Positions 1 to 64,000 of a DNA stretch of 64,000 bases are shown one piece after another. How positions within the stretch are numbered: position 1 is the stretch's first letter; each line of letters begins with the position of its first letter. Below the pieces are notes generated by a model, which saw nothing but the letters and a program-made list of their open reading frames with translations, was not told where the DNA came from and did not search any database. The stretch spans positions 1-64,000 of the forward strand of contig CAZWEM010000015.1 in the NCBI GenBank assembly GCA_964632315.1. Reading direction: 5' to 3'. Source of the DNA: an uncultured archaeon. Its GTDB lineage: Archaea; Asgardarchaeota; Lokiarchaeia; Sigyniarchaeales; SOKP01. A program made the position numbers and the translations under genes.

Positions 1-1628
1 TCTTCTACAGTTTGCTGTAATTCACCATTTTCTTTTGATAAATACTCATCAACTGCCATGATATTCGTGCCCAAATTAACTTGTTTAGCGGTTTCTTTTG
101 CGATTGCGATATGATCGCCGGTTATCATTTTTACATTTATTCCCATAGATTGAGCAGTTTTTATAGTTTCAGCGGAATCTTCTCGTGGAGGATCAAATAA
201 TGCAATTAAACCGACGAAAATCCAATCTCCATTCCCATTTGTTTTTGCCACTCCTAGGGCTCGATATCCTTTTGATGCAAAATCGTCGACGTAATGATTA
301 ATTGTTTCCGTAGATTTTATATCAGAAAGGAGAGCTAGTATGACTTGAGGCGCTCCTTTTGAGACTTTATAGCATTCTGTAGTCGATTCCGTCTTATCAT
401 CATTTGCATCACAGACAGTCTCAATATCTGCTTCTGTTCTTTTTTTTACTGGATCGAACGGTCTAAACTTTAAAACATTACATTTTTTTAACTCATCGGG
501 CTCGGAAGAATACTTTCTCAATTCGTTGATGATAGCACAGTCTATTGGATCCTGATTTTCTTCTTTAGAAGCTAATGTAGCATAGCTTAAGACATCTTTT
601 TCGGTAAAATCAGAAAATGGGATTACCTTACCAATCGTGAGTTCATTTTTTGTAATAGTACCGGTTTTATCGGAACAAAGTACATCCATGCTTGCCATTT
701 CTTCAATTGCTACTAGTTTACTTACAATTGCTTCTTTTTTTGCCAATGCCATTGCACCGATAGCCATGGTTACTGATAAAACAGCAGGTAAAGCTGCAGG
801 TATTCCAGAAACAGTTAGGATTAAAGCAAATTGCAAAGTTTGTAGTATGCTTTCTTGTCTAATGGTTGCTACAACGAAAATAGCTAAAACAATTACAATC
901 GCTAATGTAATTAAATAATTTCCGATTTTCATTATGGCTTTTTGGAAGTGGCTTCTTGTTTTGGATGATTCCATTAGTTTTGTCGTTTTCCCAAAAAAAG
1001 TGTGTAGACCAGTTCCGCATACAGCACCAACCATTTCACCTTGCTTCACGATTGCTCCCGCATATTCATCATCTAAAGAATGTTTTTCAACGGGTAATGA
1101 TTCGCCGGTTAACATGGATTCATCCACTAATAAATAGTCTCCTTCAATGAGTTTAATATCTGCAGGAACAATATCTCCAAGTCGTACTCGTATAATATCT
1201 CCGGGGACTAATTCTCTCGCCGGAATTAAGCTCCATTTATTATCTCTTAGGACTCTAGCGTTAATAGCTAATCGTTCTTTCAACAATTCAATTGCGTTAT
1301 CTGCTTTATGCTCCTCCCAAAATCGAATTACAGCGTTTAACATTAGCAATGCGAAAATGATCCAGAAATCATCCCATTGTTGATCGATCAGAGACATTAT
1401 AACTGCTGCTTCGATCATCCATGGGATTGGACCCCAAAAATTCTTTAAAAAGTTAATGAGCGGGCTTTTCTTTTTCTCTGGAATCTCATTTGGACCGAAC
1501 TTTTCAAGTCTTTCGGTCGCGTTGGAAGTTGTCAGTCCGTTCTTACTACTTGATAAACTTGCTAAAATTTTATATGCATCTTCATCAGATACTTCTGATG
1601 ATACAGTTTCTAAGCACGTATGAATCAC
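1..1628 (-). CDS. P-type ATPase, type IIIA plasma-membrane H+-efflux family (5' part; runs off window start)
   Basis: Manual translation: GLTTSNATERLEKFGPNEI, LTGES, CSDKTGT phosphorylation motif, KGAPQ, DPPR, MITGD. Not in the ORF track. GTG at 1628 is the first start after an in-frame TGA. Confidence 0.9.
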   Translation of the reverse strand, partial: MIHTCLETVSSEVSDEDAYKILASLSSSKNGLTTSNATERLEKFGPNEIPEKKKSPLINFLKNFWGPIPWMIEAAVIMSLIDQQWDDFWIIFALLMLNAVIRFWEEHKADNAIELLKERLAINARVLRDNKWSLIPARELVPGDIIRVRLGDIVPADIKLIEGDYLLVDESMLTGESLPVEKHSLDDEYAGAIVKQGEMVGAVCGTGLHTFFGKTTKLMESSKTRSHFQKAIMKIGNYLITLAIVIVLAIFVVATIRQESILQTLQFALILTVSGIPAALPAVLSVTMAIGAMALAKKEAIVSKLVAIEEMASMDVLCSDKTGTITKNELTIGKVIPFSDFTEKDVLSYATLASKEENQDPIDCAIINELRKYSSEPDELKKCNVLKFRPFDPVKKRTEADIETVCDANDDKTESTTECYKVSKGAPQVILALLSDIKSTETINHYVDDFASKGYRALGVAKTNGNGDWIFVGLIALFDPPREDSAETIKTAQSMGINVKMITGDHIAIAKETAKQVNLGTNIMAVDEYLSKENGELQQTVE

Positions 1629-1960
1629 TATTCATTAAAATTATTTACCTTTTTACTTCCAATTTAAAAAAATATTAAAATTGAGAATATTTTAACTTAT
1701 TTGAACTTTTCGATGACAGATTATAAATTCCGACAGAAAATTTTAACTATTTAAATGTTTCGATGGGAAAGTTTTCCTATATTGCCATTTTGGATTATGT
1801 TTTAAAAATTTTGGGATTAAAAAAATTAAGATTACAATATAATCTTAATGAACCCTAATCTATTTAGTTTTTAGCTGAGACCAAAAGGGTTTTCATAGGA
1901 AAAAATGCAGTTAAATTATACAGATATGAAAAGTGATAAAAAGAGTGATGAAAACATTTC

Positions 1961-2791
1961 TTATTTTTGTAAAAAATTTATAATCGCTTTATTAACTTCA
2001 GGAGTTCTTGTCATGGGCGCAAAATGTCCTGTTTTATCTATCACGATAAATGTACTATTAGGTATTTCTTGATGCATCTCTTCCATAGTGACCTTTGGGG
2101 TTAATCTATCATGAGATCCGGCAATTAAAAGAGTCTGATTCTTAATGTTTTTTAAGTCCTCAAAAGTATGGTGCGTTTTAAGTGCTTCTGCTTGATTAAT
2201 GATATCTTGACGAGTTGGGGGATCGCTACTAAGCATTTTGATGTAATCTTCAGCAGACCAGATTCCAAAATATTTCTTTTTTGGATTTTTTTCCATTTCT
2301 CTTCTATAAATAGCATGAAAATTAGCTCTCGCAGTTTCCCAAAATGCTTTCTCTGGTCCAATTTCGAGTTCATACAAACGCATTTTCTTATAAATTTCGG
2401 GACCTTCCTCAGTAGGGTAACCATAAACAGTAGCGATAAGGACTAATTTATCCACTTTTTCTGGATACTTTAAAGCAAAATTTTGAGCAATCATTCCACC
2501 AAGACTCCATCCCATTACGTGGGTTTTTTCAATTTTAAGGTAATCTAAAAAGTTTTTAGTATCATCAGCGTACATTTCCATTGTGGTACCAGAAGGGCGA
2601 TCACTCTTTCCTGCACCTCTATTATCGAATAAAATGACGTTATAGCACTTTGACAATTCTGGTGCTTGAGCCATCCATACTTCCTTTTTTACTCCGAATC
2701 CATGGATAAGAAGGAGGGGATATGAATCGTTACTTCCTAATATTTCATAACATAATTTAAGATTTCCAATCTGTGCATAATTTTCAGTCAC
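1961..2791 (-). CDS. alpha/beta fold hydrolase
   Basis: HGFG, DNRGAGKS, nucleophile GWSLGG, catalytic D and GH. Confidence 0.9.
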   Translation of the reverse strand: MTENYAQIGNLKLCYEILGSNDSYPLLLIHGFGVKKEVWMAQAPELSKCYNVILFDNRGAGKSDRPSGTTMEMYADDTKNFLDYLKIEKTHVMGWSLGGMIAQNFALKYPEKVDKLVLIATVYGYPTEEGPEIYKKMRLYELEIGPEKAFWETARANFHAIYRREMEKNPKKKYFGIWSAEDYIKMLSSDPPTRQDIINQAEALKTHHTFEDLKNIKNQTLLIAGSHDRLTPKVTMEEMHQEIPNSTFIVIDKTGHFAPMTRTPEVNKAIINFLQK

Positions 2792-2952
2792 AAACTCAGA
2801 TTAGTAAATATATTATATATTTTTTTTCATCGTTTGATTTAATAATAGAAAAAAAAAATTAATAGAAAGCATCAATATTAAGTTTCAATATGTTTCTAAC
2901 CTATAATGAAAGAGCAAAATGAATTATCTTAGTAGTAATTAATGATTCTTTT

Positions 2953-3516
2953 TTATACAATTAAGCTATATTTTATGAGTACGGTATGTTTTCTATGATA
3001 AAGTTCATGAGGAAATAACTCGAATTTTTTAAATAAAGCATTTAAATCATTCTTTTCTATCCCATGGGGGAGCGAAATGTATTCTATTACATATATATCT
3101 CCATTTTTATTTAAGGACTCAACTATCTTAGCTATTATCTCATCTCTTTCAGAATTTGGGAGATGATGAATTACCCAAGTTATAAAAATTTTGTTAAAGG
3201 TATTCTTGGGGATCTGTTCGTCTCTAATATCCCCTATAATAAAATTGACATTTTCAAATTTTCTTAGGTTTTTTTTAGCTTTATTTATAAACGCCTCAGA
3301 TGAATCTAAACAAGTCAGCTGACTAGAAGGGGTCATTCTTTTAAGGATTTTTTTAGCAAGAATCCCTGCTCCACTTCCGAAATCTAGAATATTTTCTGCA
3401 GTTTTGAATCGAAGCGATTCTAATAACTTTCTATATACCTTCTTTGCATAAAATGGGCAAACTAATGAATAAAGCCAAGCGAAGAGTCTAGAGGGGTTTT
3501 TAAAATTAAGAGACAT
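2953..3516 (-). CDS. class I SAM-dependent methyltransferase
   Basis: ILDFGSGAG motif I, LDSS, WVIHHL. Confidence 0.85.
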   Translation of the reverse strand: MSLNFKNPSRLFAWLYSLVCPFYAKKVYRKLLESLRFKTAENILDFGSGAGILAKKILKRMTPSSQLTCLDSSEAFINKAKKNLRKFENVNFIIGDIRDEQIPKNTFNKIFITWVIHHLPNSERDEIIAKIVESLNKNGDIYVIEYISLPHGIEKNDLNALFKKFELFPHELYHRKHTVLIKYSLIV

Positions 3517-3569
3517 AATTGGAAAAAGTATATTAATAGTTTATAGATGAAGGATGAAATGACTAAGGA

Positions 3570-3734
3570 CTACTTTGCTAATTCCTTCTTTTTCAACCTT
3601 AAATCTTTTCCATGACATCTGCGACATTTTTTTGCTCTCACAGGATTGAGTGCTCCACATCTTCTACATACACTTTTATTAAGTAGATGGTATCTCGCAA
3701 TTTTCCGTTTTTCCAAATCATCAATTGGGCTCAT
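3570..3734 (-). CDS. rpl40e: 50S ribosomal protein L40e
   Basis: 54 aa, below ORF-track cutoff: [54 protein letters not shown]. Confidence 0.93.
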
Positions 3735-3910
3735 GGTTTGTACCTTAAGTCGTTTTCATTACTATAAAACAAAGCTTAAATGGTAAAATGCTTTAAAGAA
3801 TTAAAATTTTTGTATCTATACTTTGTAGCTAAAGTGAAAAAATTAAAATTCTATTAATAATACAATTAATTATTTGATTTAAAAGAAAACTTGTAATTAG
3901 TTGAGTCAAA

Positions 3911-4105
3911 TTGCCAAAACAGATTTATAATGAAGAGGATTTCCTTAAATATTCTGAAGTTGCTGTACACTGTAGGGTTAAAAGGATAAAGGATAATGTG
4001 AAATTGAAATTGCGTACAAAAAAGTATCTCTATACTTTTAAAACCGATCCGGCCACAGCAGAAAGATTATTGAGGAACATAACTTGTGATGTAATTGAAT
4101 TATAA
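3911..4105 (+). CDS. rpl38e: 60S-type ribosomal protein L38e
   Basis: MPKQI...DFL...KDNVKLKLRTKKYLYT...AERL matches eL38 pattern; TTG start. Confidence 0.88.
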   Translation: MPKQIYNEEDFLKYSEVAVHCRVKRIKDNVKLKLRTKKYLYTFKTDPATAERLLRNITCDVIEL

Positions 4106-4144
4106 TTTAATAGAAAATGCAAATAGAGGATTAGATTTTTACGA

Positions 4145-4657
4145 ATGAAAAATCTTCCAGCATGTCAAACATGCGTACATTCAGGATTCTTATGTACAAA
4201 CTGCCAAGAGAAATTAGATGAGGGTATCTTAACTGAGTTTGAATTAGATATTTCGAAATTTCTCCTTGAGTTGGAGGAGCAATCAGAAGATTTTGCATTT
4301 CTTAAGAATGTTTCTTTTTTTAAAGCTATTGATTTTGAAGATGTTGTCATTTTAGTTGTTGGAAAGAGAGATAAGTTACGAATCACTGAAGATCTATTAA
4401 ATTTACTGAAAGAAACTTTCGAAATAGATAAAATAATCTTAATTGAGAAGACAGACAAACCAAGACCAGCTATTGAAGGGTTAATTGCTCCAAATAAATT
4501 GCTTTCATTGAATGAGATTTTCCTTGCCACTGGTGAAATAGAATTTCGCGCTGTTCTTTTTAAAAAAGATGAAGAAAAATTACTTTTTACTAAAGAGGAA
4601 CTTGAAGATTTAGTTTTAGAACTAACGGGACAAGTGACTCGAATTGAATTTGAATGA
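4145..4657 (+). CDS. archaeal NusA-like protein (N-terminal Cys4 Zn site, KH-like)
   Basis: LPACQTC..SGFLCTNCQEKL N-terminus typical of this archaeal family; lies upstream of pth2. Confidence 0.7.
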   Translation: MKNLPACQTCVHSGFLCTNCQEKLDEGILTEFELDISKFLLELEEQSEDFAFLKNVSFFKAIDFEDVVILVVGKRDKLRITEDLLNLLKETFEIDKIILIEKTDKPRPAIEGLIAPNKLLSLNEIFLATGEIEFRAVLFKKDEEKLLFTKEELEDLVLELTGQVTRIEFE

Positions 4658-4714
4658 TTTATCCCGGTATTAAACTAACAAGGATCTTGAGACATTATTT
4701 AGGTTAGAATCATA

Positions 4715-5071
4715 ATGCAAGACTATAAACAGATTATATTGGTTAGGACAGATCTTAAAATGGGTACTGGAAAAAAATGTGCTCAATCTTGTCATGCTGC
4801 TGTTTCAGCCTCTGATATTGTAAGGGTGAAAGATAAAAATTCTTGGAAAATGTGGAAAAATTCTGGACAGAAAAAAGTTGTTTTAAGAGTTTCTGGAATT
4901 GAGGAATTAAGCAAAATAATTACAAAATTAGAAAAAAGTAATCTGAATTATTTTTTAGTGAAAGATGCAGGTTTAACTCAGCTAGAACCAGGAACAATAA
5001 CAGCATTAGGGATTGGACCTGCTAAAGCCAATGATATAGATGAGATCACTGGAGATCTTAAGCTTTTATAA
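4715..5071 (+). CDS. pth2: peptidyl-tRNA hydrolase Pth2
   Basis: [48 protein letters not shown]. Confidence 0.96.
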
Positions 5072-5090
5072 CATATGGTATGTAAATGAA

Positions 5091-6467
5091 ATGGGATTAG
5101 ATGAACTAGAGTTAATAAGATTTAGTGACGAAAAAGAAATTGAAAAGTTTGTTGGAATTGAATCTTATACTTTTCCAAAATATGATGGAATAGGTGGAAT
5201 ATATAAACATTCCCATAAAGACTTCATCGTCAAAGAAATCACTAAAACAGGTGAAATATTAAAACACTCTGATGAGGATGAATGGATAAGATCAGATCAA
5301 GATTCCAATATCTACACTTCTTTTATACTTAAAAAACATAATAAAGATACATTTGAAGCGATAAATTTGCTAGGTAGAGCGTTAAAAGTTCCAAGAAATA
5401 AGATTTCTTATTCTGGTTTAAAAGATAAACGTTCTATAAGTCTTCAAAAAATTGCAATTAAAGGGGATTATGGGGAGGCTCTGCTTAATTTGCGAATTCC
5501 CGATATTTCTATTAGCAACATTCAATATTCTTCAAAACCCATCAGAATAGGAAGCAATAAGGGCAATTACTTTGTCATTACTATAAGAGATATTGAAAAA
5601 AAAGCCAATCTTAAAGAATTTGCTACTAAAATATTAGATCTCATTTCAAAGTATGGTTTTTTAAATTATTATGGACTCCAGAGATTTGGGACATTTAGAC
5701 CTAATTCTCATTTAATTGGTCAATATCTTTTAAAAGGGGCCTTTCAGAAGGTATTTGATGAATTTGTTTTGCAATTATATTCTTCGGAGTCTGAGAATTC
5801 TCGAAAAGTGAGAAAAGAATTAAGAATCAATAATGATCTTCAATGGGCATACAATAATTTCCCAATTAGTTTGAATTACGAGAGAATGATGATTCGGCAT
5901 TTGATTGATAACCCTGGAGATTTTCAGGGTAGTACAAATCGACTCCCTACTTCTTTAATAAGACTGCTAATAAGCTCCTTCCAATCATATTTATTTAATA
6001 AAATGATTTCCCTTCGAGTGAAAAGAGGATATTCTGTTTTTGAACCAGTCAAAGGGGACCTAATTAGCATTTTAGATGATACTAATGGTGATTTGACTCA
6101 AGTGGCCTATATTTATGGAAACAGTTTTGATCCGTATTTATTAAAAGCTCTAAAAATGAATCGTGCAGCAATTGTTGCCCCTCTTATTGGATATGATACC
6201 GATTTAAAGAGATTCCCATTCTTTGAAAAACTTTTCAATGACTTGTTAGAACAAGAAGATTTTGATGTTTCAATTTTCAATAGTGTTTACTTTAGAGAAT
6301 TTGAATTTAAAGGTGCATTTAGAGCTATAATGAATAAGCCAAATGGGCTTCAAATTATTGATTTGACAGAGGATGATAGATTTTCTGGTAAAATGAAGAT
6401 GAAAATTAAATTTTCTCTTAAAAGTGGTTCATATGCGACGATGTTATTGAGGGAGTTAATGAAATAG
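5091..6467 (+). CDS. truD: tRNA pseudouridine(13) synthase TruD
   Basis: DFIVKEI, YSGLKDKRS, GNYFVITIR, NYYGLQRFG, FQSYLFN, GSYATMLLRELMK; start moved to the non-overlapping ATG at 5091. Confidence 0.95.
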   Translation: MGLDELELIRFSDEKEIEKFVGIESYTFPKYDGIGGIYKHSHKDFIVKEITKTGEILKHSDEDEWIRSDQDSNIYTSFILKKHNKDTFEAINLLGRALKVPRNKISYSGLKDKRSISLQKIAIKGDYGEALLNLRIPDISISNIQYSSKPIRIGSNKGNYFVITIRDIEKKANLKEFATKILDLISKYGFLNYYGLQRFGTFRPNSHLIGQYLLKGAFQKVFDEFVLQLYSSESENSRKVRKELRINNDLQWAYNNFPISLNYERMMIRHLIDNPGDFQGSTNRLPTSLIRLLISSFQSYLFNKMISLRVKRGYSVFEPVKGDLISILDDTNGDLTQVAYIYGNSFDPYLLKALKMNRAAIVAPLIGYDTDLKRFPFFEKLFNDLLEQEDFDVSIFNSVYFREFEFKGAFRAIMNKPNGLQIIDLTEDDRFSGKMKMKIKFSLKSGSYATMLLRELMK

Positions 6468-6470
6468 TGT

Positions 6471-7973
6471 TTAATCTTGATTGATTTCATAAATCTGTAA
6501 TGTGTCTATTCCTAAGATATCAATAACTTTTATGGCTATCCTAAAAATATCACTATGAGATCCCTTAATCAAGTAAGGCTTACTTTCACTCTGAAGAGAT
6601 TTATTCTTTGGTGTTCGAAAGGACCACCAATCGGGTTTAAAAATTTTATTATTATAATTAAAATCAATTGACCAGTAATCAATCCAATCTAAAAAGGTAT
6701 TAACTTTCTTTTTTAGATTTGGATCAATATCATCGATAAAAGGAATAAAATAATCCGTTAAAGCTACTAAAATAGTATTTTTTTCATATTTTAACTTGAA
6801 TTTAAAACTGGGATTTCCTTTTTGAAAGGCAATTAAAGGATTTTTAACTAATGTATTGTTTTCATGTTCATAATTGTTTTTATCGTCATCAATCTTTAGG
6901 ATTTCAAAAGGTGTAGGCGCAATATTGTATTCTCTCTTCCATGAAATGAGATCATAGCTTTTTTCTACATCTTGAATACGTTTTCGACAAATATTAATGG
7001 CATGACTGTTTGAGTCGCAACCTATCCATCTTCTGCCTAATTTCTCTGCGGCAGTTAATGTAGTCCCAGAACCACAAAAAAAATCTGCTACTAATTGATT
7101 TTTTTTAGTTGAAGCGAGAATAATTCTTTTTAATAGGCGTTCGGGTTTTTGGGTTGCAAAAGCTTGATACTCAACAGTATTAGCTCTTACATATGGAATA
7201 TCGTTCCAAATATCTCTTGGAAAAATACCATCTTGCTTAATATAAACTTTTCTTGATAATTTTTTTCCATTATGGCTTCCCCCTCTATAATAGAACTTAC
7301 CTTTATCATCTTCTTTTAAAGCATTCTTTACACGATTAGAATACTCCATATAAATGTTAGGATCATCATTAAAAATATAATCATTTGATTTAGTATAAAA
7401 TAAGATTGCATCGTAAGATCTTATAAAGAAATTTCTGGTTCTTGCTGAAGCAGCAGGATACATCCATATGATTTCATTACGAAAATTTTCAATACCAAAT
7501 AATTCATCCATCAATAGTTTGATATAATGAACGACATGCCAATCTAAATGTATATAGATTGATCCACTTTCAGAAAGTAACTCTTTCATTAGGAGAATTC
7601 TTTCATATAAAAAATTGAGATATTCATCAATTCCTCCTTTCCAAGTATCAGAATAGGAAGTGACTTCTTCGTATTCACCATCTTCTCCAATATTAATTTT
7701 TAATGGAAAATTTCCTCCAGTAGCAAATGGAGGGTCGATATATATTAAATCAATCTTATTAGAATATTCTTCTAAGAGATTTTTCATCGTAATTTTATTA
7801 TCGCCTAAAATTAACAGATTATTTTTTCTTCTTGCTACTTTAAGCTGTTTATGAAGAGAATCTTGTACAATACAAGGTTCTAAAATCTCTATTGTTTGAA
7901 AACGCTTTGAGTCTTCTATATTACCAGCATTTTTATCAATTTCACCTTTAGCTTTCCATTTTAAGGTTGGCAT
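6471..7973 (-). CDS. site-specific DNA amino-methyltransferase (N6A/N4C, beta class, type III Mod-like)
   Basis: IYIDPPF motif IV precedes TQKPERLL..II and DFFCGSGTT motif I; alternative start at 7997. Confidence 0.92.
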   Translation of the reverse strand: MPTLKWKAKGEIDKNAGNIEDSKRFQTIEILEPCIVQDSLHKQLKVARRKNNLLILGDNKITMKNLLEEYSNKIDLIYIDPPFATGGNFPLKINIGEDGEYEEVTSYSDTWKGGIDEYLNFLYERILLMKELLSESGSIYIHLDWHVVHYIKLLMDELFGIENFRNEIIWMYPAASARTRNFFIRSYDAILFYTKSNDYIFNDDPNIYMEYSNRVKNALKEDDKGKFYYRGGSHNGKKLSRKVYIKQDGIFPRDIWNDIPYVRANTVEYQAFATQKPERLLKRIILASTKKNQLVADFFCGSGTTLTAAEKLGRRWIGCDSNSHAINICRKRIQDVEKSYDLISWKREYNIAPTPFEILKIDDDKNNYEHENNTLVKNPLIAFQKGNPSFKFKLKYEKNTILVALTDYFIPFIDDIDPNLKKKVNTFLDWIDYWSIDFNYNNKIFKPDWWSFRTPKNKSLQSESKPYLIKGSHSDIFRIAIKVIDILGIDTLQIYEINQD

Positions 7974-8056
7974 GCTTATTTTTCTATAACATGACAAAGA
8001 ATTTATTATTAATTTCCTTTTTCAAGATGTAAATAAAACACAAAATCGATAATACA

Positions 8057-9379
8057 ATGACATTAGATGAGATGAATCAATGGAGAAAAACCCATTACAC
8101 ATATGATGTTAATCCTGAGCTTTCAGGAAATGAGGTCATACTTGGAGGATGGGTCCGTAATTTTAGAGATCTTGGAGGACTTAAATTTATTAACCTTCAA
8201 GACAAGTATGGTGAAAGGCAAATTACTCTTAAGAAGGGAAATGTTTCTGATGAGTTATTTGAAAAAACAAAGTTAAGTTACCAGTATTGTATTATGGTAA
8301 AAGGAGAAGTAAAAGCATTTAAAAAAGCTCCTGGCGGAGTTGAGATAATTCCAAGTGAGATTAGAATCTTGAACACTACTCCTGAGAAATTGCCTATAGA
8401 TATGACTGGGGAAACAGATTCAGAATTAGATTTGAGATTAAATCATAGAGCATTAGATTTAAGATCTCAGAGAAATCAAGCAGTTTTCGAAATTAGAGGT
8501 GAGGTTCTTCGATCTATTCGATCATTTCTACTTGAAAGGGATTTTACTGAAATCACAACTCCTAAGATTATTGGTTCTGCTACTGAGGGTGGGACCGAGT
8601 TATTTCCGATCATATATTTTGATAAAGAAGCATTTTTAACGCAATCTGCTCAATTATATAAAGAACAATTAAGTGGTGTATATGAAAGAGTCTATGAGAT
8701 TAGTCCTTGTTTCAGAGCAGAAAAAAGTCACACTAAGAGACATCTATGTGAAATATTTACCTTAGATGTAGAAATGGCATTTGTAGACATGTATGATGTT
8801 TTAAATAATTTAGAGGAATTAGTTCACAACGTTATCAAGAATATTAGAAAGAATAAGCTAAGTGCTTTAAAACTCCTAAATATGGAAAAGAGAACCATAA
8901 CTCCTGAAGTTCCATTTCCTCGCTATAAATATGATGAGATTCTTGAGTTAATCCGTAATAAATATGGTATTGATATTGAATGGGGTGAAGATATTTCCAC
9001 GGAAGCATACAGAAAATTGGGAGATGATATGAATGGATATTATTATATAACTCATTGGCCCATGTCAATAAAACCCTTCTATATTAAACCCTCAAAAGAT
9101 CCTAAATATAGTGAGTCTTTTGATCTTCAAATGGGATGGTTAGAATTAACTTCTGGGGGAACTAGAGTACACAATCAAGATGAACTTAAAAAAGCGATTG
9201 AAGCTAAAGGATTAAATCCAATCGCGTTTGAATCTCACCTCAATGTATATGGATACGGAATGCCTCCGCATGCTGGTTTTGGATTAGGAATTGCCAGATG
9301 GATTACGTTTCTATGCGGATTAGATGATATTCGTGAAGCTGTAATGTATCCAAGAACACCAGAACGATTAACTCCTTAA
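8057..9379 (+). CDS. aspS: aspartate--tRNA(Asp/Asn) ligase, archaeal type
   Basis: OB fold [50 protein letters not shown]. Confidence 0.96.
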
Positions 9380-9410
9380 AATCAATATTATTAAAAAGCT
9401 GATGTGAAAT

Positions 9411-10328
9411 ATGTCGGAAGGATCGTTGCAATCCTATATTTTAGCGGGTAAAGCTGTAATAGCCGCTAAAAAATTAGCAAAGAAAATTGTAAAACCAGGA
9501 GTTTCATTACTAAGTATAGCAAATCAATGTGAAGAAGAGATATTAAAGAACGATTGCGAATTGTCATTTCCAATTAATTTATCTTTAAATGAGATTGCTG
9601 CTCATTATAGTCCTCCTATTGGAGATCAATCAATTGTACCAGAGCAAGGGCTGCTTAAAGTTGATGTTGGTTCACATCATAATGGTTACATTGCGGATTC
9701 TGCTTTTACTATAAATATAGATGAAGATCCAACTTTACAAAATTACATTGAAGCAGCCAAAGAGGCTTTAAGTTCGGCTATTGAATTATTTCGACCCGGT
9801 ATAAGATTATATGAAATTGGAGAGGTTATTGCAAATAGAATCATTAACCGAGGATTGCGACCTATCATCAATCTTGGAGGCCATGAGTTAAAAAAATATA
9901 ATCTACATGCGGGTCCTTTTGTTCCTAATTATAAAGATACTCGCCATAATGAAGAGATAAAGCCAGGGCAAGCTTTTGCCTGCGAACCATTCGCTACTTC
10001 TGGAGTTGGCAAAGTAACAAATGGAAAATATTCTTACATCTATAGATTTCTACGTAAGATCACAAAAAATATTTCATATGAAGATCAGGTATATATGAAT
10101 AAGATTGAGGAATACACTAATAAATTACCATTCTCACCTCGATTTATTTTAAAAAGTGGGATTATCCCTGAAAATAAAATTAAAAGAACCATAGATTCAT
10201 TTGTGAGAAAAAAAATTTTAGATCATTACCCCTTACTAATTGAACAGTCAGAAGCTTTAGTTGCTCAAGAGGAGCATACAATAGTCATCGATTTGGATGG
10301 TAATACAATTGTTACAACAAAAGAATAA
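9411..10328 (+). CDS. map: methionine aminopeptidase type II
   Basis: FPINLSLNEIAAHYSP, KVDVG..HNGYIADSA, GGH, EPFAT, QEEHT. Confidence 0.96.
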   Translation: MSEGSLQSYILAGKAVIAAKKLAKKIVKPGVSLLSIANQCEEEILKNDCELSFPINLSLNEIAAHYSPPIGDQSIVPEQGLLKVDVGSHHNGYIADSAFTINIDEDPTLQNYIEAAKEALSSAIELFRPGIRLYEIGEVIANRIINRGLRPIINLGGHELKKYNLHAGPFVPNYKDTRHNEEIKPGQAFACEPFATSGVGKVTNGKYSYIYRFLRKITKNISYEDQVYMNKIEEYTNKLPFSPRFILKSGIIPENKIKRTIDSFVRKKILDHYPLLIEQSEALVAQEEHTIVIDLDGNTIVTTKE

Positions 10329-10329
10329 T

Positions 10330-11160
10330 ATTGAGAAAGAGATAATCTCTATAATATTATGTGCTGGAAAAGGGACTAGAATAGCCCAGAAATATACATC
10401 TATTCCTAAAACACTAATAAAAGTGAAAAATTTTGATGACAAACCTATTTTAGAAATACTTCTCGATAGATTGAATAAAATTGCTAATATCAACCAAAAT
10501 TGGATCGTGATAGGATATCTTGGACCAAAAATTAAATCCTACATTAATAGCCTAATTTCACATGACAAAATAACGAAAAATAAGATTAGAGTTATAAATG
10601 CAATTGAAGATTATGAAAAAGGTCCACTTTATTCTCTATTAAGCGTCCTATCTACTAAGGGGATCAATTCTAATCAATCTTATTTAATTATTCCTGGGGA
10701 TACTATTTTTGAAATTGAAATTCTATTAGAAGCTTCGAAAATAATAAAAAATCATAATTCAAAAAGGCCTCTTATTTTTTATCAAGCTTTAAATGATACG
10801 GAATTCAAAAAAAAAATAAAATCTGCTAAAACTGTTAGGATTATAGAAACTTCAACAAAATATGAGAATTCTAATTCTATAGAAATATTAAACAAATTTT
10901 ATGATAAAATTAAGATTTCAGATTTAAACATAAGAACATTTAAACAAGTCGTGCCAATTTTTGCATTAGATTATGATTTTTTACTACTATTAGCTAATCT
11001 TGCGCCAAAATTAAATACGAATACAATATACGAAGCACTTAATGTGATTAAAAAAGATTATCAAATCCAAGCATATAAAATTGAGACGAGTGGGAAATTC
11101 TTTGATATAGATACTGAAACTGATTTAAAGAATTTAAATAAAAAAAAAAGTGGACAATAG
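10330..11160 (+). CDS. nucleotidyltransferase (NTP_transferase family)
   Basis: IILCAGKGTRI..PKTL, C-terminal DIDTETDL. Start is either ATG 10297 (overlapping map) or ATT 10330. Confidence 0.8.
   Translation: MEKEIISIILCAGKGTRIAQKYTSIPKTLIKVKNFDDKPILEILLDRLNKIANINQNWIVIGYLGPKIKSYINSLISHDKITKNKIRVINAIEDYEKGPLYSLLSVLSTKGINSNQSYLIIPGDTIFEIEILLEASKIIKNHNSKRPLIFYQALNDTEFKKKIKSAKTVRIIETSTKYENSNSIEILNKFYDKIKISDLNIRTFKQVVPIFALDYDFLLLLANLAPKLNTNTIYEALNVIKKDYQIQAYKIETSGKFFDIDTETDLKNLNKKKSGQ
11140..11149 (-). terminator. oligo-T terminator of the candidate ncRNA
   Basis: T10 run on the minus strand 1 nt after the terminal helix. Confidence 0.55.
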
Positions 11161-11603
11161 TAGCTCCGAAATCATAGTTTTTTTGTGTCTACGGAACTAC
11201 TCTAAACCCCATCGAAGCATATATTAGAATTGGCTCCTATTGAAATGTTCTATCCCATTGTAAAAAAGTACAATGATTTGTTTGTCTCGTGTATCAAAAA
11301 TATACCTACATCAACAAGAGCTCGAGTATTACTGCCTCTATTTTGGATGGTTTTTTGTTTACCTTTAGTTTCTTTAAATGTATATTAATCTATAACCTGT
11401 AAACCTTTATAGAAACTACTTCAAGTTATAACTAAATGGATAATTCACTTGATATTGAATATAAAATAACATTTGGGTTCTAGGCAACGTTGTTTATAAA
11501 AAAAATATCCCGGCTTCAATCAAAAAAATGATCGCAACTTAATCGTTGTATAAACCGTATGATTGTTTTCCTAAACCAATGCAAAGACAATTACTATTGT
11601 CCA
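11151..11603 (-). ncRNA. candidate large structured non-coding RNA, family unrecognised (~453 nt)
   Basis: 12-bp terminal complementarity 11151-11162/11592-11603; at least 8 internal helices whose G-U pairs favour the minus strand; upstream TATA box, downstream T-tract; no ORF >=60 aa. Confidence 0.7.
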
Positions 11604-11625
11604 AATACTATTATACCCATTAGCC

Positions 11626-11640
11626 TATTTAAATGTTTTT
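11626..11640 (-). promoter_or_regulatory. BRE/TATA promoter of the candidate ncRNA
   Basis: Minus-strand AAAAACA-TTTAAATA ends 22 nt upstream of the predicted 5' end (11603), matching archaeal spacing. Confidence 0.6.
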
Positions 11641-11733
11641 ATTAAATAGTAAAATCTATTTCCAATATTCACAATAATAGCAAGCATTTTTTTGAAATAA
11701 TATAAATATTGGTGATAATATTATTAATAAAGT

Positions 11734-12132
11734 ATGTTTAATAGTGGAGAAATAGCCATTAAAATCGATCTTTTTGGAATTGGCTCGGTGAAGGCAATAA
11801 TTCATAGACATTTAAGTCCTTTAAGTGCAGATGCAATTCTAGATAAAATGCCTTTTATAATGCGAGGACGCTTTAATTTTGGTTCGAAAGATTATTGGTC
11901 ACTTCCGGGGATAGGAATTTTAAAAGGATTGAACACTAAATCAACGAGGACAGTAAAAAAAGGAGATATTATTTATAATCCTAAAAGTGATGAATTAGTT
12001 GTCCTTTTGGAGGATCGCGAAATGCCAAATAAGGTGAATTTAATAGGACAGATTACTAAAAATCTTGATTTATTTTTGCAGGCTAGAAGTGGACTTAATA
12101 CAAAATTTACTCGAATAAGATCAAAAAAGTAA
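11734..12132 (+). CDS. cyclophilin-like fold protein (TM1367/DUF369-like)
   Basis: RHLSPLSADAILDKMPF, VKKGDIIYNP, VNLIGQI. Confidence 0.7.
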   Translation: MFNSGEIAIKIDLFGIGSVKAIIHRHLSPLSADAILDKMPFIMRGRFNFGSKDYWSLPGIGILKGLNTKSTRTVKKGDIIYNPKSDELVVLLEDREMPNKVNLIGQITKNLDLFLQARSGLNTKFTRIRSKK

Positions 12133-12141
12133 GAAAGGATT

Positions 12142-12957
12142 ATGACGGTTTCAAGCAAATTGACATTTGTGTTCACATTTTTTTATATAGCAGTAATTAT
12201 ATATCTCCTCTTATTTCTTACTATTCCTGAATTTCAAAATGCAATTATTCAATCAAGGGAACAAATCGCAAACCTTACACAAGGTTCAAATTACTTTATT
12301 ACTGTGATAATTTCTATTTTTATCTGTTTCATTGGAAATGCGAGTATTGGTTTTCCAATACCATATCCATTTGTTTTGTTTTCATTTTCCCAATCAATAT
12401 TTACTAGATATGTATTATTAGGCTTGCCTGTTGAGATGATACTGATTAATGGCTATTTTTGGTTAGAATTAAGTGGAATCATTATATCTGGGGGTTTAGG
12501 AAGCATTTTAGGAGAACTTGTAAGTGTTATCGTAGGGGTTGGAGCTAAAAAAGTAGCGGAGAAAACAGATTCTCAAGCTTTCCAAAATGTTAAGGGATTT
12601 GGGAGAATTGTTTTAGATCATCCAAAAAGCATGTATTTTTTCATCTTTTTAGCAGCAGCTTTACCTATTCCTGATGATCCTATATGGATTGCTTTGGGAA
12701 TGTCTGATAAAAGGGTAAATTACTTAAAATGTGTGATATGGGGCTGGTTAGGTAAAAACATCACAACTCTTTTTTATGTAACTCTCCCAATATTTATCAT
12801 ATTGGGATATCGAGCTTCTGGAGTTGAAGTTAATGATATTACTAGTGTTATAACTGAATCTATAATGCTCTTAGTTACCCTAACTATGATGTTCTTCATC
12901 CTAAGCTTCAATTGGGACAAATTTATAGATCAGAGACAATCGGAAAAGCATAATTAA
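12142..12957 (+). CDS. DedA/VTT-domain membrane protein
   Basis: GNASIGFPIPY, GLGSILGELVS, FLAAALPIPDDPIWIALG, GK motif; multiple TM segments. Confidence 0.75.
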   Translation: MTVSSKLTFVFTFFYIAVIIYLLLFLTIPEFQNAIIQSREQIANLTQGSNYFITVIISIFICFIGNASIGFPIPYPFVLFSFSQSIFTRYVLLGLPVEMILINGYFWLELSGIIISGGLGSILGELVSVIVGVGAKKVAEKTDSQAFQNVKGFGRIVLDHPKSMYFFIFLAAALPIPDDPIWIALGMSDKRVNYLKCVIWGWLGKNITTLFYVTLPIFIILGYRASGVEVNDITSVITESIMLLVTLTMMFFILSFNWDKFIDQRQSEKHN

Positions 12958-13118
12958 CTATTATTTTTCAAGCAATTCTTACAAACAAAGACTGTTTTCT
13001 TCTTGTTTTTTGAATTCTCATCATAATAGATTTGCTTATAAATATAGTTATTGCATAGAGCACAAACTTGTTCTGTTCTATTTTCAGCTAAAAGTGGTCC
13101 TAACTTATCAAATGTCAT
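12954..13118 (-). CDS. small Cys4 zinc-finger protein (54 aa)
   Basis: MTFDKLGPLLAENRTEQVCALCNNYIYKQIYYDENSKNKKKTVFVCKNCLKNNS; 15 nt downstream of the Alba-like gene; not in ORF track. Confidence 0.7.
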   Translation of the reverse strand: MTFDKLGPLLAENRTEQVCALCNNYIYKQIYYDENSKNKKKTVFVCKNCLKNNS

Positions 13119-13133
13119 AATTATGATTAGATT

Positions 13134-13445
13134 TTAAATATTAGATTTTGAGAGTGTGATTGTAATTTTTGAAATCAAATCTTTTTGATTTTTTTTACTC
13201 CTATAATTCCTTCTGTTATTTCTTCTATTAAAATAAGGGCGACTTCCTAAAGAGACTTCTGCGATTTCAACACCAGGATACATTCGACTCTTTAGGATCT
13301 CCGCGACTTCCACTGCAGTTGAAATTTCATTTCCCTCTCCTTTTATAAATAATGATTTAGATCCTCCTGAAAATGCAAAAATAGCATCCTTTATTGTTTT
13401 TTCCATATCAGAACGATTTTTTATTATAAATGTTTCGTTAGTCAT
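13134..13445 (-). CDS. Alba-fold nucleic-acid-binding protein, divergent
   Basis: LFIKGEGNEISTAVEVAEILK...VEIAEVSLGS...ISKITITLSK follows the Alba pattern. Confidence 0.75.
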   Translation of the reverse strand: MTNETFIIKNRSDMEKTIKDAIFAFSGGSKSLFIKGEGNEISTAVEVAEILKSRMYPGVEIAEVSLGSRPYFNRRNNRRNYRSKKNQKDLISKITITLSKSNI

Positions 13446-13575
13446 CGGGTTGATGTAACCTTGATTAATAAATGAAAAAGAAGTCTAAGTATCTAATATA
13501 ATACAAGCAATATAAAACTTATTTAATGAAAATTCAAGTCCTTTAAATTTGGTTCCGGAAATAAAGTTTAAATAT

Positions 13576-14820
13576 TTAATTATTCTTATCAAGTTCAAAA
13601 CAAGCTTTAATATTGAGAGCTTCTAAAACCTTGTTGTATTCATAACTTTTAATTTCGAAGTGTTCTAGGGTTTTTCTCTCATTTGTATCCAAGAAATCGT
13701 AATAAGGATAAATTTTCCCTATTTTTTCTGAAAATTCTTTCATTATTTTAGCATATAACTCATTAGGTTTTGATAAAATACGCTTGATATGCTTTGAATA
13801 TTTGTTTCTTTTCTTTTCAAACTTTTTAATGTCACCTTTTTCTAGCAAATCTCTTAAAATTCCTTCAATTTTTTTAATTTTTTGTTCAATTCGCTCTCTA
13901 AATTTCGGGATCTTAAAGCTTTCCTTGAAGAGTTCAGGATCCCACTCGTAAAGAAATTTTTCATCATCGCCAAAACCGGCTTCATTCTTTGCTATAAAAG
14001 TATCATCTTTTGCTATTAGGATAAGACCATAATTTCTTTGTAAAAATGCCAATCGTTTTTTCAATATACCTTTATCAATATAATCTATCGCTTTTAGAAT
14101 TCTTGGCATATTTTTCTTAATGTCTTCAATAACTCTAAATCCCTCATTGAGAATATCTTCATGTTCCTTATCAACTTTTAATTCAATGTATCCAACAGGA
14201 GACCACGTTCCTCTTTGGGGATCTAACAATCTCAAAGCAGCTAAACCTAAATTAAAATCTCTAGATCTTAATTTACAATGATTGAAAATTAAACCAATCG
14301 CATAAGGATTGGGTATTTGATAACCTAATTGAGTTCGATGATCGATATCTGAAAATCTAAAGGGAAATCCAGGATGGGTGTGCCACCAGCCTATAATGAA
14401 ATCATTCTTTTCATCTCTAATGGAACGCTCATAAACTGATTCATCAATTTGGGCCATATCAACGTATTGTTTATTTTCATACGTCACCCCCGCACGGTTT
14501 CCTACCACCATCGGAATTGCATCCTTAATCACAACCGTTTTTCCATCCTCAATAGACCCAATAAGAATACCATAAACTTCTCGCCAATCATTTTCATCCA
14601 TCTCATCACTTGCATATCTCATTGCATATCCAATAATTCTTTCATATGCTTTATATTTTAGAATAGCTGGTGTTTTCATTAGTTCCTTACTCAATTTTGA
14701 AGGCTTTCGAATTTCGATATTATTAGTTAGCTCAACATCATTTTTTTCTTCTTTCTCTTTTAATTTATTGCGGTTCTCTGATTTTTTGTTTTCACTTGTA
14801 TTCATGGTATCTTTTGTCAT
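13576..14820 (-). CDS. JAMM/MPN+ metalloprotease (Rpn11/CSN5-like) with helical C-terminus
   Basis: EVYGILIG plus GWWHTHPGFPFRFSDID (H-x-H-x7-S-x2-D). Confidence 0.85.
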   Translation of the reverse strand: MTKDTMNTSENKKSENRNKLKEKEEKNDVELTNNIEIRKPSKLSKELMKTPAILKYKAYERIIGYAMRYASDEMDENDWREVYGILIGSIEDGKTVVIKDAIPMVVGNRAGVTYENKQYVDMAQIDESVYERSIRDEKNDFIIGWWHTHPGFPFRFSDIDHRTQLGYQIPNPYAIGLIFNHCKLRSRDFNLGLAALRLLDPQRGTWSPVGYIELKVDKEHEDILNEGFRVIEDIKKNMPRILKAIDYIDKGILKKRLAFLQRNYGLILIAKDDTFIAKNEAGFGDDEKFLYEWDPELFKESFKIPKFRERIEQKIKKIEGILRDLLEKGDIKKFEKKRNKYSKHIKRILSKPNELYAKIMKEFSEKIGKIYPYYDFLDTNERKTLEHFEIKSYEYNKVLEALNIKACFELDKNN

Positions 14821-14925
14821 CTCAGCATCATCTAAACTGCAAATTTAACAAATTAATTATAGAGTGAATTATTTTTATTTTTTTATAGTTTTTTTAATAT
14901 ATATGATTATTGATTTTATTGAAAA

Positions 14926-15480
14926 ATGAAAATTATTGGTTTTTGTGGGCTACCTGGAGCTGGTAAAACTACCGCAATAGGAGCAGTAAAAGATCTCGGG
15001 AAAGTCATTACAATGGGAGACGTAATTAGAAATGAGTTACTGAAACTGAATATAAAACCCTCTGATGACAACTTAGGAGATATGGCAAAAAAACTCCGCA
15101 ATGAGGGAGGTGAAGGAATTATTGCTGAAAAATGTATTGAACTCATAGAAAAGTTAGACCAAAGTGAAATTATTTTTATTGATGGGATAAGATCTAAAGC
15201 AGAAGTCAAAGTTTTTAGAAAGAAATGGAAATTTCCCCTCATAGCAATCGAAATTAACCAAAAATTGCGGTATAAAAGAATAGCTGACAGGGCGAGAACA
15301 GATGACTCAAGAGATTTAACAGATATTAAACAGAGAGATTTAAGAGAAATTAGATTTGGTTTAGAAGAGGTAATCAAAAACGCAGATTTTCACATTTATA
15401 ATGAAGGTAGTGTTGAGGATATGAAAGAAAAAACCAGAATCATTGTATTGAAGATTTTAAACTCCTTTTTTGACACATAA
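14926..15480 (+). CDS. P-loop nucleotide kinase, UPF0200/dephospho-CoA kinase-like
   Basis: GLPGAGKT, MGDVIR, IDGIRS, RDLRE..FGL. Confidence 0.8.
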   Translation: MKIIGFCGLPGAGKTTAIGAVKDLGKVITMGDVIRNELLKLNIKPSDDNLGDMAKKLRNEGGEGIIAEKCIELIEKLDQSEIIFIDGIRSKAEVKVFRKKWKFPLIAIEINQKLRYKRIADRARTDDSRDLTDIKQRDLREIRFGLEEVIKNADFHIYNEGSVEDMKEKTRIIVLKILNSFFDT

Positions 15481-15485
15481 TATGA

Positions 15486-16394
15486 TTATTCATATTTTAA
15501 ATACTGAGCAATTGCTTTAGCCAAAGATACTTTTGCAACTTCATTGTCAATAGAATCTGTTCCTATAATCTCATCTGCGCCAGCATTTAAAATTCTATAG
15601 GCTGCTTGTTCTAATAATAATGCATGCGTAGCAACAGCATAAATTTTATTAGCCCCACTCTCTTTCGCGATTTTTATTGCATTTGCCATTGTCCCTCCTG
15701 TAGCAATTATATCGTCAGCAATTATCACATTTCTGTTCTTTAAACTTAAACTTCCTTTCATAGTGATTTCTCCCGTTTTTACATCCCTTTTTTTTTCAAA
15801 ATAATCTACAGGAATTTCTTCTCCAAAATATCTTGCAAAAGCTTCAGATCTTTGAACTGCACCCTTATCTGGTGAGACTACTACTATATTTTGTGTCCCA
15901 AGAGATCTAATGTGATCAGCGAGAAGCCCCATTGAATTTATATTAACTGCTTTGCACGATATCTCTTCCAGAACCTCTGGATTATGAACATCGACCGTAT
16001 AAAATTCGTCAATGTTTAATGTATTGATTAACTTTAGTATATTTCTGGCAAAACTACATTCTCCAGGTCTAAATATTTTATCTTGGCGAGCATATGCAAG
16101 GTATGGGACTATTACAATAACCCTCTCTGCCCCCATCCTTTTTACCGCTTCAATCATCATGATCAATTCTAAAATACGAGCATTTTGATCCGCTTTAGCG
16201 CTTGGAGCTGTAGATTGAATAATAATGACTTCTTTCCCTTCAAAAAGAGTTTCATCTTCAATATTAATTCTTAAATAATTTTCACCATCGGGGAAAATTT
16301 TTGTTTCAGTATTTACAGATTCCAATTCTAATTCCACCTTAACTCTCATTCCCAACATTTGCGATGCTGGACCAATTACCAAAATTCTTTTCAT
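15486..16394 (-). CDS. prs: ribose-phosphate pyrophosphokinase
   Basis: FPDGE, PYLAYARQDK, SPDKGA, DDIIATGGT, THA. Confidence 0.96.
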   Translation of the reverse strand: MKRILVIGPASQMLGMRVKVELELESVNTETKIFPDGENYLRINIEDETLFEGKEVIIIQSTAPSAKADQNARILELIMMIEAVKRMGAERVIVIVPYLAYARQDKIFRPGECSFARNILKLINTLNIDEFYTVDVHNPEVLEEISCKAVNINSMGLLADHIRSLGTQNIVVVSPDKGAVQRSEAFARYFGEEIPVDYFEKKRDVKTGEITMKGSLSLKNRNVIIADDIIATGGTMANAIKIAKESGANKIYAVATHALLLEQAAYRILNAGADEIIGTDSIDNEVAKVSLAKAIAQYLKYE

Positions 16395-16431
16395 TTTTTC
16401 ACCTTTCTAAGACATAATTTTTTTCTTTCGT

Positions 16432-17154
16432 TTACAGACCAATAAAATCGACAGCAATTTGGATAATTTCTTCCCGATGACCCTTAAAGGAATGTCCTCC
16501 CGTGTCATATTCATAAACATTTTTATCATTCAATCCAAAGTGCTCTTTAATTTGATTTAAATTTTCAAATGGTATAAACTTATCATCCTTACAATGAAAC
16601 ACTAAAATTCTTGAATCATTATTCTTTTCTTTAACTCTAACATACCTTGGGCTAACTTTTAATATCACATCTTCCGGAAATTTCACGGTTGTAGTATGAT
16701 AATCATATCTGGTGGCTAATGCTATTAATTTGAAGACTCTCTCATCATCATATCCGTGAGTTAAAATCATTGCGCCTCCTAAACTACGACCAAACAAAGC
16801 AATTTTATCATCCAATAACCGATCAGTCTGGGTATTAAGGATCCAGGAAATTACGCGATTAATATCATTGAAAATTTCCTTCATTTGTTTTAACCAAGAT
16901 GAACCAGTTTGTTTTTTAGTCTCTCCATGGGCTCTATGATCATACCCTAAAACATAGAAACCTCTTGAGGCAAACTGTTCTGAAAAGAATTTTTCTAAGT
17001 AGCTTGCTCTATGTTGATTTAATCCTGCAACATTTACGATAAATGGAGCTCTTTCGGGAGTCTTTTCAGTGGTATAAATTGAAGCTTTTAGATTTATTCC
17101 ACTTTCCTCGATTGGGATATCGATATTTTCGACTTGTATTTCTATTTTTATCAC
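16432..17154 (-). CDS. alpha/beta hydrolase
   Basis: YDHRAHGET, GRSLGG, DD..IP, GGH. Confidence 0.85.
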   Translation of the reverse strand: MIKIEIQVENIDIPIEESGINLKASIYTTEKTPERAPFIVNVAGLNQHRASYLEKFFSEQFASRGFYVLGYDHRAHGETKKQTGSSWLKQMKEIFNDINRVISWILNTQTDRLLDDKIALFGRSLGGAMILTHGYDDERVFKLIALATRYDYHTTTVKFPEDVILKVSPRYVRVKEKNNDSRILVFHCKDDKFIPFENLNQIKEHFGLNDKNVYEYDTGGHSFKGHREEIIQIAVDFIGL

Positions 17155-17163
17155 CCATTCTCA

Positions 17164-17439
17164 TTATTTTTCATGTTGCATCACGTGCTTCTCTAAATCT
17201 TCTTCCCTTTCGAGATTATTTTCAGATTTATTATAATTTCTGATAATATCAACGATATGACTTGAAATCTTTAAATGCTCATCAACACATGAACTCTTTT
17301 CTAAAAAATCCTCACCCTTTCTGATTGCTACAAGATTCTCGTTGATCTTGATTAACTCAGTAGCCATTATACTATTAATGTAAATTAAATCAGAAATCAT
17401 TGATTTAAGATAAAGCATCAATTTTAGTTGATCTGACAT
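17164..17439 (-). CDS. hypothetical helical protein
   Basis: Clean 91-aa ORF co-oriented with neighbours. Confidence 0.65.
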   Translation of the reverse strand: MSDQLKLMLYLKSMISDLIYINSIMATELIKINENLVAIRKGEDFLEKSSCVDEHLKISSHIVDIIRNYNKSENNLEREEDLEKHVMQHEK

Positions 17440-17493
17440 AAGGAAATTAATAAATATATCAATTAAACTTTTATTTACTTTTTAAAGAGGTTT

Positions 17494-19182
17494 TTAAAAT
17501 AGTATGGTGAAAAATATTAGTAGGTATATAAACACCCCAAAAATTATCGATAATACTATTCCCAATCGCAAATAAAATGTCTTTCTGAATTCCTTAGTAG
17601 CTAGTAATCGCAAACTTCTTTTTAAATTCAGCAAATAACTTTTTAAAAACAAATCATTTTTTGCCTTTTTAGATATTGGAATTTGATACGTAATTGTTTT
17701 GGTAATAATTTCAATTATATCAACAGGAAGGCAAATGTAAAGGATTATTATAAAGATCAATAACACTAGGATAATTGAACTTATTGTATTATCTGCGATT
17801 AAAGACAATGAATCTGCAACTAACCATCCAAATCCTTGTTGGAGAGAAGAGAATAATATCAATCCTAAAATAAAAATCACATCAAAAGAGTCTAACTTCC
17901 TAAACCACTTTTTTACATTCAATTCTTTTACATCGAACGCAGAGTAAGTCTGAAACTTAAATAAAAGCATTCGTTTAAAAACAAATTTTCTTGTATTTGG
18001 ATTATATTCAAAGGAGTCTCCATCTTTTTTGTTAAAATCATAGCTTAGTGATTTAGTAATTAAAATAAATCCATAAATTAAAGCAAGCCACCAAAATAAA
18101 GGGCCAAACATTATCATAAAATTGAACATTATAAGCGATAATATAATGAGGAATAAGCCAAAAAACAAATTGAATAAACTGATGTGGTTCTTATTTATAT
18201 CTTCAAGAGAATACTTACTAGACGCTTCATTTCTTGATTCCAAATTCAGTCCTAAGAAACGACTAAATTCTTTATCAAAATTCTTACGGTTTTTAATTCT
18301 AAATGGAGAAAACCACATCTCATAAAGTCGCGAGTCTGTTGCAATTTCAAAATATCTCTGTTGAAAAAAAACTAGAATTATAAGAGATATTATTTCTAAT
18401 ATTGTTATAGTAAGAAAGGTCCACGATAAAGTAAATTCTGGAGCTGCACGTTCAGAAGAAAACAGAGAGATTGATGTCATGAGTTGCATTACAATAAATG
18501 GAAATAAGGCAGGTATCCAAGTGAGTTTTGGTCCTAAATAATTATCCTGATACCTCATCATTTCGACATCTTTTTTTGGAATTTCAGTTAACCAAGGAAA
18601 GCCTGGTCGAATTTCATAAAAATAATAAAAATTTTCTGATTTAGAGAAAATTCCTCTAAATGGGCTCAAGAAGAAATATAAAAACAAGCCAAATCCAAAC
18701 CCAATGGCTGGAAGACCAGTCAAATAAAACCAAGACGGTCCACCAAGAAATATGGCACTACCGTATGGTACTTCGTGCCCTACATCTGTTCCAAATACTG
18801 AAAGCGATAGGATCCCCCCCACGATAAGCAGTAAAGCAGCAATCAATCTTGTAAATGCAAAAGAATTAAATCTAATATTTTTAGTTATGGGTTCTCGCAA
18901 ATCTCTGACTTTCTTCAATACTATTGAATTCTCTCTAATATAATAAGATGCGATATAAAATTTCGATATAAGAATCATTCCAATTATTACTAATAATATA
19001 TCTATAACAAAAGAGAAATTTAAATCGAGAATAATTAAATCAAAATCTACCCCCAAGAAGAAAAATATTATCCCTAATGAAAAAATACTGATTCCAGCGA
19101 TTAAAAAGAAAATCCTTACTATCCTTTTCTTTGGATTTTCCTTTTTTAAATTTTCAATCTCTTCTTCAGATAGTATGTTCAT
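17494..19182 (-). CDS. hypothetical polytopic membrane protein
   Basis: 562-aa ORF, about 10 hydrophobic segments. Confidence 0.75.
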   Translation of the reverse strand: MNILSEEEIENLKKENPKKRIVRIFFLIAGISIFSLGIIFFFLGVDFDLIILDLNFSFVIDILLVIIGMILISKFYIASYYIRENSIVLKKVRDLREPITKNIRFNSFAFTRLIAALLLIVGGILSLSVFGTDVGHEVPYGSAIFLGGPSWFYLTGLPAIGFGFGLFLYFFLSPFRGIFSKSENFYYFYEIRPGFPWLTEIPKKDVEMMRYQDNYLGPKLTWIPALFPFIVMQLMTSISLFSSERAAPEFTLSWTFLTITILEIISLIILVFFQQRYFEIATDSRLYEMWFSPFRIKNRKNFDKEFSRFLGLNLESRNEASSKYSLEDINKNHISLFNLFFGLFLIILSLIMFNFMIMFGPLFWWLALIYGFILITKSLSYDFNKKDGDSFEYNPNTRKFVFKRMLLFKFQTYSAFDVKELNVKKWFRKLDSFDVIFILGLILFSSLQQGFGWLVADSLSLIADNTISSIILVLLIFIIILYICLPVDIIEIITKTITYQIPISKKAKNDLFLKSYLLNLKRSLRLLATKEFRKTFYLRLGIVLSIIFGVFIYLLIFFTILF

Positions 19183-19278
19183 TGAAAATTGACCTAAGTA
19201 ATAATGAATATTTTATCTTCAATTTTATTATTAATAAGAGTTAGTTTTTATTTTAAAATTCCTTAGGAATTCTTAGAA

Positions 19279-19758
19279 ATGGATTTTAAAGATTTTTACG
19301 ATGGTTTACTTTCCTCTTCTTTATTACTAATTATCTTCTCAATCACACTTCTTTATACATCCATATTTTTAAAACCTTATATTGCTCTGGAGCCAATAGT
19401 AAGTAATTATATTATAATTTTAAGCATTTTCAACTTGTTTTTTGCTTCACTATACTTATTTTGCTCTGTTAAGGTAAAGAAAGTATTTAAATTAGAATTA
19501 AAAAACATAATAAAATTTGGAAAGATATTGACTATAATCAACATTAATTATACACCCCATTTTGTTTTTATGCTTTCAATTTTCTTATTTGAATTACATA
19601 ATTTACTCTTTTTTATGATACTGCTAAATTGTATTATAGAATTTATTATAGTTGGAATTGTATATGTTGAGATATATGATTTATTATTTAAAAGGGAAAG
19701 TGAGCGAAAATTTGAATTTGAGAAAAATAAGAAATATTATTTTAAAGAGAAGGACTAA
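19279..19758 (+). CDS. hypothetical membrane protein
   Basis: About 4 hydrophobic segments. Confidence 0.65.
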   Translation: MDFKDFYDGLLSSSLLLIIFSITLLYTSIFLKPYIALEPIVSNYIIILSIFNLFFASLYLFCSVKVKKVFKLELKNIIKFGKILTIININYTPHFVFMLSIFLFELHNLLFFMILLNCIIEFIIVGIVYVEIYDLLFKRESERKFEFEKNKKYYFKEKD

Positions 19759-19760
19759 AT

Positions 19761-20999
19761 TTATTTTTTGGCAAGTTTCTCAATTGCAGTCTCGATCATC
19801 TCCAGTTTAACAGAATATTTTTCCATGAGTTCGGCAAATTTTTCGACTGGAATTTCATTGTTTTCTCTTAATGCTTTCAATTCATTAATTGTTCTTACTA
19901 ATCCCGCTTTATTATCAATCAATTTTTCTTTTTTGCTATAAGGTATTTTCTTTTCAAGCTTTTTTTGAGTGAATGATTTAAAACGTTTAATATTCAAATC
20001 TTTAGGGACGAATTTAGTTAGAAAAATGGTACTTTTTGGTACAAAGGGTGCTAAATTCTCGGGGATTATTATTATTGGCTCTGGATCTTGGATTTTCTTA
20101 ATATCTTCGTAATCTAATGTTTCTAATTCATTATTATTTAAAGAAGCATCAACAATTGATAAATTGACTTTGATACTTTCTTTCTCATCTTCATTAAGTT
20201 GTGCTACATTCTTAATCATATCATTCCAAATATCTCTTGATTTAGTATAATAGAAATTTGCTTTTTGTTGAAGTCTTGTGATTTTATTCTTATTTAATGG
20301 GGTGATTGAAGAATCTAATGAGGCTTGTGCTTTTAACTGGCAAGCCTTTCCCATATCGTAATGAAATTGGGCTCTTAATTGTTGTTTTTTCTTTTCTTCA
20401 TGCTTTTTCAAATAAAAAATTCTTTTTGATAACTGAGAGAGTCCAGCATATAATTTGGATGCGAAATATTTGTTGTTTTCCCTCTCTTCCTTCAAAGCAG
20501 CGATACTCTGTGATAGAGAACGTGCTTCTTCTGAATTTAATTCTAAATTTTCTGCAGAAAGTGTCGTACCCTTTTCTCTTTGGTGGGTTGTAGCTGCACT
20601 AAAGTAAGCCGCAGTTTTATACATTTTACTAGATTCAACCATTGCAATTATTGAATTTTCAAAATCTTCCTCTTCTTCAAATTTCTCTGAAAGCTTATTG
20701 AATGCCTTAGCCATTATCCACAATGAATGAGCACATTCAAACATAATATCATTAATAGGGATTTCCCGATTGTTTTCAGCAGGATCCATAAAATTTCGAG
20801 TTATATCAAGTTCATCCAAAATTTTTGAATGATCCTCATTTTGATAATTTATATTTAAAATCTTAGTATATTCTAAAACAAGATTCAGATCATCTATTGT
20901 GACGCTTTCTTCTTCTTTTTCTAAAGCATCATCTAAATGTTTTATTTTATAATGGAGGTAACGTATTCTTTGCATTACCTCTTGTGGAAAAAAAGTCAT
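19761..20999 (-). CDS. all-helical protein, probable BRO1-like domain
   Basis: FECAHSLWIMAKAFNKLS, MYKTAA, LSAENLELNS, ASKLYAGLSQL resemble BRO1 consensus blocks in order. Confidence 0.55.
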   Translation of the reverse strand: MTFFPQEVMQRIRYLHYKIKHLDDALEKEEESVTIDDLNLVLEYTKILNINYQNEDHSKILDELDITRNFMDPAENNREIPINDIMFECAHSLWIMAKAFNKLSEKFEEEEDFENSIIAMVESSKMYKTAAYFSAATTHQREKGTTLSAENLELNSEEARSLSQSIAALKEERENNKYFASKLYAGLSQLSKRIFYLKKHEEKKKQQLRAQFHYDMGKACQLKAQASLDSSITPLNKNKITRLQQKANFYYTKSRDIWNDMIKNVAQLNEDEKESIKVNLSIVDASLNNNELETLDYEDIKKIQDPEPIIIIPENLAPFVPKSTIFLTKFVPKDLNIKRFKSFTQKKLEKKIPYSKKEKLIDNKAGLVRTINELKALRENNEIPVEKFAELMEKYSVKLEMIETAIEKLAKK

Positions 21000-21131
21000 C
21001 TTTCAATACTTTAGTTTTTAGTCAAATTTTAATTAAGTTAAATAATATTATCATCCCTTTAAAACTAATCTAAAATTAGTTAATTATGGACTTTCAAGAT
21101 AACAAATAAATTAATTGAAAGATGGGAAGAA

Positions 21132-22415
21132 ATGCATACTCAACGAATTTTTATATATGAACACATTTCGGGGGGTGGATTTAACAATAGGGAGATTCCA
21201 CTTTCACTTTTTTCTGAAGGGTTTGGCATGTTAAGGACTATTATAGAGGATTTCAAGGCACTTGACTTTGAAGTTAAAACTATGTTAGATTATAGAATAT
21301 TGAAAATGTCAAATCTCCTAAATTGTGATTACATTATGGAAGTAAAAAGAGGAATGACTATTATCCAAGAATTTAAATCTTTAATTAAAGATTGCCAATA
21401 TGTATTCATTATTGCTCCCGAATTTTCAAAAGTTTTATACAAGTTCACTAAAGTTGCTGAAGATATGGGAAAAACACTTCTTAGCATGAATTCATCTCCA
21501 ATACTTTTAGGGAGTTCCAAATTTCAAACATATAACTTCTTTAAGAATTCAGGAATACTTACTCCAAAGACTTTTTATATTAAGAATTTTAATTATAAAA
21601 TTAGTATGGAGGATTTACGAAAGTCTTATCACCTAATACACTCACCAGCTATATTAAAACCGGAAGATGGTGTCGGTGCAGAATCAGTATATTTAATTAG
21701 AAATGAAAGAGACCTTGAAAATATTATTAGTAAGGAAAAGCAATATCTGGATGGTAATCGAGATTACGTTCTTCAAGAATACATAAATGGTACAGATTTA
21801 AGTGCTTCCATCATAAAACAGGAAAATCAATTAATAATTCTTTCTATAAATTCCCAAAAAATTAAACTCATCAAAAATAAGATTAACTATTTAGGAGGAA
21901 TGACTCCAGCAGAGAATTCTGATCATATCAAAAAAGAAATCATTGAATTAACTGAAAATCTTGATTTAACCAAATTTAAAGGATACTTCGGAATTGATTT
22001 TATTAGAATGGCTGATGGTAAGATATACTTAATAGAAATTAATCCTAGACTAACTACTTCTTATCTTGGGGTTAGAAACGTTTCTAAAGCAAATCCAATG
22101 CTGTTATTAGTGTATCCAGATGCAAATCCAGATGAGATTATTGATTCAAGCTATAAATATTGTTCGGAATATTATCATATGAAACTAAAATATAATGGCG
22201 TAGATGATCCACTTGAATTATGGGGAGATATATTTAATAGTATTCACGAGATCATTACTCCACCATTACCTTTAAATCTCAAATTTCAAGAAAATAAAAT
22301 TTTCACATGTTTTGTTTCAATAAAAGGGAAAAATATCAAACAGATTCAAAAGAGAAAAAGATCACTGTTGCATCAATTAAAAAAACTTAATTTTCAATTA
22401 TATAGCCAGGGTTAA
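21132..22415 (+). CDS. ATP-grasp ligase, MfnD (tyramine-glutamate ligase)-like
   Basis: YEHISGGG..EGFGML, IIAPE, KPEDGVG, QEYING, GYFGIDF, IEINPRLTTSY. Confidence 0.8.
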   Translation: MHTQRIFIYEHISGGGFNNREIPLSLFSEGFGMLRTIIEDFKALDFEVKTMLDYRILKMSNLLNCDYIMEVKRGMTIIQEFKSLIKDCQYVFIIAPEFSKVLYKFTKVAEDMGKTLLSMNSSPILLGSSKFQTYNFFKNSGILTPKTFYIKNFNYKISMEDLRKSYHLIHSPAILKPEDGVGAESVYLIRNERDLENIISKEKQYLDGNRDYVLQEYINGTDLSASIIKQENQLIILSINSQKIKLIKNKINYLGGMTPAENSDHIKKEIIELTENLDLTKFKGYFGIDFIRMADGKIYLIEINPRLTTSYLGVRNVSKANPMLLLVYPDANPDEIIDSSYKYCSEYYHMKLKYNGVDDPLELWGDIFNSIHEIITPPLPLNLKFQENKIFTCFVSIKGKNIKQIQKRKRSLLHQLKKLNFQLYSQG

Positions 22416-23297
22416 AATTACTGAAAATCCCCCATAATGTAATAAGAGTGATAATATTAACGCATTTTCAATTTTTAATTGTTTATAGGTGCTAATAGAA
22501 TAAGTTAATATCCATAATGACCATGCTTGAAGGAGAATCATGATAATATTGTCCAAAATACTTATTGATGGTAATTCAATTAGGTTTAAAACTCTAAAAG
22601 CGTAATGAATTATGAGAAAAAAGTCTGAGGGAATAAATATAAAAGCAAATGTATTAAAGAATTCTTTTGCATTGTTTTTATTTTTAAAAACTAATCGGAT
22701 AAGGCCTTCCACTATGAAGAAGTACACTAAGTAGTTCAATATGAACAAAATTGCCCCTAAGATATTCGTAAACGGTGCTTGAATATTTTCATTATTCGGG
22801 AAAGAACTAAATAACAAAAAAAATGGGAACAAATTAGTTAAATAGCAAAAAACTGCACCAATTACTAAAATCAAAAGGGAAATCATCAAGGGAATAAAAT
22901 TTAAGGAATTAGAGTTACTAATAAATCTCTTTGGAGTAAGATACATTAAAGCTTTCAAAATAGGAGAATTAAATTCTTTGCTTGAAATATCCCTTGTGAT
23001 ATTTATTATATTTTCCTTCAATGAATTATACGCGAGTTGACCAAGATCGGTAAGATAATATTTTTTATCACTTTTTTGTTCTATCAGTTGAGACAAAGCA
23101 TCTAGATGATGATAAATAGTGCCAGTACTTACCTTCAATTCCTTTTTAAGAATTGTAAAGGAAGAAAAACCGTTGTCACCAATTATTTCTATCATTCTTC
23201 TTCTAATTTTATGCCCCAAAGCGTAATAAAAGTTAGACTCTAATTCTTTCTCTTTACTGGATTGATTATCTTCAGTATTATTTTCTTCCCTACTAAT
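22398..23297 (-). CDS. ArsR-like winged HTH fused to a multi-TM domain
   Basis: ALGHKIRRRMI..STGTIYHHLDAL..YYLTDLG followed by about 5 TM segments; start ATT 23297 or TTG 23219. Confidence 0.8.
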   Translation of the reverse strand: MSREENNTEDNQSSKEKELESNFYYALGHKIRRRMIEIIGDNGFSSFTILKKELKVSTGTIYHHLDALSQLIEQKSDKKYYLTDLGQLAYNSLKENIINITRDISSKEFNSPILKALMYLTPKRFISNSNSLNFIPLMISLLILVIGAVFCYLTNLFPFFLLFSSFPNNENIQAPFTNILGAILFILNYLVYFFIVEGLIRLVFKNKNNAKEFFNTFAFIFIPSDFFLIIHYAFRVLNLIELPSISILDNIIMILLQAWSLWILTYSISTYKQLKIENALILSLLLHYGGFSVILTLAI

Positions 23298-23728
23298 TAC
23301 TCTACATCCCCAATTCTTCTTTGAATTAAAATGTTCATGATATCCAATAAAACTAAGAGTGCTCCAACAATTGAAAGGTAAAACCCAATCTCTGCAGACC
23401 CAATATATGGCAAATCTTGAGGGATTAATTCAACTAAGAAAATTAAGAAAAATCCCAAACCAATAAAAATTATTATAACAGAATTAACCTTATATTCTCC
23501 CTTAAATAATATCAACAAGGTCCCTACCAATGTGATACTGCCACTGATTAATGGAAATAAAAAAAGAAAAGAATCTTCCAATGAAAACGATATCATAATT
23601 AAATAGATACTAAAGAGGGATATTCCTGAAAACCATGATAAAAATTGTGAAAGAATCATCAATATTGAGCCAATTATCCCTATAAGCCTTAGATCCAAAA
23701 ATTTCTTTATCTCCACTGTTTCCACCAA
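23297..23728 (-). CDS. hypothetical membrane protein
   Basis: About 4 TM segments, FLSW and GFYL motifs. Confidence 0.7.
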   Translation of the reverse strand: MVETVEIKKFLDLRLIGIIGSILMILSQFLSWFSGISLFSIYLIMISFSLEDSFLFLFPLISGSITLVGTLLILFKGEYKVNSVIIIFIGLGFFLIFLVELIPQDLPYIGSAEIGFYLSIVGALLVLLDIMNILIQRRIGDVE

Positions 23729-23828
23729 AATAATAAGTTAGATTCAAATAGTATAAAATAACTAGATAATATTAATTTAATTTTGATATAAATTATCAAA
23801 AAGCTGAATATTATTAAAACTGATTTCT

Positions 23829-25202
23829 ATGAAAAATAATGACGAAGAACAAGCAGATATGGATTCGATCCCTCTCTTCGATTATTTAAAAAAGCAAATT
23901 CCAGTCGAAGAAATTAGAGATTACGCATCACCTAAACGAATCACTAGTATTGATGTTGTAAAAGGATTTGCAATTATTTTCATCATATTGGCTCATACCG
24001 GTGGATCTTGGCTTAATATGCAATGGAAATTTTTTTATGGTGTTGCATTTGCTTTTTTAGATATATTAGGGCCTTCTCTTTTTGTATTTTTGTCTGCGTT
24101 AAGCGTAGTATTTAGCATCCGGAAAAAACAAGGCAGAGTTCCATATAAGGTGTTGAGAAACGGGATATTAACTAGGGGTTTGATTATCATCATAATTGGA
24201 GTAATTTTTAATATCACATCATATTCAACTACTGTTAAAGGATACAGTTTTCCTTTTAATTTGTGGGGGTGGAACATACTTTTATTCATTGGTTTTTCCC
24301 AGATATTTTCATTATATGCCTTGAGATTAGGAAAAATAACAAGAAGCTTCATTGGATTGATTATTATCTTTACTAGTGATGCTGTGAGACAATATCTTTA
24401 TAATCTTAAAGAGTCAGGAGATATAATCGGAACCTTTTTGCATTATCTTCTCGTATCACCTGTAGCAATGACTCCTATCATTCCATGGTTATCAATTTGC
24501 TTTCTATCGACTATATTTGGAGAATATCTTTATGAAGCTATGATAGGGGGTAAAAAGCAAGATTATGTCTATCTCTGTCGATTGTTTTTAGCATGGGGAA
24601 TTATTTTAGTAGGGATTGGAGTATTTCTTGGTAGAGGGTTATATGTTCCTGGAACGGAATGGATAAACGTAAGCAATGGATCTGTTGGAGTATTGCCCGT
24701 AAGCGAATACCCCCATTTAGATCTTTTTAGTGTCATTAATTCTCAAGTGTTTTTTCCCCAAATGCGATGGGCTGGTCTATGGGAATTTCTTATCAGGGGC
24801 CGAGGCTCAAATATGATATACAATCTTGGAGCTGCTTTATTAATTATTGCTATATGGTTTTATATCGTTGATCTGAAAAAGAAGAGCAATATTTTTATTA
24901 GCATGTTAAAGTACTATGGTAAGATCTCTCTAAGTTTATTTTTACTTCATTACATCTTTGTCACATTATTTTACGGATTTTTCGATATTGTATTTTTTAT
25001 CATTATTTGTCTCGGTTATACGGGCTTTTGGGGTTTTCTAATGTATTTATGGAATGAATTTTTTGATGGGAAAGGCTCTCCTGAATGGTTAATGGTTCAA
25101 ATAGGGCGTATTGGTCAAAAAACGACCCATACTGTTAAAAAGGAGTTCCATATCATCGAAGAAGAGATCAAAGGGACAGTACAAAAACTAAAAGAGAAAT
25201 AG
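23829..25202 (+). CDS. DUF1624/HGSNAT-like membrane acyltransferase
   Basis: RITSIDVVKGFAIIFIILAH, FVFLS, YGKISLSLFLLHY; many TM segments. Confidence 0.75.
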   Translation: MKNNDEEQADMDSIPLFDYLKKQIPVEEIRDYASPKRITSIDVVKGFAIIFIILAHTGGSWLNMQWKFFYGVAFAFLDILGPSLFVFLSALSVVFSIRKKQGRVPYKVLRNGILTRGLIIIIIGVIFNITSYSTTVKGYSFPFNLWGWNILLFIGFSQIFSLYALRLGKITRSFIGLIIIFTSDAVRQYLYNLKESGDIIGTFLHYLLVSPVAMTPIIPWLSICFLSTIFGEYLYEAMIGGKKQDYVYLCRLFLAWGIILVGIGVFLGRGLYVPGTEWINVSNGSVGVLPVSEYPHLDLFSVINSQVFFPQMRWAGLWEFLIRGRGSNMIYNLGAALLIIAIWFYIVDLKKKSNIFISMLKYYGKISLSLFLLHYIFVTLFYGFFDIVFFIIICLGYTGFWGFLMYLWNEFFDGKGSPEWLMVQIGRIGQKTTHTVKKEFHIIEEEIKGTVQKLKEK

Positions 25203-25331
25203 AACATACAACTTTTGTTCTTTTTGTCTTTTTTCTGGTCGATCTTTACGATGAAATAATAAATATATAAATATGCTCAATATAATATATCAACTATCAA
25301 ATAATTAAACATGATTTAACGGGTTTTCAAG

Positions 25332-25850
25332 ATTTCTGAAACGTACAAATTCAAAATTACACTTTTTGGCGCTGGAGGAGTGGGAAAAACATCTTTATTG
25401 ATAAGATACATAAAAGATTACTTTAATCCGGACTTAAAACAAACGATTGGTTCCAATTTTCTAATAAAAGATGTTGAACTCGGTGATATTAACGTGCGCC
25501 TTCTAATTTGGGATATCGGTGGACAAGAACAATTTGCTAAACTTAGAACAATTTATTTTAAAGGAAGTAACGGTGCTCTAGGAGTTTATGATTTAACTGA
25601 ACCTCAATCTTTATTAAAATTACCTGGATGGGTTAGTAGTATAAAAAAATCGGTTAAGAAAACCATTCCAATGGTGATTCTTGGGAATAAGAATGACTTA
25701 GATAGACAAGTAGAGAAATCCGAAGCTCAAGACTTATCTAGTCGATTAAATTGTGAATATCTTGAAACTTCCGCTAAGACTGGACAAAATGTCGAAAAAG
25801 CATTTGAATACATAGCTAAGGCTTGCTTAGATCAAGTTCTACAATCATAA
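25332..25850 (+). CDS. Rab-like small GTPase
   Basis: FKITLFGAGGVGKT (G1), TIG (G2), IWDIGGQ (G3), GNKND (G4), ETSAK (G5); G1 begins upstream of GTG 25380, so ATT 25332 is inferred as start. Confidence 0.93.
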   Translation: MSETYKFKITLFGAGGVGKTSLLIRYIKDYFNPDLKQTIGSNFLIKDVELGDINVRLLIWDIGGQEQFAKLRTIYFKGSNGALGVYDLTEPQSLLKLPGWVSSIKKSVKKTIPMVILGNKNDLDRQVEKSEAQDLSSRLNCEYLETSAKTGQNVEKAFEYIAKACLDQVLQS

Positions 25851-26465
25851 TTTTATATGATATGTCTTTAATTTCTCAATAAGATCCTCAATATCGACAA
25901 ATCTAATCGTATTAATTCCCAACTCGCTAGCAGACCTTACATTATTAAGTCCGTCATCAATAAAGAGTATTTCACTCGCTTGGCATTCTGCTTTATCAAT
26001 TGCTAATTGAAAAATTTCGGGATCTGGTTTTGTGAGGTGAACTTCATGAGAAAGAATAAAATCATCAAAAATATCCCAAATATCCCACTTTCTCTTCTTC
26101 AAATAATTCCAATGGCTTGCATTAATATTAGATATACAAATGAATCTGAAATTGTTTTTTTTTCTAATTTTTTTAATTAAATCTACCATATCTTTATTTA
26201 AATCGGAGATTATGCTATTAAATGCTTTGAAAAAATCTTCTTTATTTAAAGAACAAATTCTTAATAATTCACAGGCTTGCTGATAAAATTCTTCATCACT
26301 GATGATTCCTTGATGATACGTGTCTGACTGTCTAAAGAATTCTAACATTATTGGTGTTTTTGGTTTATTTAAAGGAGAGGGTGTAATTACTTCGTTAAAA
26401 AACTGGCTGAAGTCTAAATTAATGACAACATCTCCAAGATCAAATATAATACATTTTATCTCCAT
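25845..26465 (-). CDS. HAD family phosphatase (YihX-like)
   Basis: FDLGDV, ISN, KPDPEIF, FIDD. Confidence 0.9.
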   Translation of the reverse strand: MEIKCIIFDLGDVVINLDFSQFFNEVITPSPLNKPKTPIMLEFFRQSDTYHQGIISDEEFYQQACELLRICSLNKEDFFKAFNSIISDLNKDMVDLIKKIRKKNNFRFICISNINASHWNYLKKRKWDIWDIFDDFILSHEVHLTKPDPEIFQLAIDKAECQASEILFIDDGLNNVRSASELGINTIRFVDIEDLIEKLKTYHIKL

Positions 26466-26477
26466 ATTGAAATCACC

Positions 26478-28538
26478 TTATTTTCTAAAATACACTTTAG
26501 TCGAAAACTTTCGTAAAGGAACGGGTAACTTATATTTAGGATAGTTCTGAGCATCTTGATCAAGAAACTCCAATAATTTACTTAATTTTACATTATTGAA
26601 TTGTTTTGAAGTCGCTTTCTTAGGACCGAATGACTCTCCAATAAGCCTTTTTCTAATAGAGATTGCTTGATTCTCTTGCTCTTTCCGACCAATTATTATG
26701 ACATAAGGTATCCATTCTACTTCTGCTTGTCTAATTTTTTTACCAATCGTTTCATTTCGATCATCAAAATCAACTCTATAAGATTCTTTCGTAAGGATCT
26801 GCAGAATTTTTTCAGCATAACTATTTTGATCATCACTTATTGTTAAAATTCTTACCTGAATTGGGGATAACCACGTTTTAAATCCTGGAACTATCTTATC
26901 TTTATTTCTAATAGCTGTTTCAATTAATCCCCACAATATTCTCTCAATCCCTCCCGTTGGAGAGTTATGCAAGATAATAGGATATTTTACTGAACCATCT
27001 TCATCAACAAATTTTATATCATATTTCTGCCGCTTCTTTCCATCTTTATCATACATGAATTCCAATGAACTTTCGACATCAATTTGATTTGTAGCTAAAG
27101 TGGCCGTTCTATTTTGAGCAGATAAAACGGTTTTCTCGAATTTTAAAATGAAATAATAATATCTATCTTCCCATAATTCGATTAAAGCTGCTTTATTTTC
27201 TGATTTTAGAAGATCAACGATCCAACCTTTATTCTCATCATAAAAATCTTTAGTCATTCTAAAAACAATATTAGATTCAACTCCTAAATCCCTTTCAAGC
27301 CGTCTTATCAAATCGTACTGCAGTTTGAATTCTTCAATTGCTGATTCCATATCTTTGCAGAGCGTATGAAGATCTGGCATGATAAATCCCCTTAACCTTC
27401 TTAATCCACTTAGTTCTCCTTCTTGTTCTCGTCTGAAATCATACTGTTCGAACTCATATAATCTTAGGGGGAAATAACTTGGTTTTAAATTCATTTTGCT
27501 TACCATGTCAAATAATAAAAAGTCAGATGCAAATCTTAATAGATATCTATCATTTCCAGATTCAACCCAGTAAGTTCTGGCTGGAAATCTTGCCGTTTGA
27601 GCGGTTAGTTTTTTATTTTTAACCGTATACATTATAGGAGTGTCAACAAGTAAAGCACCATAATCAATTAGGCGTTCTTCGATATAATTCTTTATAATAT
27701 TTCTCATCATCATTCCCTTGGTATACCACCGGAAAATACCCTTATCACTATTCGGATCGAAATCAACTAATTCTAACTCCTTCATTACAGCTATATGAAC
27801 TGGTTCTTCTGATTTATCAGCTCTCCTAGATCCTAATTCCGATTTTATAAATAAGAAAAAATCCTCATCATCAAGAGATTTTAACGGTCTAATGGTCTCA
27901 TCTTTATTATACTGTATCGGTTCCTCCTCTCCAGAAGGGAGTAAGACTTTAAATTCTGCATTCATAATGTGTTCTTCTGGTTGAATATATAATTTGACAT
28001 CTCGATACATTTCTGCAACTTCATGACCAATGCAATTTACTTTAAAAGATTTGTACCATCCAAAAGGAGAATAACTTGCTTCAATGCCTCTTTCCTTTAA
28101 GAATTCAGCGATTTTGGGACACACATCCATTGCGCTATCATCACTGCTTAAAAACTTACTTAAATGAGCCCAAGGATAGACTAATACCTTATCGACATGA
28201 TACATTTCTCTCTCTTTAATGAGTTCTTTTAATTTTCTAAGTTTTCCTTTAATTTTTCCTAACTCAATCTCCTTATTATGGACTCTAATTTCCTCGTTTT
28301 TCAGCTGAATTTTCTCTGGAAAACTTGAAATTTGGATTATTGCATCTTCTATAACATCTGCTCCTTGTTTAGCTATCAAGTCAATATCATACGTATCTTG
28401 ATCTTCAACAGAAATGTAAGCGATGAGTATTAATCCATCCAATTTAATTATCTTATCGGGGAATTCTTGAGGGTTACTTGTAGCTTCCTTATTTTTCACA
28501 ACTTCCACTCCATTGGAGTGAATCAATAACATCTTCAT
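26478..28538 (-). CDS. thrS: threonine--tRNA ligase, archaeal type with N-terminal editing domain
   Basis: MKMLLIHS, VYPWAHLS, PFGWYKSF..CIGH, FRREQEGEL.GLRRLR.F.MPDLH, LHNSPTGGIER. Confidence 0.96.
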   Translation of the reverse strand: MKMLLIHSNGVEVVKNKEATSNPQEFPDKIIKLDGLILIAYISVEDQDTYDIDLIAKQGADVIEDAIIQISSFPEKIQLKNEEIRVHNKEIELGKIKGKLRKLKELIKEREMYHVDKVLVYPWAHLSKFLSSDDSAMDVCPKIAEFLKERGIEASYSPFGWYKSFKVNCIGHEVAEMYRDVKLYIQPEEHIMNAEFKVLLPSGEEEPIQYNKDETIRPLKSLDDEDFFLFIKSELGSRRADKSEEPVHIAVMKELELVDFDPNSDKGIFRWYTKGMMMRNIIKNYIEERLIDYGALLVDTPIMYTVKNKKLTAQTARFPARTYWVESGNDRYLLRFASDFLLFDMVSKMNLKPSYFPLRLYEFEQYDFRREQEGELSGLRRLRGFIMPDLHTLCKDMESAIEEFKLQYDLIRRLERDLGVESNIVFRMTKDFYDENKGWIVDLLKSENKAALIELWEDRYYYFILKFEKTVLSAQNRTATLATNQIDVESSLEFMYDKDGKKRQKYDIKFVDEDGSVKYPIILHNSPTGGIERILWGLIETAIRNKDKIVPGFKTWLSPIQVRILTISDDQNSYAEKILQILTKESYRVDFDDRNETIGKKIRQAEVEWIPYVIIIGRKEQENQAISIRKRLIGESFGPKKATSKQFNNVKLSKLLEFLDQDAQNYPKYKLPVPLRKFSTKVYFRK

Positions 28539-28658
28539 GATAAACTCTCTTATATGTATCTAAAACCATTAAAATATAAAAAATTCTAAATAGTCTACTT
28601 ACTTTTGATAATTATCAGCATTTCAAATTAATTATCACTAAAATATTTATCCATTAGT

Positions 28659-29282
28659 ATGAGTCTTAATAATATTTTCTCCGAACTGACGGAGTATTTA
28701 GACAAATTAGATAAAATTAGAGAACATATTTTAAAGATTTCTCGAGAAATCGTACGTGATTGTAGTATTGCCATAAAAAATTCACATCGTAATGAAGATC
28801 AAGATTTCATTGAAAAAATGAGTCAAGTAAAAATTAAACACGAGGAACTAATGGGTTTAGTTGACGAAGAACCAGGATTTTTTGCTAAATACTTAAAGGT
28901 ACCAGAACAAGAATACGTTGAAGCAATTATATTAAACTCAATAATTCACAATAGGAGCTATCCCTCTCCAAAAGAATTAAATGTAAATCCGTTGCACTAT
29001 GCTCTTGGATTAACGGATGTCATTGGAGAACTAAGAAGATACATTTTAGATAATATTGGTGATTCAAAAATTCAAGATCTAAGAAAGATTTTAGAAAATA
29101 TGGATGAGATCTACACTTATCTTTTTTCAGTGGATTATCCCTCAGGATTGACACAAGATTTAAGACATAAAACTGATATTGCAAGAAATATCATTGAAAA
29201 GACTAGAGGAGATGTCTCAATCACATTACAAATGAATGAACTGAAAAATTGTATTGAACATAATATCCAGCAAAAAGAATAA
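28659..29282 (+). CDS. translin family (C3PO-like) protein
   Basis: REHILKISREIVR, QEYVEA, YALGLTDVIGELRR, LRHKTD. Confidence 0.88.
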   Translation: MSLNNIFSELTEYLDKLDKIREHILKISREIVRDCSIAIKNSHRNEDQDFIEKMSQVKIKHEELMGLVDEEPGFFAKYLKVPEQEYVEAIILNSIIHNRSYPSPKELNVNPLHYALGLTDVIGELRRYILDNIGDSKIQDLRKILENMDEIYTYLFSVDYPSGLTQDLRHKTDIARNIIEKTRGDVSITLQMNELKNCIEHNIQQKE

Positions 29283-29322
29283 ATTCAGCAAATCTAATAA
29301 AAAAAAGTTTGATGATGGACAG

Positions 29323-29760
29323 ATGGTTAAAAAAGTACTTATTGCTGGGACTTTCGATTTAATACATCCAGGACACTTATTCTTAATTAATGAAGCTGCA
29401 AAATTAGGGGATGTGTATGTTGTGGTAGCAACAGACAAGAATAGAAAGATTTATTCTGGTGAATTTCCAATCGTCCCTCAAGAACAACGTTTAGAAGTTG
29501 TTAGAAACATTAAAAATGTGAAAGTGGCGAGAATTGGACGAAATGATAACAATACTCTTAGGACTGTAGAGGAGATAAATCCAGATATCATTTTACTTGG
29601 TCCTGATCAGAAATATGAGATTAATGTTCTCAAGCAAGGTTTGAAAGAAATCGGTTTAAATAAAATTGAGGTTAAGCGTTTAAATACTTATTATGATAAA
29701 TTTCCTCTTCATTCCTCAAGACTCATTAAAAAGAAAGTTATCGAACGATATAAGGAATAA
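29323..29760 (+). CDS. ribL: FAD synthase (cytidylyltransferase family)
   Basis: GTFDLIHPGH, PDIILLGPDQ, HSSRLIK; adjacent to ribK. Confidence 0.85.
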   Translation: MVKKVLIAGTFDLIHPGHLFLINEAAKLGDVYVVVATDKNRKIYSGEFPIVPQEQRLEVVRNIKNVKVARIGRNDNNTLRTVEEINPDIILLGPDQKYEINVLKQGLKEIGLNKIEVKRLNTYYDKFPLHSSRLIKKKVIERYKE

Positions 29761-29765
29761 AACAA

Positions 29766-30482
29766 ATGGATGATAAAGAAGAGATCACTCCGAATAATTA
29801 TGCGAACTGGTTTGCACTTTATAGATTATGCCAATTAATAAATCAGAATCCTTACATATTAATTAATAGTTCTGAATTCGGAAATTTGCTTGGTTTGAGT
29901 CAACAAACGGGGAGTAGGCGCATTAACGAGTTAATTGATTTAGGTTGGATAAAAAGGAAGATAGAAGGTAAATCTCAAAAAATTTCAATTACTAAAAAAG
30001 GAGCAAATATAATGCTCCAAATATATAAAAATCTTAAGAAACTTCTGGAATCCATTTTAATTGTGGGCGAAGTTTGTGAGGGAATGCATGAAGGAGGCTA
30101 TTATGTCTCAATTAAAGGTTATTTTGATCAGTTTAAAGATAAATTGGGATTTGAACCCTATAAAGGAACTTTAAATTTAAAACTTAGTGACACAGACATT
30201 TCAATACTGAGAGAAAAATTAGATAATATTGTCCCCATAATGATTGATGGTTTTAAAGATCAAAATCGAGAATATGGACCAGTAAGATGTTATGATGTTA
30301 TCATTACTAGATTAGATAATATGATTAAACAAAGGAAGGCAGCTATTTTAGATATTCAGAGAACACACCATGAAAAAAATATAATAGAAATCCTTGCAAA
30401 GCCATTTTTAAGGGATTACCTCAATTTAAAAGATGGAGATAAATTAATCATAGAAGTTATTAAAAATTCACGCTATAAATGA
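29766..30482 (+). CDS. ribK: CTP-dependent riboflavin kinase with N-terminal HTH
   Basis: SQQTGSR HTH, GMHEGGYYV, LGFEPYKGTLN, RTHH, LRDYLNLKDGD. Confidence 0.92.
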   Translation: MDDKEEITPNNYANWFALYRLCQLINQNPYILINSSEFGNLLGLSQQTGSRRINELIDLGWIKRKIEGKSQKISITKKGANIMLQIYKNLKKLLESILIVGEVCEGMHEGGYYVSIKGYFDQFKDKLGFEPYKGTLNLKLSDTDISILREKLDNIVPIMIDGFKDQNREYGPVRCYDVIITRLDNMIKQRKAAILDIQRTHHEKNIIEILAKPFLRDYLNLKDGDKLIIEVIKNSRYK

Positions 30483-31102
30483 GGTTTAATCTTAGCTATT
30501 CTTATTATCTTATGTATTTTAATCCCTCTATAGATTGCAGTTGAGATTACCAAGATTAAAAATCCAAATAAAAATTCATTCAGAAACCCAATATAAGTTG
30601 ATATTAAGGATATTAAGAAAATATAAAATAGGCGTTCAGATCTAGCCATTAAACCAATATCATAATTCCCTTTGTGAAAGGTTTGAGCTCTTGATCTTGA
30701 ATAGCTAATCATTAATGACCCAAAAAGGGAAGAGAAAACAACAAATCTCATATCAATTAAGAACCAGAGAGTTTGATCCCATCTATTAATTAATAAAGCT
30801 AGTAATATTATGAACTCACTCAATCGATCCATAAAAGAGTCGAAGAATCCCCCAAATTTTGTCTCTCTTTCATTTAATCTGGCTAAAGCACCATCAATAC
30901 CATCAAAGACTCCTGTGATAAACACCATTACTCCAAACCAAAAATAGGCTTTAAAATATACTAAAAAGAAAAAGCTAATTAATGAGCATACAAGCATTAT
31001 AACTGTTGCTCCGTTCGGGCTCAATCCAATCTTGCTACATCCTTTTGCCAAACCTTTTATTAAAGGTTTGAAAAGTCGTCTCAATCGAATTTTTGAGGGC
31101 AT
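30473..31102 (-). CDS. CDP-alcohol phosphatidyltransferase (archaetidylinositol-phosphate synthase-like)
   Basis: DGIDGALAR..GGFFDSFMDR, SYSRSRA, RSER. Confidence 0.9.
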   Translation of the reverse strand: MPSKIRLRRLFKPLIKGLAKGCSKIGLSPNGATVIMLVCSLISFFFLVYFKAYFWFGVMVFITGVFDGIDGALARLNERETKFGGFFDSFMDRLSEFIILLALLINRWDQTLWFLIDMRFVVFSSLFGSLMISYSRSRAQTFHKGNYDIGLMARSERLFYIFLISLISTYIGFLNEFLFGFLILVISTAIYRGIKIHKIIRIAKIKPHL

Positions 31103-31123
31103 TTTATATTGGACAAATTAATT

Positions 31124-31918
31124 TTAATCTACATCTTCGATAATTTGGTCGATATATTTGAAAGCTGTTATTCCCATAATGAATGCTATAAATATACTGA
31201 TTAGATATAACAAATCAATGTTTAAATTAAATAAGATAAAGACATCCGCTCTGATAAAGATCTGTTGATAAATAACTTCACTATACATCAATGAATTCGA
31301 GATTATTATCATATAAAACGCAATAAAAATTAAAATGCTTCCTAAAATATTAAACACTGCTGGTCTTCTTTGCTTAAATAGTAAACTTATTACTGCAGTC
31401 GTACTAAATAATATGAAGGAAGATAAAGAGAGAATGAATTGTAGCATTAAATAAAGTTGAAAATTTGAAACAGTAAAGGAATAATGAATTTGATTATCAA
31501 AAATTACTGTGCTTGATCCAACCAGAAATAAAAGTGAAAATACAAAATTAATAATGGTGAATAAACCACCAAAACAATTTATATAAAAGTAGGTTTTTGA
31601 GATTTTTAAAACATCGACATTTAAATTTTTTACACTGTTTATAAAGAAATCTTCTTTTAAAATAGCAACCTCTCTAATTATATCCCGAGGAGCCTTTCTA
31701 TTAACCTTTTTAAATTTATAGGTAGCATGCTGGTTTTTTAACTGATCCAATGAATTTCTCGCTTTGTTCCTCTTTCTAGCTGAACTTTTTTTGCCTTCAA
31801 AATACCAAATCAAATTCCTAGAAGGATCAACTATTACAGCAACATCTTTTTCATTGATTCCCTCGGTTTTATACCATTGTTTACTTTTGAATTTATATGT
31901 TAAAAGGTTAGAAGACAT
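31124..31918 (-). CDS. membrane protein with N-terminal gelsolin-like domain
   Basis: INEKDVAVIVD..NLIWYFEGKKSSARKRNKA followed by 4 TM segments. Confidence 0.5.
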   Translation of the reverse strand: MSSNLLTYKFKSKQWYKTEGINEKDVAVIVDPSRNLIWYFEGKKSSARKRNKARNSLDQLKNQHATYKFKKVNRKAPRDIIREVAILKEDFFINSVKNLNVDVLKISKTYFYINCFGGLFTIINFVFSLLFLVGSSTVIFDNQIHYSFTVSNFQLYLMLQFILSLSSFILFSTTAVISLLFKQRRPAVFNILGSILIFIAFYMIIISNSLMYSEVIYQQIFIRADVFILFNLNIDLLYLISIFIAFIMGITAFKYIDQIIEDVD

Positions 31919-32035
31919 AGTGAAATCTTAAAATTCTTTTCATTTTTAAGTTATAGTTTATTATAACATAATATATCTTATTTATATTTATAATTCTAAA
32001 TTAGTCTAAAGCATCAATTATCGGTGATATTTCAT

Positions 32036-32260
32036 TTGAAGTTGCGATTAGTGTTTAAAACTAAATCTAAAAGGAATAAGGTTGTTACTCTAAAAATTCA
32101 CATCGCACCTTCGAAACATTTAGGTTTCATAAATTTTGTAAATCTTGCTCTTAATCAAAGCAAACCAGTTAATTTATGTATTGAAAAAATCGGAGACTCA
32201 GGAGAGATAGAACGGATTGGAATCGAGGGTTTTTTTGAATTTCAATCCAAGGGGGTTTAA
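32036..32260 (+). CDS. hypothetical protein (paralog A)
   Basis: Similar to the downstream ORF; TTG 32036 follows a GGTGA motif. Confidence 0.75.
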   Translation: MKLRLVFKTKSKRNKVVTLKIHIAPSKHLGFINFVNLALNQSKPVNLCIEKIGDSGEIERIGIEGFFEFQSKGV

Positions 32261-32265
32261 AACAA

Positions 32266-32571
32266 ATGAAATTACGTCTAGCACTTAATACAAAAACTAA
32301 AAATGAAAAATATATATCCATTAAATTTAACATAGCTCCATCAAAGCAGCAAGGAATTCTTAACTTTATTCAACTTGCTTCTTCTAAAAATCAACCCGTC
32401 TCAATATCATTTGAAAAAATAAGTAAATCTGGAGAAAGAGAAGAAAGTAAAATTGCAGGTAATTTTAAATTTACTGTTAAAGATCCCACTCAATTGCAGC
32501 TACTCATAGAAGAGGTAAGTGGTAGAGTAAAACGTCGCAAAAAGTTACACCAGAAAAGAACTCATAAATGA
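32266..32571 (+). CDS. hypothetical protein (paralog B)
   Basis: MKLRL..KTK..IAPSK..NF..LA..PV..EKI..SGE shared with the upstream ORF. Confidence 0.8.
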   Translation: MKLRLALNTKTKNEKYISIKFNIAPSKQQGILNFIQLASSKNQPVSISFEKISKSGEREESKIAGNFKFTVKDPTQLQLLIEEVSGRVKRRKKLHQKRTHK

Positions 32572-33321
32572 TTATAAGAGATTGATAAACCCTAATTTAA
32601 TCAAATTTTTACAAACATTATAAACTTGTTCCTGTTTAACTTGCAACTTTTCTGAAATCTCACTAATTGACTTGATCCCATCTATTTGATTAAAAACATT
32701 CTGGGAAAGCTCCCCAGTTAAATAATGCTTTGGATTAATTTTTTGCGAACAAGCATAATTGGGAACTTGAGAACAATAAGTTGGAAACTCGCTAACTGAT
32801 TTTCTTTCATTCTTTAATGCTTTCAAGTCCTTCTCTTCAATTAATTTTTCTTCAACACTCTTAAAAAGTTCTACAACTCTTTCTTTAAATTTAGTATCAG
32901 TTTCTTCTAGTTCTTCATTGTGATATTTTTTTAAAATTTTCTCGAAGGAGTTAAATTCATCTCTGCGACCACTCCAATTTAAAATTTGGTTAATATTAAA
33001 TTTTTTAAGAAATGTATTCGAAACTTTTCTTAGAATTCTCTGAACATTCACTCCTTTAGATTTTTCATCGTATGTTGCTAGATAAATTAAATTAGGGATA
33101 GCATTTTCCTTTAAAAAAGATAATTTTAATTCATTATTAGAAAGCTTTAATTCACTAATTGTTCCAAGATCTTCAAAAGAATCCGAGAAAGAATTAAGCG
33201 CGGTAAAAAAGCCTGAAATTAAGATTAAAGAATCTCCATGACAGAATGTATTACTTGGATTGGAAAAATTTTTTACTAAAAGCGGTAAACCATCTTTAAT
33301 AATAATGAAATCATGAATCAT
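32572..33321 (-). CDS. longin-domain plus winged-helix protein (NPRL2-like architecture)
   Basis: IIKDGLPLL..LISGFFTALNSF longin signature; C-terminal IDGIKSISEIS..V..VCKNLIKLGFI. Confidence 0.7.
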   Translation of the reverse strand: MIHDFIIIKDGLPLLVKNFSNPSNTFCHGDSLILISGFFTALNSFSDSFEDLGTISELKLSNNELKLSFLKENAIPNLIYLATYDEKSKGVNVQRILRKVSNTFLKKFNINQILNWSGRRDEFNSFEKILKKYHNEELEETDTKFKERVVELFKSVEEKLIEEKDLKALKNERKSVSEFPTYCSQVPNYACSQKINPKHYLTGELSQNVFNQIDGIKSISEISEKLQVKQEQVYNVCKNLIKLGFINLL

Positions 33322-33486
33322 GTGTTTTTTTCCAATTCAATTTCTATCAATATTTTTCTTAAAATATGTTTAAATAGTGAAATGAAAACCTTTAACAAAA
33401 AATTTAAAGTTCCCGAAAAGAAAAAAAAAAGTAATACCAAGATATTATCTTTTAAATTTTAAAAGCAACTAGATTACTAGGTATTA

Positions 33487-34587
33487 ATGATAAAAATTAG
33501 ATCTCCGGGTCGTATTTGCTTATTTGGGGAGCACCAAGACTATCTTGGGTTTCCAATAATTTCGTTAGCAATCTCTAAATACATCTTTATAGAAGCAAAA
33601 AAAATAACCAAACCCCTTTTTTCAATTCATTTTCCAGATACAGGGATTGATATGGAAATTAAGTTGAATAACAAAGAATTATCTTACGATTCTAATAGAG
33701 ATTATATCAAGAGCGGATATAATCATTATATTAGAAAAGGAATAAAGTTATTAGATGGCCACGACATAAAAATAACTGGAAATATTCCAATTAACGCAGG
33801 TGTGGCAAGCTCCTCAGCTTTAGTGATCGCTTGGTTATATTTTCTTTCTATTATCAGTGATCAAAAAATAGATCCGTATAAATTGGCACTTGAAGGATAT
33901 AAAGTTGAAGTTGAAGAGTTTAATGAAGCGGGAGGGATGATGGATCATTTTTCATCTGTTTTTGGACAATTAATCTTTTTAAAAAGCCAAGTTCCAGAAC
34001 CGTTCCTCATTCATTATGATTTATCAATTGATGGTTTTATATTGGGTAACTCGATGGAAAAGAAATCTACAGTCGAGGATTTAAAGAACGTAAAAAAGCT
34101 TTCCCTCCATTCTTTTGAAATTTTAAAAGAAATTATGCCCACTTTCAACATGCTTAAAACCCCCATAAAGGAAATTCTTCCGTATATGGAAAGCATGGAG
34201 AAGAAATATAGAGAAAAAATTATTGGTAACTTAAATAATAGAGATATTACGATAAAAGCCAAGATCTTATTGGATGAATATTATAAAAACAAAGAAAATT
34301 ATACAAAGAGTCAAAGAAATCATTTTTATTCTGAATTGGGGTGTTTACTAAACTCGCATCATCATTATTTACGAGATAACATTGGAGTTTCAACCAAAAA
34401 AATTGAAGAGATGGTAAATGAATGCATAAATAATGGGGCGTTAGGTTCTAAAATCAATGGTTCTGGATTCGGGGGAACAATGTTTGCTCTTGCTCCTGAA
34501 AATGAACAGAAAATTGTGAATATCTTAGAATTATTAGGATATGAATCAAGCATTTTAAAGACTAGCAAAGGGGTTGAGAGCTATTAA
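33487..34587 (+). CDS. galactokinase-like GHMP kinase
   Basis: PGRICLFGEHQDY, IPINAGVASSSA, GMMD, GSKINGSGFGG. Confidence 0.88.
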   Translation: MIKIRSPGRICLFGEHQDYLGFPIISLAISKYIFIEAKKITKPLFSIHFPDTGIDMEIKLNNKELSYDSNRDYIKSGYNHYIRKGIKLLDGHDIKITGNIPINAGVASSSALVIAWLYFLSIISDQKIDPYKLALEGYKVEVEEFNEAGGMMDHFSSVFGQLIFLKSQVPEPFLIHYDLSIDGFILGNSMEKKSTVEDLKNVKKLSLHSFEILKEIMPTFNMLKTPIKEILPYMESMEKKYREKIIGNLNNRDITIKAKILLDEYYKNKENYTKSQRNHFYSELGCLLNSHHHYLRDNIGVSTKKIEEMVNECINNGALGSKINGSGFGGTMFALAPENEQKIVNILELLGYESSILKTSKGVESY

Positions 34588-34672
34588 TAAATCAATGGAA
34601 GAGTATTTAAAAGCTTAAATAGACAAAATACAAAATAATATCATAATACATTTGATGCTATTTTTATAAGAT

Positions 34673-36292
34673 GTGATCATTATGAGGATCCGAAAAAGAA
34701 AGAATTTAATTTATAAATATTCTGTTGTAAGTTTTCTATTAGCTCTTCCCATTATTGGATTTTTCTCCTATGTTGGATTTGCCTTATATATAGTCGATGA
34801 TGTAGCTACTTTTACTTTCGAATTAGATCCTCCAAATTCAGAATATTTCATTCCAATTAATCAAATTGAAGGAAACTTTACATTCATGAAAAAAATGGCA
34901 GATACTTATGACATTCAACTTGAACGATATCATATGCCTTCAAATATTAGTATTGATGTAATTTTCTCTAATGGGAGCTATAATGAGGTTTCTGAATGGC
35001 TTGGCACAGATAATGGAGCCCTGCATCTAGGTTATACTTTAGCCTCACAATGTTTTAGATATAAATATGCTGTGGATAACGGTGATACTGATGAAATTAT
35101 AAATGCTACTAGAATGGTTAAGAAATGCGTGACTGGATTTAGTAACATGTTAGCCGCTCCTAATGGGGGAATAGGTCCAGATTATCCTGGAACACCTGCA
35201 AGATTCGTTTCCTCTCCTGAAAATAGAAAATATCACGAATGGTTATTTGCTGAGCATCCCCGACATTTTAATGGTACAGGAATATATAAAAATTGGCGCG
35301 TACGCTTGCATACTAGCAGAGATGAACTTGCTGGCTATTATTTAGGATTTGCAAGTGTTTTGAAATTCATTGATCCTTCTATAAATGAAGAGAGTCGATG
35401 GTGTGTTGAGCGAATAACTTTATTAGTTGAACAACTAATAGAAGGGTTTAAGAAAACTAATTGGTTAGTTTTAGGCGGAGAAGGAGAACCGGTGGGCTCT
35501 GATCTAAATGTTTATTTTCCAAATACTATTTGGCGTCTTGTCTTACTCAGAATTGGTGCTACTGCGTCCCCAGAAAAATATGATTCACTTTACCAATATG
35601 AAGCTACCAAAGTGATGTCTATGTTTGGAGCAGGAGTATCCAGCCCTCAAAACACTTTTTATGATACCTATGCATTAGCCTTTAGTATGGATGTTGTATT
35701 TTCTTTAATTATTTTGGAAGACAACCCAATACTACAACAGCATTACATAAAAAATTTTGAAACGGGATTTTATGATTACTTAAGATATCATCGGAATGCA
35801 TTTTACAATATCCTCCACTTAACATATATGACTTTAATTCCGGATGCAACCATTTATGAAGATCATAATTATAATGATGAAAATATCAAATGGGATGTTT
35901 TAGATCAACTATGGAGGTTTAACACCTCGGGATGGGGAGATGGAGTAAGAAATTATAATTTAACTATTCGACCTAATTCTACTAGAGCAACTAGTTTAAA
36001 TCCCGAAATTAGAGCAATGTTGACAGAAGATAAAAAAGCTAAATGGAATGATTTTTTCGAAAATAATGTATATGGGAGTCTTTTTTCTTGGGTTGGAGAT
36101 GAATTCGATTTTGACGATCCATTATATCTAAAACCATTAACAGTATCAGAAATGGGCGTACACCATTTTCTATGGGAGCATGGTAAATTTTACGGAAATG
36201 GAGGAGATCCTAACGGAAATGGATTGCGTGAAGTAATACCAAATTCCTATTTAGTTGTGTATTGGTTAGGAAAAGCTATGGATATCTTCTAA
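34673..36292 (+). CDS. membrane-anchored extracellular hypothetical protein
   Basis: N-terminal TM; aromatic-rich helical body with DNGA and TSRDELAGYY motifs. Confidence 0.65.
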   Translation: MIIMRIRKRKNLIYKYSVVSFLLALPIIGFFSYVGFALYIVDDVATFTFELDPPNSEYFIPINQIEGNFTFMKKMADTYDIQLERYHMPSNISIDVIFSNGSYNEVSEWLGTDNGALHLGYTLASQCFRYKYAVDNGDTDEIINATRMVKKCVTGFSNMLAAPNGGIGPDYPGTPARFVSSPENRKYHEWLFAEHPRHFNGTGIYKNWRVRLHTSRDELAGYYLGFASVLKFIDPSINEESRWCVERITLLVEQLIEGFKKTNWLVLGGEGEPVGSDLNVYFPNTIWRLVLLRIGATASPEKYDSLYQYEATKVMSMFGAGVSSPQNTFYDTYALAFSMDVVFSLIILEDNPILQQHYIKNFETGFYDYLRYHRNAFYNILHLTYMTLIPDATIYEDHNYNDENIKWDVLDQLWRFNTSGWGDGVRNYNLTIRPNSTRATSLNPEIRAMLTEDKKAKWNDFFENNVYGSLFSWVGDEFDFDDPLYLKPLTVSEMGVHHFLWEHGKFYGNGGDPNGNGLREVIPNSYLVVYWLGKAMDIF

Positions 36293-36450
36293 TACTCTTT
36301 TTATTTTGAGTTTCTCTCATTAAAATTGCAAGAGATATGCTTAACAAAGTATATTCAAATAACGGTCTACGGATCTTTTTTTAAATTATAATTATAAAAC
36401 TGATATAATAAAATAGATTATATAAATAAATACTATAAATTTGAAATCTT

Positions 36451-37002
36451 ATGGAAAATAAACGTTATTACTCTAAAAAGAGTTATGAAGCTCCAATGAG
36501 CATTTTTGGTACAGCGATCGTTTTCATAATAGTTGGAGTTATTTCGCTGGTGTTTAATACCCTACAATTTGATTTTATTGGATTAAGATATTGGGGTTAT
36601 TGGCTCTTTATTCCCGCTTTCTTTATATCTATTGGAGGCTTTACACAAATTTACACCAATAGAAACTTCAAAAAGGCAGTAAGAGTTGCCATAATGGATA
36701 GGAATTACCAAGGTACTCATAAATTAGAAGATATAGCTTTAGAAGTTGGAATCAAGCCAAAAGATGTTCTAAGAGTCTTAGTCGATTTGAGAGCAAGTGG
36801 TTTTGTCAAATATAAATTTAATTCTCAAACTGGAGAAATTGAATTAGGAGAAGGAATCGTTTATAAACAATCCGATAATTTCGTTCCTCCGCCTAAAAAA
36901 ATTGAGGCTCCACTTCCCACAAAAGGCAATTATTGTGTATACTGTGGTCAGCAACTGCGTGAAGGAGCACAATTTTGTGAAAATTGTGGGTCAAAAATAT
37001 AA
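36451..37002 (+). CDS. 2-TM protein with winged-helix and C-terminal zinc ribbon
   Basis: Two TM segments, LEDIALEVGI..VL..L..L..SG, CVYCG..AQFCENCG. Confidence 0.8.
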   Translation: MENKRYYSKKSYEAPMSIFGTAIVFIIVGVISLVFNTLQFDFIGLRYWGYWLFIPAFFISIGGFTQIYTNRNFKKAVRVAIMDRNYQGTHKLEDIALEVGIKPKDVLRVLVDLRASGFVKYKFNSQTGEIELGEGIVYKQSDNFVPPPKKIEAPLPTKGNYCVYCGQQLREGAQFCENCGSKI

Positions 37003-37081
37003 TATTTTTTCTTTTTTTTTTTTAAAAAATTAAATTCTAACATGTATTTAATTCATTTAACAACAATAAAGATGAAATTAA

Positions 37082-38119
37082 ATGCAGAAAAAAGTGCTGA
37101 CATTTGGAGAAATAATGTTAAGACTATCACCTCCCTATTATAAAAGGTTCACTCAAGCAAGTTCTTTTGATGTGATATATGGAGGGGGAGAAGCAAATGT
37201 TGCAGTTTCACTAAGTAATTTTGGAATCTCCGTGGATTTTGTTTCTCGTCTTCCTGATAATGATATTGGAACTGCGTGTATTCAATTTCTTAAACAATTC
37301 GGAATTAATACTAATAAAATACTAAGAGGCGGAGAAAGAATTGGTATATATTTTCTTGAAGTAGGTGCTTCTGCTCGGCCAAGTAAAGTAATTTATGACA
37401 GGGACTATTCCGCAATTTCAACAGCTTCACCAGATATGTTCGACTGGGATGAAATTCTGAAAGACGTCAGCTGGTTCCATATAACAGGGATTACTCCTGC
37501 TATTTCTCAAAACTTAGCGGATATTTGTATGGATGCTTTAAAAACAGCTAAGGACAGAGGAATCGTAATTTCATGCGATTTAAATTATCGGAGTAAATTA
37601 TGGGGTTATGGAAAAAGGCCTTCAGAAGTTATGCCTGAATTAGTTAAACTGTGCGATCACGTTATAGGAAACGAAGAGGATGCTGAAAAAGTACTCGGAA
37701 TCAAGGCCCCGAATACTGATATCACATCTGGAGAGATTAATCCCGAGAATTACGAGTTTGTTGTTAAGGAAATGCATCAAAGATTTCCAAACCTCAAAAG
37801 TTCAGCAATCACGTTGAGAGGATCGATTTCTGCTAGTCATAATACTTGGGCAGCTGTACTTTATAATGGAAGCAAGCTTTATATCAGTCCTCATTATGAA
37901 ATTACTCACATAGTTGATCGAGTAGGAGGCGGTGATTCTTTTGTTGCAGGACTAATATATGGATTTCTTACTTTTAACAATGATTATCAAAAAATATTGA
38001 ACTTCGCTGTTGCCGCCTCTTGTTTAAAGCATACGATTTTCGGTGACTTTAATCTGGTTTCAGTCGAAGAAGTTGAAAATATAATGAAAGGAAATGTTTC
38101 AGGAAGAGTTTCCCGATAG
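37082..38119 (+). CDS. kdgK: 2-keto-3-deoxygluconate kinase-like PfkB sugar kinase
   Basis: FGEIMLRLSP, GGGEANVA, VIYDR, DLNYRSKLW, DRVGGGDSF. Confidence 0.88.
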   Translation: MQKKVLTFGEIMLRLSPPYYKRFTQASSFDVIYGGGEANVAVSLSNFGISVDFVSRLPDNDIGTACIQFLKQFGINTNKILRGGERIGIYFLEVGASARPSKVIYDRDYSAISTASPDMFDWDEILKDVSWFHITGITPAISQNLADICMDALKTAKDRGIVISCDLNYRSKLWGYGKRPSEVMPELVKLCDHVIGNEEDAEKVLGIKAPNTDITSGEINPENYEFVVKEMHQRFPNLKSSAITLRGSISASHNTWAAVLYNGSKLYISPHYEITHIVDRVGGGDSFVAGLIYGFLTFNNDYQKILNFAVAASCLKHTIFGDFNLVSVEEVENIMKGNVSGRVSR

Positions 38120-38124
38120 AAATT

Positions 38125-39273
38125 ATGGCACCTATTCAAACAAATAAGCAAGCAATTCTCAATATTTTCGATCATAAAAAAATAGACCATATTGTATTCA
38201 GTCCAAGAATCTATTATTGGTACCTAGGTAATAAATTGTTTCTAAAACGCCTCAAGAATCCAAATCGCAGCATTCCTGATTATTTTGTTGGTAAATCACA
38301 AATGGAAATTTATCGAATGTTATCCGTTAGCCCTCGATATGTATATGAAACACTCTATTTTGATTTAATTGAAACTAAAATAGATCCGGAATCAAACATA
38401 ATCATTAAAAGAAAAAGTGGTTCAAAGGAGGGTGAAACGATAGTTTCCTATAAAACACCTTTGGGAAACCTCAAACAAGTAGAAAGCGTGGGGGGAGGGT
38501 TAGGAGCTCACCCTACTGAATACCCTATCAAATCATTGGATGATATAAAAATTATGGAATACATCCTAGAAAACACATATTGTTCTTTTTCAAATAAAAA
38601 CTTCATTAAAGCTGAGAGACAATTTAGAGATTTAGGCGTTGTCAGTACTTATCTAAGTCACTCTCCATTTCAAAAATTAATAACGGAGCTTATGGGATTT
38701 TCAAGGACTATTTTATTCTTAAAACGTTACCCGCGACAAATAGAAAACTTCATGAATGTTTTGGAAGACTGGGATGATCTACTTTATAGAGAAATCATTC
38801 ATACGCCCATTAAAATTATAAATTTTGGAGAAAATATCGATGGAAATTTAAGTCCTCCTCATTATTTTGAAAAATACCTCATTCCTTATTATCAAAAAAG
38901 AGTAAAGCAAATTCATCAATCAGATAAGTTTTGTCACATTCATATGGATGGATCATTAAGAGATTTATTGCCTTTTTTGGAAGAATTACCATTTGATGGT
39001 ATTGAAGCATTAACAGCCTATCCACAGGGTGATGTGAGTTTGCAAGAAATAAAAGATTCAATTGGAAATAAAATCCTTTTGGATGGAATTCCTTCTGTTT
39101 TATTTCTGCCACAATACTCCAATGATTATGTAAAATCATATACTAAGGATGTTATCGAGCTTTTTTATCCTAACCTTATTTTAGGTGTATCTGATGAATT
39201 AAGTCCTAATGGAGAAATATCCAAGATTGAACTAATCGCTGACATTGTGAGAAATTATGCTGATAAGATCTAA
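38125..39273 (+). CDS. uroporphyrinogen decarboxylase/MtaA-CmuA superfamily protein
   Basis: TPLG.L, EYPIKS, SPFQ, LSP..FEKYLIPYY, HIHMDG, DGIP. Confidence 0.75.
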   Translation: MAPIQTNKQAILNIFDHKKIDHIVFSPRIYYWYLGNKLFLKRLKNPNRSIPDYFVGKSQMEIYRMLSVSPRYVYETLYFDLIETKIDPESNIIIKRKSGSKEGETIVSYKTPLGNLKQVESVGGGLGAHPTEYPIKSLDDIKIMEYILENTYCSFSNKNFIKAERQFRDLGVVSTYLSHSPFQKLITELMGFSRTILFLKRYPRQIENFMNVLEDWDDLLYREIIHTPIKIINFGENIDGNLSPPHYFEKYLIPYYQKRVKQIHQSDKFCHIHMDGSLRDLLPFLEELPFDGIEALTAYPQGDVSLQEIKDSIGNKILLDGIPSVLFLPQYSNDYVKSYTKDVIELFYPNLILGVSDELSPNGEISKIELIADIVRNYADKI

Positions 39274-39327
39274 AAATATTTTAACTATTGACTTCTTTTT
39301 TACACAATTAAAGGAAAGTCCGATAAA

Positions 39328-40125
39328 ATGTCAGAACAAGATAAAATGATCCTTACTGCCACGACAGCAAACTCGTGGATTTACCCCGAAGTTCAAAATT
39401 GGGCAGATAATTTAGATGATTTGATTAAAGATGTCATTGAGTGTTATGAAGCAGGTGCCACAATGGCTCATGTCCATCTCCCAAGAGGTTTTGAAAGTGA
39501 AACCGTGAAAAGAATTAGAGAAAATTGTGATATTATTATTCAGGGAGGAATGTCAAGTGATATCATTCCAGATAGAAAAGGAGATTTTGAAGCAAAACCA
39601 GACATGCTTTCAATTATTCTCAATCATCATGATGAGCATTTTACACAAGTGAGCCTAAATCGACTTCACACACTTGAAGAATTAGAAGAATATTGTATTA
39701 AATGTAAAGAATATAAAATTAAACCCGAATGGGAAGTTTGGCACACTGGTTCTTTTTGGAACCTGAATTTTTTAATAGATAAAAATTTAATTGCACCTCC
39801 ACATGTTTTAACGCTATTTTTTAACTGGCCAGGTGGAACATGGTCCCCTCCTACAGCAGAGGAGTATCTCCACCGTATCAAGTACATGCCCCCCAACTCT
39901 CTACATACTATAAGCGTAATGGGAGAAAATCAAACTAAAATCGCAATTTTAGCCATCTCTCACGGTGGCAATGTTCGAGTTGGTACAGAGGATTTTCCAT
40001 TCATCAGAAAGGGGATCCCAGCAATAAATAATGCTGAGATTGTAGCAAGGATGGTACGTATTAGCAAAGAAATGGGAAGGGATGTGGCGGATCCATCTGA
40101 AGGAAGAAAGATTATTGGTATATAG
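39328..40125 (+). CDS. beta-keto acid cleavage enzyme (BKACE/Kce, DUF849)
   Basis: CYEAGATMAHVH, KPEWE, GGNVRVGTED, NAEIVAR. Confidence 0.9.
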   Translation: MSEQDKMILTATTANSWIYPEVQNWADNLDDLIKDVIECYEAGATMAHVHLPRGFESETVKRIRENCDIIIQGGMSSDIIPDRKGDFEAKPDMLSIILNHHDEHFTQVSLNRLHTLEELEEYCIKCKEYKIKPEWEVWHTGSFWNLNFLIDKNLIAPPHVLTLFFNWPGGTWSPPTAEEYLHRIKYMPPNSLHTISVMGENQTKIAILAISHGGNVRVGTEDFPFIRKGIPAINNAEIVARMVRISKEMGRDVADPSEGRKIIGI

Positions 40126-40128
40126 GTT

Positions 40129-40884
40129 ATGAGTATGAAATTAAAAGGAAAGATTGCTATTATAACTGGCTCAGGAGCTGGAATCGGGAGATCAACCGCT
40201 CTACTTTTCGCACAAGAAGGAGCAAAAGTATGCTGTAATTCGATATCAAATTCAGCTCAAGCTGTTGCAAATGAAATTAAATCTTCTGGTGGAGAGGCGA
40301 TTTTTGTTCAAGCAGACGTTTCAAAAGAGCAAGACGCAATGCGATTGGTTGAAGAAACGATTAAAAATTTTGGTAAAATTGATATTCTATTTAATAATGC
40401 CGGAATCGTAATAGGTGGAAGAATAGATAATACGTCTGTTCAAGATTGGGATAAAACAATGGCCGTAAATGTACGAGGAATATATCTTGTGTCAAAATTT
40501 GCGATTAAATACCTTAAAGAGACGAAAGGAACTATCGTTAACAATTCATCTTCAGTCGCATTTAAAGGAGTTGAAAATCGAGTTGCGTATACAGCATCAA
40601 AAGGAGCAGTTTTATCAATGACTAGAGCAATGGCAGTGGATTGTCTTAGGGATAAGATACGAGTAAATGCGATTTGTCCCGGAACTACAGAATCTCCAAG
40701 CTTAGAAAAGAGAATACGATCGAAAGGTGGAAATTATCATGAAGTTAGAGAGGAGTATATTGGCAGACAAAGAATGAGAAGATTAGGAAAACCAGAAGAA
40801 ATTGCAGAAGGCGTACTTTTTCTGGTTCTTAATGAATTTTGCACTGGAGTGAGTCTCTTAGTAGATGGTGGAATGTGCATGTAA
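40129..40884 (+). CDS. short-chain dehydrogenase/reductase
   Basis: TGSGAGIG, NNAG, YTASK, RVNAICPG. Confidence 0.93.
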   Translation: MSMKLKGKIAIITGSGAGIGRSTALLFAQEGAKVCCNSISNSAQAVANEIKSSGGEAIFVQADVSKEQDAMRLVEETIKNFGKIDILFNNAGIVIGGRIDNTSVQDWDKTMAVNVRGIYLVSKFAIKYLKETKGTIVNNSSSVAFKGVENRVAYTASKGAVLSMTRAMAVDCLRDKIRVNAICPGTTESPSLEKRIRSKGGNYHEVREEYIGRQRMRRLGKPEEIAEGVLFLVLNEFCTGVSLLVDGGMCM

Positions 40885-40892
40885 TTCTATGC

Positions 40893-41681
40893 TTATCTTG
40901 TTGTCCATCCCCCATCGAGTCTTAAATCTGCTCCTGTCATGTATGACGATTCATCCGATGCCAAAAATAAGATCCCATTAGCTATTTCTTCAGGTGTCGC
41001 CCAACGGCCCATAACACCCTCTTCTTCGAATTCCTTTTTTACTTCTTCATATGAGATATTCCTGTCCTTAGCTTGTTTAGCTACATCACTTTGTAGCATT
41101 GGAGTATCTGTGGCTCCAGGACTCACGCTATTAACCCTTACATTATATGGAGCTAAATCTAAAGCTAGAGCTCTCGTATATCCTAATACGCCTGCCTTAG
41201 TAGAACAATAATTTGCATGTGCAACTTGACCAATGTGCGCCGCTACAGATGCTAGAGTTATAATTGAACCAAATTGTTGTTTTTTAAAGTATGGAACAGC
41301 AAATTTGCAGGTATGATGAGTACCTTTTAGATTTACGTCAATTAACAAGTCGTAATCTTCGTTTGAAAAATTCTCAACGGGACCAACACGTACCACACCA
41401 GCATTTACAACTAGAATGTCTATCTTTTTATGAAATTCAATGGTTTTTTCAATCATATTCTGGACTTCATTAGGATTCCTTACATCAACTACCATCATAG
41501 TTGTTTTGTTTATTGCCTCACCAAGGCTATTAAAAGTTTCTTTTAATCCTTTTTCGTCGATATCTGAAATTATCTGAATTGCTCCTTCTTTAGCAAATAA
41601 TTGAGCTGTTGCCCTTCCTATACCTGAAGCAGCACCAGTTAGAACAATAATTTTATCTTTAAATCTTAAATTCATCATCAA
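40893..41681 (-). CDS. short-chain dehydrogenase/reductase
   Basis: TGAASGIG, NAG, YCSTK, RVNSVSPG. Confidence 0.93.
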   Translation of the reverse strand: MMMNLRFKDKIIVLTGAASGIGRATAQLFAKEGAIQIISDIDEKGLKETFNSLGEAINKTTMMVVDVRNPNEVQNMIEKTIEFHKKIDILVVNAGVVRVGPVENFSNEDYDLLIDVNLKGTHHTCKFAVPYFKKQQFGSIITLASVAAHIGQVAHANYCSTKAGVLGYTRALALDLAPYNVRVNSVSPGATDTPMLQSDVAKQAKDRNISYEEVKKEFEEEGVMGRWATPEEIANGILFLASDESSYMTGADLRLDGGWTTR

Positions 41682-42815
41682 TCACTTTATTACGATATTT
41701 TTATCCAATTTTGAGAGTGCTTTACAACCTGATTCAGTCACGTGATAACAATCTTCAACTCCAACCAAGCCCTGTCCGCGCACGTTCAACCATACTTCAA
41801 GATCAAGTACCATATTTTCCTCAAATGGGATATTCATCGCACTAGTTGGACCAAATAAGTGTGTTTCTTCACACTCTAATCCAATACTATGAGCTGTAAT
41901 TAAGTAAAAACCCTTTTTGGTTAGAGATTTTAAATAACTTTTCGCTTCTTCACGGAATTCAGAGGCATTTACTCCAGGCTTAATATTATCTGCGCAATAT
42001 TCTTGAACTTGAATCATATAATCCATAGCTTCTTTAGCCTTTAATGGGATTTCCCCAATTATAGCACCTCGACTCACATCTGAGATATATCCTTCCCAAA
42101 CAGCTCCAAAATCAAATCTAACAATATCATTCGGTGTGACTGGAATACCACGACCAGGAGCCTCAGGATCGGAAGGCCCTATATTCATGGTGAGGTGATC
42201 CCAACCCCAAGCACCTTCATCGATAATTGCTTTTCGTGCTATTTGTAAAAGTTCGGTATCGGGCATATCGAGTCTTAGGCTTTGAATGCAGGTTGAAATT
42301 GCTTTTTCAGCTACTTCAGTTGATTTTTTGATTCTCTTTATTTCTTCCTCAGTCTTAATTAAACGCATCTCAATAAAGGTTTTATCTCCATCTACAAATT
42401 TTGCTTTTGGAAAGGCCTTTTTTAAGGCTTCTGATTGATATCTTGGCATGTAAGATTCCAATCCAATGGTTTTTCCACTTGGTTCCCAATCTTCAACCTT
42501 TTTTAAGAGTACTTTTACAGCAGCATCAAGGGATCCAATCCGAAAGACCTCATTTTGAGGGATCCAAGAAAATTCTTCAACACTGTCGTATAATGACCAA
42601 ATTATTGCACTCTCTTCACCATCTCTTCTAATAAGAGAAAGGTAAGGATATTGATTGGATAAAACATATAAAATTGGATTAGGAGCGACATGCGTCACTG
42701 GCAATCCCGTAGTGTAAAAAACATTTACTGGAGTTGATGCAATTAAAAGATCGATATCATTTTTTTCGAGTACCTCTTTTGCTCGGTCCTTATTATACCC
42801 AATAGGTTCTGCCAT
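41682..42815 (-). CDS. M24 family (Xaa-Pro peptidase/creatinase-like) hydrolase
   Basis: RLIKTEEEI, DFGAVWEGYISDVSR, HSIGLE, E..GVED. Confidence 0.88.
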   Translation of the reverse strand: MAEPIGYNKDRAKEVLEKNDIDLLIASTPVNVFYTTGLPVTHVAPNPILYVLSNQYPYLSLIRRDGEESAIIWSLYDSVEEFSWIPQNEVFRIGSLDAAVKVLLKKVEDWEPSGKTIGLESYMPRYQSEALKKAFPKAKFVDGDKTFIEMRLIKTEEEIKRIKKSTEVAEKAISTCIQSLRLDMPDTELLQIARKAIIDEGAWGWDHLTMNIGPSDPEAPGRGIPVTPNDIVRFDFGAVWEGYISDVSRGAIIGEIPLKAKEAMDYMIQVQEYCADNIKPGVNASEFREEAKSYLKSLTKKGFYLITAHSIGLECEETHLFGPTSAMNIPFEENMVLDLEVWLNVRGQGLVGVEDCYHVTESGCKALSKLDKNIVIK

Positions 42816-42931
42816 CTTCTTTTTCACTAAACTCTTTTTATTTTTTAAAATGTTAGCTTCGTTTTAAATTCTGATTATTAGACATAATAAGTAGAAATAA
42901 GCTATATAAATCATATCTCAATTACTTTATT

Positions 42932-44056
42932 ATGAAATTTGTGAAATATGGAATTATTGGAAGTGGTGGAGCGTGGGCATTTCATAGTGCTGGATGTAAG
43001 AATAATCCAAAAATTAAGTTCAATTCTGTATTTGACATTAATGAAAAAGCTGCTAAACGTGCCGCAAGAATTAACAAAATGCAGTATTTTACAGATCTCA
43101 ATTCCTTCTTGAAAAGTGATATCGATGCCGTTATTGTAATGGTGCCTCATTTTTTGCATGAAGAAATGGTCATAGCAGCAGCAGAAGCAGGAAAACATGT
43201 TTTGTGTGAAAAACCCATGGCTACTACCCTTGAAGGATGCGATGCAATGATCGATGCTACTAAGAAGGCAGGGGTTAAATTTATGATTGCTGAAAACCAT
43301 AGATTTTTACCAGCTCACAAATATATAAAGGAAGCTGTGCAATCTGGACTCATAGGAAATGTTTTTTTACTAAGATCATACGAAGGGGTAAATGAAATAC
43401 CTGGATTGATGAGAGAGGGATTTTGGAAAGGAGACCCAATTAAAGCTGGTGGTGGTGCGTTAATGGATATGGGTGCCCACAAATTTGCTACAATGAATTG
43501 GATTTTAAATGATGAGCTAGAATTTGCGTATGCTTGGCTAACAAAACAATGCACGAGTTTAAAAGAAAAAGCGGAAGATAATGCTATGGTCCATCTCCAG
43601 TACAAAAATGGGGCGATTGCAGAAACTATAGTTAGTTTTTCAGTTATTTCTCCTCCCACAAATGCACTTGAACTTTATGGCACATTAGGATCTATTATTG
43701 AAAATCATGAGTGGAATAATCCGGTTAAAATTTATTCAAAAGATGGTAGATTGGGAGAAAATTCTGGTAAGTGGTATGAGCCAAAAATAGAACACGGGCC
43801 ATTTCCTACATATTATGAAATTTCAGCAAGAATAGAAGATAACCACTTTACTGAATGTATAATTAATGATACAGAACCAGATTTTACTCCAGAACAATCT
43901 AAAAAAGCAATAGAAGCAATTTTACTTTCGTATTTATCAGCAAGAAAAGATTCTAAAGCATATATTGACGAACTCTATGAAATATATAAAAATAAAGGTA
44001 CTAGAAGCATTATTGAAGGTTTAGAAAACCATGTTAAAGTAAATAAATGCGTATAA
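42932..44056 (+). CDS. Gfo/Idh/MocA family oxidoreductase
   Basis: GIIGSG, HVLCEKP, GGGALMDMGAH. Confidence 0.92.
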   Translation: MKFVKYGIIGSGGAWAFHSAGCKNNPKIKFNSVFDINEKAAKRAARINKMQYFTDLNSFLKSDIDAVIVMVPHFLHEEMVIAAAEAGKHVLCEKPMATTLEGCDAMIDATKKAGVKFMIAENHRFLPAHKYIKEAVQSGLIGNVFLLRSYEGVNEIPGLMREGFWKGDPIKAGGGALMDMGAHKFATMNWILNDELEFAYAWLTKQCTSLKEKAEDNAMVHLQYKNGAIAETIVSFSVISPPTNALELYGTLGSIIENHEWNNPVKIYSKDGRLGENSGKWYEPKIEHGPFPTYYEISARIEDNHFTECIINDTEPDFTPEQSKKAIEAILLSYLSARKDSKAYIDELYEIYKNKGTRSIIEGLENHVKVNKCV

Positions 44057-44235
44057 TGTGTCTTACTCTTACAAAAATATCCTATATTTCTAAGAGAAAA
44101 AAAATAAAAATCAACTCTCCTCACTTTCACTTAAATATAGTTTTTAAGGATAATAGAAAACCAGCCCCGAGTTTTTTTTTAAATAATTTACTTGTCTTTC
44201 ATTCTATAAATCGAATTTCATCGAAGTGAACACAT

Positions 44236-44565
44236 ATTTCTAAAGGATTTGTAAAGAACGAGATTTATACTGGTATCGTTGAAAAAGAAAAATCACTTGA
44301 AAATGTAGTTCAATTAGAAAATGGTGAAATTCGATTAAAATTTAATTCTTCAGAATCAACTATAAGTGAAAACTCAGTAGTTAAAAAATGTGATGAAATT
44401 AAGAAAGATTACATGCTAATGATCAATGATGTTCACGAATTGCTTCAAAATTATGAGAAATTATCTAATGAAGAGAAATTGGAATATTGTAACAGTGAAC
44501 GATACCTTATGAAGATGTACTTAAGGCATGCCTTAATTAAAATTAATAAATGCTTTCCAGAATGA
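44236..44565 (+). CDS. hypothetical protein (109 aa, inferred ATT start)
   Basis: Stop-free frame filling the intergenic gap: (M)SKGFVKNEIYTGIVEKE...YLRHALIKINKCFPE. Confidence 0.55.
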   Translation: MSKGFVKNEIYTGIVEKEKSLENVVQLENGEIRLKFNSSESTISENSVVKKCDEIKKDYMLMINDVHELLQNYEKLSNEEKLEYCNSERYLMKMYLRHALIKINKCFPE

Positions 44566-44572
44566 GAAATAA

Positions 44573-45091
44573 TTAGCTTTTTATATAAAAAAATACGGCT
44601 ACATTTTCAATCTTCAACTTATAAGCATAATTAAGCATTTTATCCATATTTGATAAGCGATACTTATATGAAATAACTACCGATCCCTTTTTTGCAGTTC
44701 TAAAGACATGCCCTAAAAATTTTTGCATAGATGGTAAGGAAAAGATGTAGATAAAATCAAAAGTTTCAAGAGTTTGCTGAAAAAGATCTCCATGCACTAT
44801 TTTAATACACCGTCGTTGCCTCCAATTTAAGCCTTTAATAAAATCCCTTGCTTCTTTAATTAAATTAGTATTAATTTCTATTCCAGTTGATTTAATACTA
44901 TAATTAATTCCTGAATAGATAACTACACTTCCATTTCCCGAACCTAGATCAATAAAAGATTGTTTAGATTTTCGTTTTAAATGGAATTTAGATTCCAGTG
45001 CATTAAAAATTCCTTCTAACACTCCCTCGTGAGAAGACAAATAAGGAAGTGCAAGTTGAGATTGAATTTCACTATAATTATGCTTATACAT
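44573..45091 (-). CDS. class I SAM methyltransferase (FAM173/DOT1-like)
   Basis: LPYLSS, FIDLGSGNGSVV, GIEIN, GDLF, VVISY; alternative start at 45136. Confidence 0.8.
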   Translation of the reverse strand: MYKHNYSEIQSQLALPYLSSHEGVLEGIFNALESKFHLKRKSKQSFIDLGSGNGSVVIYSGINYSIKSTGIEINTNLIKEARDFIKGLNWRQRRCIKIVHGDLFQQTLETFDFIYIFSLPSMQKFLGHVFRTAKKGSVVISYKYRLSNMDKMLNYAYKLKIENVAVFFYIKS

Positions 45092-45272
45092 TGTGATTAT
45101 TAATGATTCTTGAAAATAAAAAATTGATTGATACATTTGTGTGGAAAAAAATTTTTACTTTCCTATGATTGCAAATTTTAATCGTTACAAATCGTATCAG
45201 TATGATTTGATTAAAAAGCCACTTTTTGTTTAATATATTAATTTAATCGAAGCTCAGCGATATGCTAAACAA

Positions 45273-46268
45273 ATGGCCAAGTTATTAATTACTGGTGGGA
45301 CGGGTTTTATTGGAATCTCTTTAGTTAAAAAATTGCACGAATTGGGATACGAGTTAAAATTATTAGTGAGGGAGTCAAGTGATCTTTCTCCTTTTGAAAA
45401 TTTAATGAATATTAAATATGCTTATGGAGATGTGCAAGATATCGAAAGTATAAGATCAGCTGTTCACGATGTTAATGCAATTTATCATCTTGCTGCTTAT
45501 ACTGGAATTGCGGCAAAAAATAAAGATATTTATCATAATGTTAATGTCTTGGGTACTGAAAATATCGCAACAATAGCAATTGAAAATGATCTCCCAATGT
45601 TTTATATTAGCTCCTTTACGGCAATAGGACCGACTACGGAATCCCCCGTCAATGAAACTTATGAAAAAGAACAATTTTGTATGGAATATGAAAAATCAAA
45701 ATACCAAGCTAAAAAATTGATAAAAAATTTAATACCAAAAGGTCTTAAAGTAATCATTTTTTATCCCGGTATAGTTTTTGGTCCAGGAGATTTTAATATT
45801 TTTGGAAAAATGCTTTACGATATAGTACGAGGAAAAATTCTTCCGCTAGGAATGTGCCCTGGTAAAGGAGATTCAATTGCTTGTTTATCTTATGTCTATG
45901 ATTTATCAATGGCAATGAGTAGTGTATTAGGAAGAGAAGATCTCTATGGGGAGGATTTTATTCTTGGAGGAGAGAATGTGAAATTTGGTGAATATTTAGA
46001 TTTTATAGCTGAAATAGCAAGGGGAAAGAAAGCTAAAAGAGTGCCTTACTGGCTTGCGTATGTTTATGCGTGGTTATTAGAGATGACTGCTAAAATTTCT
46101 CGAAAAGTACCAGTTTTAACTCGCTCTACACTTAAAGCTATCAAATATCATCGATCTTATTCGTCTGAGAAAGCTATCAAAATGATAGACTACAAAATTA
46201 CTCCGCTAAGAGAGGCCTTAGAAAAAACGATTGAATGGTATAAAAATTATGAAAAGAATGTGGATTAA
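45273..46268 (+). CDS. NAD-dependent epimerase/dehydratase (DFR/HpnA-like extended SDR)
   Basis: TGGTGFIG, HLAA, YEKSK, VFGPGD. Confidence 0.9.
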   Translation: MAKLLITGGTGFIGISLVKKLHELGYELKLLVRESSDLSPFENLMNIKYAYGDVQDIESIRSAVHDVNAIYHLAAYTGIAAKNKDIYHNVNVLGTENIATIAIENDLPMFYISSFTAIGPTTESPVNETYEKEQFCMEYEKSKYQAKKLIKNLIPKGLKVIIFYPGIVFGPGDFNIFGKMLYDIVRGKILPLGMCPGKGDSIACLSYVYDLSMAMSSVLGREDLYGEDFILGGENVKFGEYLDFIAEIARGKKAKRVPYWLAYVYAWLLEMTAKISRKVPVLTRSTLKAIKYHRSYSSEKAIKMIDYKITPLREALEKTIEWYKNYEKNVD

Positions 46269-46270
46269 GT

Positions 46271-46750
46271 ATGCTAGACGAAGAATTATCAAGTAAAGTT
46301 ATTAATCAAGAGCATTATGCGACTGAAATTGCCCAGCAATATACAAAGTTTTTATCTCAATATCCTGAGATTTTTTCAGATCTAGATGAGGGTTCAGTTT
46401 TTGATTTTGCGCTTTATGAAACCCTAGAATCCTATGATAAAGGATCTAATATGGATGTTTTTCACGTCCTTAGAAGCCAAAATGGTATCGAAATAAAAGC
46501 AGGAAATGCTAAAGGTGCGGATTTAGAATTATCACTCTCTGTCAGAGCTGTTGAAAAATTGATAAAAACTCAAAATAAAGAAGAATATGCTCAATTATTA
46601 GGTTCTTTCTATAATGATCCAGAGGAAGAGAATGGTTGGATTGATTTTACTCTACATAAAAGAACTCAAGTTTTAATTGATATGGGTTATGGAAGGTTTG
46701 CTCAAACTGCTGGGATCCTCGAGGATGATGACAAGATTTATAGGATTTAA
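46271..46750 (+). CDS. hypothetical protein, possible SCP2-like fold
   Basis: IEIKAGNAKGADLELSL; similar to 48288-48689. Confidence 0.6.
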   Translation: MLDEELSSKVINQEHYATEIAQQYTKFLSQYPEIFSDLDEGSVFDFALYETLESYDKGSNMDVFHVLRSQNGIEIKAGNAKGADLELSLSVRAVEKLIKTQNKEEYAQLLGSFYNDPEEENGWIDFTLHKRTQVLIDMGYGRFAQTAGILEDDDKIYRI

Positions 46751-46779
46751 TATATCTAATTTTATATTTAGTGAGTCTT

Positions 46780-48273
46780 ATGTCAAAACCAAATGAATTA
46801 CAAATTAAAAATAAGTATAATGGGGAACTAGTTGATACAGTTCCCGCAGATACTCCTGAAACTTTAAGAGATAAGATTAAAATAGCTCATAAAAATCAAG
46901 AAATCTTAAAAAAAATGGATTTTTTTGAAAGAGCTCAAATACTTTCTAAATTTGCAGCTAAATTGAGATTTAAAAAAAAGGAATTGAAGGATCTTATAGT
47001 TGCTGAAGGAGGATTACCTATCAAGTATTCTGAGTGGGAATTAGCTATAGTATCAACGGGTTTTAAATTTTGCGATTGGTATTATCAATTCATCAAAGAA
47101 AAACCCTTGACGAGTATTGAAGGTGAGCAATTAGTAAATTTAAAATATATCCCCCATGGTCTATCTGCATGTATTTCTCCAAGAAATACACCTATAAGCT
47201 TGCCTCTTTATCAACTCGGTGCCAATTATTTAGTAGGTAATGGTGCTATCGTGAAGCCTTCAACAGCATGTCCATTAACAATGCGATATGCATATAAGAT
47301 GATGGAAGATATGGAGTTTCCTGGCCTTGAAGCATTAAATCTTATTATAGCACCAGGAGAATGGGCAGTTGATGAGTTCTTAAAATCCCACCTAATTAAA
47401 ATAATTATGACGATTACTTCATCCCATACTGCCAAAGATATCCTAGTTCGTTATGGCAAAATCCTCAAAAAGACTGTTGACAAGTCAATGGGTGTATCCA
47501 TGTATACCCAACCATTCAAACAATTTTTCTTTGAATGTGCTGGAAATGATGCTGGTATCGTTATGGATGATGTAAATCTTGAACAAGTCGCAAAATGGAA
47601 TGCAATGGCGAGTTATACAAATTCTGGACAGCAATGTTTTTCTATGAAAAGGATTATTGTACACCGTGATATTTATGACGATTATATTGAACTCCTAATT
47701 AAGGAGATTGATAAGCTTAAATACGGAGATCCCACAGATCCGACAGTCGATATCGGACCATTAGGAAGCCGGAAAATCCTCATGATGATGGAAGTAATGG
47801 TAAACGATGCAAAGAAATATGGAGTTAAAATTTATACCGGCGGAGAGAAGATTGACACGGGGCAAGATTATGGATTGTTTTATGAACCAACATTAGTGGA
47901 GATTAGACCCGAACTATGCGAAGATTTAGGTAAGGCTCCCTTTCTTTGGAGAGAAGAAGCTTTCGGTCCAGTGCGCTCGATTACAAAAGCAAATGATCTC
48001 AATGACGCGATTCGACTTGCCAATGCAAGTAACTATGGGATGAGAGCAGTGGCATATACATCTAATCAAGAGAATATCGAAAGGTTTAAGAATGAATTGG
48101 AGGCTGCGAATATTTACATCAATGCTAGGCCTATGCTTACAGATATAACAGTTGCACTTGGAGGAATAAAAGATTCAGCTTATCCAGCGGGCTGTAAATA
48201 TTATCCACAGGAATTGGTTTATCAAAAATACATATATGACGGAACTTCTTTAAATTTTGATAAAATAAAATAA
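46780..48273 (+). CDS. aldehyde dehydrogenase family protein
   Basis: ISPRN.P, VKPS, ECAGND, SGQQCFS, EEAFGP, ANASNYG. Confidence 0.92.
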   Translation: MSKPNELQIKNKYNGELVDTVPADTPETLRDKIKIAHKNQEILKKMDFFERAQILSKFAAKLRFKKKELKDLIVAEGGLPIKYSEWELAIVSTGFKFCDWYYQFIKEKPLTSIEGEQLVNLKYIPHGLSACISPRNTPISLPLYQLGANYLVGNGAIVKPSTACPLTMRYAYKMMEDMEFPGLEALNLIIAPGEWAVDEFLKSHLIKIIMTITSSHTAKDILVRYGKILKKTVDKSMGVSMYTQPFKQFFFECAGNDAGIVMDDVNLEQVAKWNAMASYTNSGQQCFSMKRIIVHRDIYDDYIELLIKEIDKLKYGDPTDPTVDIGPLGSRKILMMMEVMVNDAKKYGVKIYTGGEKIDTGQDYGLFYEPTLVEIRPELCEDLGKAPFLWREEAFGPVRSITKANDLNDAIRLANASNYGMRAVAYTSNQENIERFKNELEAANIYINARPMLTDITVALGGIKDSAYPAGCKYYPQELVYQKYIYDGTSLNFDKIK

Positions 48274-48287
48274 TTTTTTTTCTCATT

Positions 48288-48689
48288 ATGCCTTCTGACG
48301 TTTTTTCTAAGATTAAAGAATATTTCGATGGAAATTATGACTTAATGAGGTATCTTGATATAAATGCTTGTTGGGAATATTTCATAACAGAAAATAATCT
48401 GAATGAACAAGCAAAATATCATTTTTTTCTAATTAAAACGGCTGAATCCGGTTTAATATTTACCAAAATAGTCCCAGAATTAAAGCCTGATTTAACATTA
48501 TATTTCACAGAAAAGGCACTATTAACTTTAATTGAAGATGCCCCTTCGACAGAAGAATATTATAAGCGGTATCGATATTTGATGAACAATCCTCAGCAAG
48601 GAATACTATTGGATAGTAAAATCAACAAGCCGAGATTAAAACTTTTAAAAATAGGATATAGATCTTGGCAAAAAGAGTTTAGGTTTTGA
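48288..48689 (+). CDS. hypothetical protein, paralog of 46271-46750
   Basis: PDLTLYFTEKAL..LI..EEY..NNP..K..KLLKIGY. Confidence 0.65.
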   Translation: MPSDVFSKIKEYFDGNYDLMRYLDINACWEYFITENNLNEQAKYHFFLIKTAESGLIFTKIVPELKPDLTLYFTEKALLTLIEDAPSTEEYYKRYRYLMNNPQQGILLDSKINKPRLKLLKIGYRSWQKEFRF

Positions 48690-49368
48690 TTTTGGATATC
48701 AATTTTTTCCGTTTAATAAAAATGATTAATCCAATTATCATTAAACTCATGTAACCTAGATAACTAAATCCAAAAGGAATGAATTGAAATGTAGCTTCTA
48801 ATTTTGCTATAACGAGATTTGACTGATCAAGATATGTTTCCGATATTAAAACTCCATCTAGATTATAGGTTTTTTCTACTTTGAATTCAATACCAAGATC
48901 ACTAATATCTTGTTTACCAATCATGTTATCAGCCAGGCTATAATATTGGGTAGGCAAGGTCTCAAGTGCTTCTTCCACATAACTGTTTACCGGGGTAGGT
49001 ATAAAGATATAATCATCGTACTGAGAAGGATATCTAAGAATACTAAGATATTCTACAGATCCTTCTGCTATCCAATTCGATCCATAATCCCAAAATTCAG
49101 TCGCTATTGACCATCTTAGCCCTTCCACATCTTCTACATCACGGATTACCATTCTAACTTGAGATCCAACTTGAAAGTTTGGTTCTATTCCGAAAGTGGC
49201 TTCAAACTTATCAATGTTCAATTGTTTAATTTCCCATACGAAGTCGTCGCTCTCTTTTATTCCTATTTGATAAGTAACTTGAGCATTGGCACTAACACTT
49301 AAAATGATGCATATCAATACAACATTAAGTAATGCCAATGACACTAATTTTTTTCTTATTTTATTCAA
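48679..49368 (-). CDS. secreted protein with C-terminal IPFG-TM-basic anchor
   Basis: Signal peptide; C-terminal IPFG, then TM, then KRKK. Confidence 0.75.
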   Translation of the reverse strand: MNKIRKKLVSLALLNVVLICIILSVSANAQVTYQIGIKESDDFVWEIKQLNIDKFEATFGIEPNFQVGSQVRMVIRDVEDVEGLRWSIATEFWDYGSNWIAEGSVEYLSILRYPSQYDDYIFIPTPVNSYVEEALETLPTQYYSLADNMIGKQDISDLGIEFKVEKTYNLDGVLISETYLDQSNLVIAKLEATFQFIPFGFSYLGYMSLMIIGLIIFIKRKKLISKIKT

Positions 49369-49481
49369 ATCTCATCAAGATATATTATTTGAATAACTCT
49401 TATAATCTAGTGATAAATAAATATTTTATTTCACTTAATAGTTGGATTTATCATATTAAGACTTTTCAAAATATTTTGTTC

Positions 49482-50561
49482 CTATTCCTTACTCGTTGCG
49501 ATGTAGGAAGAATCTCCAATAGTGATCCCATTTTTTATTAAATCCTCCAAAATGGAATAATCTCCAATAATACTATTAGACGTAATTAATTTTTTTAATT
49601 GGACCCCATCTCCAATTACCGACTCTGAGATAATGGATTTTTCAATATTTAAGTTATCACCTATAGATACATTTGGTCCAATTACTGAATTTGAAATGGA
49701 TACATTATTTCCAACATATACGGGGGGATTTATTTTAGTATTATTTATTTTCCTTGATGCTATTTTGGTTTCATATAAAGGATCACTAATTTTACTTTCA
49801 GAAAGCAAAGCTCGATTCGCATCCAAAAGTGAATTAGGACGTCCAAAATCTAGAATTTTTCCATGCATTTCGCTAATTTTAATGCAGGCTCCTTCATTTA
49901 TCAATTTTTGTATGATAGGAGTAAATTGATGTTCTTCTCCGTTTTGAAGAGATATCTTGCTTTGTTCTTCTAAAAATTGAAATAACTTTGCCGTGATGGA
50001 GTTTCTAAAGACATATGCTCCAGAAACAGCATAATTTGAGACATATTTTTGGGGTTTCTCTATGATTTCAGAAATATGGTTGCGCTCATTTATAACAACG
50101 ACTCCATAAAATTGAGGGTTCTCAACTTTTCTCACATTTATTACCGCATCACATTCTTGCTGATGAAATGTAAGCAACATTTGAGAGTAATCCTCCATCG
50201 GGAGCCTATCACTCAAGAAAATGAAACAGTCGTCACCTTTAACAAAATCTTTTGCTAATAAAATGGCATCCCCCAATCCCGAAAAAAATGGTTCATCAGC
50301 AGAATATCCTAATGGGTCTTGTTCAATAAATTCTAGATTAAAGTACTCCGAAAAATGATTTTTTAGGTATTCGATTATCTGACGTTTTTTATATCCTACT
50401 ATGAAACAAATATTTGAATTTTGTGGAAAACTTTTTTTTAATTTCAATAAGATATGATCTATTGCCCTTTTACCAGCGACTTTTAGGAATGCTTTTGGTT
50501 TTGAAAAAGTAAAAGGTTGTAGTCTTTTACCAACCCCTGCTAATGGGCAAATTATCTGCAT
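49482..50561 (-). CDS. sugar-phosphate nucleotidyltransferase with left-handed beta-helix
   Basis: LAGVGKRLQPFT.SKPK, GLGDA, YGVV, IEKP, hexapeptide repeats. Confidence 0.9.
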   Translation of the reverse strand: MQIICPLAGVGKRLQPFTFSKPKAFLKVAGKRAIDHILLKLKKSFPQNSNICFIVGYKKRQIIEYLKNHFSEYFNLEFIEQDPLGYSADEPFFSGLGDAILLAKDFVKGDDCFIFLSDRLPMEDYSQMLLTFHQQECDAVINVRKVENPQFYGVVVINERNHISEIIEKPQKYVSNYAVSGAYVFRNSITAKLFQFLEEQSKISLQNGEEHQFTPIIQKLINEGACIKISEMHGKILDFGRPNSLLDANRALLSESKISDPLYETKIASRKINNTKINPPVYVGNNVSISNSVIGPNVSIGDNLNIEKSIISESVIGDGVQLKKLITSNSIIGDYSILEDLIKNGITIGDSSYIATSKE

Positions 50562-50722
50562 TTCTTTTCACATTCAACTTACTGTAATACAGTAAAATAC
50601 GTTAATGCTGATATAAAGCACTATATCCGAATTTTTAACCGTTTAATTAATTTTATTTTTAGTCTTATTGGAGAATAAATATCATAACAAAATATTACAT
50701 AAAAAATTTGTCGAATAATTTT

Positions 50723-51250
50723 TTACATTTCAAAAATCCTCATTATTATTTTGTAATACTTCGCTTGAGCTAATTTTCTTTCAATATCGGTTTTTAACTT
50801 TCTTAAGTAATAATTATCTGAACTATTGGTTTTATCCCCTCTTAATTTCTTGTTAAGGGCGATTCTTGTTTTTTCTTCTAAAAACTCTGGAGGGATTTTC
50901 CGAAATTCTTCAATTAAAGTCTCTCTTTCGTTTTCTTTGCTTAGCTTTTTAGAATAGGTTTCAACTTTTTTATAAAGAATCTTAATCCAAGTTTCAATCC
51001 TGTCTATATCCCCTTTTAAATAAGTTCTTGCATCTAACCATTCTTTAAATTCAATAACATCATGTAAAAATTCATTATACTCCTTTTTTCCTATTTCTGG
51101 CTGAATTTCATCCTCCTTTTTAATTACTTTCTTTATAGTTTCTTTTTTCAATTCTTGTTTTTTTTCTTTAGGTAAGGAATCATAGAATTCTTCTTTTTTT
51201 TTCCGGCGTTCTTTAGTTTCTTCATCGTCAAACCATTTATATATAGACAT
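50723..51250 (-). CDS. hypothetical charged helical protein
   Basis: 175-aa ORF. Confidence 0.7.
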   Translation of the reverse strand: MSIYKWFDDEETKERRKKKEEFYDSLPKEKKQELKKETIKKVIKKEDEIQPEIGKKEYNEFLHDVIEFKEWLDARTYLKGDIDRIETWIKILYKKVETYSKKLSKENERETLIEEFRKIPPEFLEEKTRIALNKKLRGDKTNSSDNYYLRKLKTDIERKLAQAKYYKIIMRIFEM

Positions 51251-51361
51251 TTTGATATTACTCTTTCTTTAAAATTAAATCCCAATTCAATATAAAAATA
51301 ACAATATAATTTAGACTATCAGAGATAAATTAATATTTAAAGTTATTAAATATCACTTGAT

Positions 51362-52111
51362 ATGAAAATTAAGGGGTTAATCTTTGATTTCGGATTTACA
51401 TTATTTAGCTTTAGAGATGTATCGGTTGAGAAATACCTAAATTGCTATAATGAAGGATTAACTAAATCCTTGGAAAAACTTTCAGATTTAAAAATTTTAA
51501 CTAATACTTTACTTAATAAAGAAATTATTAAAACATTTAATAAGAAAAGGGCTGAATACTTTAAGAAAAGCGTAAAAACCAAAAATGAATATAGGACCTC
51601 ATTTATTTTCAAAGAAACGTTTAAAGAGCATGACATTCTAGAACTCGATGATCAAATTCTTGATGAATTAGCTGATATTTATCATTCTTGTGAAAGAAAT
51701 CAATGGGTGCCATTTCAATATACAAGAGAGACTCTCAAAAATTTAAAAAATGAAAAAAAGGTAAAATTAGCAGTATTATCAAATCATCCGCATCATGGTA
51801 CTATTGAAAATTTATTATCTAAGTATGATTTAAGAAATTTTTTTGATGCTGTAGTCACATCCGCCGAATATGGAAAGAGAAAACCAGATCCGGGTATATT
51901 TCATTATACCATAAAAAAGATGGGGTTAAAATCTCCTGAATTTTGTATGATCTGTGGAGACGAATATGCCGATATTTCTGGTGGTAATAGAGCTGGATTA
52001 AAAACTATAATGTGTAATAGAACATTTAAATTTCCATTTGAAAAAAAAATCATAGATCAAAAATATATTAAAATTAAAAATATTTCTGAAATAGTCAGAT
52101 ATATTGATTAA
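51362..52111 (+). CDS. HAD family hydrolase
   Basis: FDFGFTL, LSN, KPDPGIF, GD..ADI.G. Confidence 0.88.
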   Translation: MKIKGLIFDFGFTLFSFRDVSVEKYLNCYNEGLTKSLEKLSDLKILTNTLLNKEIIKTFNKKRAEYFKKSVKTKNEYRTSFIFKETFKEHDILELDDQILDELADIYHSCERNQWVPFQYTRETLKNLKNEKKVKLAVLSNHPHHGTIENLLSKYDLRNFFDAVVTSAEYGKRKPDPGIFHYTIKKMGLKSPEFCMICGDEYADISGGNRAGLKTIMCNRTFKFPFEKKIIDQKYIKIKNISEIVRYID

Positions 52112-52218
52112 TTCTATTATCAATATTGATATTTATTACTCAAATCATTTTCAGAAATACATAATTAATCAAAGCTCATCTAAATTTAGGATTTTTAATA
52201 AATCTCTAAAATTAGAAA

Positions 52219-52323
52219 TGACCCGGGGGGGATTTGAACCCTCGATATCTGGCTCCGCAAGCCAGCGCCCTATCCATTCTAGATTCAAAGATATTTTCTT
52301 TGATTTAACTAGACTACCGGGTC
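52219..52323 (-). tRNA. tRNA-Arg(GCG) with 30-nt D-loop intron (52277-52306)
   Basis: Acceptor stem GACCCGG/CCGGGTC, anticodon arm CTGGC-TTGCGGA-GCCAG, T loop TTCAAAT; 75 nt after splicing; CCA not encoded. Confidence 0.92.
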
Positions 52324-52402
52324 TTTTTAATTTTCTATTTGTAATCTTAAAAATAAATCATTTGCTATAATAATTACCGAATGGATCCCCACTTGAAAAA
52401 TC

Positions 52403-53086
52403 ATGTATAGTGACTTTGCTGTTATTTTCGATATGGATGGAGTCTTAGCAGATACTGGGCCTATTCATTATCAAAGTTGGGTTAAAATCGCTAAAGAGAT
52501 AGGGAAAAGATTTTCTAAAGAATTATTTAAGTCTACATTCGGTAAGCAAAGCATTCCAATAATTAGAAAATTGGTTGGAACTGATTATGATGAAGATTTG
52601 GTGAGAAAATGGGCAGATTTAAAAGAGAAATATTATCGAGAGATGTTAAGGGATAATATCGTTCCACTTCCAGGCGTTTTAAGATTATTAAAAGAATTGA
52701 ACCGTTTAAAATTTAAATTAGCGGTGGGATCAAGTGGTCCTCCTGAAAACGTTGATATGCTACTTAATTCATTGGAAATCGCACGTTATTTTAATATTGT
52801 AATCACTGCTTCTGATGTGAAAAATGGAAAGCCAGCACCTGATGTATTTCTCATTGCTTCTGAGAAGCTAAAAATATTGCCATCTAATTGTATAGTCATT
52901 GAAGATGCACCAGTCGGTATCGAAGCAGCTAAGAATGCTGGCATGAAATGTATTGCATTAGAAACGACGCACCCAGCTAAAAAGTTGTCAATGGCTGATT
53001 TGGTAATCTCAGACTTATCTAAAATTCGAACAAAAGATATTATCAAATTATTTATTGAGAATAAGTATTCGGGAAGAATTGTTTGA
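52403..53086 (+). CDS. HAD phosphatase (beta-phosphoglucomutase-like)
   Basis: FDMDGVLADT, SSG, GKPAPD, IEDA..GIEAA. Confidence 0.9.
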   Translation: MYSDFAVIFDMDGVLADTGPIHYQSWVKIAKEIGKRFSKELFKSTFGKQSIPIIRKLVGTDYDEDLVRKWADLKEKYYREMLRDNIVPLPGVLRLLKELNRLKFKLAVGSSGPPENVDMLLNSLEIARYFNIVITASDVKNGKPAPDVFLIASEKLKILPSNCIVIEDAPVGIEAAKNAGMKCIALETTHPAKKLSMADLVISDLSKIRTKDIIKLFIENKYSGRIV

Positions 53087-53141
53087 CTGGATCTCTTGTA
53101 AAAAGTTAAGGAGAGGTGACTTGTTTTTCATTGGAACTTTT

Positions 53142-53423
53142 TTATGGATAATCTGGTTTGTTAGACACTAGAGTCGTTGTTTCTTCGATCCATTTACTTA
53201 TTTCTTCATCCATTCGGATATAGGCAATTATCTTGTCTAATTCCTGTTTTTTAGTAAAGGAACATTCAACAACAACATCCCATCCTCCATAAACAGGAGT
53301 CGCATAAGTTACCATCCAATCTTCATCATCTTCAACTGATTTTAAGTTTTTGAGCTTATTGACGACTTTCCATTCAAATCCAATTTTCTTCAGTCGAATA
53401 AAGATATATCCTCGGAAATAGAT
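53142..53423 (-). CDS. Lrp/AsnC ligand-binding (RAM) domain protein, inferred ATC start
   Basis: (M)YFRGYIFI..GFEWKVV..L..YATPVYGGWDVVVE..ELDKII..IR..IEETTTLV; not in ORF track. Confidence 0.75.
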   Translation of the reverse strand: MYFRGYIFIRLKKIGFEWKVVNKLKNLKSVEDDEDWMVTYATPVYGGWDVVVECSFTKKQELDKIIAYIRMDEEISKWIEETTTLVSNKPDYP

Positions 53424-53544
53424 TGAAAATCACCAATTTTAAATATAAATTAATTTTTTTTGAGAAGAAATATTAATCATATACAAATTATGAAACATTA
53501 GAGATATTAACTAATAAACGTTATGATAACTCGGGTTATTTAAC

Positions 53545-55305
53545 TTGGATGATAATGAAATCACAGATTTGCTATGGAAATTTGCTTTAATAAATTCTGT
53601 TAAATTTGGGGGAACTCCTAATCTTAAAGCAATAATGGGTAAGATTATGGCTGAAAGGAAGGATCTTAGATCTCAATCAAAAAAAGTAATAAGCGTTTTA
53701 GAAAGCATCGTTAATCAGATAAATTCATTGGATCTTAATGTTCAAACTGAAAAATTATTAGAGATTGATCCGAATGCTTTAGATAAAAAAGAGACTATAA
53801 AAGAAGAGAAAGAACTCCCAGATTTACCAGAATTAAGTAAATATGATAAAGTTGTAATGCGCTTGGCCCCCTATCCTAGTGGTGCTTTACATATCGGAAA
53901 TGCACGGATGATTGTTCTAAATGACGAATATGTAAAAAGATATAATGGAGACTTGATCCTTTTTTTTGACGATACGATTGGAAGTCCAAAATCATTAAGA
54001 GATTCCCCCAAAGCCAAATATGTACTTCCAGAGTCGTATGATTTGATAAAAGAAGGATTAGATTGGTTGAAAGTTGGTTTTAATAAGGTTTATTATAAAA
54101 GTGATCGTTTAGAAATTTTTTATGAATATTGTGAAAAATTAATTAAAGATGAAATAGCCTATGTATGTACTTGCAGTGCTGATGAATTTAGAGATTCATA
54201 TAAATTAAAAAAATTGGAATGTCCCCATCGTAACCGAACTACCAGCCAAAATTTACAAGAATGGAATAAAATGCTTTCAGGAAAGTATCACGAAACTGAA
54301 GCTGTCGTTAGATTAAAAACAGGTATGAATCAAAAAGATCCAGCTCTTAGAGATCAAATTATTATGCGGATTTCAGAAGCAAAACACCCGAGAGTAGGAA
54401 CGAAATATAAAGTTTGGCCAATGTTGGAATTTTCTTGGGCTATTGATGACCATTTAATTGGAGTCACTCATATACTCCGAGGATCTGACTTAGTGAAAGA
54501 GGATTTCATCGAAAATTTTGTATGGGAGCACTTTAAGTGGAAAAAGGCTCAATTTTTACATTATGGAAGAATAAATTTTCCCGATATGAAATTAAGCAAA
54601 ACCGATGCTAGAAATAACATCCAAAATGGTGTTTATTACGGATGGGATGATCCTAGAACCTGGACCTTACAATCTCTTAAAAAAAGAGGCATTCAACCCG
54701 AAGCTTTGAGAGAATCTTTATTAGATTTAGGGATGTCACTTTCAGGCATCACATTTTCAGTTAATTGGTTATATTCTAAAAATCAGGATCTAATAGATGA
54801 TCAATCAAATCGTTACTTTTATGTAGAAGATCCGATATACATTAAGATCAAGGAGGTTCCAAAAAAGCAATATATTTCCAAACCACTATTATTACCTTCA
54901 AGACCCGAAAAAGGGAATCGCAAAATTAAGATTGAAACCAAAGACAACCAAGTAAACCTTTATGCTTCTTCAAATGATATGAATTTATTCAATAAAAATC
55001 AAATAGTACGATTAAAAGATCTATTTAACATTCAAATTGACCTATTTGAAGAAGAGTCGAAATTGGTGCACGCTCATTATCACAGTGCAGCCTTAGATCG
55101 AAATTATTCAATTATTCAATGGGTTCCTGCCCAAGAATTCGTAAATGTCGAAATTTTAAAACCAAATGGTAAAGTTTCGAAAGGTGTAGGTGAAATTAAT
55201 CTTATGAAGATACCTATGGAAATTCCCATACAATTCGAGCGATATGGTTTTGTCAACCCGATTACTAGAGAAAAGGATCTCCTATATTGTTATTTTACTC
55301 ATTAA
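53545..55305 (+). CDS. gltX: glutamate--tRNA ligase
   Basis: RLAPYPSGALHIGN, FDDT, YKSDR, HILRGSD, KLSK, QFERYGF. Confidence 0.96.
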   Translation: MDDNEITDLLWKFALINSVKFGGTPNLKAIMGKIMAERKDLRSQSKKVISVLESIVNQINSLDLNVQTEKLLEIDPNALDKKETIKEEKELPDLPELSKYDKVVMRLAPYPSGALHIGNARMIVLNDEYVKRYNGDLILFFDDTIGSPKSLRDSPKAKYVLPESYDLIKEGLDWLKVGFNKVYYKSDRLEIFYEYCEKLIKDEIAYVCTCSADEFRDSYKLKKLECPHRNRTTSQNLQEWNKMLSGKYHETEAVVRLKTGMNQKDPALRDQIIMRISEAKHPRVGTKYKVWPMLEFSWAIDDHLIGVTHILRGSDLVKEDFIENFVWEHFKWKKAQFLHYGRINFPDMKLSKTDARNNIQNGVYYGWDDPRTWTLQSLKKRGIQPEALRESLLDLGMSLSGITFSVNWLYSKNQDLIDDQSNRYFYVEDPIYIKIKEVPKKQYISKPLLLPSRPEKGNRKIKIETKDNQVNLYASSNDMNLFNKNQIVRLKDLFNIQIDLFEEESKLVHAHYHSAALDRNYSIIQWVPAQEFVNVEILKPNGKVSKGVGEINLMKIPMEIPIQFERYGFVNPITREKDLLYCYFTH

Positions 55306-55392
55306 AATAATTTTAAAATTAAAAGAAAATACTATAAAGTTCGTTTTCTTTAAAATCATAATTATCTTTAGATCATACATGTTTCTATAATA

Positions 55393-56493
55393 ATGATGAA
55401 TGAGAATAACGAAGATGCCACATCAAAAAGCCCACTAGGGTGGAAAGTATGTCCTTTTTGTGGAGCTCAGTTACCAAAGCTAGCAGAATTAAAATTTTGT
55501 ACTTCATGTGGAATAGATTTAGAATACTTAAAAACTCATAAAAAGATTCCTCCAGATTTCCTTCAGAGATTGGATCACACAAGCCCTCAAATCTCTGATC
55601 AGCAATCTGTTTTATGGAATGGAATAAAACAAATTTCTGATGAGGAAATCCTTGAAACTCAAGATAAGAAACTTTGGAGTGTTGCGGCTTCAATAGGATT
55701 GACAATTGCTGCTGTAGTGATTATGAATTTCATTGCTGTTGCTTTAGTAATACCATTCATTTTTCTCACTCCATCAATTGAAGCATTAATGAATAGTCTA
55801 TCAAGTCCTTATTTTATCATTATTACCTCATTTGCTGAACTAATTCTAATTGTTTTTCCAATAATCTATATAAAGAAATACCTGAAGAATCCTACAATTA
55901 AAAATCGTTTTGCCTTATTAGGGTTTACAACTAAAGGAATGAGTTCATGGAAGGTAATCAAGGAAATCCTAATAGGTTTAGTATTTTCTGTAATTGGTAT
56001 TATAGTGGTTTTGTTCGTCTCATTTTTCGTTGAAATAATAGTTGAATTTTTTTTTGGATTATCGGTCATAAGAGATGTATCTTCAAGTAATGGAAATGTA
56101 GATATGATAATACTCGCTTCTGATATTCCTGCTCTAATATTATTAATGCTTATAATGATATTAGTAATTGGAACTTCAGAAGAAATACTATTCCGAGGAT
56201 TCATGCAAAAAGGATTAGTAAGACGTATAGGCAAAAAATGGGGTTTAATGGTCACCGCATTGATATTTACATTTATCCACTTGATTGGTTCCTTCTTAAT
56301 TTATGATATTTTTTCACTATCATTTTTAGTTTCATTTATATTATCTTTCTTTCCGTATTTAGCAATCTCTTCTCTACTGGGTTTGGTGTACATGTGGAGA
56401 AAGGAGAATTTAATCTCTGTCATGATCATGCATGGCTTCTATGATGCCCTCACAGTACTTATGGTATTCATGTTCTATAATTTAACATTTTAA
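55393..56493 (+). CDS. CPBP (Rce1/Abi) intramembrane metalloprotease with N-terminal zinc ribbon
   Basis: CPFCG..FCTSCG; EEILFRG, F..IH, H..YD. Confidence 0.88.
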   Translation: MMNENNEDATSKSPLGWKVCPFCGAQLPKLAELKFCTSCGIDLEYLKTHKKIPPDFLQRLDHTSPQISDQQSVLWNGIKQISDEEILETQDKKLWSVAASIGLTIAAVVIMNFIAVALVIPFIFLTPSIEALMNSLSSPYFIIITSFAELILIVFPIIYIKKYLKNPTIKNRFALLGFTTKGMSSWKVIKEILIGLVFSVIGIIVVLFVSFFVEIIVEFFFGLSVIRDVSSSNGNVDMIILASDIPALILLMLIMILVIGTSEEILFRGFMQKGLVRRIGKKWGLMVTALIFTFIHLIGSFLIYDIFSLSFLVSFILSFFPYLAISSLLGLVYMWRKENLISVMIMHGFYDALTVLMVFMFYNLTF

Positions 56494-56497
56494 TACA

Positions 56498-57340
56498 ATG
56501 TCTCTAATGGATTTAATAACATCAAAAGAAAAAGGAAATAATCCTAAAATTGGAATTGGATTAGGAAGAGATTCTCAACAAAATTCTCTCATAGTAAAAG
56601 CAGTGCATCAATTCTTAGAAAATGAAAGAGCAACAATATATCTATTTAGTGATGAAATAGGTATCAATAAGTTAAAAAATATTACAATGGATCTCAATTT
56701 GATAAAATCTGAAAATGTTGAGGCTGAAATTTTTAATTTTGTAGAAAACAGGCAAATAGAATCGGTAATAAGAGGAAGTTTAAGCTCAAACAAGTTCATT
56801 ACTGAAGTTAAAAATAGATATAATGCTCCTAATCTTAATCGTTTAGCACTTTTAGAAACCTCTAATAGATTTCAATTCTTTTTCGCTCCAGTGGGTATCG
56901 ACGAATGCTCAAATTTAAAGCAAAAACAAATTTTTATAGAGAATGCCATAAAATTTTTGACTTCCATTGGTATAGATCCTAAAATTAGCATCCTGAGTGG
57001 AGGAAGGGAAGGAGATAAAGGGAGGGACAAGATAGTTGATGCAAGCTTAGAAGAGAGCCACAAATTAATCAGATACTTTAATCAAAATTATCCTCACTCG
57101 AAAGTTTATCATGATGAAATACTAATTGAAAATGCTATAGCCCGAAAATGCAATCTCATCATTGCTCCGGATGGAATTTCTGGTAATCTCATCTACCGAA
57201 CTCTCGTTCATTTAGGAGGAGGTAAAGCATATGGAGCAATCTATTTAGGTCTTAAGACTCTCATTATTGATACTTCAAGAGTTGGTAATATTTCTGAAAT
57301 TGAAGGAGCATTGAGGATTGCAAAAGCATTTTCAGATTAG
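56498..57340 (+). CDS. mtxX: MtxX / methanogenesis marker 4 family protein
   Basis: IRGSLSS, FFAPVGIDE, LSGGR..D, ILIE, APDGISGNLIYRTL, DTSR. Confidence 0.85.
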   Translation: MSLMDLITSKEKGNNPKIGIGLGRDSQQNSLIVKAVHQFLENERATIYLFSDEIGINKLKNITMDLNLIKSENVEAEIFNFVENRQIESVIRGSLSSNKFITEVKNRYNAPNLNRLALLETSNRFQFFFAPVGIDECSNLKQKQIFIENAIKFLTSIGIDPKISILSGGREGDKGRDKIVDASLEESHKLIRYFNQNYPHSKVYHDEILIENAIARKCNLIIAPDGISGNLIYRTLVHLGGGKAYGAIYLGLKTLIIDTSRVGNISEIEGALRIAKAFSD

Positions 57341-57348
57341 TAGAATAA

Positions 57349-58185
57349 TTATTTATATTGATTTGGGTCATCAACTATTCTAAGATCGTCATTCAAACTA
57401 TCTATTTGATCCATGTCACTAGTATTTATTCTAAAGTCAAAAACATCAGCATTATCTTTAAGATGCTGCTTATTACCCGATTTTGGGATTTCAACTATTT
57501 TATGTTGAAGCCCCCATCTGATCAAGATTTGAGGGACACTTTTGTTGTACTTCAAACTTATAGATTTAAGAGTAGAATCATTGAATTTCCTCCCTCTCGT
57601 TAGAGGGGAATAAGCTTCTAGTTGAATATTCTTAGAATTACAATATTCTAAAAGCCTTTTTTGATATAAAAATGGAGAAAACTCTACTTGATTAATCATT
57701 GGTGTTATTGAAGTCTTGCTTAATAACTCATCAATATGCTTAATAGTAAAATTACTTACTCCTATAGCTCTAGCTTGACCACTTTCATATATTTTTTCTA
57801 AGGCTTTCCAAGTATCATTTCTTAATCCACTAATGGGCCAATGAATTAAATAAAGATCTAGATATGATAACTTTAACTTTTTTAAACTCTTATCAAAAGC
57901 CTTAAATGTATTATCGTAACCTTGATCACTATTCCATACCTTCGAAGTAATGAATAAATCTTCTCTCGAAATTTTTGAATCTTCAATCGCCTCTCCAATC
58001 TCTCTTTCATTTCCATATAATGCGGCCGTATCAATTAATCTGTATCCCATTTCAATCGCCCAAGTTACCCCTTGAATACATTCCTGACCTCTTAACGCCC
58101 ATGTGCCCAAACCAAGAATCGGCATTTCGATTCCATTGTACAATTTTACAGTTGTATCTTTTTTCAAATCCAATTTTAACACCAA
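57349..58185 (-). CDS. aldo/keto reductase
   Basis: GLGTW, DTAALYGNE, DLYLIHWP, IGVSNF, AYSPL, IPKS. Confidence 0.95.
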   Translation of the reverse strand: MVLKLDLKKDTTVKLYNGIEMPILGLGTWALRGQECIQGVTWAIEMGYRLIDTAALYGNEREIGEAIEDSKISREDLFITSKVWNSDQGYDNTFKAFDKSLKKLKLSYLDLYLIHWPISGLRNDTWKALEKIYESGQARAIGVSNFTIKHIDELLSKTSITPMINQVEFSPFLYQKRLLEYCNSKNIQLEAYSPLTRGRKFNDSTLKSISLKYNKSVPQILIRWGLQHKIVEIPKSGNKQHLKDNADVFDFRINTSDMDQIDSLNDDLRIVDDPNQYK

Positions 58186-58271
58186 TTATCATACACGATT
58201 TAAAAATATAAAAATTCTACTTATAGAACATTAAAAAATGATCAAAATCAATTAAATAAAAAAAAGAATAC

Positions 58272-58571
58272 TTAACTAAGAAAACCAACAAACGTCGCAA
58301 GTAGGACGAAAATTCCACCAATTAAGCTAGCAAATACAATCAGTAGAATTCCTAATATTGCAAGAAAGAAAGGTGTACCGCGAATAGGTTTTATCCCTAA
58401 TACAATTGTAATTATGGCAAAAACGAATATCAAAATCGTTCCTATCACTCCAAATCCATATGACATTAAACCATTCCCCGTTAAAATCAAAATAGCCTCA
58501 ATGATTCCAATAATCCCTCCTATTATTGCTATTACTCTCATGCCTTTATCTGATTCTTCAACCTTACTCAT
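58272..58571 (-). CDS. small membrane protein
   Basis: Gly-rich hydrophobic segments. Confidence 0.7.
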   Translation of the reverse strand: MSKVEESDKGMRVIAIIGGIIGIIEAILILTGNGLMSYGFGVIGTILIFVFAIITIVLGIKPIRGTPFFLAILGILLIVFASLIGGIFVLLATFVGFLS

Positions 58572-58665
58572 AAAGATTACATCCTTAATGTGGGTTTAAA
58601 CTTTCTTAAGTAAAAATAAATGAATCAACTATAAAAATTTATACTCTAAAAAAAAAGAAGAGGAT

Positions 58666-59310
58666 TTAGATCATATGTAGAGATCCGAATATGATCCCTA
58701 ATCCAAGATCGATAATAGCTGCAATTATCAAAAAATTGCGCTGCTTTTTAGGCTTCCAGTAGTAAGAATAGGCAGAAACCACGAAAAAAGGTATATATAC
58801 AAATATGAACACTGTAATCGCATTCCACCACCACCACACCCATACAAACGATCTTGTAAAGATAAGAAAAATTTCTATTATAGAAGCCACCAAAGCATTC
58901 CCAATTCCAATCGCAAGGGGTTTTGGAACTGAATATCTCCCTATTTTAAACATTGGTTCTTTAGGATCTTCTGGTAAGAGTTTACTTTGTGCGACTCCAG
59001 CTATAGAAAACATCAGGTTTAGTTCTATTCCGAGTCCAATTAAGATTAAATACGACGTTCCAGCTGGAACGGTCCATAATGCATGACCTAATACAGATTG
59101 GACGACCCCATTAATGATCTCAACAAACCAATGTATCATGTATAATGTTAAGCCAGCAACGATAGTGTTATAATTCTTTTTATGATATTCATTAAAATAA
59201 ATATATAGAACGACAACTAGCATGAAGATCACGCCAAGATCGAAATAATCACCTGATCGAAGAATATCTAAAGCTTGTTGAGTCGCTTCGGGGTTATGTA
59301 GTAATATCAT
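58666..59310 (-). CDS. hypothetical membrane protein
   Basis: About 6 TM segments, WFVEIIN and ALWT motifs. Confidence 0.75.
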   Translation of the reverse strand: MILLHNPEATQQALDILRSGDYFDLGVIFMLVVVLYIYFNEYHKKNYNTIVAGLTLYMIHWFVEIINGVVQSVLGHALWTVPAGTSYLILIGLGIELNLMFSIAGVAQSKLLPEDPKEPMFKIGRYSVPKPLAIGIGNALVASIIEIFLIFTRSFVWVWWWWNAITVFIFVYIPFFVVSAYSYYWKPKKQRNFLIIAAIIDLGLGIIFGSLHMI

Positions 59311-59419
59311 TTATTTATTCTCTTTTAAGTTAATATTAAATTTAAAGATATGAAATTATCAATATGTTTTAAAAATTAGCAAAGGCTTAAAATGAGGAGT
59401 ATTTTTTATTTGCATACTC

Positions 59420-60238
59420 ATGATTTTCAAGGAAAAATTGATTAAAAACGCTAATTCGCGAGCAATGTTGATTTTTTTAGGTTCATATCTTTTCTCAATT
59501 TGCTTAACCATACCAATTCACGAAATAGGACACGCAATAGCACTCTTAATCCTTGGGTATCCCGATATAGTGATACATGTGACCCCTTTTTATGGGACAA
59601 CAACCACAAGCGCTAGTATCGCTATGGATGATATAATTTTTATCTCCGCCGCTGGACCAGTCTTTGATTTGATTTGTGCAAGTATGCTGTTAATAGGGCT
59701 TTGGCATAGAAGAAGTACGAACCTATTACCTCTATTAATGTATGGTGGAACAGCATTTCTATTAGAGGGAATTGTCATGTTTAATACATTTTTTACCCGT
59801 ACAATTTTAACCGATTGGGATGCACTTATTTTTATGGGAATCTCTCCGATCTTTGTTGCTGTTTTAACTGGGATTGTATTAATAGCAGGCGCTTTGATGG
59901 TGTATCTTATATGGCCTCTCACTGGTATTTCAGCACAAACTTCCTTTTCTAAAATACTTTATATCAATTTGGGCTACATTTTCTATGTGTTATTATCCCT
60001 TTTCTTCGCAATAGTAGTTAATCTATCTTTCCTTCCAGAAATAATGTTTTTATTAACACTTAATTCAATAGTGGCAATTTTATTCTTAATTTTAAGGATT
60101 TTTGCATATAAACCTCTTTTTCCCTTGATAGATCGATTAACCCATACGGAAGTGAGTGATCCAACAAATAATTCCGTCTGGATTCCATTATTTATGGGTG
60201 GATTTACATTTTTCTTTCTTATATTTTTTATTAATTAA
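59420..60238 (+). CDS. M50-like membrane zinc metalloprotease
   Basis: IHEIGH within TM, SAAGP, TDW. Confidence 0.75.
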   Translation: MIFKEKLIKNANSRAMLIFLGSYLFSICLTIPIHEIGHAIALLILGYPDIVIHVTPFYGTTTTSASIAMDDIIFISAAGPVFDLICASMLLIGLWHRRSTNLLPLLMYGGTAFLLEGIVMFNTFFTRTILTDWDALIFMGISPIFVAVLTGIVLIAGALMVYLIWPLTGISAQTSFSKILYINLGYIFYVLLSLFFAIVVNLSFLPEIMFLLTLNSIVAILFLILRIFAYKPLFPLIDRLTHTEVSDPTNNSVWIPLFMGGFTFFFLIFFIN

Positions 60239-60319
60239 TCATAGGACTTTATCTTTGATTTTCACTGCTAAATGCGACAGTTCCCAGATTGATTAAATGA
60301 TTATAAATGTCAAATTCAA

Positions 60320-60423
60320 TGGGAGGGGAGGGATTCGAACCCCCGACCACTTGGCCCCCAGCCAATTCGATCCAGTTTAAAGACAATAAACTGGCGTATC
60401 ATACCAAGCTAGACCACCCTCCC
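60320..60423 (-). tRNA. tRNA-Pro(GGG) with 30-nt intron at 27/28 (60366-60395)
   Basis: Acceptor stem GGGAGGG/CCCTCCC, spliced anticodon arm CTTGG-CTGGGGG-CCAAG, T loop TTCGAAT; 74 nt mature; CCA not encoded. Confidence 0.92.
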
Positions 60424-60606
60424 TTTATGGGGAACGTTAAGTAAAAAGATCTAAAACTTTAGGGATGTTCAAGATACCTTTTCTTTGAAATAAAATTGTA
60501 AATTCTATTTATTTTTATTTATCTTTTTAATTGAACTGATAATTTTTAAATGTCTTAGAGGGTTTTAATTCTTAATAGTTTTAAATATAATATATCTTGT
60601 GTTTTA

Positions 60607-60900
60607 ATGCGCTCTCGAAAACCTTATTTAATATTTTGGCCTCAATATTTCGATGCTAAAAAGACTCGTGCTGAAGGTAGACGCATACCCAAAAAGTATG
60701 CTATAGAAAAAGTAAGTGCTAAAGATCTGGTAACAGCTGCAGGTAAATTAGGTTATACAGTTCAATTGGAATCGAGTTATAAATATCCGAGGTCCTGGTG
60801 GGATGAACCTGGTAGAGTTGTTATAGAGACTAAAGGGAAGAAAAAGTCGAAGGTTTTATTGGAAGTTGCGAAAGAAGTTAAAAAACAGCAATCTAAATAA
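60607..60900 (+). CDS. srp19: signal recognition particle 19 kDa protein
   Basis: WPQYFDAKKTRAEGRRIPK, YPRSWW..GRV. Confidence 0.95.
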   Translation: MRSRKPYLIFWPQYFDAKKTRAEGRRIPKKYAIEKVSAKDLVTAAGKLGYTVQLESSYKYPRSWWDEPGRVVIETKGKKKSKVLLEVAKEVKKQQSK

Positions 60901-60917
60901 TTAAATGTAGCTTAAAT

Positions 60918-61295
60918 ATGCATGAATTCTCGTTCGCTTATCAAATCTTTAAGGTAGCAGAAGCTACGGCCATAAAGTATGGTGCTAAGAAAATTACTGA
61001 AGTTTATTTAGAAATTGGAGAACTCACTCTCATCGTTCCAGAATTGTTGAAACAATCATTCAAAATGGCAACTACGGGGTCCATTGCGGAAGGTGCTGAG
61101 TTAAAGATTGAGATATTACCCGGAAAGATAAGATGTAGGGAGTGTGATAAAGTTTCTACAGTTACTCTTACCGAAGAAGCGCAATTAACTGGACTTCAAT
61201 TATTTCAATGCAAGTATTGTAAAAGCAAAAATACTGAAATCATTGAAGGAAAAAAAGCTAACGTTAAAAATATTAAAATCCAAGAAGAAGATTAG
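60918..61295 (+). CDS. hypA: hydrogenase nickel metallochaperone HypA
   Basis: MHEFS, IGELT, two CxxC motifs, IIEGK. Confidence 0.93.
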   Translation: MHEFSFAYQIFKVAEATAIKYGAKKITEVYLEIGELTLIVPELLKQSFKMATTGSIAEGAELKIEILPGKIRCRECDKVSTVTLTEEAQLTGLQLFQCKYCKSKNTEIIEGKKANVKNIKIQEED

Positions 61296-61321
61296 AGATT
61301 TTCACTTAATTTCTTTATAAA

Positions 61322-62041
61322 ATGCCAGAAATTCAAGTACTCTGGGAAGGAAGATTAGATCTCTCTCAAATTGCATGGGGTGACTCTTCGCTTCCAGAAT
61401 TTAGATTGAATTCGAAACATGATGTTAAAATAAACAAATTTTGGATAGAACATTTAGACACACATCCAAATGATTATGATGGGACCTTACTCTACCTTTA
61501 TGATTTTATAATAGATCAAAATAGTAATTTGGTTCTAAATACTGGAACCGTCAAATTCTCCACAATCATTTACATGTCCAATTTCAATTTTAAAATCAAT
61601 AAGGGTATTGGAATGCTAGGTGTTCAATGTTTAATTTTTGACAGTAATAATAATTATTTATTAGTTGGTAGAAGATCCCATCATCAATCATACTATCCAG
61701 GAGCACTAACAATTCCAGGAGGAATGTTAGAATCCAATGATCTTAACAATCCACCTAAAATTTCATTAATGAGAGAAATTCTCGAGGAAGTGAAATTAAA
61801 TTTTAATAATCACGTTAATCTCATTGCTATTCTTTCGGGCTGGAATGGTATTTCAGTTACATTTCTCCTTTCAACGGTTATTAATGACTTTTTGGATCCT
61901 TCTAAGAATTTAGATGGAGATCAAGAGGAATGGGATGACGGACTTAATTGGATAACTATTAAAGAATTGCTTCACATGAATAATGATTCTCCAATTATGC
62001 TAGATGGTTTGCAATACTTCAAAACTAAAATAGAGTTATAA
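61322..62041 (+). CDS. NUDIX hydrolase
   Basis: PGGMLE..LMREILEEV Nudix box. Confidence 0.85.
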   Translation: MPEIQVLWEGRLDLSQIAWGDSSLPEFRLNSKHDVKINKFWIEHLDTHPNDYDGTLLYLYDFIIDQNSNLVLNTGTVKFSTIIYMSNFNFKINKGIGMLGVQCLIFDSNNNYLLVGRRSHHQSYYPGALTIPGGMLESNDLNNPPKISLMREILEEVKLNFNNHVNLIAILSGWNGISVTFLLSTVINDFLDPSKNLDGDQEEWDDGLNWITIKELLHMNNDSPIMLDGLQYFKTKIEL

Positions 62042-62089
62042 ATATTACGTGCACAATCCTATAAGGATTAAAATTATGATAATGCAAAT

Positions 62090-62470
62090 TCATTGAATTA
62101 AAATTCCATTCAAAACGCCATGCTGACCTGGGCGACTAGTTATCCTTGCTTTACCGATTTCAGTTTCGACAATAGCTCCTTTTGTTAGAATATGCCGCCT
62201 ATTAAAATCTTTTGATGCATCATTTTGTTCAAACCTCAAAATTTTCACTTTAGAGGTTTTATTCGAACTTGGATCAGTAACATTCATGAATGTAGAAGAG
62301 AATAGCTTTAACTTAAAGTTTCCCCCCATTGTTCTTTGTTTTTTCTTTTTTTCAGAACCGATCTCTGTTTCTATAGGGGCTCTTTCCAGTTCTCTTTTCC
62401 GTTTTTTACGAAAATATTTATATTTTTTTCCAGTGTATTTTCTTCTACTACGTACTTGACTTCTTGCCAT
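62090..62470 (-). CDS. rps8e: 30S ribosomal protein S8e
   Basis: RSRRKYTG, KRKREL, RTMGGN.K, ILTKGAIVETEIGKARITSRPGQHG. Confidence 0.97.
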   Translation of the reverse strand: MARSQVRSRRKYTGKKYKYFRKKRKRELERAPIETEIGSEKKKKQRTMGGNFKLKLFSSTFMNVTDPSSNKTSKVKILRFEQNDASKDFNRRHILTKGAIVETEIGKARITSRPGQHGVLNGILIQ

Positions 62471-62641
62471 AATAAAAAGACACTCGCGTGCAAAAATCTA
62501 TTATGATGGATAATAAACAATTAGTTTAAAATTTTGTGTTTGATTTACTTTCTTTATAATTTCTAAAAGTAAAATAAATATAGCACAACTTAATTTATAA
62601 TCATAATAACCTTCAAAATAAATTTTTAACTGAGAGAAAAA

Positions 62642-63280
62642 ATGGAACATATTACTAATAACTTAAAGATTGATGAAGAAGCATTAAATAATGTAATCAA
62701 ATCGAGTACAACTACCGTAGGGATAATTGTTAAGGATGGAGTGGTAGTTGGAACTGAAAGTCAAGCTACAGCAGGATATTTCGTTGCGACAAAGACAGCT
62801 CAAAAACTTTTCCAAATCAATGATTATACTTGTGCTACAATATCTGGAGGAGTAGCAGATTGCCAATATGTCATCAATCAATTGAGAGCATTTTCCCGAT
62901 TAAAGGAAGTAGAAGAAGAAAAAGTTCCTGAACCTAAATATATTGCAAGTGTAACGAGGAACATATTATTCAGCGGTCGTTCATATTACTTAGCAATGAT
63001 GATTATTGGAGGGTTCTCATTAAAAGAACAAAAAGGAAGACTATATGGTGTTGATTTGTTAGGAACTTTATTTGAAGAAGAGAACTTTATATCATTTGGA
63101 AGTGGATCTCCTTTTTCTCTTGGAGTGTTAGAATCCGATTGGAAACCGGGATTAACAAAGAATCAAGGTATAGAATTGATCAAAACAGCCATTTCAAGCT
63201 CACGGGAAAGAGATGCTGCTTCGGGATTTAACATTCAAATCTGTACTATTGATAAAAACGGATTTAATCAAGTGCAATAA
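62642..63280 (+). CDS. psmB: proteasome subunit beta
   Basis: TTTVGI..KDGVV, K33, SGGVAD, GSGS, RDAASG. Confidence 0.93.
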   Translation: MEHITNNLKIDEEALNNVIKSSTTTVGIIVKDGVVVGTESQATAGYFVATKTAQKLFQINDYTCATISGGVADCQYVINQLRAFSRLKEVEEEKVPEPKYIASVTRNILFSGRSYYLAMMIIGGFSLKEQKGRLYGVDLLGTLFEEENFISFGSGSPFSLGVLESDWKPGLTKNQGIELIKTAISSSRERDAASGFNIQICTIDKNGFNQVQ

Positions 63281-63291
63281 CTCTCTTTCTA

Positions 63292-63798
63292 CTAAGAAAT
63301 TATAATATCGATTTTTTGAACTTCATTTTCAAAATAAATAAATCCATTTATATCGTAATTTGTGGCATCAATTATTAGCCAAATTAGATTTTTAAAAGCC
63401 TTACTCGTATATTTACTTGTTTTTTCACTAAAATGATCCAGAAATGTCATATTATTTATATCCACTGAACTAGGATAGTTTCCCGATGGATGAGAATGAA
63501 AAATGCTAATTAATTGAGCTTTTTGAGTTGCGGATTGAATTTCTTCCATTATTATAGCATTTAATCTTTCCATATTTCTCATCAAGAAAGACACGGCTGA
63601 ATTTTGATCAGATGGTATACATCTAGCTTTATTACCAATGTAATGATAAGAATAGTCATTATTGCGATAAATTTCTTCAATAGAGCCAAATATGAGACCG
63701 CAACACTCGTTTGGAGATGATGAGTCAACACATGTTTTTAAATCTTCAACAATAAGAGCGTTTAAAACGCATTTAATATCTTTGAGCTTTTTAATGAT
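63292..63798 (-). CDS. JAB/MPN (Mov34, JAMM1-like) metalloprotease, inferred ATC/ATT start
   Basis: PNECCGLIFG lies in frame upstream of the ORF-track start; IFHSHPSGNYPSSVD. Confidence 0.85.
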   Translation of the reverse strand: MIKKLKDIKCVLNALIVEDLKTCVDSSSPNECCGLIFGSIEEIYRNNDYSYHYIGNKARCIPSDQNSAVSFLMRNMERLNAIIMEEIQSATQKAQLISIFHSHPSGNYPSSVDINNMTFLDHFSEKTSKYTSKAFKNLIWLIIDATNYDINGFIYFENEVQKIDIIIS

Positions 63799-63816
63799 TT
63801 ATCCCTTGCTTTTTTT

Positions 63817-64000
63817 TTAAATTAAAGTGAGAGCTGCATTTAATGATGCCAAACGAGATATTTTATTATTACTTCCTAATCCAATTATGATAACATCTCC
63901 TTTTTCAAGCTTACCATCCTCACTTGAGATTAAATTTTTTAAATATTTCAGTGTCTCTTTATTCACAGAATCTTTTTCATCGATGTTTCTGCCTGAAGAA
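63817..64000 (-). CDS. C-terminal end of a gene (DUF4443-like tail); runs off window end
   Basis: ...LEKGDVIIIGLGSNNKISRLASLNAALTLI*. Confidence 0.55.
   Translation of the reverse strand, partial: SSGRNIDEKDSVNKETLKYLKNLISSEDGKLEKGDVIIIGLGSNNKISRLASLNAALTLI

Follow-up and report, generated by a model that had tools for sequence, protein, structure and literature searches.

In Escherichia coli, the infC gene encoding IF3 starts at AUU and is autoregulated through its own weak start codon. ATT, ATC and ATA are among the initiators of NCBI table 11, and in bacteria AUU-type starts occur in a handful of genes per genome. In eukaryotes, the stringency of near-cognate (non-AUG) initiation is set by eIF1 (reviewed in Asano 2014, PMC4705826). 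For Asgard archaea, the single published case of an ATT start is the tubulin gene atubA of a Kariarchaeaceae MAG, for which a 'rare ATT start codon' was proposed; the deposited protein was too short and was extended to an upstream ATT at a plausible ribosome-binding-site distance (bioRxiv 10.64898/2026.02.15.705738; PMC13394414).

The Loki-type Asgard archaeon analysed here and its genus very probably start about 1 in 15 genes at ATT, ATC or ATA instead of ATG, GTG or TTG, as judged from sequence comparison. As in infC-type bacterial starts, the AUH codon lies at normal Shine-Dalgarno (SD) spacing, is conserved and aligns with AUG in relatives, and, in five genomes of the genus, the fidelity factor itself bears a weak start codon. 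Unlike in bacteria, an estimated ~6-7% of genes are concerned, across ordinary gene classes, and, unlike IF3, the factor is of the eukaryote type (aIF1/eIF1), for which autoregulation is what we infer. The acceptance of several codons (AUU, AUC and AUA, with ACG and CUG enriched) resembles eukaryotic near-cognate initiation, and of the eukaryote-type factors that this lineage possesses, the aIF1/eIF1 homolog would probably act as the gatekeeper; unlike in eukaryotes, site choice here would follow SD pairing without scanning or a Kozak context, and AUH, not CUG, dominates. With atubA, the present genes share a too-short deposited Asgard protein and an upstream ATT at ribosome-binding-site distance. 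That case, however, concerned one gene, was argued from structure prediction and was called rare, whereas the present evidence comes from five genes of one window, from conservation across genomes, from a genome-wide test and from aIF1.

Gene starts in the window

The window is the whole 64,000-nt stretch of DNA that was analysed; it is also present in independent salt-marsh runs. A preliminary description had assigned ATT or ATC starts to six of its genes, and all coordinates given for them proved correct on reading the sequence (Table 1). Five of the six, namely the GTPase, the JAMM protease, the small AsnC/Lrp-like protein, ORF 44236 and the wHTH membrane protein, have no usable ATG, GTG or TTG. 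The next canonical codon falls within or past essential motifs, so that with canonical-only starts the GTPase would lose its P-loop, the JAMM protease its Glu, the small protein its first strand and the membrane protein its wHTH.

Table 1. Genes of the window for which an ATT or ATC start had been proposed, with the start assigned here and the SD-like motif preceding it.
Gene	Coordinates	Strand	Putative start	Upstream in-frame stop	SD-like motif
Ras/Rab-type small GTPase	25332..25850	+	ATT 25332	TAA 25317	GGGT 25321-25324, 7 nt 5' of ATT; imperfect
wHTH (ArsR-like) and membrane-domain protein	22398..23297	-	ATT 23297		GGGGAT 23311-23306; imperfect
NTP-transferase	10297..11160	+	canonical in-frame ATG 10297; 32-nt overlap with end of upstream map gene		
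Small AsnC/Lrp-ligand-domain-like protein, ~93-95 aa	53142..53423	-	ATC 53423	TGA of the SD	GGTGA 53434-53430, 6-nt gap
JAMM/MPN+ (Prok-JAB) metalloprotease	63292..63795	-	probably ATT 63795; alternative ATC 63798	TAA 63801-63799	AAGGGAT 63807-63801; imperfect
ORF 44236, genus-specific 109-aa protein	44236..44565	+	ATT 44236	TGA of the SD-like motif	AGTGA 44225-44229, 6-nt gap

As described before, no canonical codon precedes the P-loop (GAGGVGKT) of the GTPase, and the first one, GTG 25380, falls within it. The Pfam Ras profile (PF00071) was matched with E = 1.2e-47 over positions 1-160 of 162, position 1 being the residue 7 codons past the ATT. A mini-ORF, ATG-ATT-TAA, lies ahead of this gene at 25311-25319. 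In the JAMM gene, which matched Prok-JAB (PF14464) above the curated cut-off (E = 1e-8), the metal-site residues were read as the Glu in PNECCG, HSHPSG and SSVD. The TAA, both candidate start codons and the catalytic Glu were confirmed to lie ahead of the first canonical codon, GTG 63594, which is 68 codons in.

The ATC of the small protein follows a 6-nt SD run at spacer 6, and the first ATG comes 38 codons into the frame, in agreement with the earlier reading. The 'Lrp-domain' label given to this protein has a language-model look-alike as its sole basis (nearest atlas cluster AsnC/Lrp ligand-binding, score 0.96; a PF01037 cluster, 0.86); Pfam gave no match at E <= 0.01, including the AsnC/Lrp RAM domain PF01037. 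In ORF 44236, the first ATG lies 59 codons past the ATT. In the wHTH gene, the upstream TAA (23299-23297) overlaps the ATT (23297-23295) as TAATT, as had been noted. SDs of the GGTGA type also precede ordinary ATG codons in the window, as stated previously (ATG 26465, 7-nt SD run; ATG 16394, 6-nt run).

The sixth case did not hold. For the NTP-transferase, ATT 10330, 1 nt past the map stop, had been proposed as the start and is rejected here, the in-frame ATG 10297 having been overlooked. From 10285 onward the frame has no stop and includes this ATG, which makes a start at ATT 10330 unnecessary, and no SD was found upstream of that ATT. Of 17 genus orthologs, 14 share this in-frame ATG, which lies 21 codons ahead of a conserved Cys with a stop-free frame between them, and in three a canonical ATG stands closer to the domain. 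The rate of ATT/ATC starts in the window is 5 of ~72 genes, or about 1 in 14, which corrects the previous count of 6 in 66 (about 1 in 11) and leaves the recurrence itself standing.

Conservation of start codons in the genus

Orthologs were compared across 18 genomes of the same genus. Judged by this comparison, the ortholog data settle four of the five near-cognate cases; JAMM stands apart as a case from a single genome. For each of the four genes, between 5 and 16 independent assemblies agree in having ATT or ATC at the aligned position, and this codon lies 6-8 nt 3' of an SD-like motif. A near-cognate codon is kept in five genomes for the GTPase, at 14 loci for the small protein, in 16 genomes for ORF 44236 and at 17 of 18 loci for the wHTH gene. 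The aligned start codon in genus orthologs is ATT, ATC, ATA or ATG and nothing else, and the alignment of ATT/ATC with ATG in orthologs, suggested earlier as a check, was positive for five genes.

G007, G001, G016 and G006 share the ATT of the GTPase at the corresponding codon, and more distant orthologs have ATG or TTG at about the equivalent position. Between the ATT and the GTG, codon differences were synonymous in 26 and non-synonymous in 11 cases, and by this measure the stretch is evolving as coding sequence. In GenBank, four assemblies (GCA_054385975.1, GCA_054383875.1, GCA_054386915.1 and GCA_004524705.1) have the homologous GTPase annotated from an ATT that is translated as Met; in the last of these, the annotated ATT is the codon homologous to position 25332 of the window. 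These are single annotations with no generalisation stated, and other public calls for this family are too short: several of those from JGI and Logan start within or shortly before the P-loop (e.g., VGKTS..., LFGPGG...). The systematic misannotation claimed in the preliminary description varies with the pipeline, applying to such calls but not to the NCBI records with ATT starts.

At the 18 genus loci of the wHTH gene, ATT (16), ATC (1) or ATG (1) was found 19-22 codons ahead of an FYYAL motif, with AGGGA(T/G) 6 nt ahead of the ATT. The first canonical codon at eight of these loci lies 31-96 codons past FYYAL, within or after the HTH. For the small protein, the codon two positions before the YRGY motif is ATC or ATT at 14 loci and ATG at three, with GGTG 6-8 nt upstream; eight loci have no canonical codon 5' of YRGY, and some orthologs are ambiguous because the GTG of the SD itself stands in frame. 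Before the first ATG of this gene, 71 synonymous and 87 non-synonymous codon differences were counted.

The ~110-codon frame of ORF 44236 is open in 16 of 16 genus orthologs, and ATT (14 loci) or ATA (2 loci) abuts a conserved S-K-G, the next in-frame canonical codon lying at least 52 codons downstream in 13 of the 16. A TATA-like 'tttaaata' is conserved ~45 nt upstream. The ATT of JAMM corresponds codon for codon to the ATG of G001, G006 and G016 (I-K-K-L-K-D-I-K versus M-K-I-Q-N-D-I-K); all 15 orthologs have canonical starts, and the ATT state is limited to this one genome.

Genome-wide Shine-Dalgarno spacing and rival explanations

The ATT/ATC pattern exceeds chance, both by leader length and by SD placement. 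Ranked by the length of the leader free of canonical starts, the five genes are all among the top six of the 77 listed frames (~72 likely genes) of the window. Genome-wide, in-frame ATH codons in canonical-start-free leaders were analysed for 3692 likely genes on AT-rich contigs. An SD run of at least 5 nt at spacer 5-7 preceded 44 of 2165 ATH codons compared with 57 of 12102 other codons (odds ratio 4.4, p = 7e-12). At spacer 6, in-frame ATH reached 14.3 per 1000, other codons stood at 1.8 and out-of-frame ATH at 0-2.3, revealing the signal to be frame-specific; first canonical starts have their SD spacer peak at 6-7, matching the ATH peak at 6. This independent SD-anchored test agrees with the outcome of the ortholog comparison. 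ACG and CTG were also enriched behind SDs, AAG and AGG were not. The relaxed third-position selection described previously is borne out by ATT and ATC and has to be widened to ATA; the enrichment of ACG and CTG implies that relaxation is not confined to the third position.

A genome-wide survey covered 98 genes in which a Walker A motif follows the upstream stop at a distance of no more than 40 codons. Six of them were without a canonical start at least 4 codons ahead of the motif, and all six have ATT, ATC or ATA there. For strict small GTPases, the corresponding count is 3 of 29. Two further candidates begin, after ATC, with YSEKVMEHFKNPRN, which we take to be a textbook IscU-like N-terminus, and, after ATA, with RLLEYESKKIF, presumably that of a SucC-like protein.

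If translation began at the first downstream ATG, GTG or TTG, the upstream open frame would be an untranslated leader. Several JGI and Logan gene calls are placed in this way, and in the window a TTG (23219) of the wHTH gene lies just ahead of the first helix. With such starts, however, the GTPase would keep only half of its P-loop, JAMM would be left without its catalytic Glu, the small protein would lose 38 of its 95 residues, and eight wHTH orthologs would have no HTH at all. Since the supposed leader of the GTPase also has synonymous-biased substitutions, and since supposed leaders, in a lineage that is AT-rich, contain no stop in as many as 16 genomes, we regard this explanation as extremely unlikely. 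That the ATG was lost through faulty assembly or through recent decay into pseudogenes is highly improbable: for four of the five genes, between 5 and 16 genomes assembled independently have the near-cognate start at one and the same codon, and the frames are intact and conserved. The bin does have ~8.6% contamination and GC-rich foreign contigs, but the contig of the window has the AT-rich composition typical of the organism. The ATT of JAMM is one base from the ATG of its orthologs, is known from this MAG alone and may possibly be a very recent start-codon loss; all 168 of its 168 codons and its catalytic motifs are nevertheless intact.

Initiation could also take place at a canonical codon within the SD-like motif (GGTGA, GATGA, GTTGA) or at a tiny uORF, followed by a frameshift or start-codon-free re-initiation. 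The ORF 44236 family fits this idea in that the four bases before its frame are ATGA (13 genomes), TTGA (3) or GTGA (1), a canonical (A/G/T)TG overlapping the stop as (A/G/T)TGA and always one base out of frame; the TAATT overlap of the wHTH gene and the mini-ORF ahead of the GTPase point the same way. Neither of the latter two is conserved in orthologs, however, and the embedded codon is in or out of frame depending on the ortholog, whereas the ATT/ATC 6-8 nt downstream is fixed. With no evident slippery site, and with the genome-wide ATH peak at the SD-to-ATG spacing, this course of events seems very doubtful. We consider it highly likely that the window holds five intact, conserved genes with near-cognate starts (ATT in four, ATC in one), presumably read by SD placement and the initiator tRNA under lax proofreading.

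Start-codon proofreading and implications

In the proposed mechanism, the 3' tail of 16S rRNA would pair with an SD element of the GGAGGTGA type and position the small ribosomal subunit, with the P site placed ~6 nt 3' of that element. AUU, AUC or AUA would then be read by the initiator Met-tRNA (anticodon CAU) through the first two bases, a third-position mismatch being tolerated, and we infer decoding as Met at reduced efficiency. The habit would be genus-wide, concern ~6-7% of genes and include ATA and probably ACG and CTG; it would most likely be permitted by weak or limiting start-codon proofreading.

Genes for 16S rRNA, initiator tRNA and aIF1 were not found in the assembly of this genome. 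In G016, G006, G003, G014 and G009, aIF1 (SUI1), the start-codon proofreading factor, begins at ATT: a TGA stop is followed by the ATT, and the first zinc-knuckle Cys comes 6 codons after it, with no earlier canonical codon and the next one 9-87 codons past that Cys. In other genera, aIF1 has ATG or TTG 8 codons ahead of the zinc-knuckle Cys. One paralogue is ambiguous because the GTG of its SD stands in frame. The ATT starts of aIF1 in five genomes suggest an infC-like feedback loop. Tentatively, relaxed start selection might be a fixed and regulated trait of the lineage, with AUU-started aIF1 as a homeostatic loop. The same tentative reading has AUU, AUC and AUA, together with ACG and CUG, tuning several per cent of genes, among which small GTPases, transcription factors and other regulators would be over-represented, and the aIF1 loop convergent with bacterial infC and prefiguring eIF1 autoregulation and near-cognate initiation in eukaryotes.

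With about 1 in 15 genes starting at ATT, ATC or ATA, common gene finders would shorten these proteins. If ~6-7% of genes do start at AUU, AUC or AUA, protein catalogues built on ATG, GTG and TTG only would be systematically truncated and lose P-loops, catalytic residues or entire small genes; the eukaryotic-signature proteins now under expression and structure determination would be affected as well. The remedy would be to accept homology-supported ATT, ATC and ATA starts behind an SD, as NCBI records appear to do. Start-codon stringency set by aIF1/eIF1 would then be a variable trait, open to study in a prokaryotic setting, and with an AUU-initiated aIF1, if true, the feedback logic of infC would have been invented independently a second time.

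Start codons of six window genes

Each of the six genes for which the preliminary description had proposed an ATT or ATC start was read in the sequence, and all coordinates were found to be correct. In five of them, the frame opens right behind an in-frame stop and runs for 20 to 70 codons to the first canonical codon (ATG, GTG or TTG), the location of which, judged from the frame and the encoded domains, would be impossible for a start (table below). Among the 77 likely coding frames of the window, these genes account for five of the six longest leaders without a canonical start. No further case was found among the other long-leader window genes (586-918, 17167-17484, 21084, 42875, 60559, 13137, 45234, 41685 and 39292), where the leaders comprise 12-19 codons and any Pfam domain starts downstream of the canonical start. 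Public matches of the window proteins were records of 'Promethearchaeota / Lokiarchaeota archaeon'.

For the sixth gene, encoding an NTP-transferase, a start at ATT 10330 is unnecessary, because a canonical, in-frame ATG, overlooked previously, is on hand at 10297. The upstream map gene (methionine-aminopeptidase-like) encodes a conserved C-terminal L-D-G, and the codons for it contain this ATG, giving an overlap of 32 nt (window 10297-10328). Of 17 genus orthologs, 14 share this overlap and its frame, the ATG lying 21 codons ahead of a conserved Cys with no intervening stop; the others have a nearer ATG.

Proposed ATT, ATC and ATA starts and first canonical codon of the respective frame
Feature	Location	Strand	Proposed start	First canonical codon	Placement or basis
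GTPase	window	+	ATT 25332	GTG 25380	within P-loop
JAMM protease	window	-	ATT 63795	68 codons in	past catalytic Glu
Small AsnC/Lrp-like protein	window	-	ATC 53423	38 codons into 95-codon frame	frame reading
ORF 44236 (frame from 44230)	window	+	ATT 44236	61 codons into 111-codon frame	frame reading
wHTH gene	window	-	ATT 23297	TTG 23219	edge of wHTH domain
Second Rab-like GTPase	C15:83008 region		ATC
Rab	C53		ATT
GPN-type P-loop protein	C3		ATT
IscU-like protein	C4		ATC
SucC-like ATP-grasp protein	C48		ATA

Conservation in relatives and alternative explanations

Thirty relatives, 18 of them of the same genus, were searched for orthologs, and the best loci were read at their 5' ends. The four closest GTPase orthologs (genomes G007, G001, G016 and G006; 83-86% identity) likewise have no canonical codon before the P-loop; ATT is kept four codons ahead of the F-K-F-K-I strand and follows a stop by 3-7 codons. 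In orthologs more remote than these, an ATG or TTG is found within one to three codons of this position. From the ATT to the first canonical codon of the GTPase, 26 synonymous versus 11 non-synonymous codon differences were counted. A two-codon mini-ORF, ATG-ATT-TAA (window 25311-25319), lies in frame directly upstream of the GTPase frame and is probably incidental, since it is unconserved in orthologs.

The GTPase family has been deposited with seven different N-termini (public proteins P0009, P0011, P0013, P0018 and P0047 versus P0007 and P0010), and the N-terminal Met of P0007 and P0010 is encoded by ATT in the NCBI records. The systematic misannotation anticipated in the preliminary description is seen in several calls (JGI, Logan and one from NCBI) that start within or shortly ahead of the P-loop, for example as 156 aa from VGKTS, but it is not general, as four GenBank assemblies have the homologous GTPase starting at ATT, one of them at the codon homologous to 25332.

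An alternation of ATT/ATC with ATG at the aligned codon, to which the preliminary description had looked, was found for the JAMM protease, the small protein and the wHTH gene. ATT 63795 of JAMM occupies the exact codon position of the ATG in the G001, G006 and G016 orthologs; the start was canonical in 15/15 orthologs, and the ATT state is confined to this genome. Directly upstream, and in the frame of JAMM, lies a gene for 231 aa (ending ...LNAALTLI; window 63817-64512, minus strand; positions 2023-2718 of locus L013), with two stops and a spacer of 6 codons between the genes; the motif at the C-terminus of the 231 aa is kept beside the JAMM gene throughout the genus.

Two codons ahead of Y-R-G-Y, the small-protein gene has ATC or ATT at 14 loci and ATG at three, with GGTG 6-8 nt upstream. 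Eight loci are devoid of any upstream canonical start, because the GTG of the Shine-Dalgarno-like (SD) motif is out of frame or stop-separated. From the ATC to the first canonical codon, 71 synonymous versus 87 non-synonymous codon differences were counted. An indel in the T4 run, restoring the GTG of GGTGA to frame, was ruled out by seven other loci of differing sequence in which this GTG is likewise out of frame or stop-separated. In the wHTH gene, the codon 19-22 positions ahead of F-Y-Y-A-L is ATT in 16 of 18 loci and ATC or ATG in one locus each, with AGGGA(T/G) 6 nt upstream; residues around the start are poorly conserved, and eight loci have their next canonical codon 31-96 codons past F-Y-Y-A-L.

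ORF 44236 is kept as an open frame of ~110 codons in 16/16 genus genomes. The conserved S-K-G is directly preceded by ATT in 14 loci and by ATA in 2, and 13 of 16 have no canonical codon until 52-90 codons downstream. The bases right before the frame (window 44226-44229; loci L052-L066) read ATGA in 13, TTGA in 3 and GTGA in the window. Each contains a canonical start that is shifted by one base against the frame, overlaps with the in-frame TGA and yields a frame of only 5-10 codons. A TATA-like 'tttaaata' is present ~45 nt upstream in all orthologs. Fusion of ORF 44047-44229 with ORF 44230-44565 over the TGA, by selenocysteine or read-through, was ruled out by the in-frame TAA found a few codons upstream in orthologs and by the promoter-like box there.

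Starts at the downstream canonical codons, with the upstream open frame serving as a leader, are excluded, because motifs would be lost and because substitutions between the ATT and the first canonical codon are of the coding type. An assembly error or a pseudogene is likewise excluded for the four genes that recur in independent assemblies; for JAMM, such an explanation is rather improbable, though by no means negligible. In a further alternative, ribosomes would initiate at a canonical triplet embedded within the SD motif and then shift frame. This would fit the conserved (A/G/T)TGA that precedes ORF 44236 in each of the 16 genomes and is unaccounted for by a start at ATT, ATC or ATA (ATH); the element might be a variant SD or represent a tiny, conserved ORF that overlaps. 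Frameshifting is nevertheless unlikely, given that the frame of the embedded triplet changes between orthologs, whereas the ATH codon stays put.

AUU, AUC and AUA are listed initiators of translation table 11, the classic case being infC. A literature search yielded no systematic report of an ATT/ATC/ATA start habit; the only Asgard mention found concerned a single tubulin gene, for which a 'rare ATT start codon' was put forward (bioRxiv 10.64898/2026.02.15.705738).

SD motifs and frequency of probable ATH starts in the genome

The MAG comprises 4.45 Mb at ~31% G+C, with a completeness score of 99.5%, and contributes the first 64 kb of contig C15 as the window. Twenty-three contigs (C36, C74, C78, C80, C82 and 18 more) have 37-70% G+C, compared with ~31-34% in the remainder; they are probably foreign to the bin, the contamination of which is estimated at 8.6%, and distort genome-wide codon statistics unless taken out.

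Since a search of the assembly for 16S rRNA gave no hit, an empirical SD template was built from 1254 clear ATG starts. These show a GGAGGTGA-like ribosome-binding motif, in which GTGA ends most often 6 nt before the ATG and AGTGA and GGTGA are the top enriched 5-mers. Because GC-rich foreign contigs and spurious frames confound a cruder test, the sample was restricted to AT-rich contigs and filtered by coding score and overlap, leaving 3692 likely genes. Each leader codon that preceded the first canonical one by 4 codons or more was scored for an SD run of at least 5 nt at a spacer (nt between SD and start) of 5-7.

Such a run preceded 21/1025 in-frame ATT, 16/833 ATA and 7/307 ATC codons versus 57/12102 of all other leader codons (odds ratio for ATH 4.4, p = 7e-12; controls internal, from other codons and other frames). 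In-frame ATH codons peaked sharply at spacer 6, with 14.3 per 1000, compared with 1.8 among other codons and 0-2.3 where ATH was read in either of the remaining frames; spacer 6 is the peak for first canonical starts, too. Strong SD motifs at spacer 5-7 were also enriched before leader ACG (5/61) and CTG (4/71), and not before AAG and AGG. The accepted near-cognate set may, thus, be wider than ATH. The relaxed third-position selection proposed previously is borne out by ATH but, with ACG and CTG enriched, does not concern the third position alone.

Other candidate ATH starts in the genome (C1, C2, C3, C4, C15 (82993), C48, C53 and others) included convincing further cases (table above); for the IscU-like, SucC-like, Rab and GPN-type P-loop proteins, we take the N-termini right after ATH to be textbook. 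In an SD-independent sample of 98 genes with Walker A at most 40 codons from the upstream stop, six had no canonical codon at least 4 codons before Walker A, and all six have ATH codons there. The whole genome has 72 Ras-family matches, and 3 of 29 strict small GTPases were without a canonical start. Together with the five of ~72 window genes, these small samples place the frequency of probable ATH starts roughly near 6-7%, on the order of 100-250 genes; the earlier figure of about 1 in 11 window genes is lowered by the loss of the NTP-transferase.

aIF1, initiator tRNA and a possible mechanism

Neither the Pfam model nor a tblastn search with a genus ortholog detected the start-codon proofreading factor aIF1 (SUI1) in the assembly; since the assembly consists of 119 contigs, we make no claim that the organism lacks it. 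Among the genus genomes, 14 of 18 contained aIF1. In G016, G006, G003, G014 and G009 (loci L099, L100, L102, L107 and L108), its frame opens at TGA, with ATT six codons before the first zinc-knuckle Cys and no canonical codon until 9-87 codons past it; in other genera, ATG or TTG, and in one ATA, lies eight codons before the Cys. Aragorn returned 11 tRNAs in the assembly, none with anticodon CAT, and an anticodon-stem pattern gave nothing useful for initiator tRNA in this genome or 20 genus genomes; introns may hide the gene from search.

A mechanism can be envisaged in which pairing of the SD motif would set the P site, AUH would be read as Met by Met-tRNAi with a third-position mismatch, presumably at reduced efficiency, and ACG and CUG would be read with a mismatch at another position. 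Acceptance would then be governed by the strictness with which aIF1 turns away mismatched duplexes. If aIF1 is itself AUU-initiated, its level would increase as stringency drops, so that an intermediate stringency would be stabilised, a putative loop that we liken to the feedback on IF3 via infC.

Follow-up and report, generated by a model that had tools for sequence, protein, structure and literature searches.

Among known prokaryotes, none is closer to eukaryotes than the Asgard archaea, and to our knowledge hardly any of their noncoding RNAs have been explored apart from rRNA, tRNA, RNase P RNA and SRP RNA. In bacteria, orphan RNAs such as OLE (RF01071), GOLLD (RF01998), ROOL, raiA and IMES-1 to -4 are large or exceptionally abundant and were found metagenomically. 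The Lokiarchaeia RNA described here (hereafter the Loki RNA) resembles these RNAs, which are large, structured and lineage-restricted, stand out in environmental RNA and had no known function at discovery. Unlike them, it is archaeal, with an archaeal promoter and an oligo-T terminator, and its interior is much less conserved; we found no sequence or model similarity to these RNAs. We think it probable that the locus is a gene for a stable, structured noncoding RNA belonging to an undescribed RNA family of one Lokiarchaeia family, most likely of ribonucleoprotein (RNP) type.

A second point of comparison is the Y RNA of the Ro60 RNP (RF00019; bacterial Yrl RNAs). Both have a sequence-conserved helix joining the 5′ and 3′ ends around a variable interior, and both are abundant stable RNAs that end in oligo-U and are transcribed from a strong promoter of their own; recognition of the closed end by a protein is likewise our working model for the Loki RNA. 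However, the Loki RNA is four to six times longer and shows no bulged-C Ro site. It has no Rfam Y_RNA match, and we found no TROVE/Ro60 gene (PF05731) at E ≤ 0.01 in the 99.5%-complete genome G000, using a search whose controls were positive in Deinococcus radiodurans and Bacteroides thetaiotaomicron. We therefore reject membership, though a Y-RNA-like mode of action is possible.

Archaeal RNase P RNA (RF00373) and MRP RNA (RF00030) share with the Loki RNA a size class, a terminal end helix, a multi-domain fold and abundance, and archaeal SRP (7S) RNA (RF01857) likewise has paired ends, is stable and abundant, measures a few hundred bases and is usually prominent in RNA libraries. In contrast to RNase P and MRP RNA, the Loki RNA has no model match or conserved P4-type pseudoknot and is distributed in a single family; in contrast to SRP RNA, it has no model match, and no helix-8-type motif was seen in its alignments. 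At gathering thresholds, Rfam identified one tRNA only in the whole window, the 64,000-nt stretch of DNA analyzed here. A permissive scan of positions 10900–11900 returned only two chance matches (E 6.6–8.9), with no family at E ≤ 10 on the element itself or at E ≤ 1 in 11 homologs, and a literature search found no description of the RNA.

The first-pass annotation had suggested a loosely RNase P/MRP-like topology. This likeness was not supported: the four long-range or pseudoknot pairings proposed are species-specific, with 0–1 of 81 aligned homologs keeping them, the conserved architecture differs, and a canonical RNase P RNA lies elsewhere in the genome (G000:C17:8122–8448; 139.7 bits, E = 5.7e-41). 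Two SRP-like RNAs are also found elsewhere, at C78:7260–7522 and C64:12560–12796 (E = 8.7e-17 and 1.2e-12), answering the annotation's question of whether both universal RNAs are otherwise accounted for. RNase P/MRP was rejected for lack of a covariance-model match and of a conserved P4-type pseudoknot, and SRP RNA for lack of a model match and the presence of SRP-like RNAs at other loci. It would be very surprising if the Loki RNA were instead a highly diverged universal RNA (RNase P/MRP, SRP, an rRNA piece or a tmRNA-like RNA) missed by the models. Its terminal 5′/3′ helix, size and abundance are in range, and the Rfam SRP matches in the source genome fall below the curated cut-off, but counterparts are present elsewhere, Rfam matches are missing, and a distribution confined to one family of one order is unlike that of a universal RNA.

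The gene and its flanking signals are as follows (RNA position p is window coordinate 11604 − p):

11151–11603, minus strand: RNA gene of 453 nt, its ends taken from promoter spacing, terminal helix and terminator
11634–11645, minus strand: BRE-like purine-rich block ttaataaaaaca, abutting the TATA box on its upstream side
11626–11633, minus strand: TATA box TTTAAATA, ending 22 nt before RNA base 1
11592–11603, minus strand: 5′ arm of terminal helix P1, UGGACAAUAGUA (RNA 1–12), which pairs with RNA 442–453
11151–11162, minus strand: 3′ arm of P1, UACUAUUGUCCA (RNA 442–453)
11140–11149, minus strand: T10 terminator tract, separated by one C from the last paired base

The arms, TATA box and T10 tract noted at first pass are all present where they had been placed, and the proposal of a dedicated minus-strand promoter and terminator is borne out by their retention among homologs. 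A TATA box occurs in 91 of 91 homologs with readable flanks, 22–24 nt from the 5′-end GGA in 86 of these, and the block ttaataaNaaca/aaga upstream of it is conserved; a terminator of T5 or longer lies ≤15 nt from the 3′ end in 90 of 91. On the plus strand, the T10 tract encodes Lys-Lys-Lys near the C-terminus of a convergent NTP-transferase gene and the 3′ arm of P1 encodes its Gly-Gln-stop, such that the RNA 3′ end overlaps the stop codon and tail of that gene by about 21 nt. The element is itself non-coding. No ORF of ≥40 aa is found on the RNA strand within it, stop codons number 7–12 per frame in the source copy (7–16 across four copies, both strands), the median longest ORF is 28 aa (sense), and homolog lengths are distributed evenly among the three residue classes modulo 3.

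We identified more than 90 homologs of 345–632 nt from Promethearchaeota/Lokiarchaeia genomes and metagenomes; against R1, the family model, the 3′ half of the source RNA reaches 102.6 bits. The gene is single-copy in the 4.45-Mb source genome. Matches were found in 92 of the 151 genomes of the order, all from family f1 and nearly always one per genome (two genomes have a second), with no homolog detected by R1, which models the 3′ half, in families f2–f4. The RNA family is also absent from cultured Asgard species. Outside the family, the pattern GGAYAATAG-N1-16-GCATTGG matches in 14 genomes elsewhere in the phylum; because none of the 13 inspected has the promoter, a complementary 3′ arm or the T-tract, and several resemble coding sequence, we consider these chance matches. 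As far as searched, the RNA thus appears restricted to one family of Lokiarchaeia (Promethearchaeota).

Gene order is identical at all ~58 close homolog loci checked, confirming the synteny with NTP-transferase and cyclophilin genes that had been put forward as a check: aspartyl-tRNA synthetase, Met aminopeptidase, NTP-transferase, the RNA, a cyclophilin-like protein, a membrane protein, Alba and JAB. In two closed f2 genomes, the syntenic cyclophilin-like gene lacks a comparable neighborhood. No obvious RNA-binding partner is encoded in the conserved neighborhood; Alba is encoded 1.5 kb away, but synteny extends over the entire block. The adjacent NTP-transferase protein is just 29–38% identical between loci, and the terminal arms of the RNA have remained almost invariant while this neighbor drifted to about 33% identity. 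A large RNA is held at a fixed locus by a whole Lokiarchaeia family, under strong selection, and 11151–11603 on the minus strand is a single-copy, vertically inherited noncoding RNA transcription unit.

Conservation across the family is limited to the promoter, P1 (GGAYAAUAG/CUAUURUCC), the adjacent box GCAUUGG and the terminator. Without mismatch, the 12-mer of the P1 arms occurs at just these two sites in the window (chance expectation 0.33 at ≤1 mismatch). Among 82 homologs, P1 pairs 2–10 are nearly invariant, and the 11–12-bp helix covaries at pairs 1 (UA70/AU2), 5 (CG78/UG3/UA1) and 11, the last with the compensatory series UA65/GC7/AU4/UG3/GU2. Distant genera display more U-A and U-G variants.

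Contigs from four metatranscriptomes (three studies) cover 11156–11593 only, although such contigs give neither strand, exact ends nor true abundance, and as a control no RNA-library contigs were found over the flanks at 10701–11123 and 11594–12100. A discrete RNA is transcribed from this locus: RNA libraries from sediment and salt marsh contain it, and the neighboring genes are unseen there. Word depth reaches thousands in two small RNA libraries, a value that sums over related species. This depth, together with the conservation, makes a central cell function likely; bacterial orphan RNAs with such properties (6S, OLE, ROOL, GOLLD) each led to new biology.

These data bear on whether the inverted repeat acts at the level of DNA, as a MITE or transposon remnant, origin boxes or paired operators, or whether the interval is shared UTR space or a cis-antisense transcript of the NTP-transferase gene. 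An AT-rich gap bracketed by a perfect 12-bp inverted repeat with almost invariant arms, no GC enrichment over the flanks, and an RNA 3′ end that runs about 21 nt into the neighboring gene's stop codon and tail would all suit such explanations. Yet the compensatory and wobble changes in the arms suit a minus-strand RNA helix, the promoter and terminator keep a fixed spacing on that strand, the locus is fixed in all genomes checked, and the RNA contigs end at the gene borders without entering either flanking gene. Nor is the arm motif dispersed: GGACAATAG and its complement occur 16 times in the genome, whereas permuted words have a median of 25.5. A MITE or transposon remnant, the refutation raised at first pass, was specifically rejected given one copy in the genome, nearly always one in relatives (at the same locus where checked) and flanks that are not duplicated. 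We regard this whole group of explanations as highly improbable. The case for an undescribed large Asgard noncoding RNA, as initially surmised, draws on the absence of an Rfam match, the single copy, the fixed synteny, covariation in P1 and the 3′ domain, and RNA contigs confined to the gene.

Enclosed by the terminal helix, we distinguish the following elements:

11574–11582, minus strand: box A, GCAUUGGUU (RNA 22–30), the sole internal sequence block retained by all genera of the family
11511–11557, minus strand: 5′ stem CGGUUU/AAGCCG (RNA 47–52/88–93), paired in the source sequence
11498–11505, minus strand: U8 tract (RNA 99–106), in most relatives the loop of a CUGG/CCAG hairpin
11342–11497, minus strand: variable central domain (about RNA 107–262)
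11283–11323, minus strand: core conserved in genera g1, g12, g16 and g23, comprising box B, a U5 hairpin loop and box C
RNA 281–293, minus strand: box B, GAGCUCUUGUUGA, invariant columns in homolog alignments
RNA 304–308, minus strand: U5 tract, in a hairpin loop
RNA 311–321, minus strand: box C, UACACGAGACA, invariant columns in homolog alignments
11256–11275, minus strand: hairpin CAUUGUA/UACAAUG (RNA 329–348), 7 of 7 pairs in the source, different in sequence in relatives
11237–11242, minus strand: internal CAAUAG (RNA 362–367), a second copy of the 5′-arm core
11163–11236, minus strand: 3′ hairpin domain (RNA 368–441), adjoining the 3′ arm of P1

The minus strand has a predicted folding energy of −98.8 kcal/mol (z = −3.05; 0 of 100 shuffles as good), compared with −83.2 kcal/mol (z = −2.34) for the plus strand. 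All helices listed in the first-pass annotation pair in the source sequence (6 of 6 to 12 of 12 pairs, and 9 of 10 for CUAGAACCCA/UGGGGUUUAG). Across 81 aligned homologs, P1 and CAAC/GUUG are kept as drawn, but most of the other internal helices are not (0–1 of 81), in an alignment that is not structure-aware in the variable middle. Using RNAalifold on full-length MAFFT alignments, we recovered P1 and the 3′ domain only, the middle being too variable to align. A mutual-information scan revealed no new helix, yielding isolated pairs besides P1, with clade effects dominating apart from P1 pair 11. The conserved architecture consists of a long 3′ hairpin on which the terminal helix stacks, with a variable middle.

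The 3′ hairpin domain is where internal covariation appears. Its family consensus consists of P2 (GCUUUGAU/AUCGGAGC), P3 and an apical stem (UUCAUUGGA/UCCUUUGAA). In the 3′ half, 85% of alignment cells are paired, versus 32–52% when the alignment is slid, and the covariation score is 0.140, versus 0.035–0.061 when slid, with 0 of 500 shuffles as high; helices 4–8 of alignment A3 have 75–97% of cells paired and two-sided changes in 12 of 20 pairs. Compensatory changes, which the annotation had named as a check, are therefore present both in P1 and in the long 3′ hairpin domain. P2 contains two U-G pairs, one retained in 84 and the other in 76 of 87 sequences; because such near-invariant wobbles work on the minus strand alone, they mark it as the RNA strand, in agreement with the original argument from G-U pairs. 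The source species has only a weak version of the consensus P2 and could form a rival hairpin, GUAGUUCCG/CGGAGCUAC (404–412/436–444), that is common to just 7 of 81 homologs.

Towards the 5′ end, the CGGUUU/AAGCCG stem encloses the CAAC/GUUG hairpin (56–59/66–69) and a species-specific U6-loop hairpin (70–87). Equivalent stems of relatives, read by eye, are CAAUUU/AAAUUG or CGGAUU/AGUUCG. These 5′ stems have 77% of cells paired versus 28–48% when slid, with covariation that is not significant on the alignment used, and RNAalifold returned no consensus structure for the 5′ 123 nt. Among homologs, the central domain measures anywhere between about 0 and 250 nt, with the 345- and 358-nt versions lacking most of it, and its helices (UCAAGU/ACUUGA, UAGUUUCU/AGAAACUA and others) are specific to the source species.

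Boxes B and C pair as UCUC.UGU/ACA.GAGA; the stem flanking the core loop reads, by eye, GAGUA..UACUC or GUGUA..UACAC depending on the homolog, and helix 2 of alignment A3 has 86% of cells paired with mostly one-sided variation. Strongly conserved unpaired boxes B and C within four genera, together with the size, abundance and multi-helix architecture of the RNA, are what one might expect of a ribozyme acting as a catalytic subunit. A catalytic core should drift last, however, and the box B/C core and the sequence of the 3′ domain are unrecognizable in g13–g15; in addition, we found no conserved pseudoknot and no match to any Rfam ribozyme. Catalysis by this RNA is accordingly improbable in our estimation.

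P1 and box A are all that persists in the most diverged genera. The CAUUGG of box A is invariant in the first 11 homologs, and the box is kept in genera g1, g12–g17 and g23, where one or two single-base variants occur. No internal pairing partner for it is consistent between clades in the homologs searched. A second potential pairing concerns the 3′ arm: when the 5′ end is omitted, RNAalifold pairs the internal CAAUAG with this arm, forming an alternative helix, P1′. An AAUAG abuts the 5′ side of P2 in about 70 of the 82 homologs, although it is missing from one clade and was also unseen in the single g15 sequence inspected by eye. In genus g16, the internal block, 5′ arm and 3′ arm have changed in parallel (UAGAAG / AAUAGAAGC / GCUUCUAUU).

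A 3′ arm complementary to both the 5′ end and the internal AAUAG, the parallel change in g16, and an invariant box A without a conserved internal partner could also be explained by a trans-acting base-pairing RNA (a regulator or sponge) with a two-state end, whose closed form would lock the 5′ end into P1 and whose open form, with the internal AAUAG on the 3′ arm, would free 5′ GGACAAUAG and box A for targets. We consider this unlikely. The 11–12-bp P1 should beat a 5–6-bp alternative that part of the family lacks, and the genome holds no excess of complementary sites (the 16 occurrences against 25.5 above). Boxes A–D of the G008 homolog, compared with that congener's own 16S and about 550 nt of flanks, are no better matched than shuffled sequences (z = +0.6 to +1.6). 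With no pre-16S complementarity beyond shuffles and no C/D box pair kept in the alignments by eye, a U3-like or C/D-box rRNA-processing guide was rejected for the pre-16S region only; no rRNA is assembled in the source genome, and the congener 23S is not within 7 kb.

We instead favor an RNP, and put the chances that the Loki RNA acts as the RNA part of one at about even. The closed end (the GGAYAAUAG/CUAUURUCC helix) and the adjacent, apparently unpaired GCAUUGG may serve as a platform for a family-specific protein, a reading we draw from the survival of P1 and box A alone in the most diverged genera and from the lack of a consistent partner for box A. The closed end would shield both termini, which would explain the stability of the RNA, with the U-rich hairpin loops as likely secondary protein sites and the middle as a putative tolerant, size-variable scaffold. 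More speculatively, the internal AAUAG copy might displace the 5′ end from the 3′ arm; since it is able to take this arm, switching between closed and open (free 5′ end) forms is possible. The fullest version, in which the RNA is the core of a new, highly abundant RNP of this Asgard family, with the closed end and GCAUUGG loading the protein and the AAUAG switch acting as a gate, is more tentative and less likely than not. If true, the RNP reading would give this particle a standing comparable to SRP, RNase P, Ro/Y and vault particles.

The family offers a defined target, with gene borders, more than 90 sequences, a fold partially supported by covariation and a candidate recognition platform. 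With an entry in RNA family databases, it would no longer show up in Asgard annotations as an empty gap or spurious small ORFs.

Within the RNA libraries, word depth spans a roughly 1000-fold range over the length of the gene, the 5′ third lying far below the middle, though contig depth cannot rank the parts. The lower depth over the 5′ third could reflect processing into shorter species, and conserved internal U tracts of 5–9 could cause early archaeal transcription termination.

The RNA gene lies on the minus strand of the window, in the gap between two plus-strand genes.

11645-11634, minus strand: BRE-like purine-rich block, read in the sequence
11633-11626, minus strand: TATA box TTTAAATA, followed by a 22-nt spacer to RNA base 1
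11603-11151, minus strand: RNA gene, 453 nt, marked by promoter, terminal arms and T-tract
11149-11140, minus strand: T10, with one C between the last RNA base and the tract
10297-11160, plus strand: NTP-transferase gene flanking the gap
11734-12132, plus strand: cyclophilin-like gene flanking the gap

The first 12 bases of the gene, UGGACAAUAGUA, are the exact complement of the last 12. This terminal 12-mer has no further perfect copy in the window, and 0.33 matches with at most one mismatch are expected by chance. The sequence features described in the first-pass annotation (a gap with promoter, 12-nt arms and T10, and a list of pairing helices) are all present. Every one of the 91 homologs with readable flanks carries a TATA box, identical to TTTAAATA in 79; its end falls 22-24 nt upstream of the GGA of the 5′ arm in 86, and a tract of five or more T lies no more than 15 nt from the 3′ arm in 90. 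This TATA spacing would place the archaeal start site at or adjoining the first base of the terminal helix (P1), and from this promoter geometry we infer that the transcript starts and ends flush with P1. The convergent NTP-transferase gene terminates in GGA CAA TAG within the RNA 3′ arm (window positions 11140-11160), and the codons of its Lys-Lys-Lys tail are complementary to the T10 terminator, so that ~21 nt are common to both genes. This overlap is kept at homolog loci, where protein matches stop 6-7 nt inside the RNA gene.

The element is present as a single copy in its own 4.45-Mb genome. BLAST against relatives, together with pattern scans of species genomes and of metagenomes, yielded 59 different full-length homologs, 345-518 nt long; true matches in the species genomes are titled Promethearchaeota or Promethearchaeia, and a few are Hermod- or Odinarchaeota. 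Gene order, with Pfam names for the proteins, is identical at 58/58 homolog loci: AspRS, methionine aminopeptidase, NTP-transferase, the RNA (opposite strand), cyclophilin-like protein, membrane protein, then Alba and a JAB/MPN protein (opposite strand). Between genomes, the adjacent NTP-transferase shows 29-38% protein identity, whereas the RNA's two terminal arms hardly vary. The gene is conserved, present in one copy and fixed in its position. A MITE is ruled out by the single genomic copy and the lack of enrichment of the arm motif. We found no ORF of at least 40 aa on the RNA strand of the element; stops number 7-12 per frame in the window copy and 7-16 across the four copies checked, and homolog lengths are evenly distributed over the three modulo-3 classes. 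These stop counts and this length spread rule out a protein-coding reading.

The R1 covariance model, which covers the final ~218 nt of the RNA, matched 92 of the 151 genomes of the order, all within family f1: 37/41 in genus g1, 48/53 in g12, 5/8 in g16 and 1/1 in g23. Nearly all of these have one match, and two have a second; the same search gave no match in families f2-f4 of the order, and the RNA was not found in the two single-contig genomes of neighbouring family f2 that were checked. Diverged versions of 362-632 nt occupy the syntenic gap in genera g13, g14 and g15 and appear as a pattern match in g17, retaining only the promoter, the terminal helix, GCAUUGG a few bases past the 5′ arm, and the T-tract. 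Pattern matches in other Asgard families are attributable to chance, as every accompanying feature is absent. As far as searched, only one family of Lokiarchaeia carries the RNA.

Across 82 homologs, pairs 2-10 of P1 are nearly constant. Pair 11 is U-A in 65, G-C in 7, A-U in 4, U-G in 3 and G-U in 2; pair 5 is C-G in 78, U-G in 3 and U-A in 1; and pair 1 is U-A in 70 and A-U in 2. The helix also survives further changes in g14, g16, g17 and g23; among these are GGAUAAUAG paired with CUAUUAUCC and a 16-bp form containing a U-G pair. Within the 3′ half, 85% of cells in the R1 alignment (87 distinct sequences) are paired, versus 32-52% with slid partners, and the covariation score is 0.140 versus 0.035-0.061 slid, with 0/500 shuffles as high. 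Supported helices here are P2 (GCUUUGAU/AUCGGAGC), which directly adjoins the P1 3′ arm, then P3, a pair of short inner helices and, at the apex, a GGA/UCC stem. A helix between box B (RNA positions 281-293) and box C (311-321) is also kept, its variation mostly one-sided.

Two U-G pairs of P2 are found in 84/87 and 76/87 sequences. On the other strand these would be C-A mismatches, which identifies the minus strand as the RNA strand, in agreement with the G-U argument made in the first-pass annotation. A DNA-level or antisense artefact, as a rival reading, fits poorly with the compensatory and wobble changes in the terminal arms, which suit an RNA helix of the minus strand, and with the single copy. 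The minus strand folds more stably than its shuffles (-98.8 kcal/mol, z = -3.05), and the plus strand outdoes its own shuffles by less (z = -2.34). G+C of the element is no higher than in its flanks, making composition uninformative.

The 5′ hairpins comprise a stem around one hairpin (ACAAC/GUUGU) and a second hairpin, CUGG/CCAG, whose loop is U-rich; they keep a pairing potential of 77% versus 28-48% slid, but their covariation did not reach significance on the alignment used. The middle of the RNA ranges from almost nothing to ~250 nt and is unalignable across clades. The internal helices first proposed all pair in the window copy, but most are kept in only 0-1 of 81 homologs; the four proposed long-range or pseudoknot pairings did not hold up (likewise 0-1/81), and a mutual-information scan gave no additional long-range helix. 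The hairpin GUAGUUCCG/CGGAGCUAC is common to one small clade only. A central long-range helix, GUUCC..UAGUGC / GCACU..GGAGC, occurs in many homologs (e.g. loci L013:1187-1681 and L226) and not in the window copy. GGAGC and CAUUGG each occur two or three times within RNA homologs, a recurrence that hints at internal module duplication.

Six RNA libraries contain part of the stretch. Contigs from four, which come from three studies and sample marine sediment, salt marsh and wetland, were mapped on 10701-12100. Only 11156-11593 is covered, with one contig running unbroken over 11234-11574; the flanks serve as a silent control, and no contig falls on the NTP-transferase side (420 nt of that gene) or on the opposite side (500 nt). 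Word depths, which add up contigs from related species and cannot rank genes or gene parts, range from thousands up to tens of thousands in two libraries of ~49 million letters. We take the RNA to be present at plentiful levels in RNA libraries, over an extent that matches the predicted borders at contig level. Depth varies ~1000-fold along 11171-11593, with its maximum at 11265-11358 (boxes B and C) and minimum at 11500-11593, in the 5′ part; cross-mapping from relatives might account for this, as might processing to shorter stable species. In two runs, low-depth RNA contigs join RNA position 448 (window 11156) to a sequence that looks like a variant of RNA positions ~249-275; a chimera, template switching or a rearranged form might explain the junction.

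No Rfam family matched the element, whether in a scan of the whole window, in a permissive scan of 10900-11900 or in 11 homologs, and a literature search found no description of this RNA. A significant Rfam match was what the first-pass annotation named as removing novelty. Together, the conserved locus, promoter and terminator, covariation, RNA contigs and lack of an Rfam match bear out its main inference of an undescribed Asgard ncRNA gene on the minus strand. The finding is real and represents a new RNA family; overall, we rate a genuine new ncRNA gene as probable. The alternative of a diverged universal RNA is countered by RNase P RNA and SRP-like RNAs at other genome sites. The genome's RNase P RNA (G000:C17:8122-8448, 139.7 bits) argues against a disguised RNase P, and the suggested RNase P/MRP resemblance does not hold either, the proposed pseudoknots not being conserved. 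A disguised SRP RNA is rejected given two SRP-like RNAs (G000:C78:7260-7522 and G000:C64:12560-12796). Both score below the Rfam curated cut-off (75.4 and 59.7 versus 96.5 bits), and since this genome is rated 8.6% contaminated, one may derive from a second strain. Y-RNA-like membership fails, as the genome has no TROVE/Ro60 gene. Comparison of the boxes with a congener's pre-16S region gave no support for a U3-like guide role in 16S processing. At that locus (L282, G008:C3:13600-23600), no 23S gene follows the 16S rRNA gene (L282:1257-2746) over the next ~7 kb, which suggests that the rRNA genes are unlinked.

Preserved across the whole RNA family are the fixed-sequence terminal helix and the adjoining invariant, apparently unpaired GCAUUGG box (in box A, RNA positions 22-30). 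Because this closed end is conserved family-wide while the interior drifts, we favour a stable ribonucleoprotein RNA, to which we give about an even chance if the gene is genuine. The conservation pattern is typical of RNAs such as Y RNAs, whose key contact is a protein reading the terminal stem. A ribozyme would be most conserved in its internal core, whereas here the interior is the drifting part. As a ribonucleoprotein RNA, P1 and box A could form a protein-loading platform that would also shield both RNA ends. Sm-like proteins bind U-rich tracts, and the U-rich hairpin loops may be secondary protein sites.

In a rival reading, the RNA would regulate by base pairing, and its 5′ end could be switched. 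The 5′-arm core AAUAG, in a repeat unnoted in the first-pass annotation, recurs directly 5′ of P2 in ~70/82 homologs. In the consensus fold without the 5′ end, this internal copy pairs with the 3′ arm, lengthening P2, and in g16 the 5′ arm, internal copy and 3′ arm have changed in parallel. The copy is absent from one clade and was not seen in the one g15 sequence read by eye, and the 11-12-bp P1 should be more stable than the internal-copy pairing. With P1 presumably stabler and the copy missing in some homologs, we keep a closed/open switch of the RNA end as a possibility only.

Elsewhere in the window, a tRNA match at 60320-60423 (minus strand) is 104 nt long against a model of 71 positions, making an intron probable.
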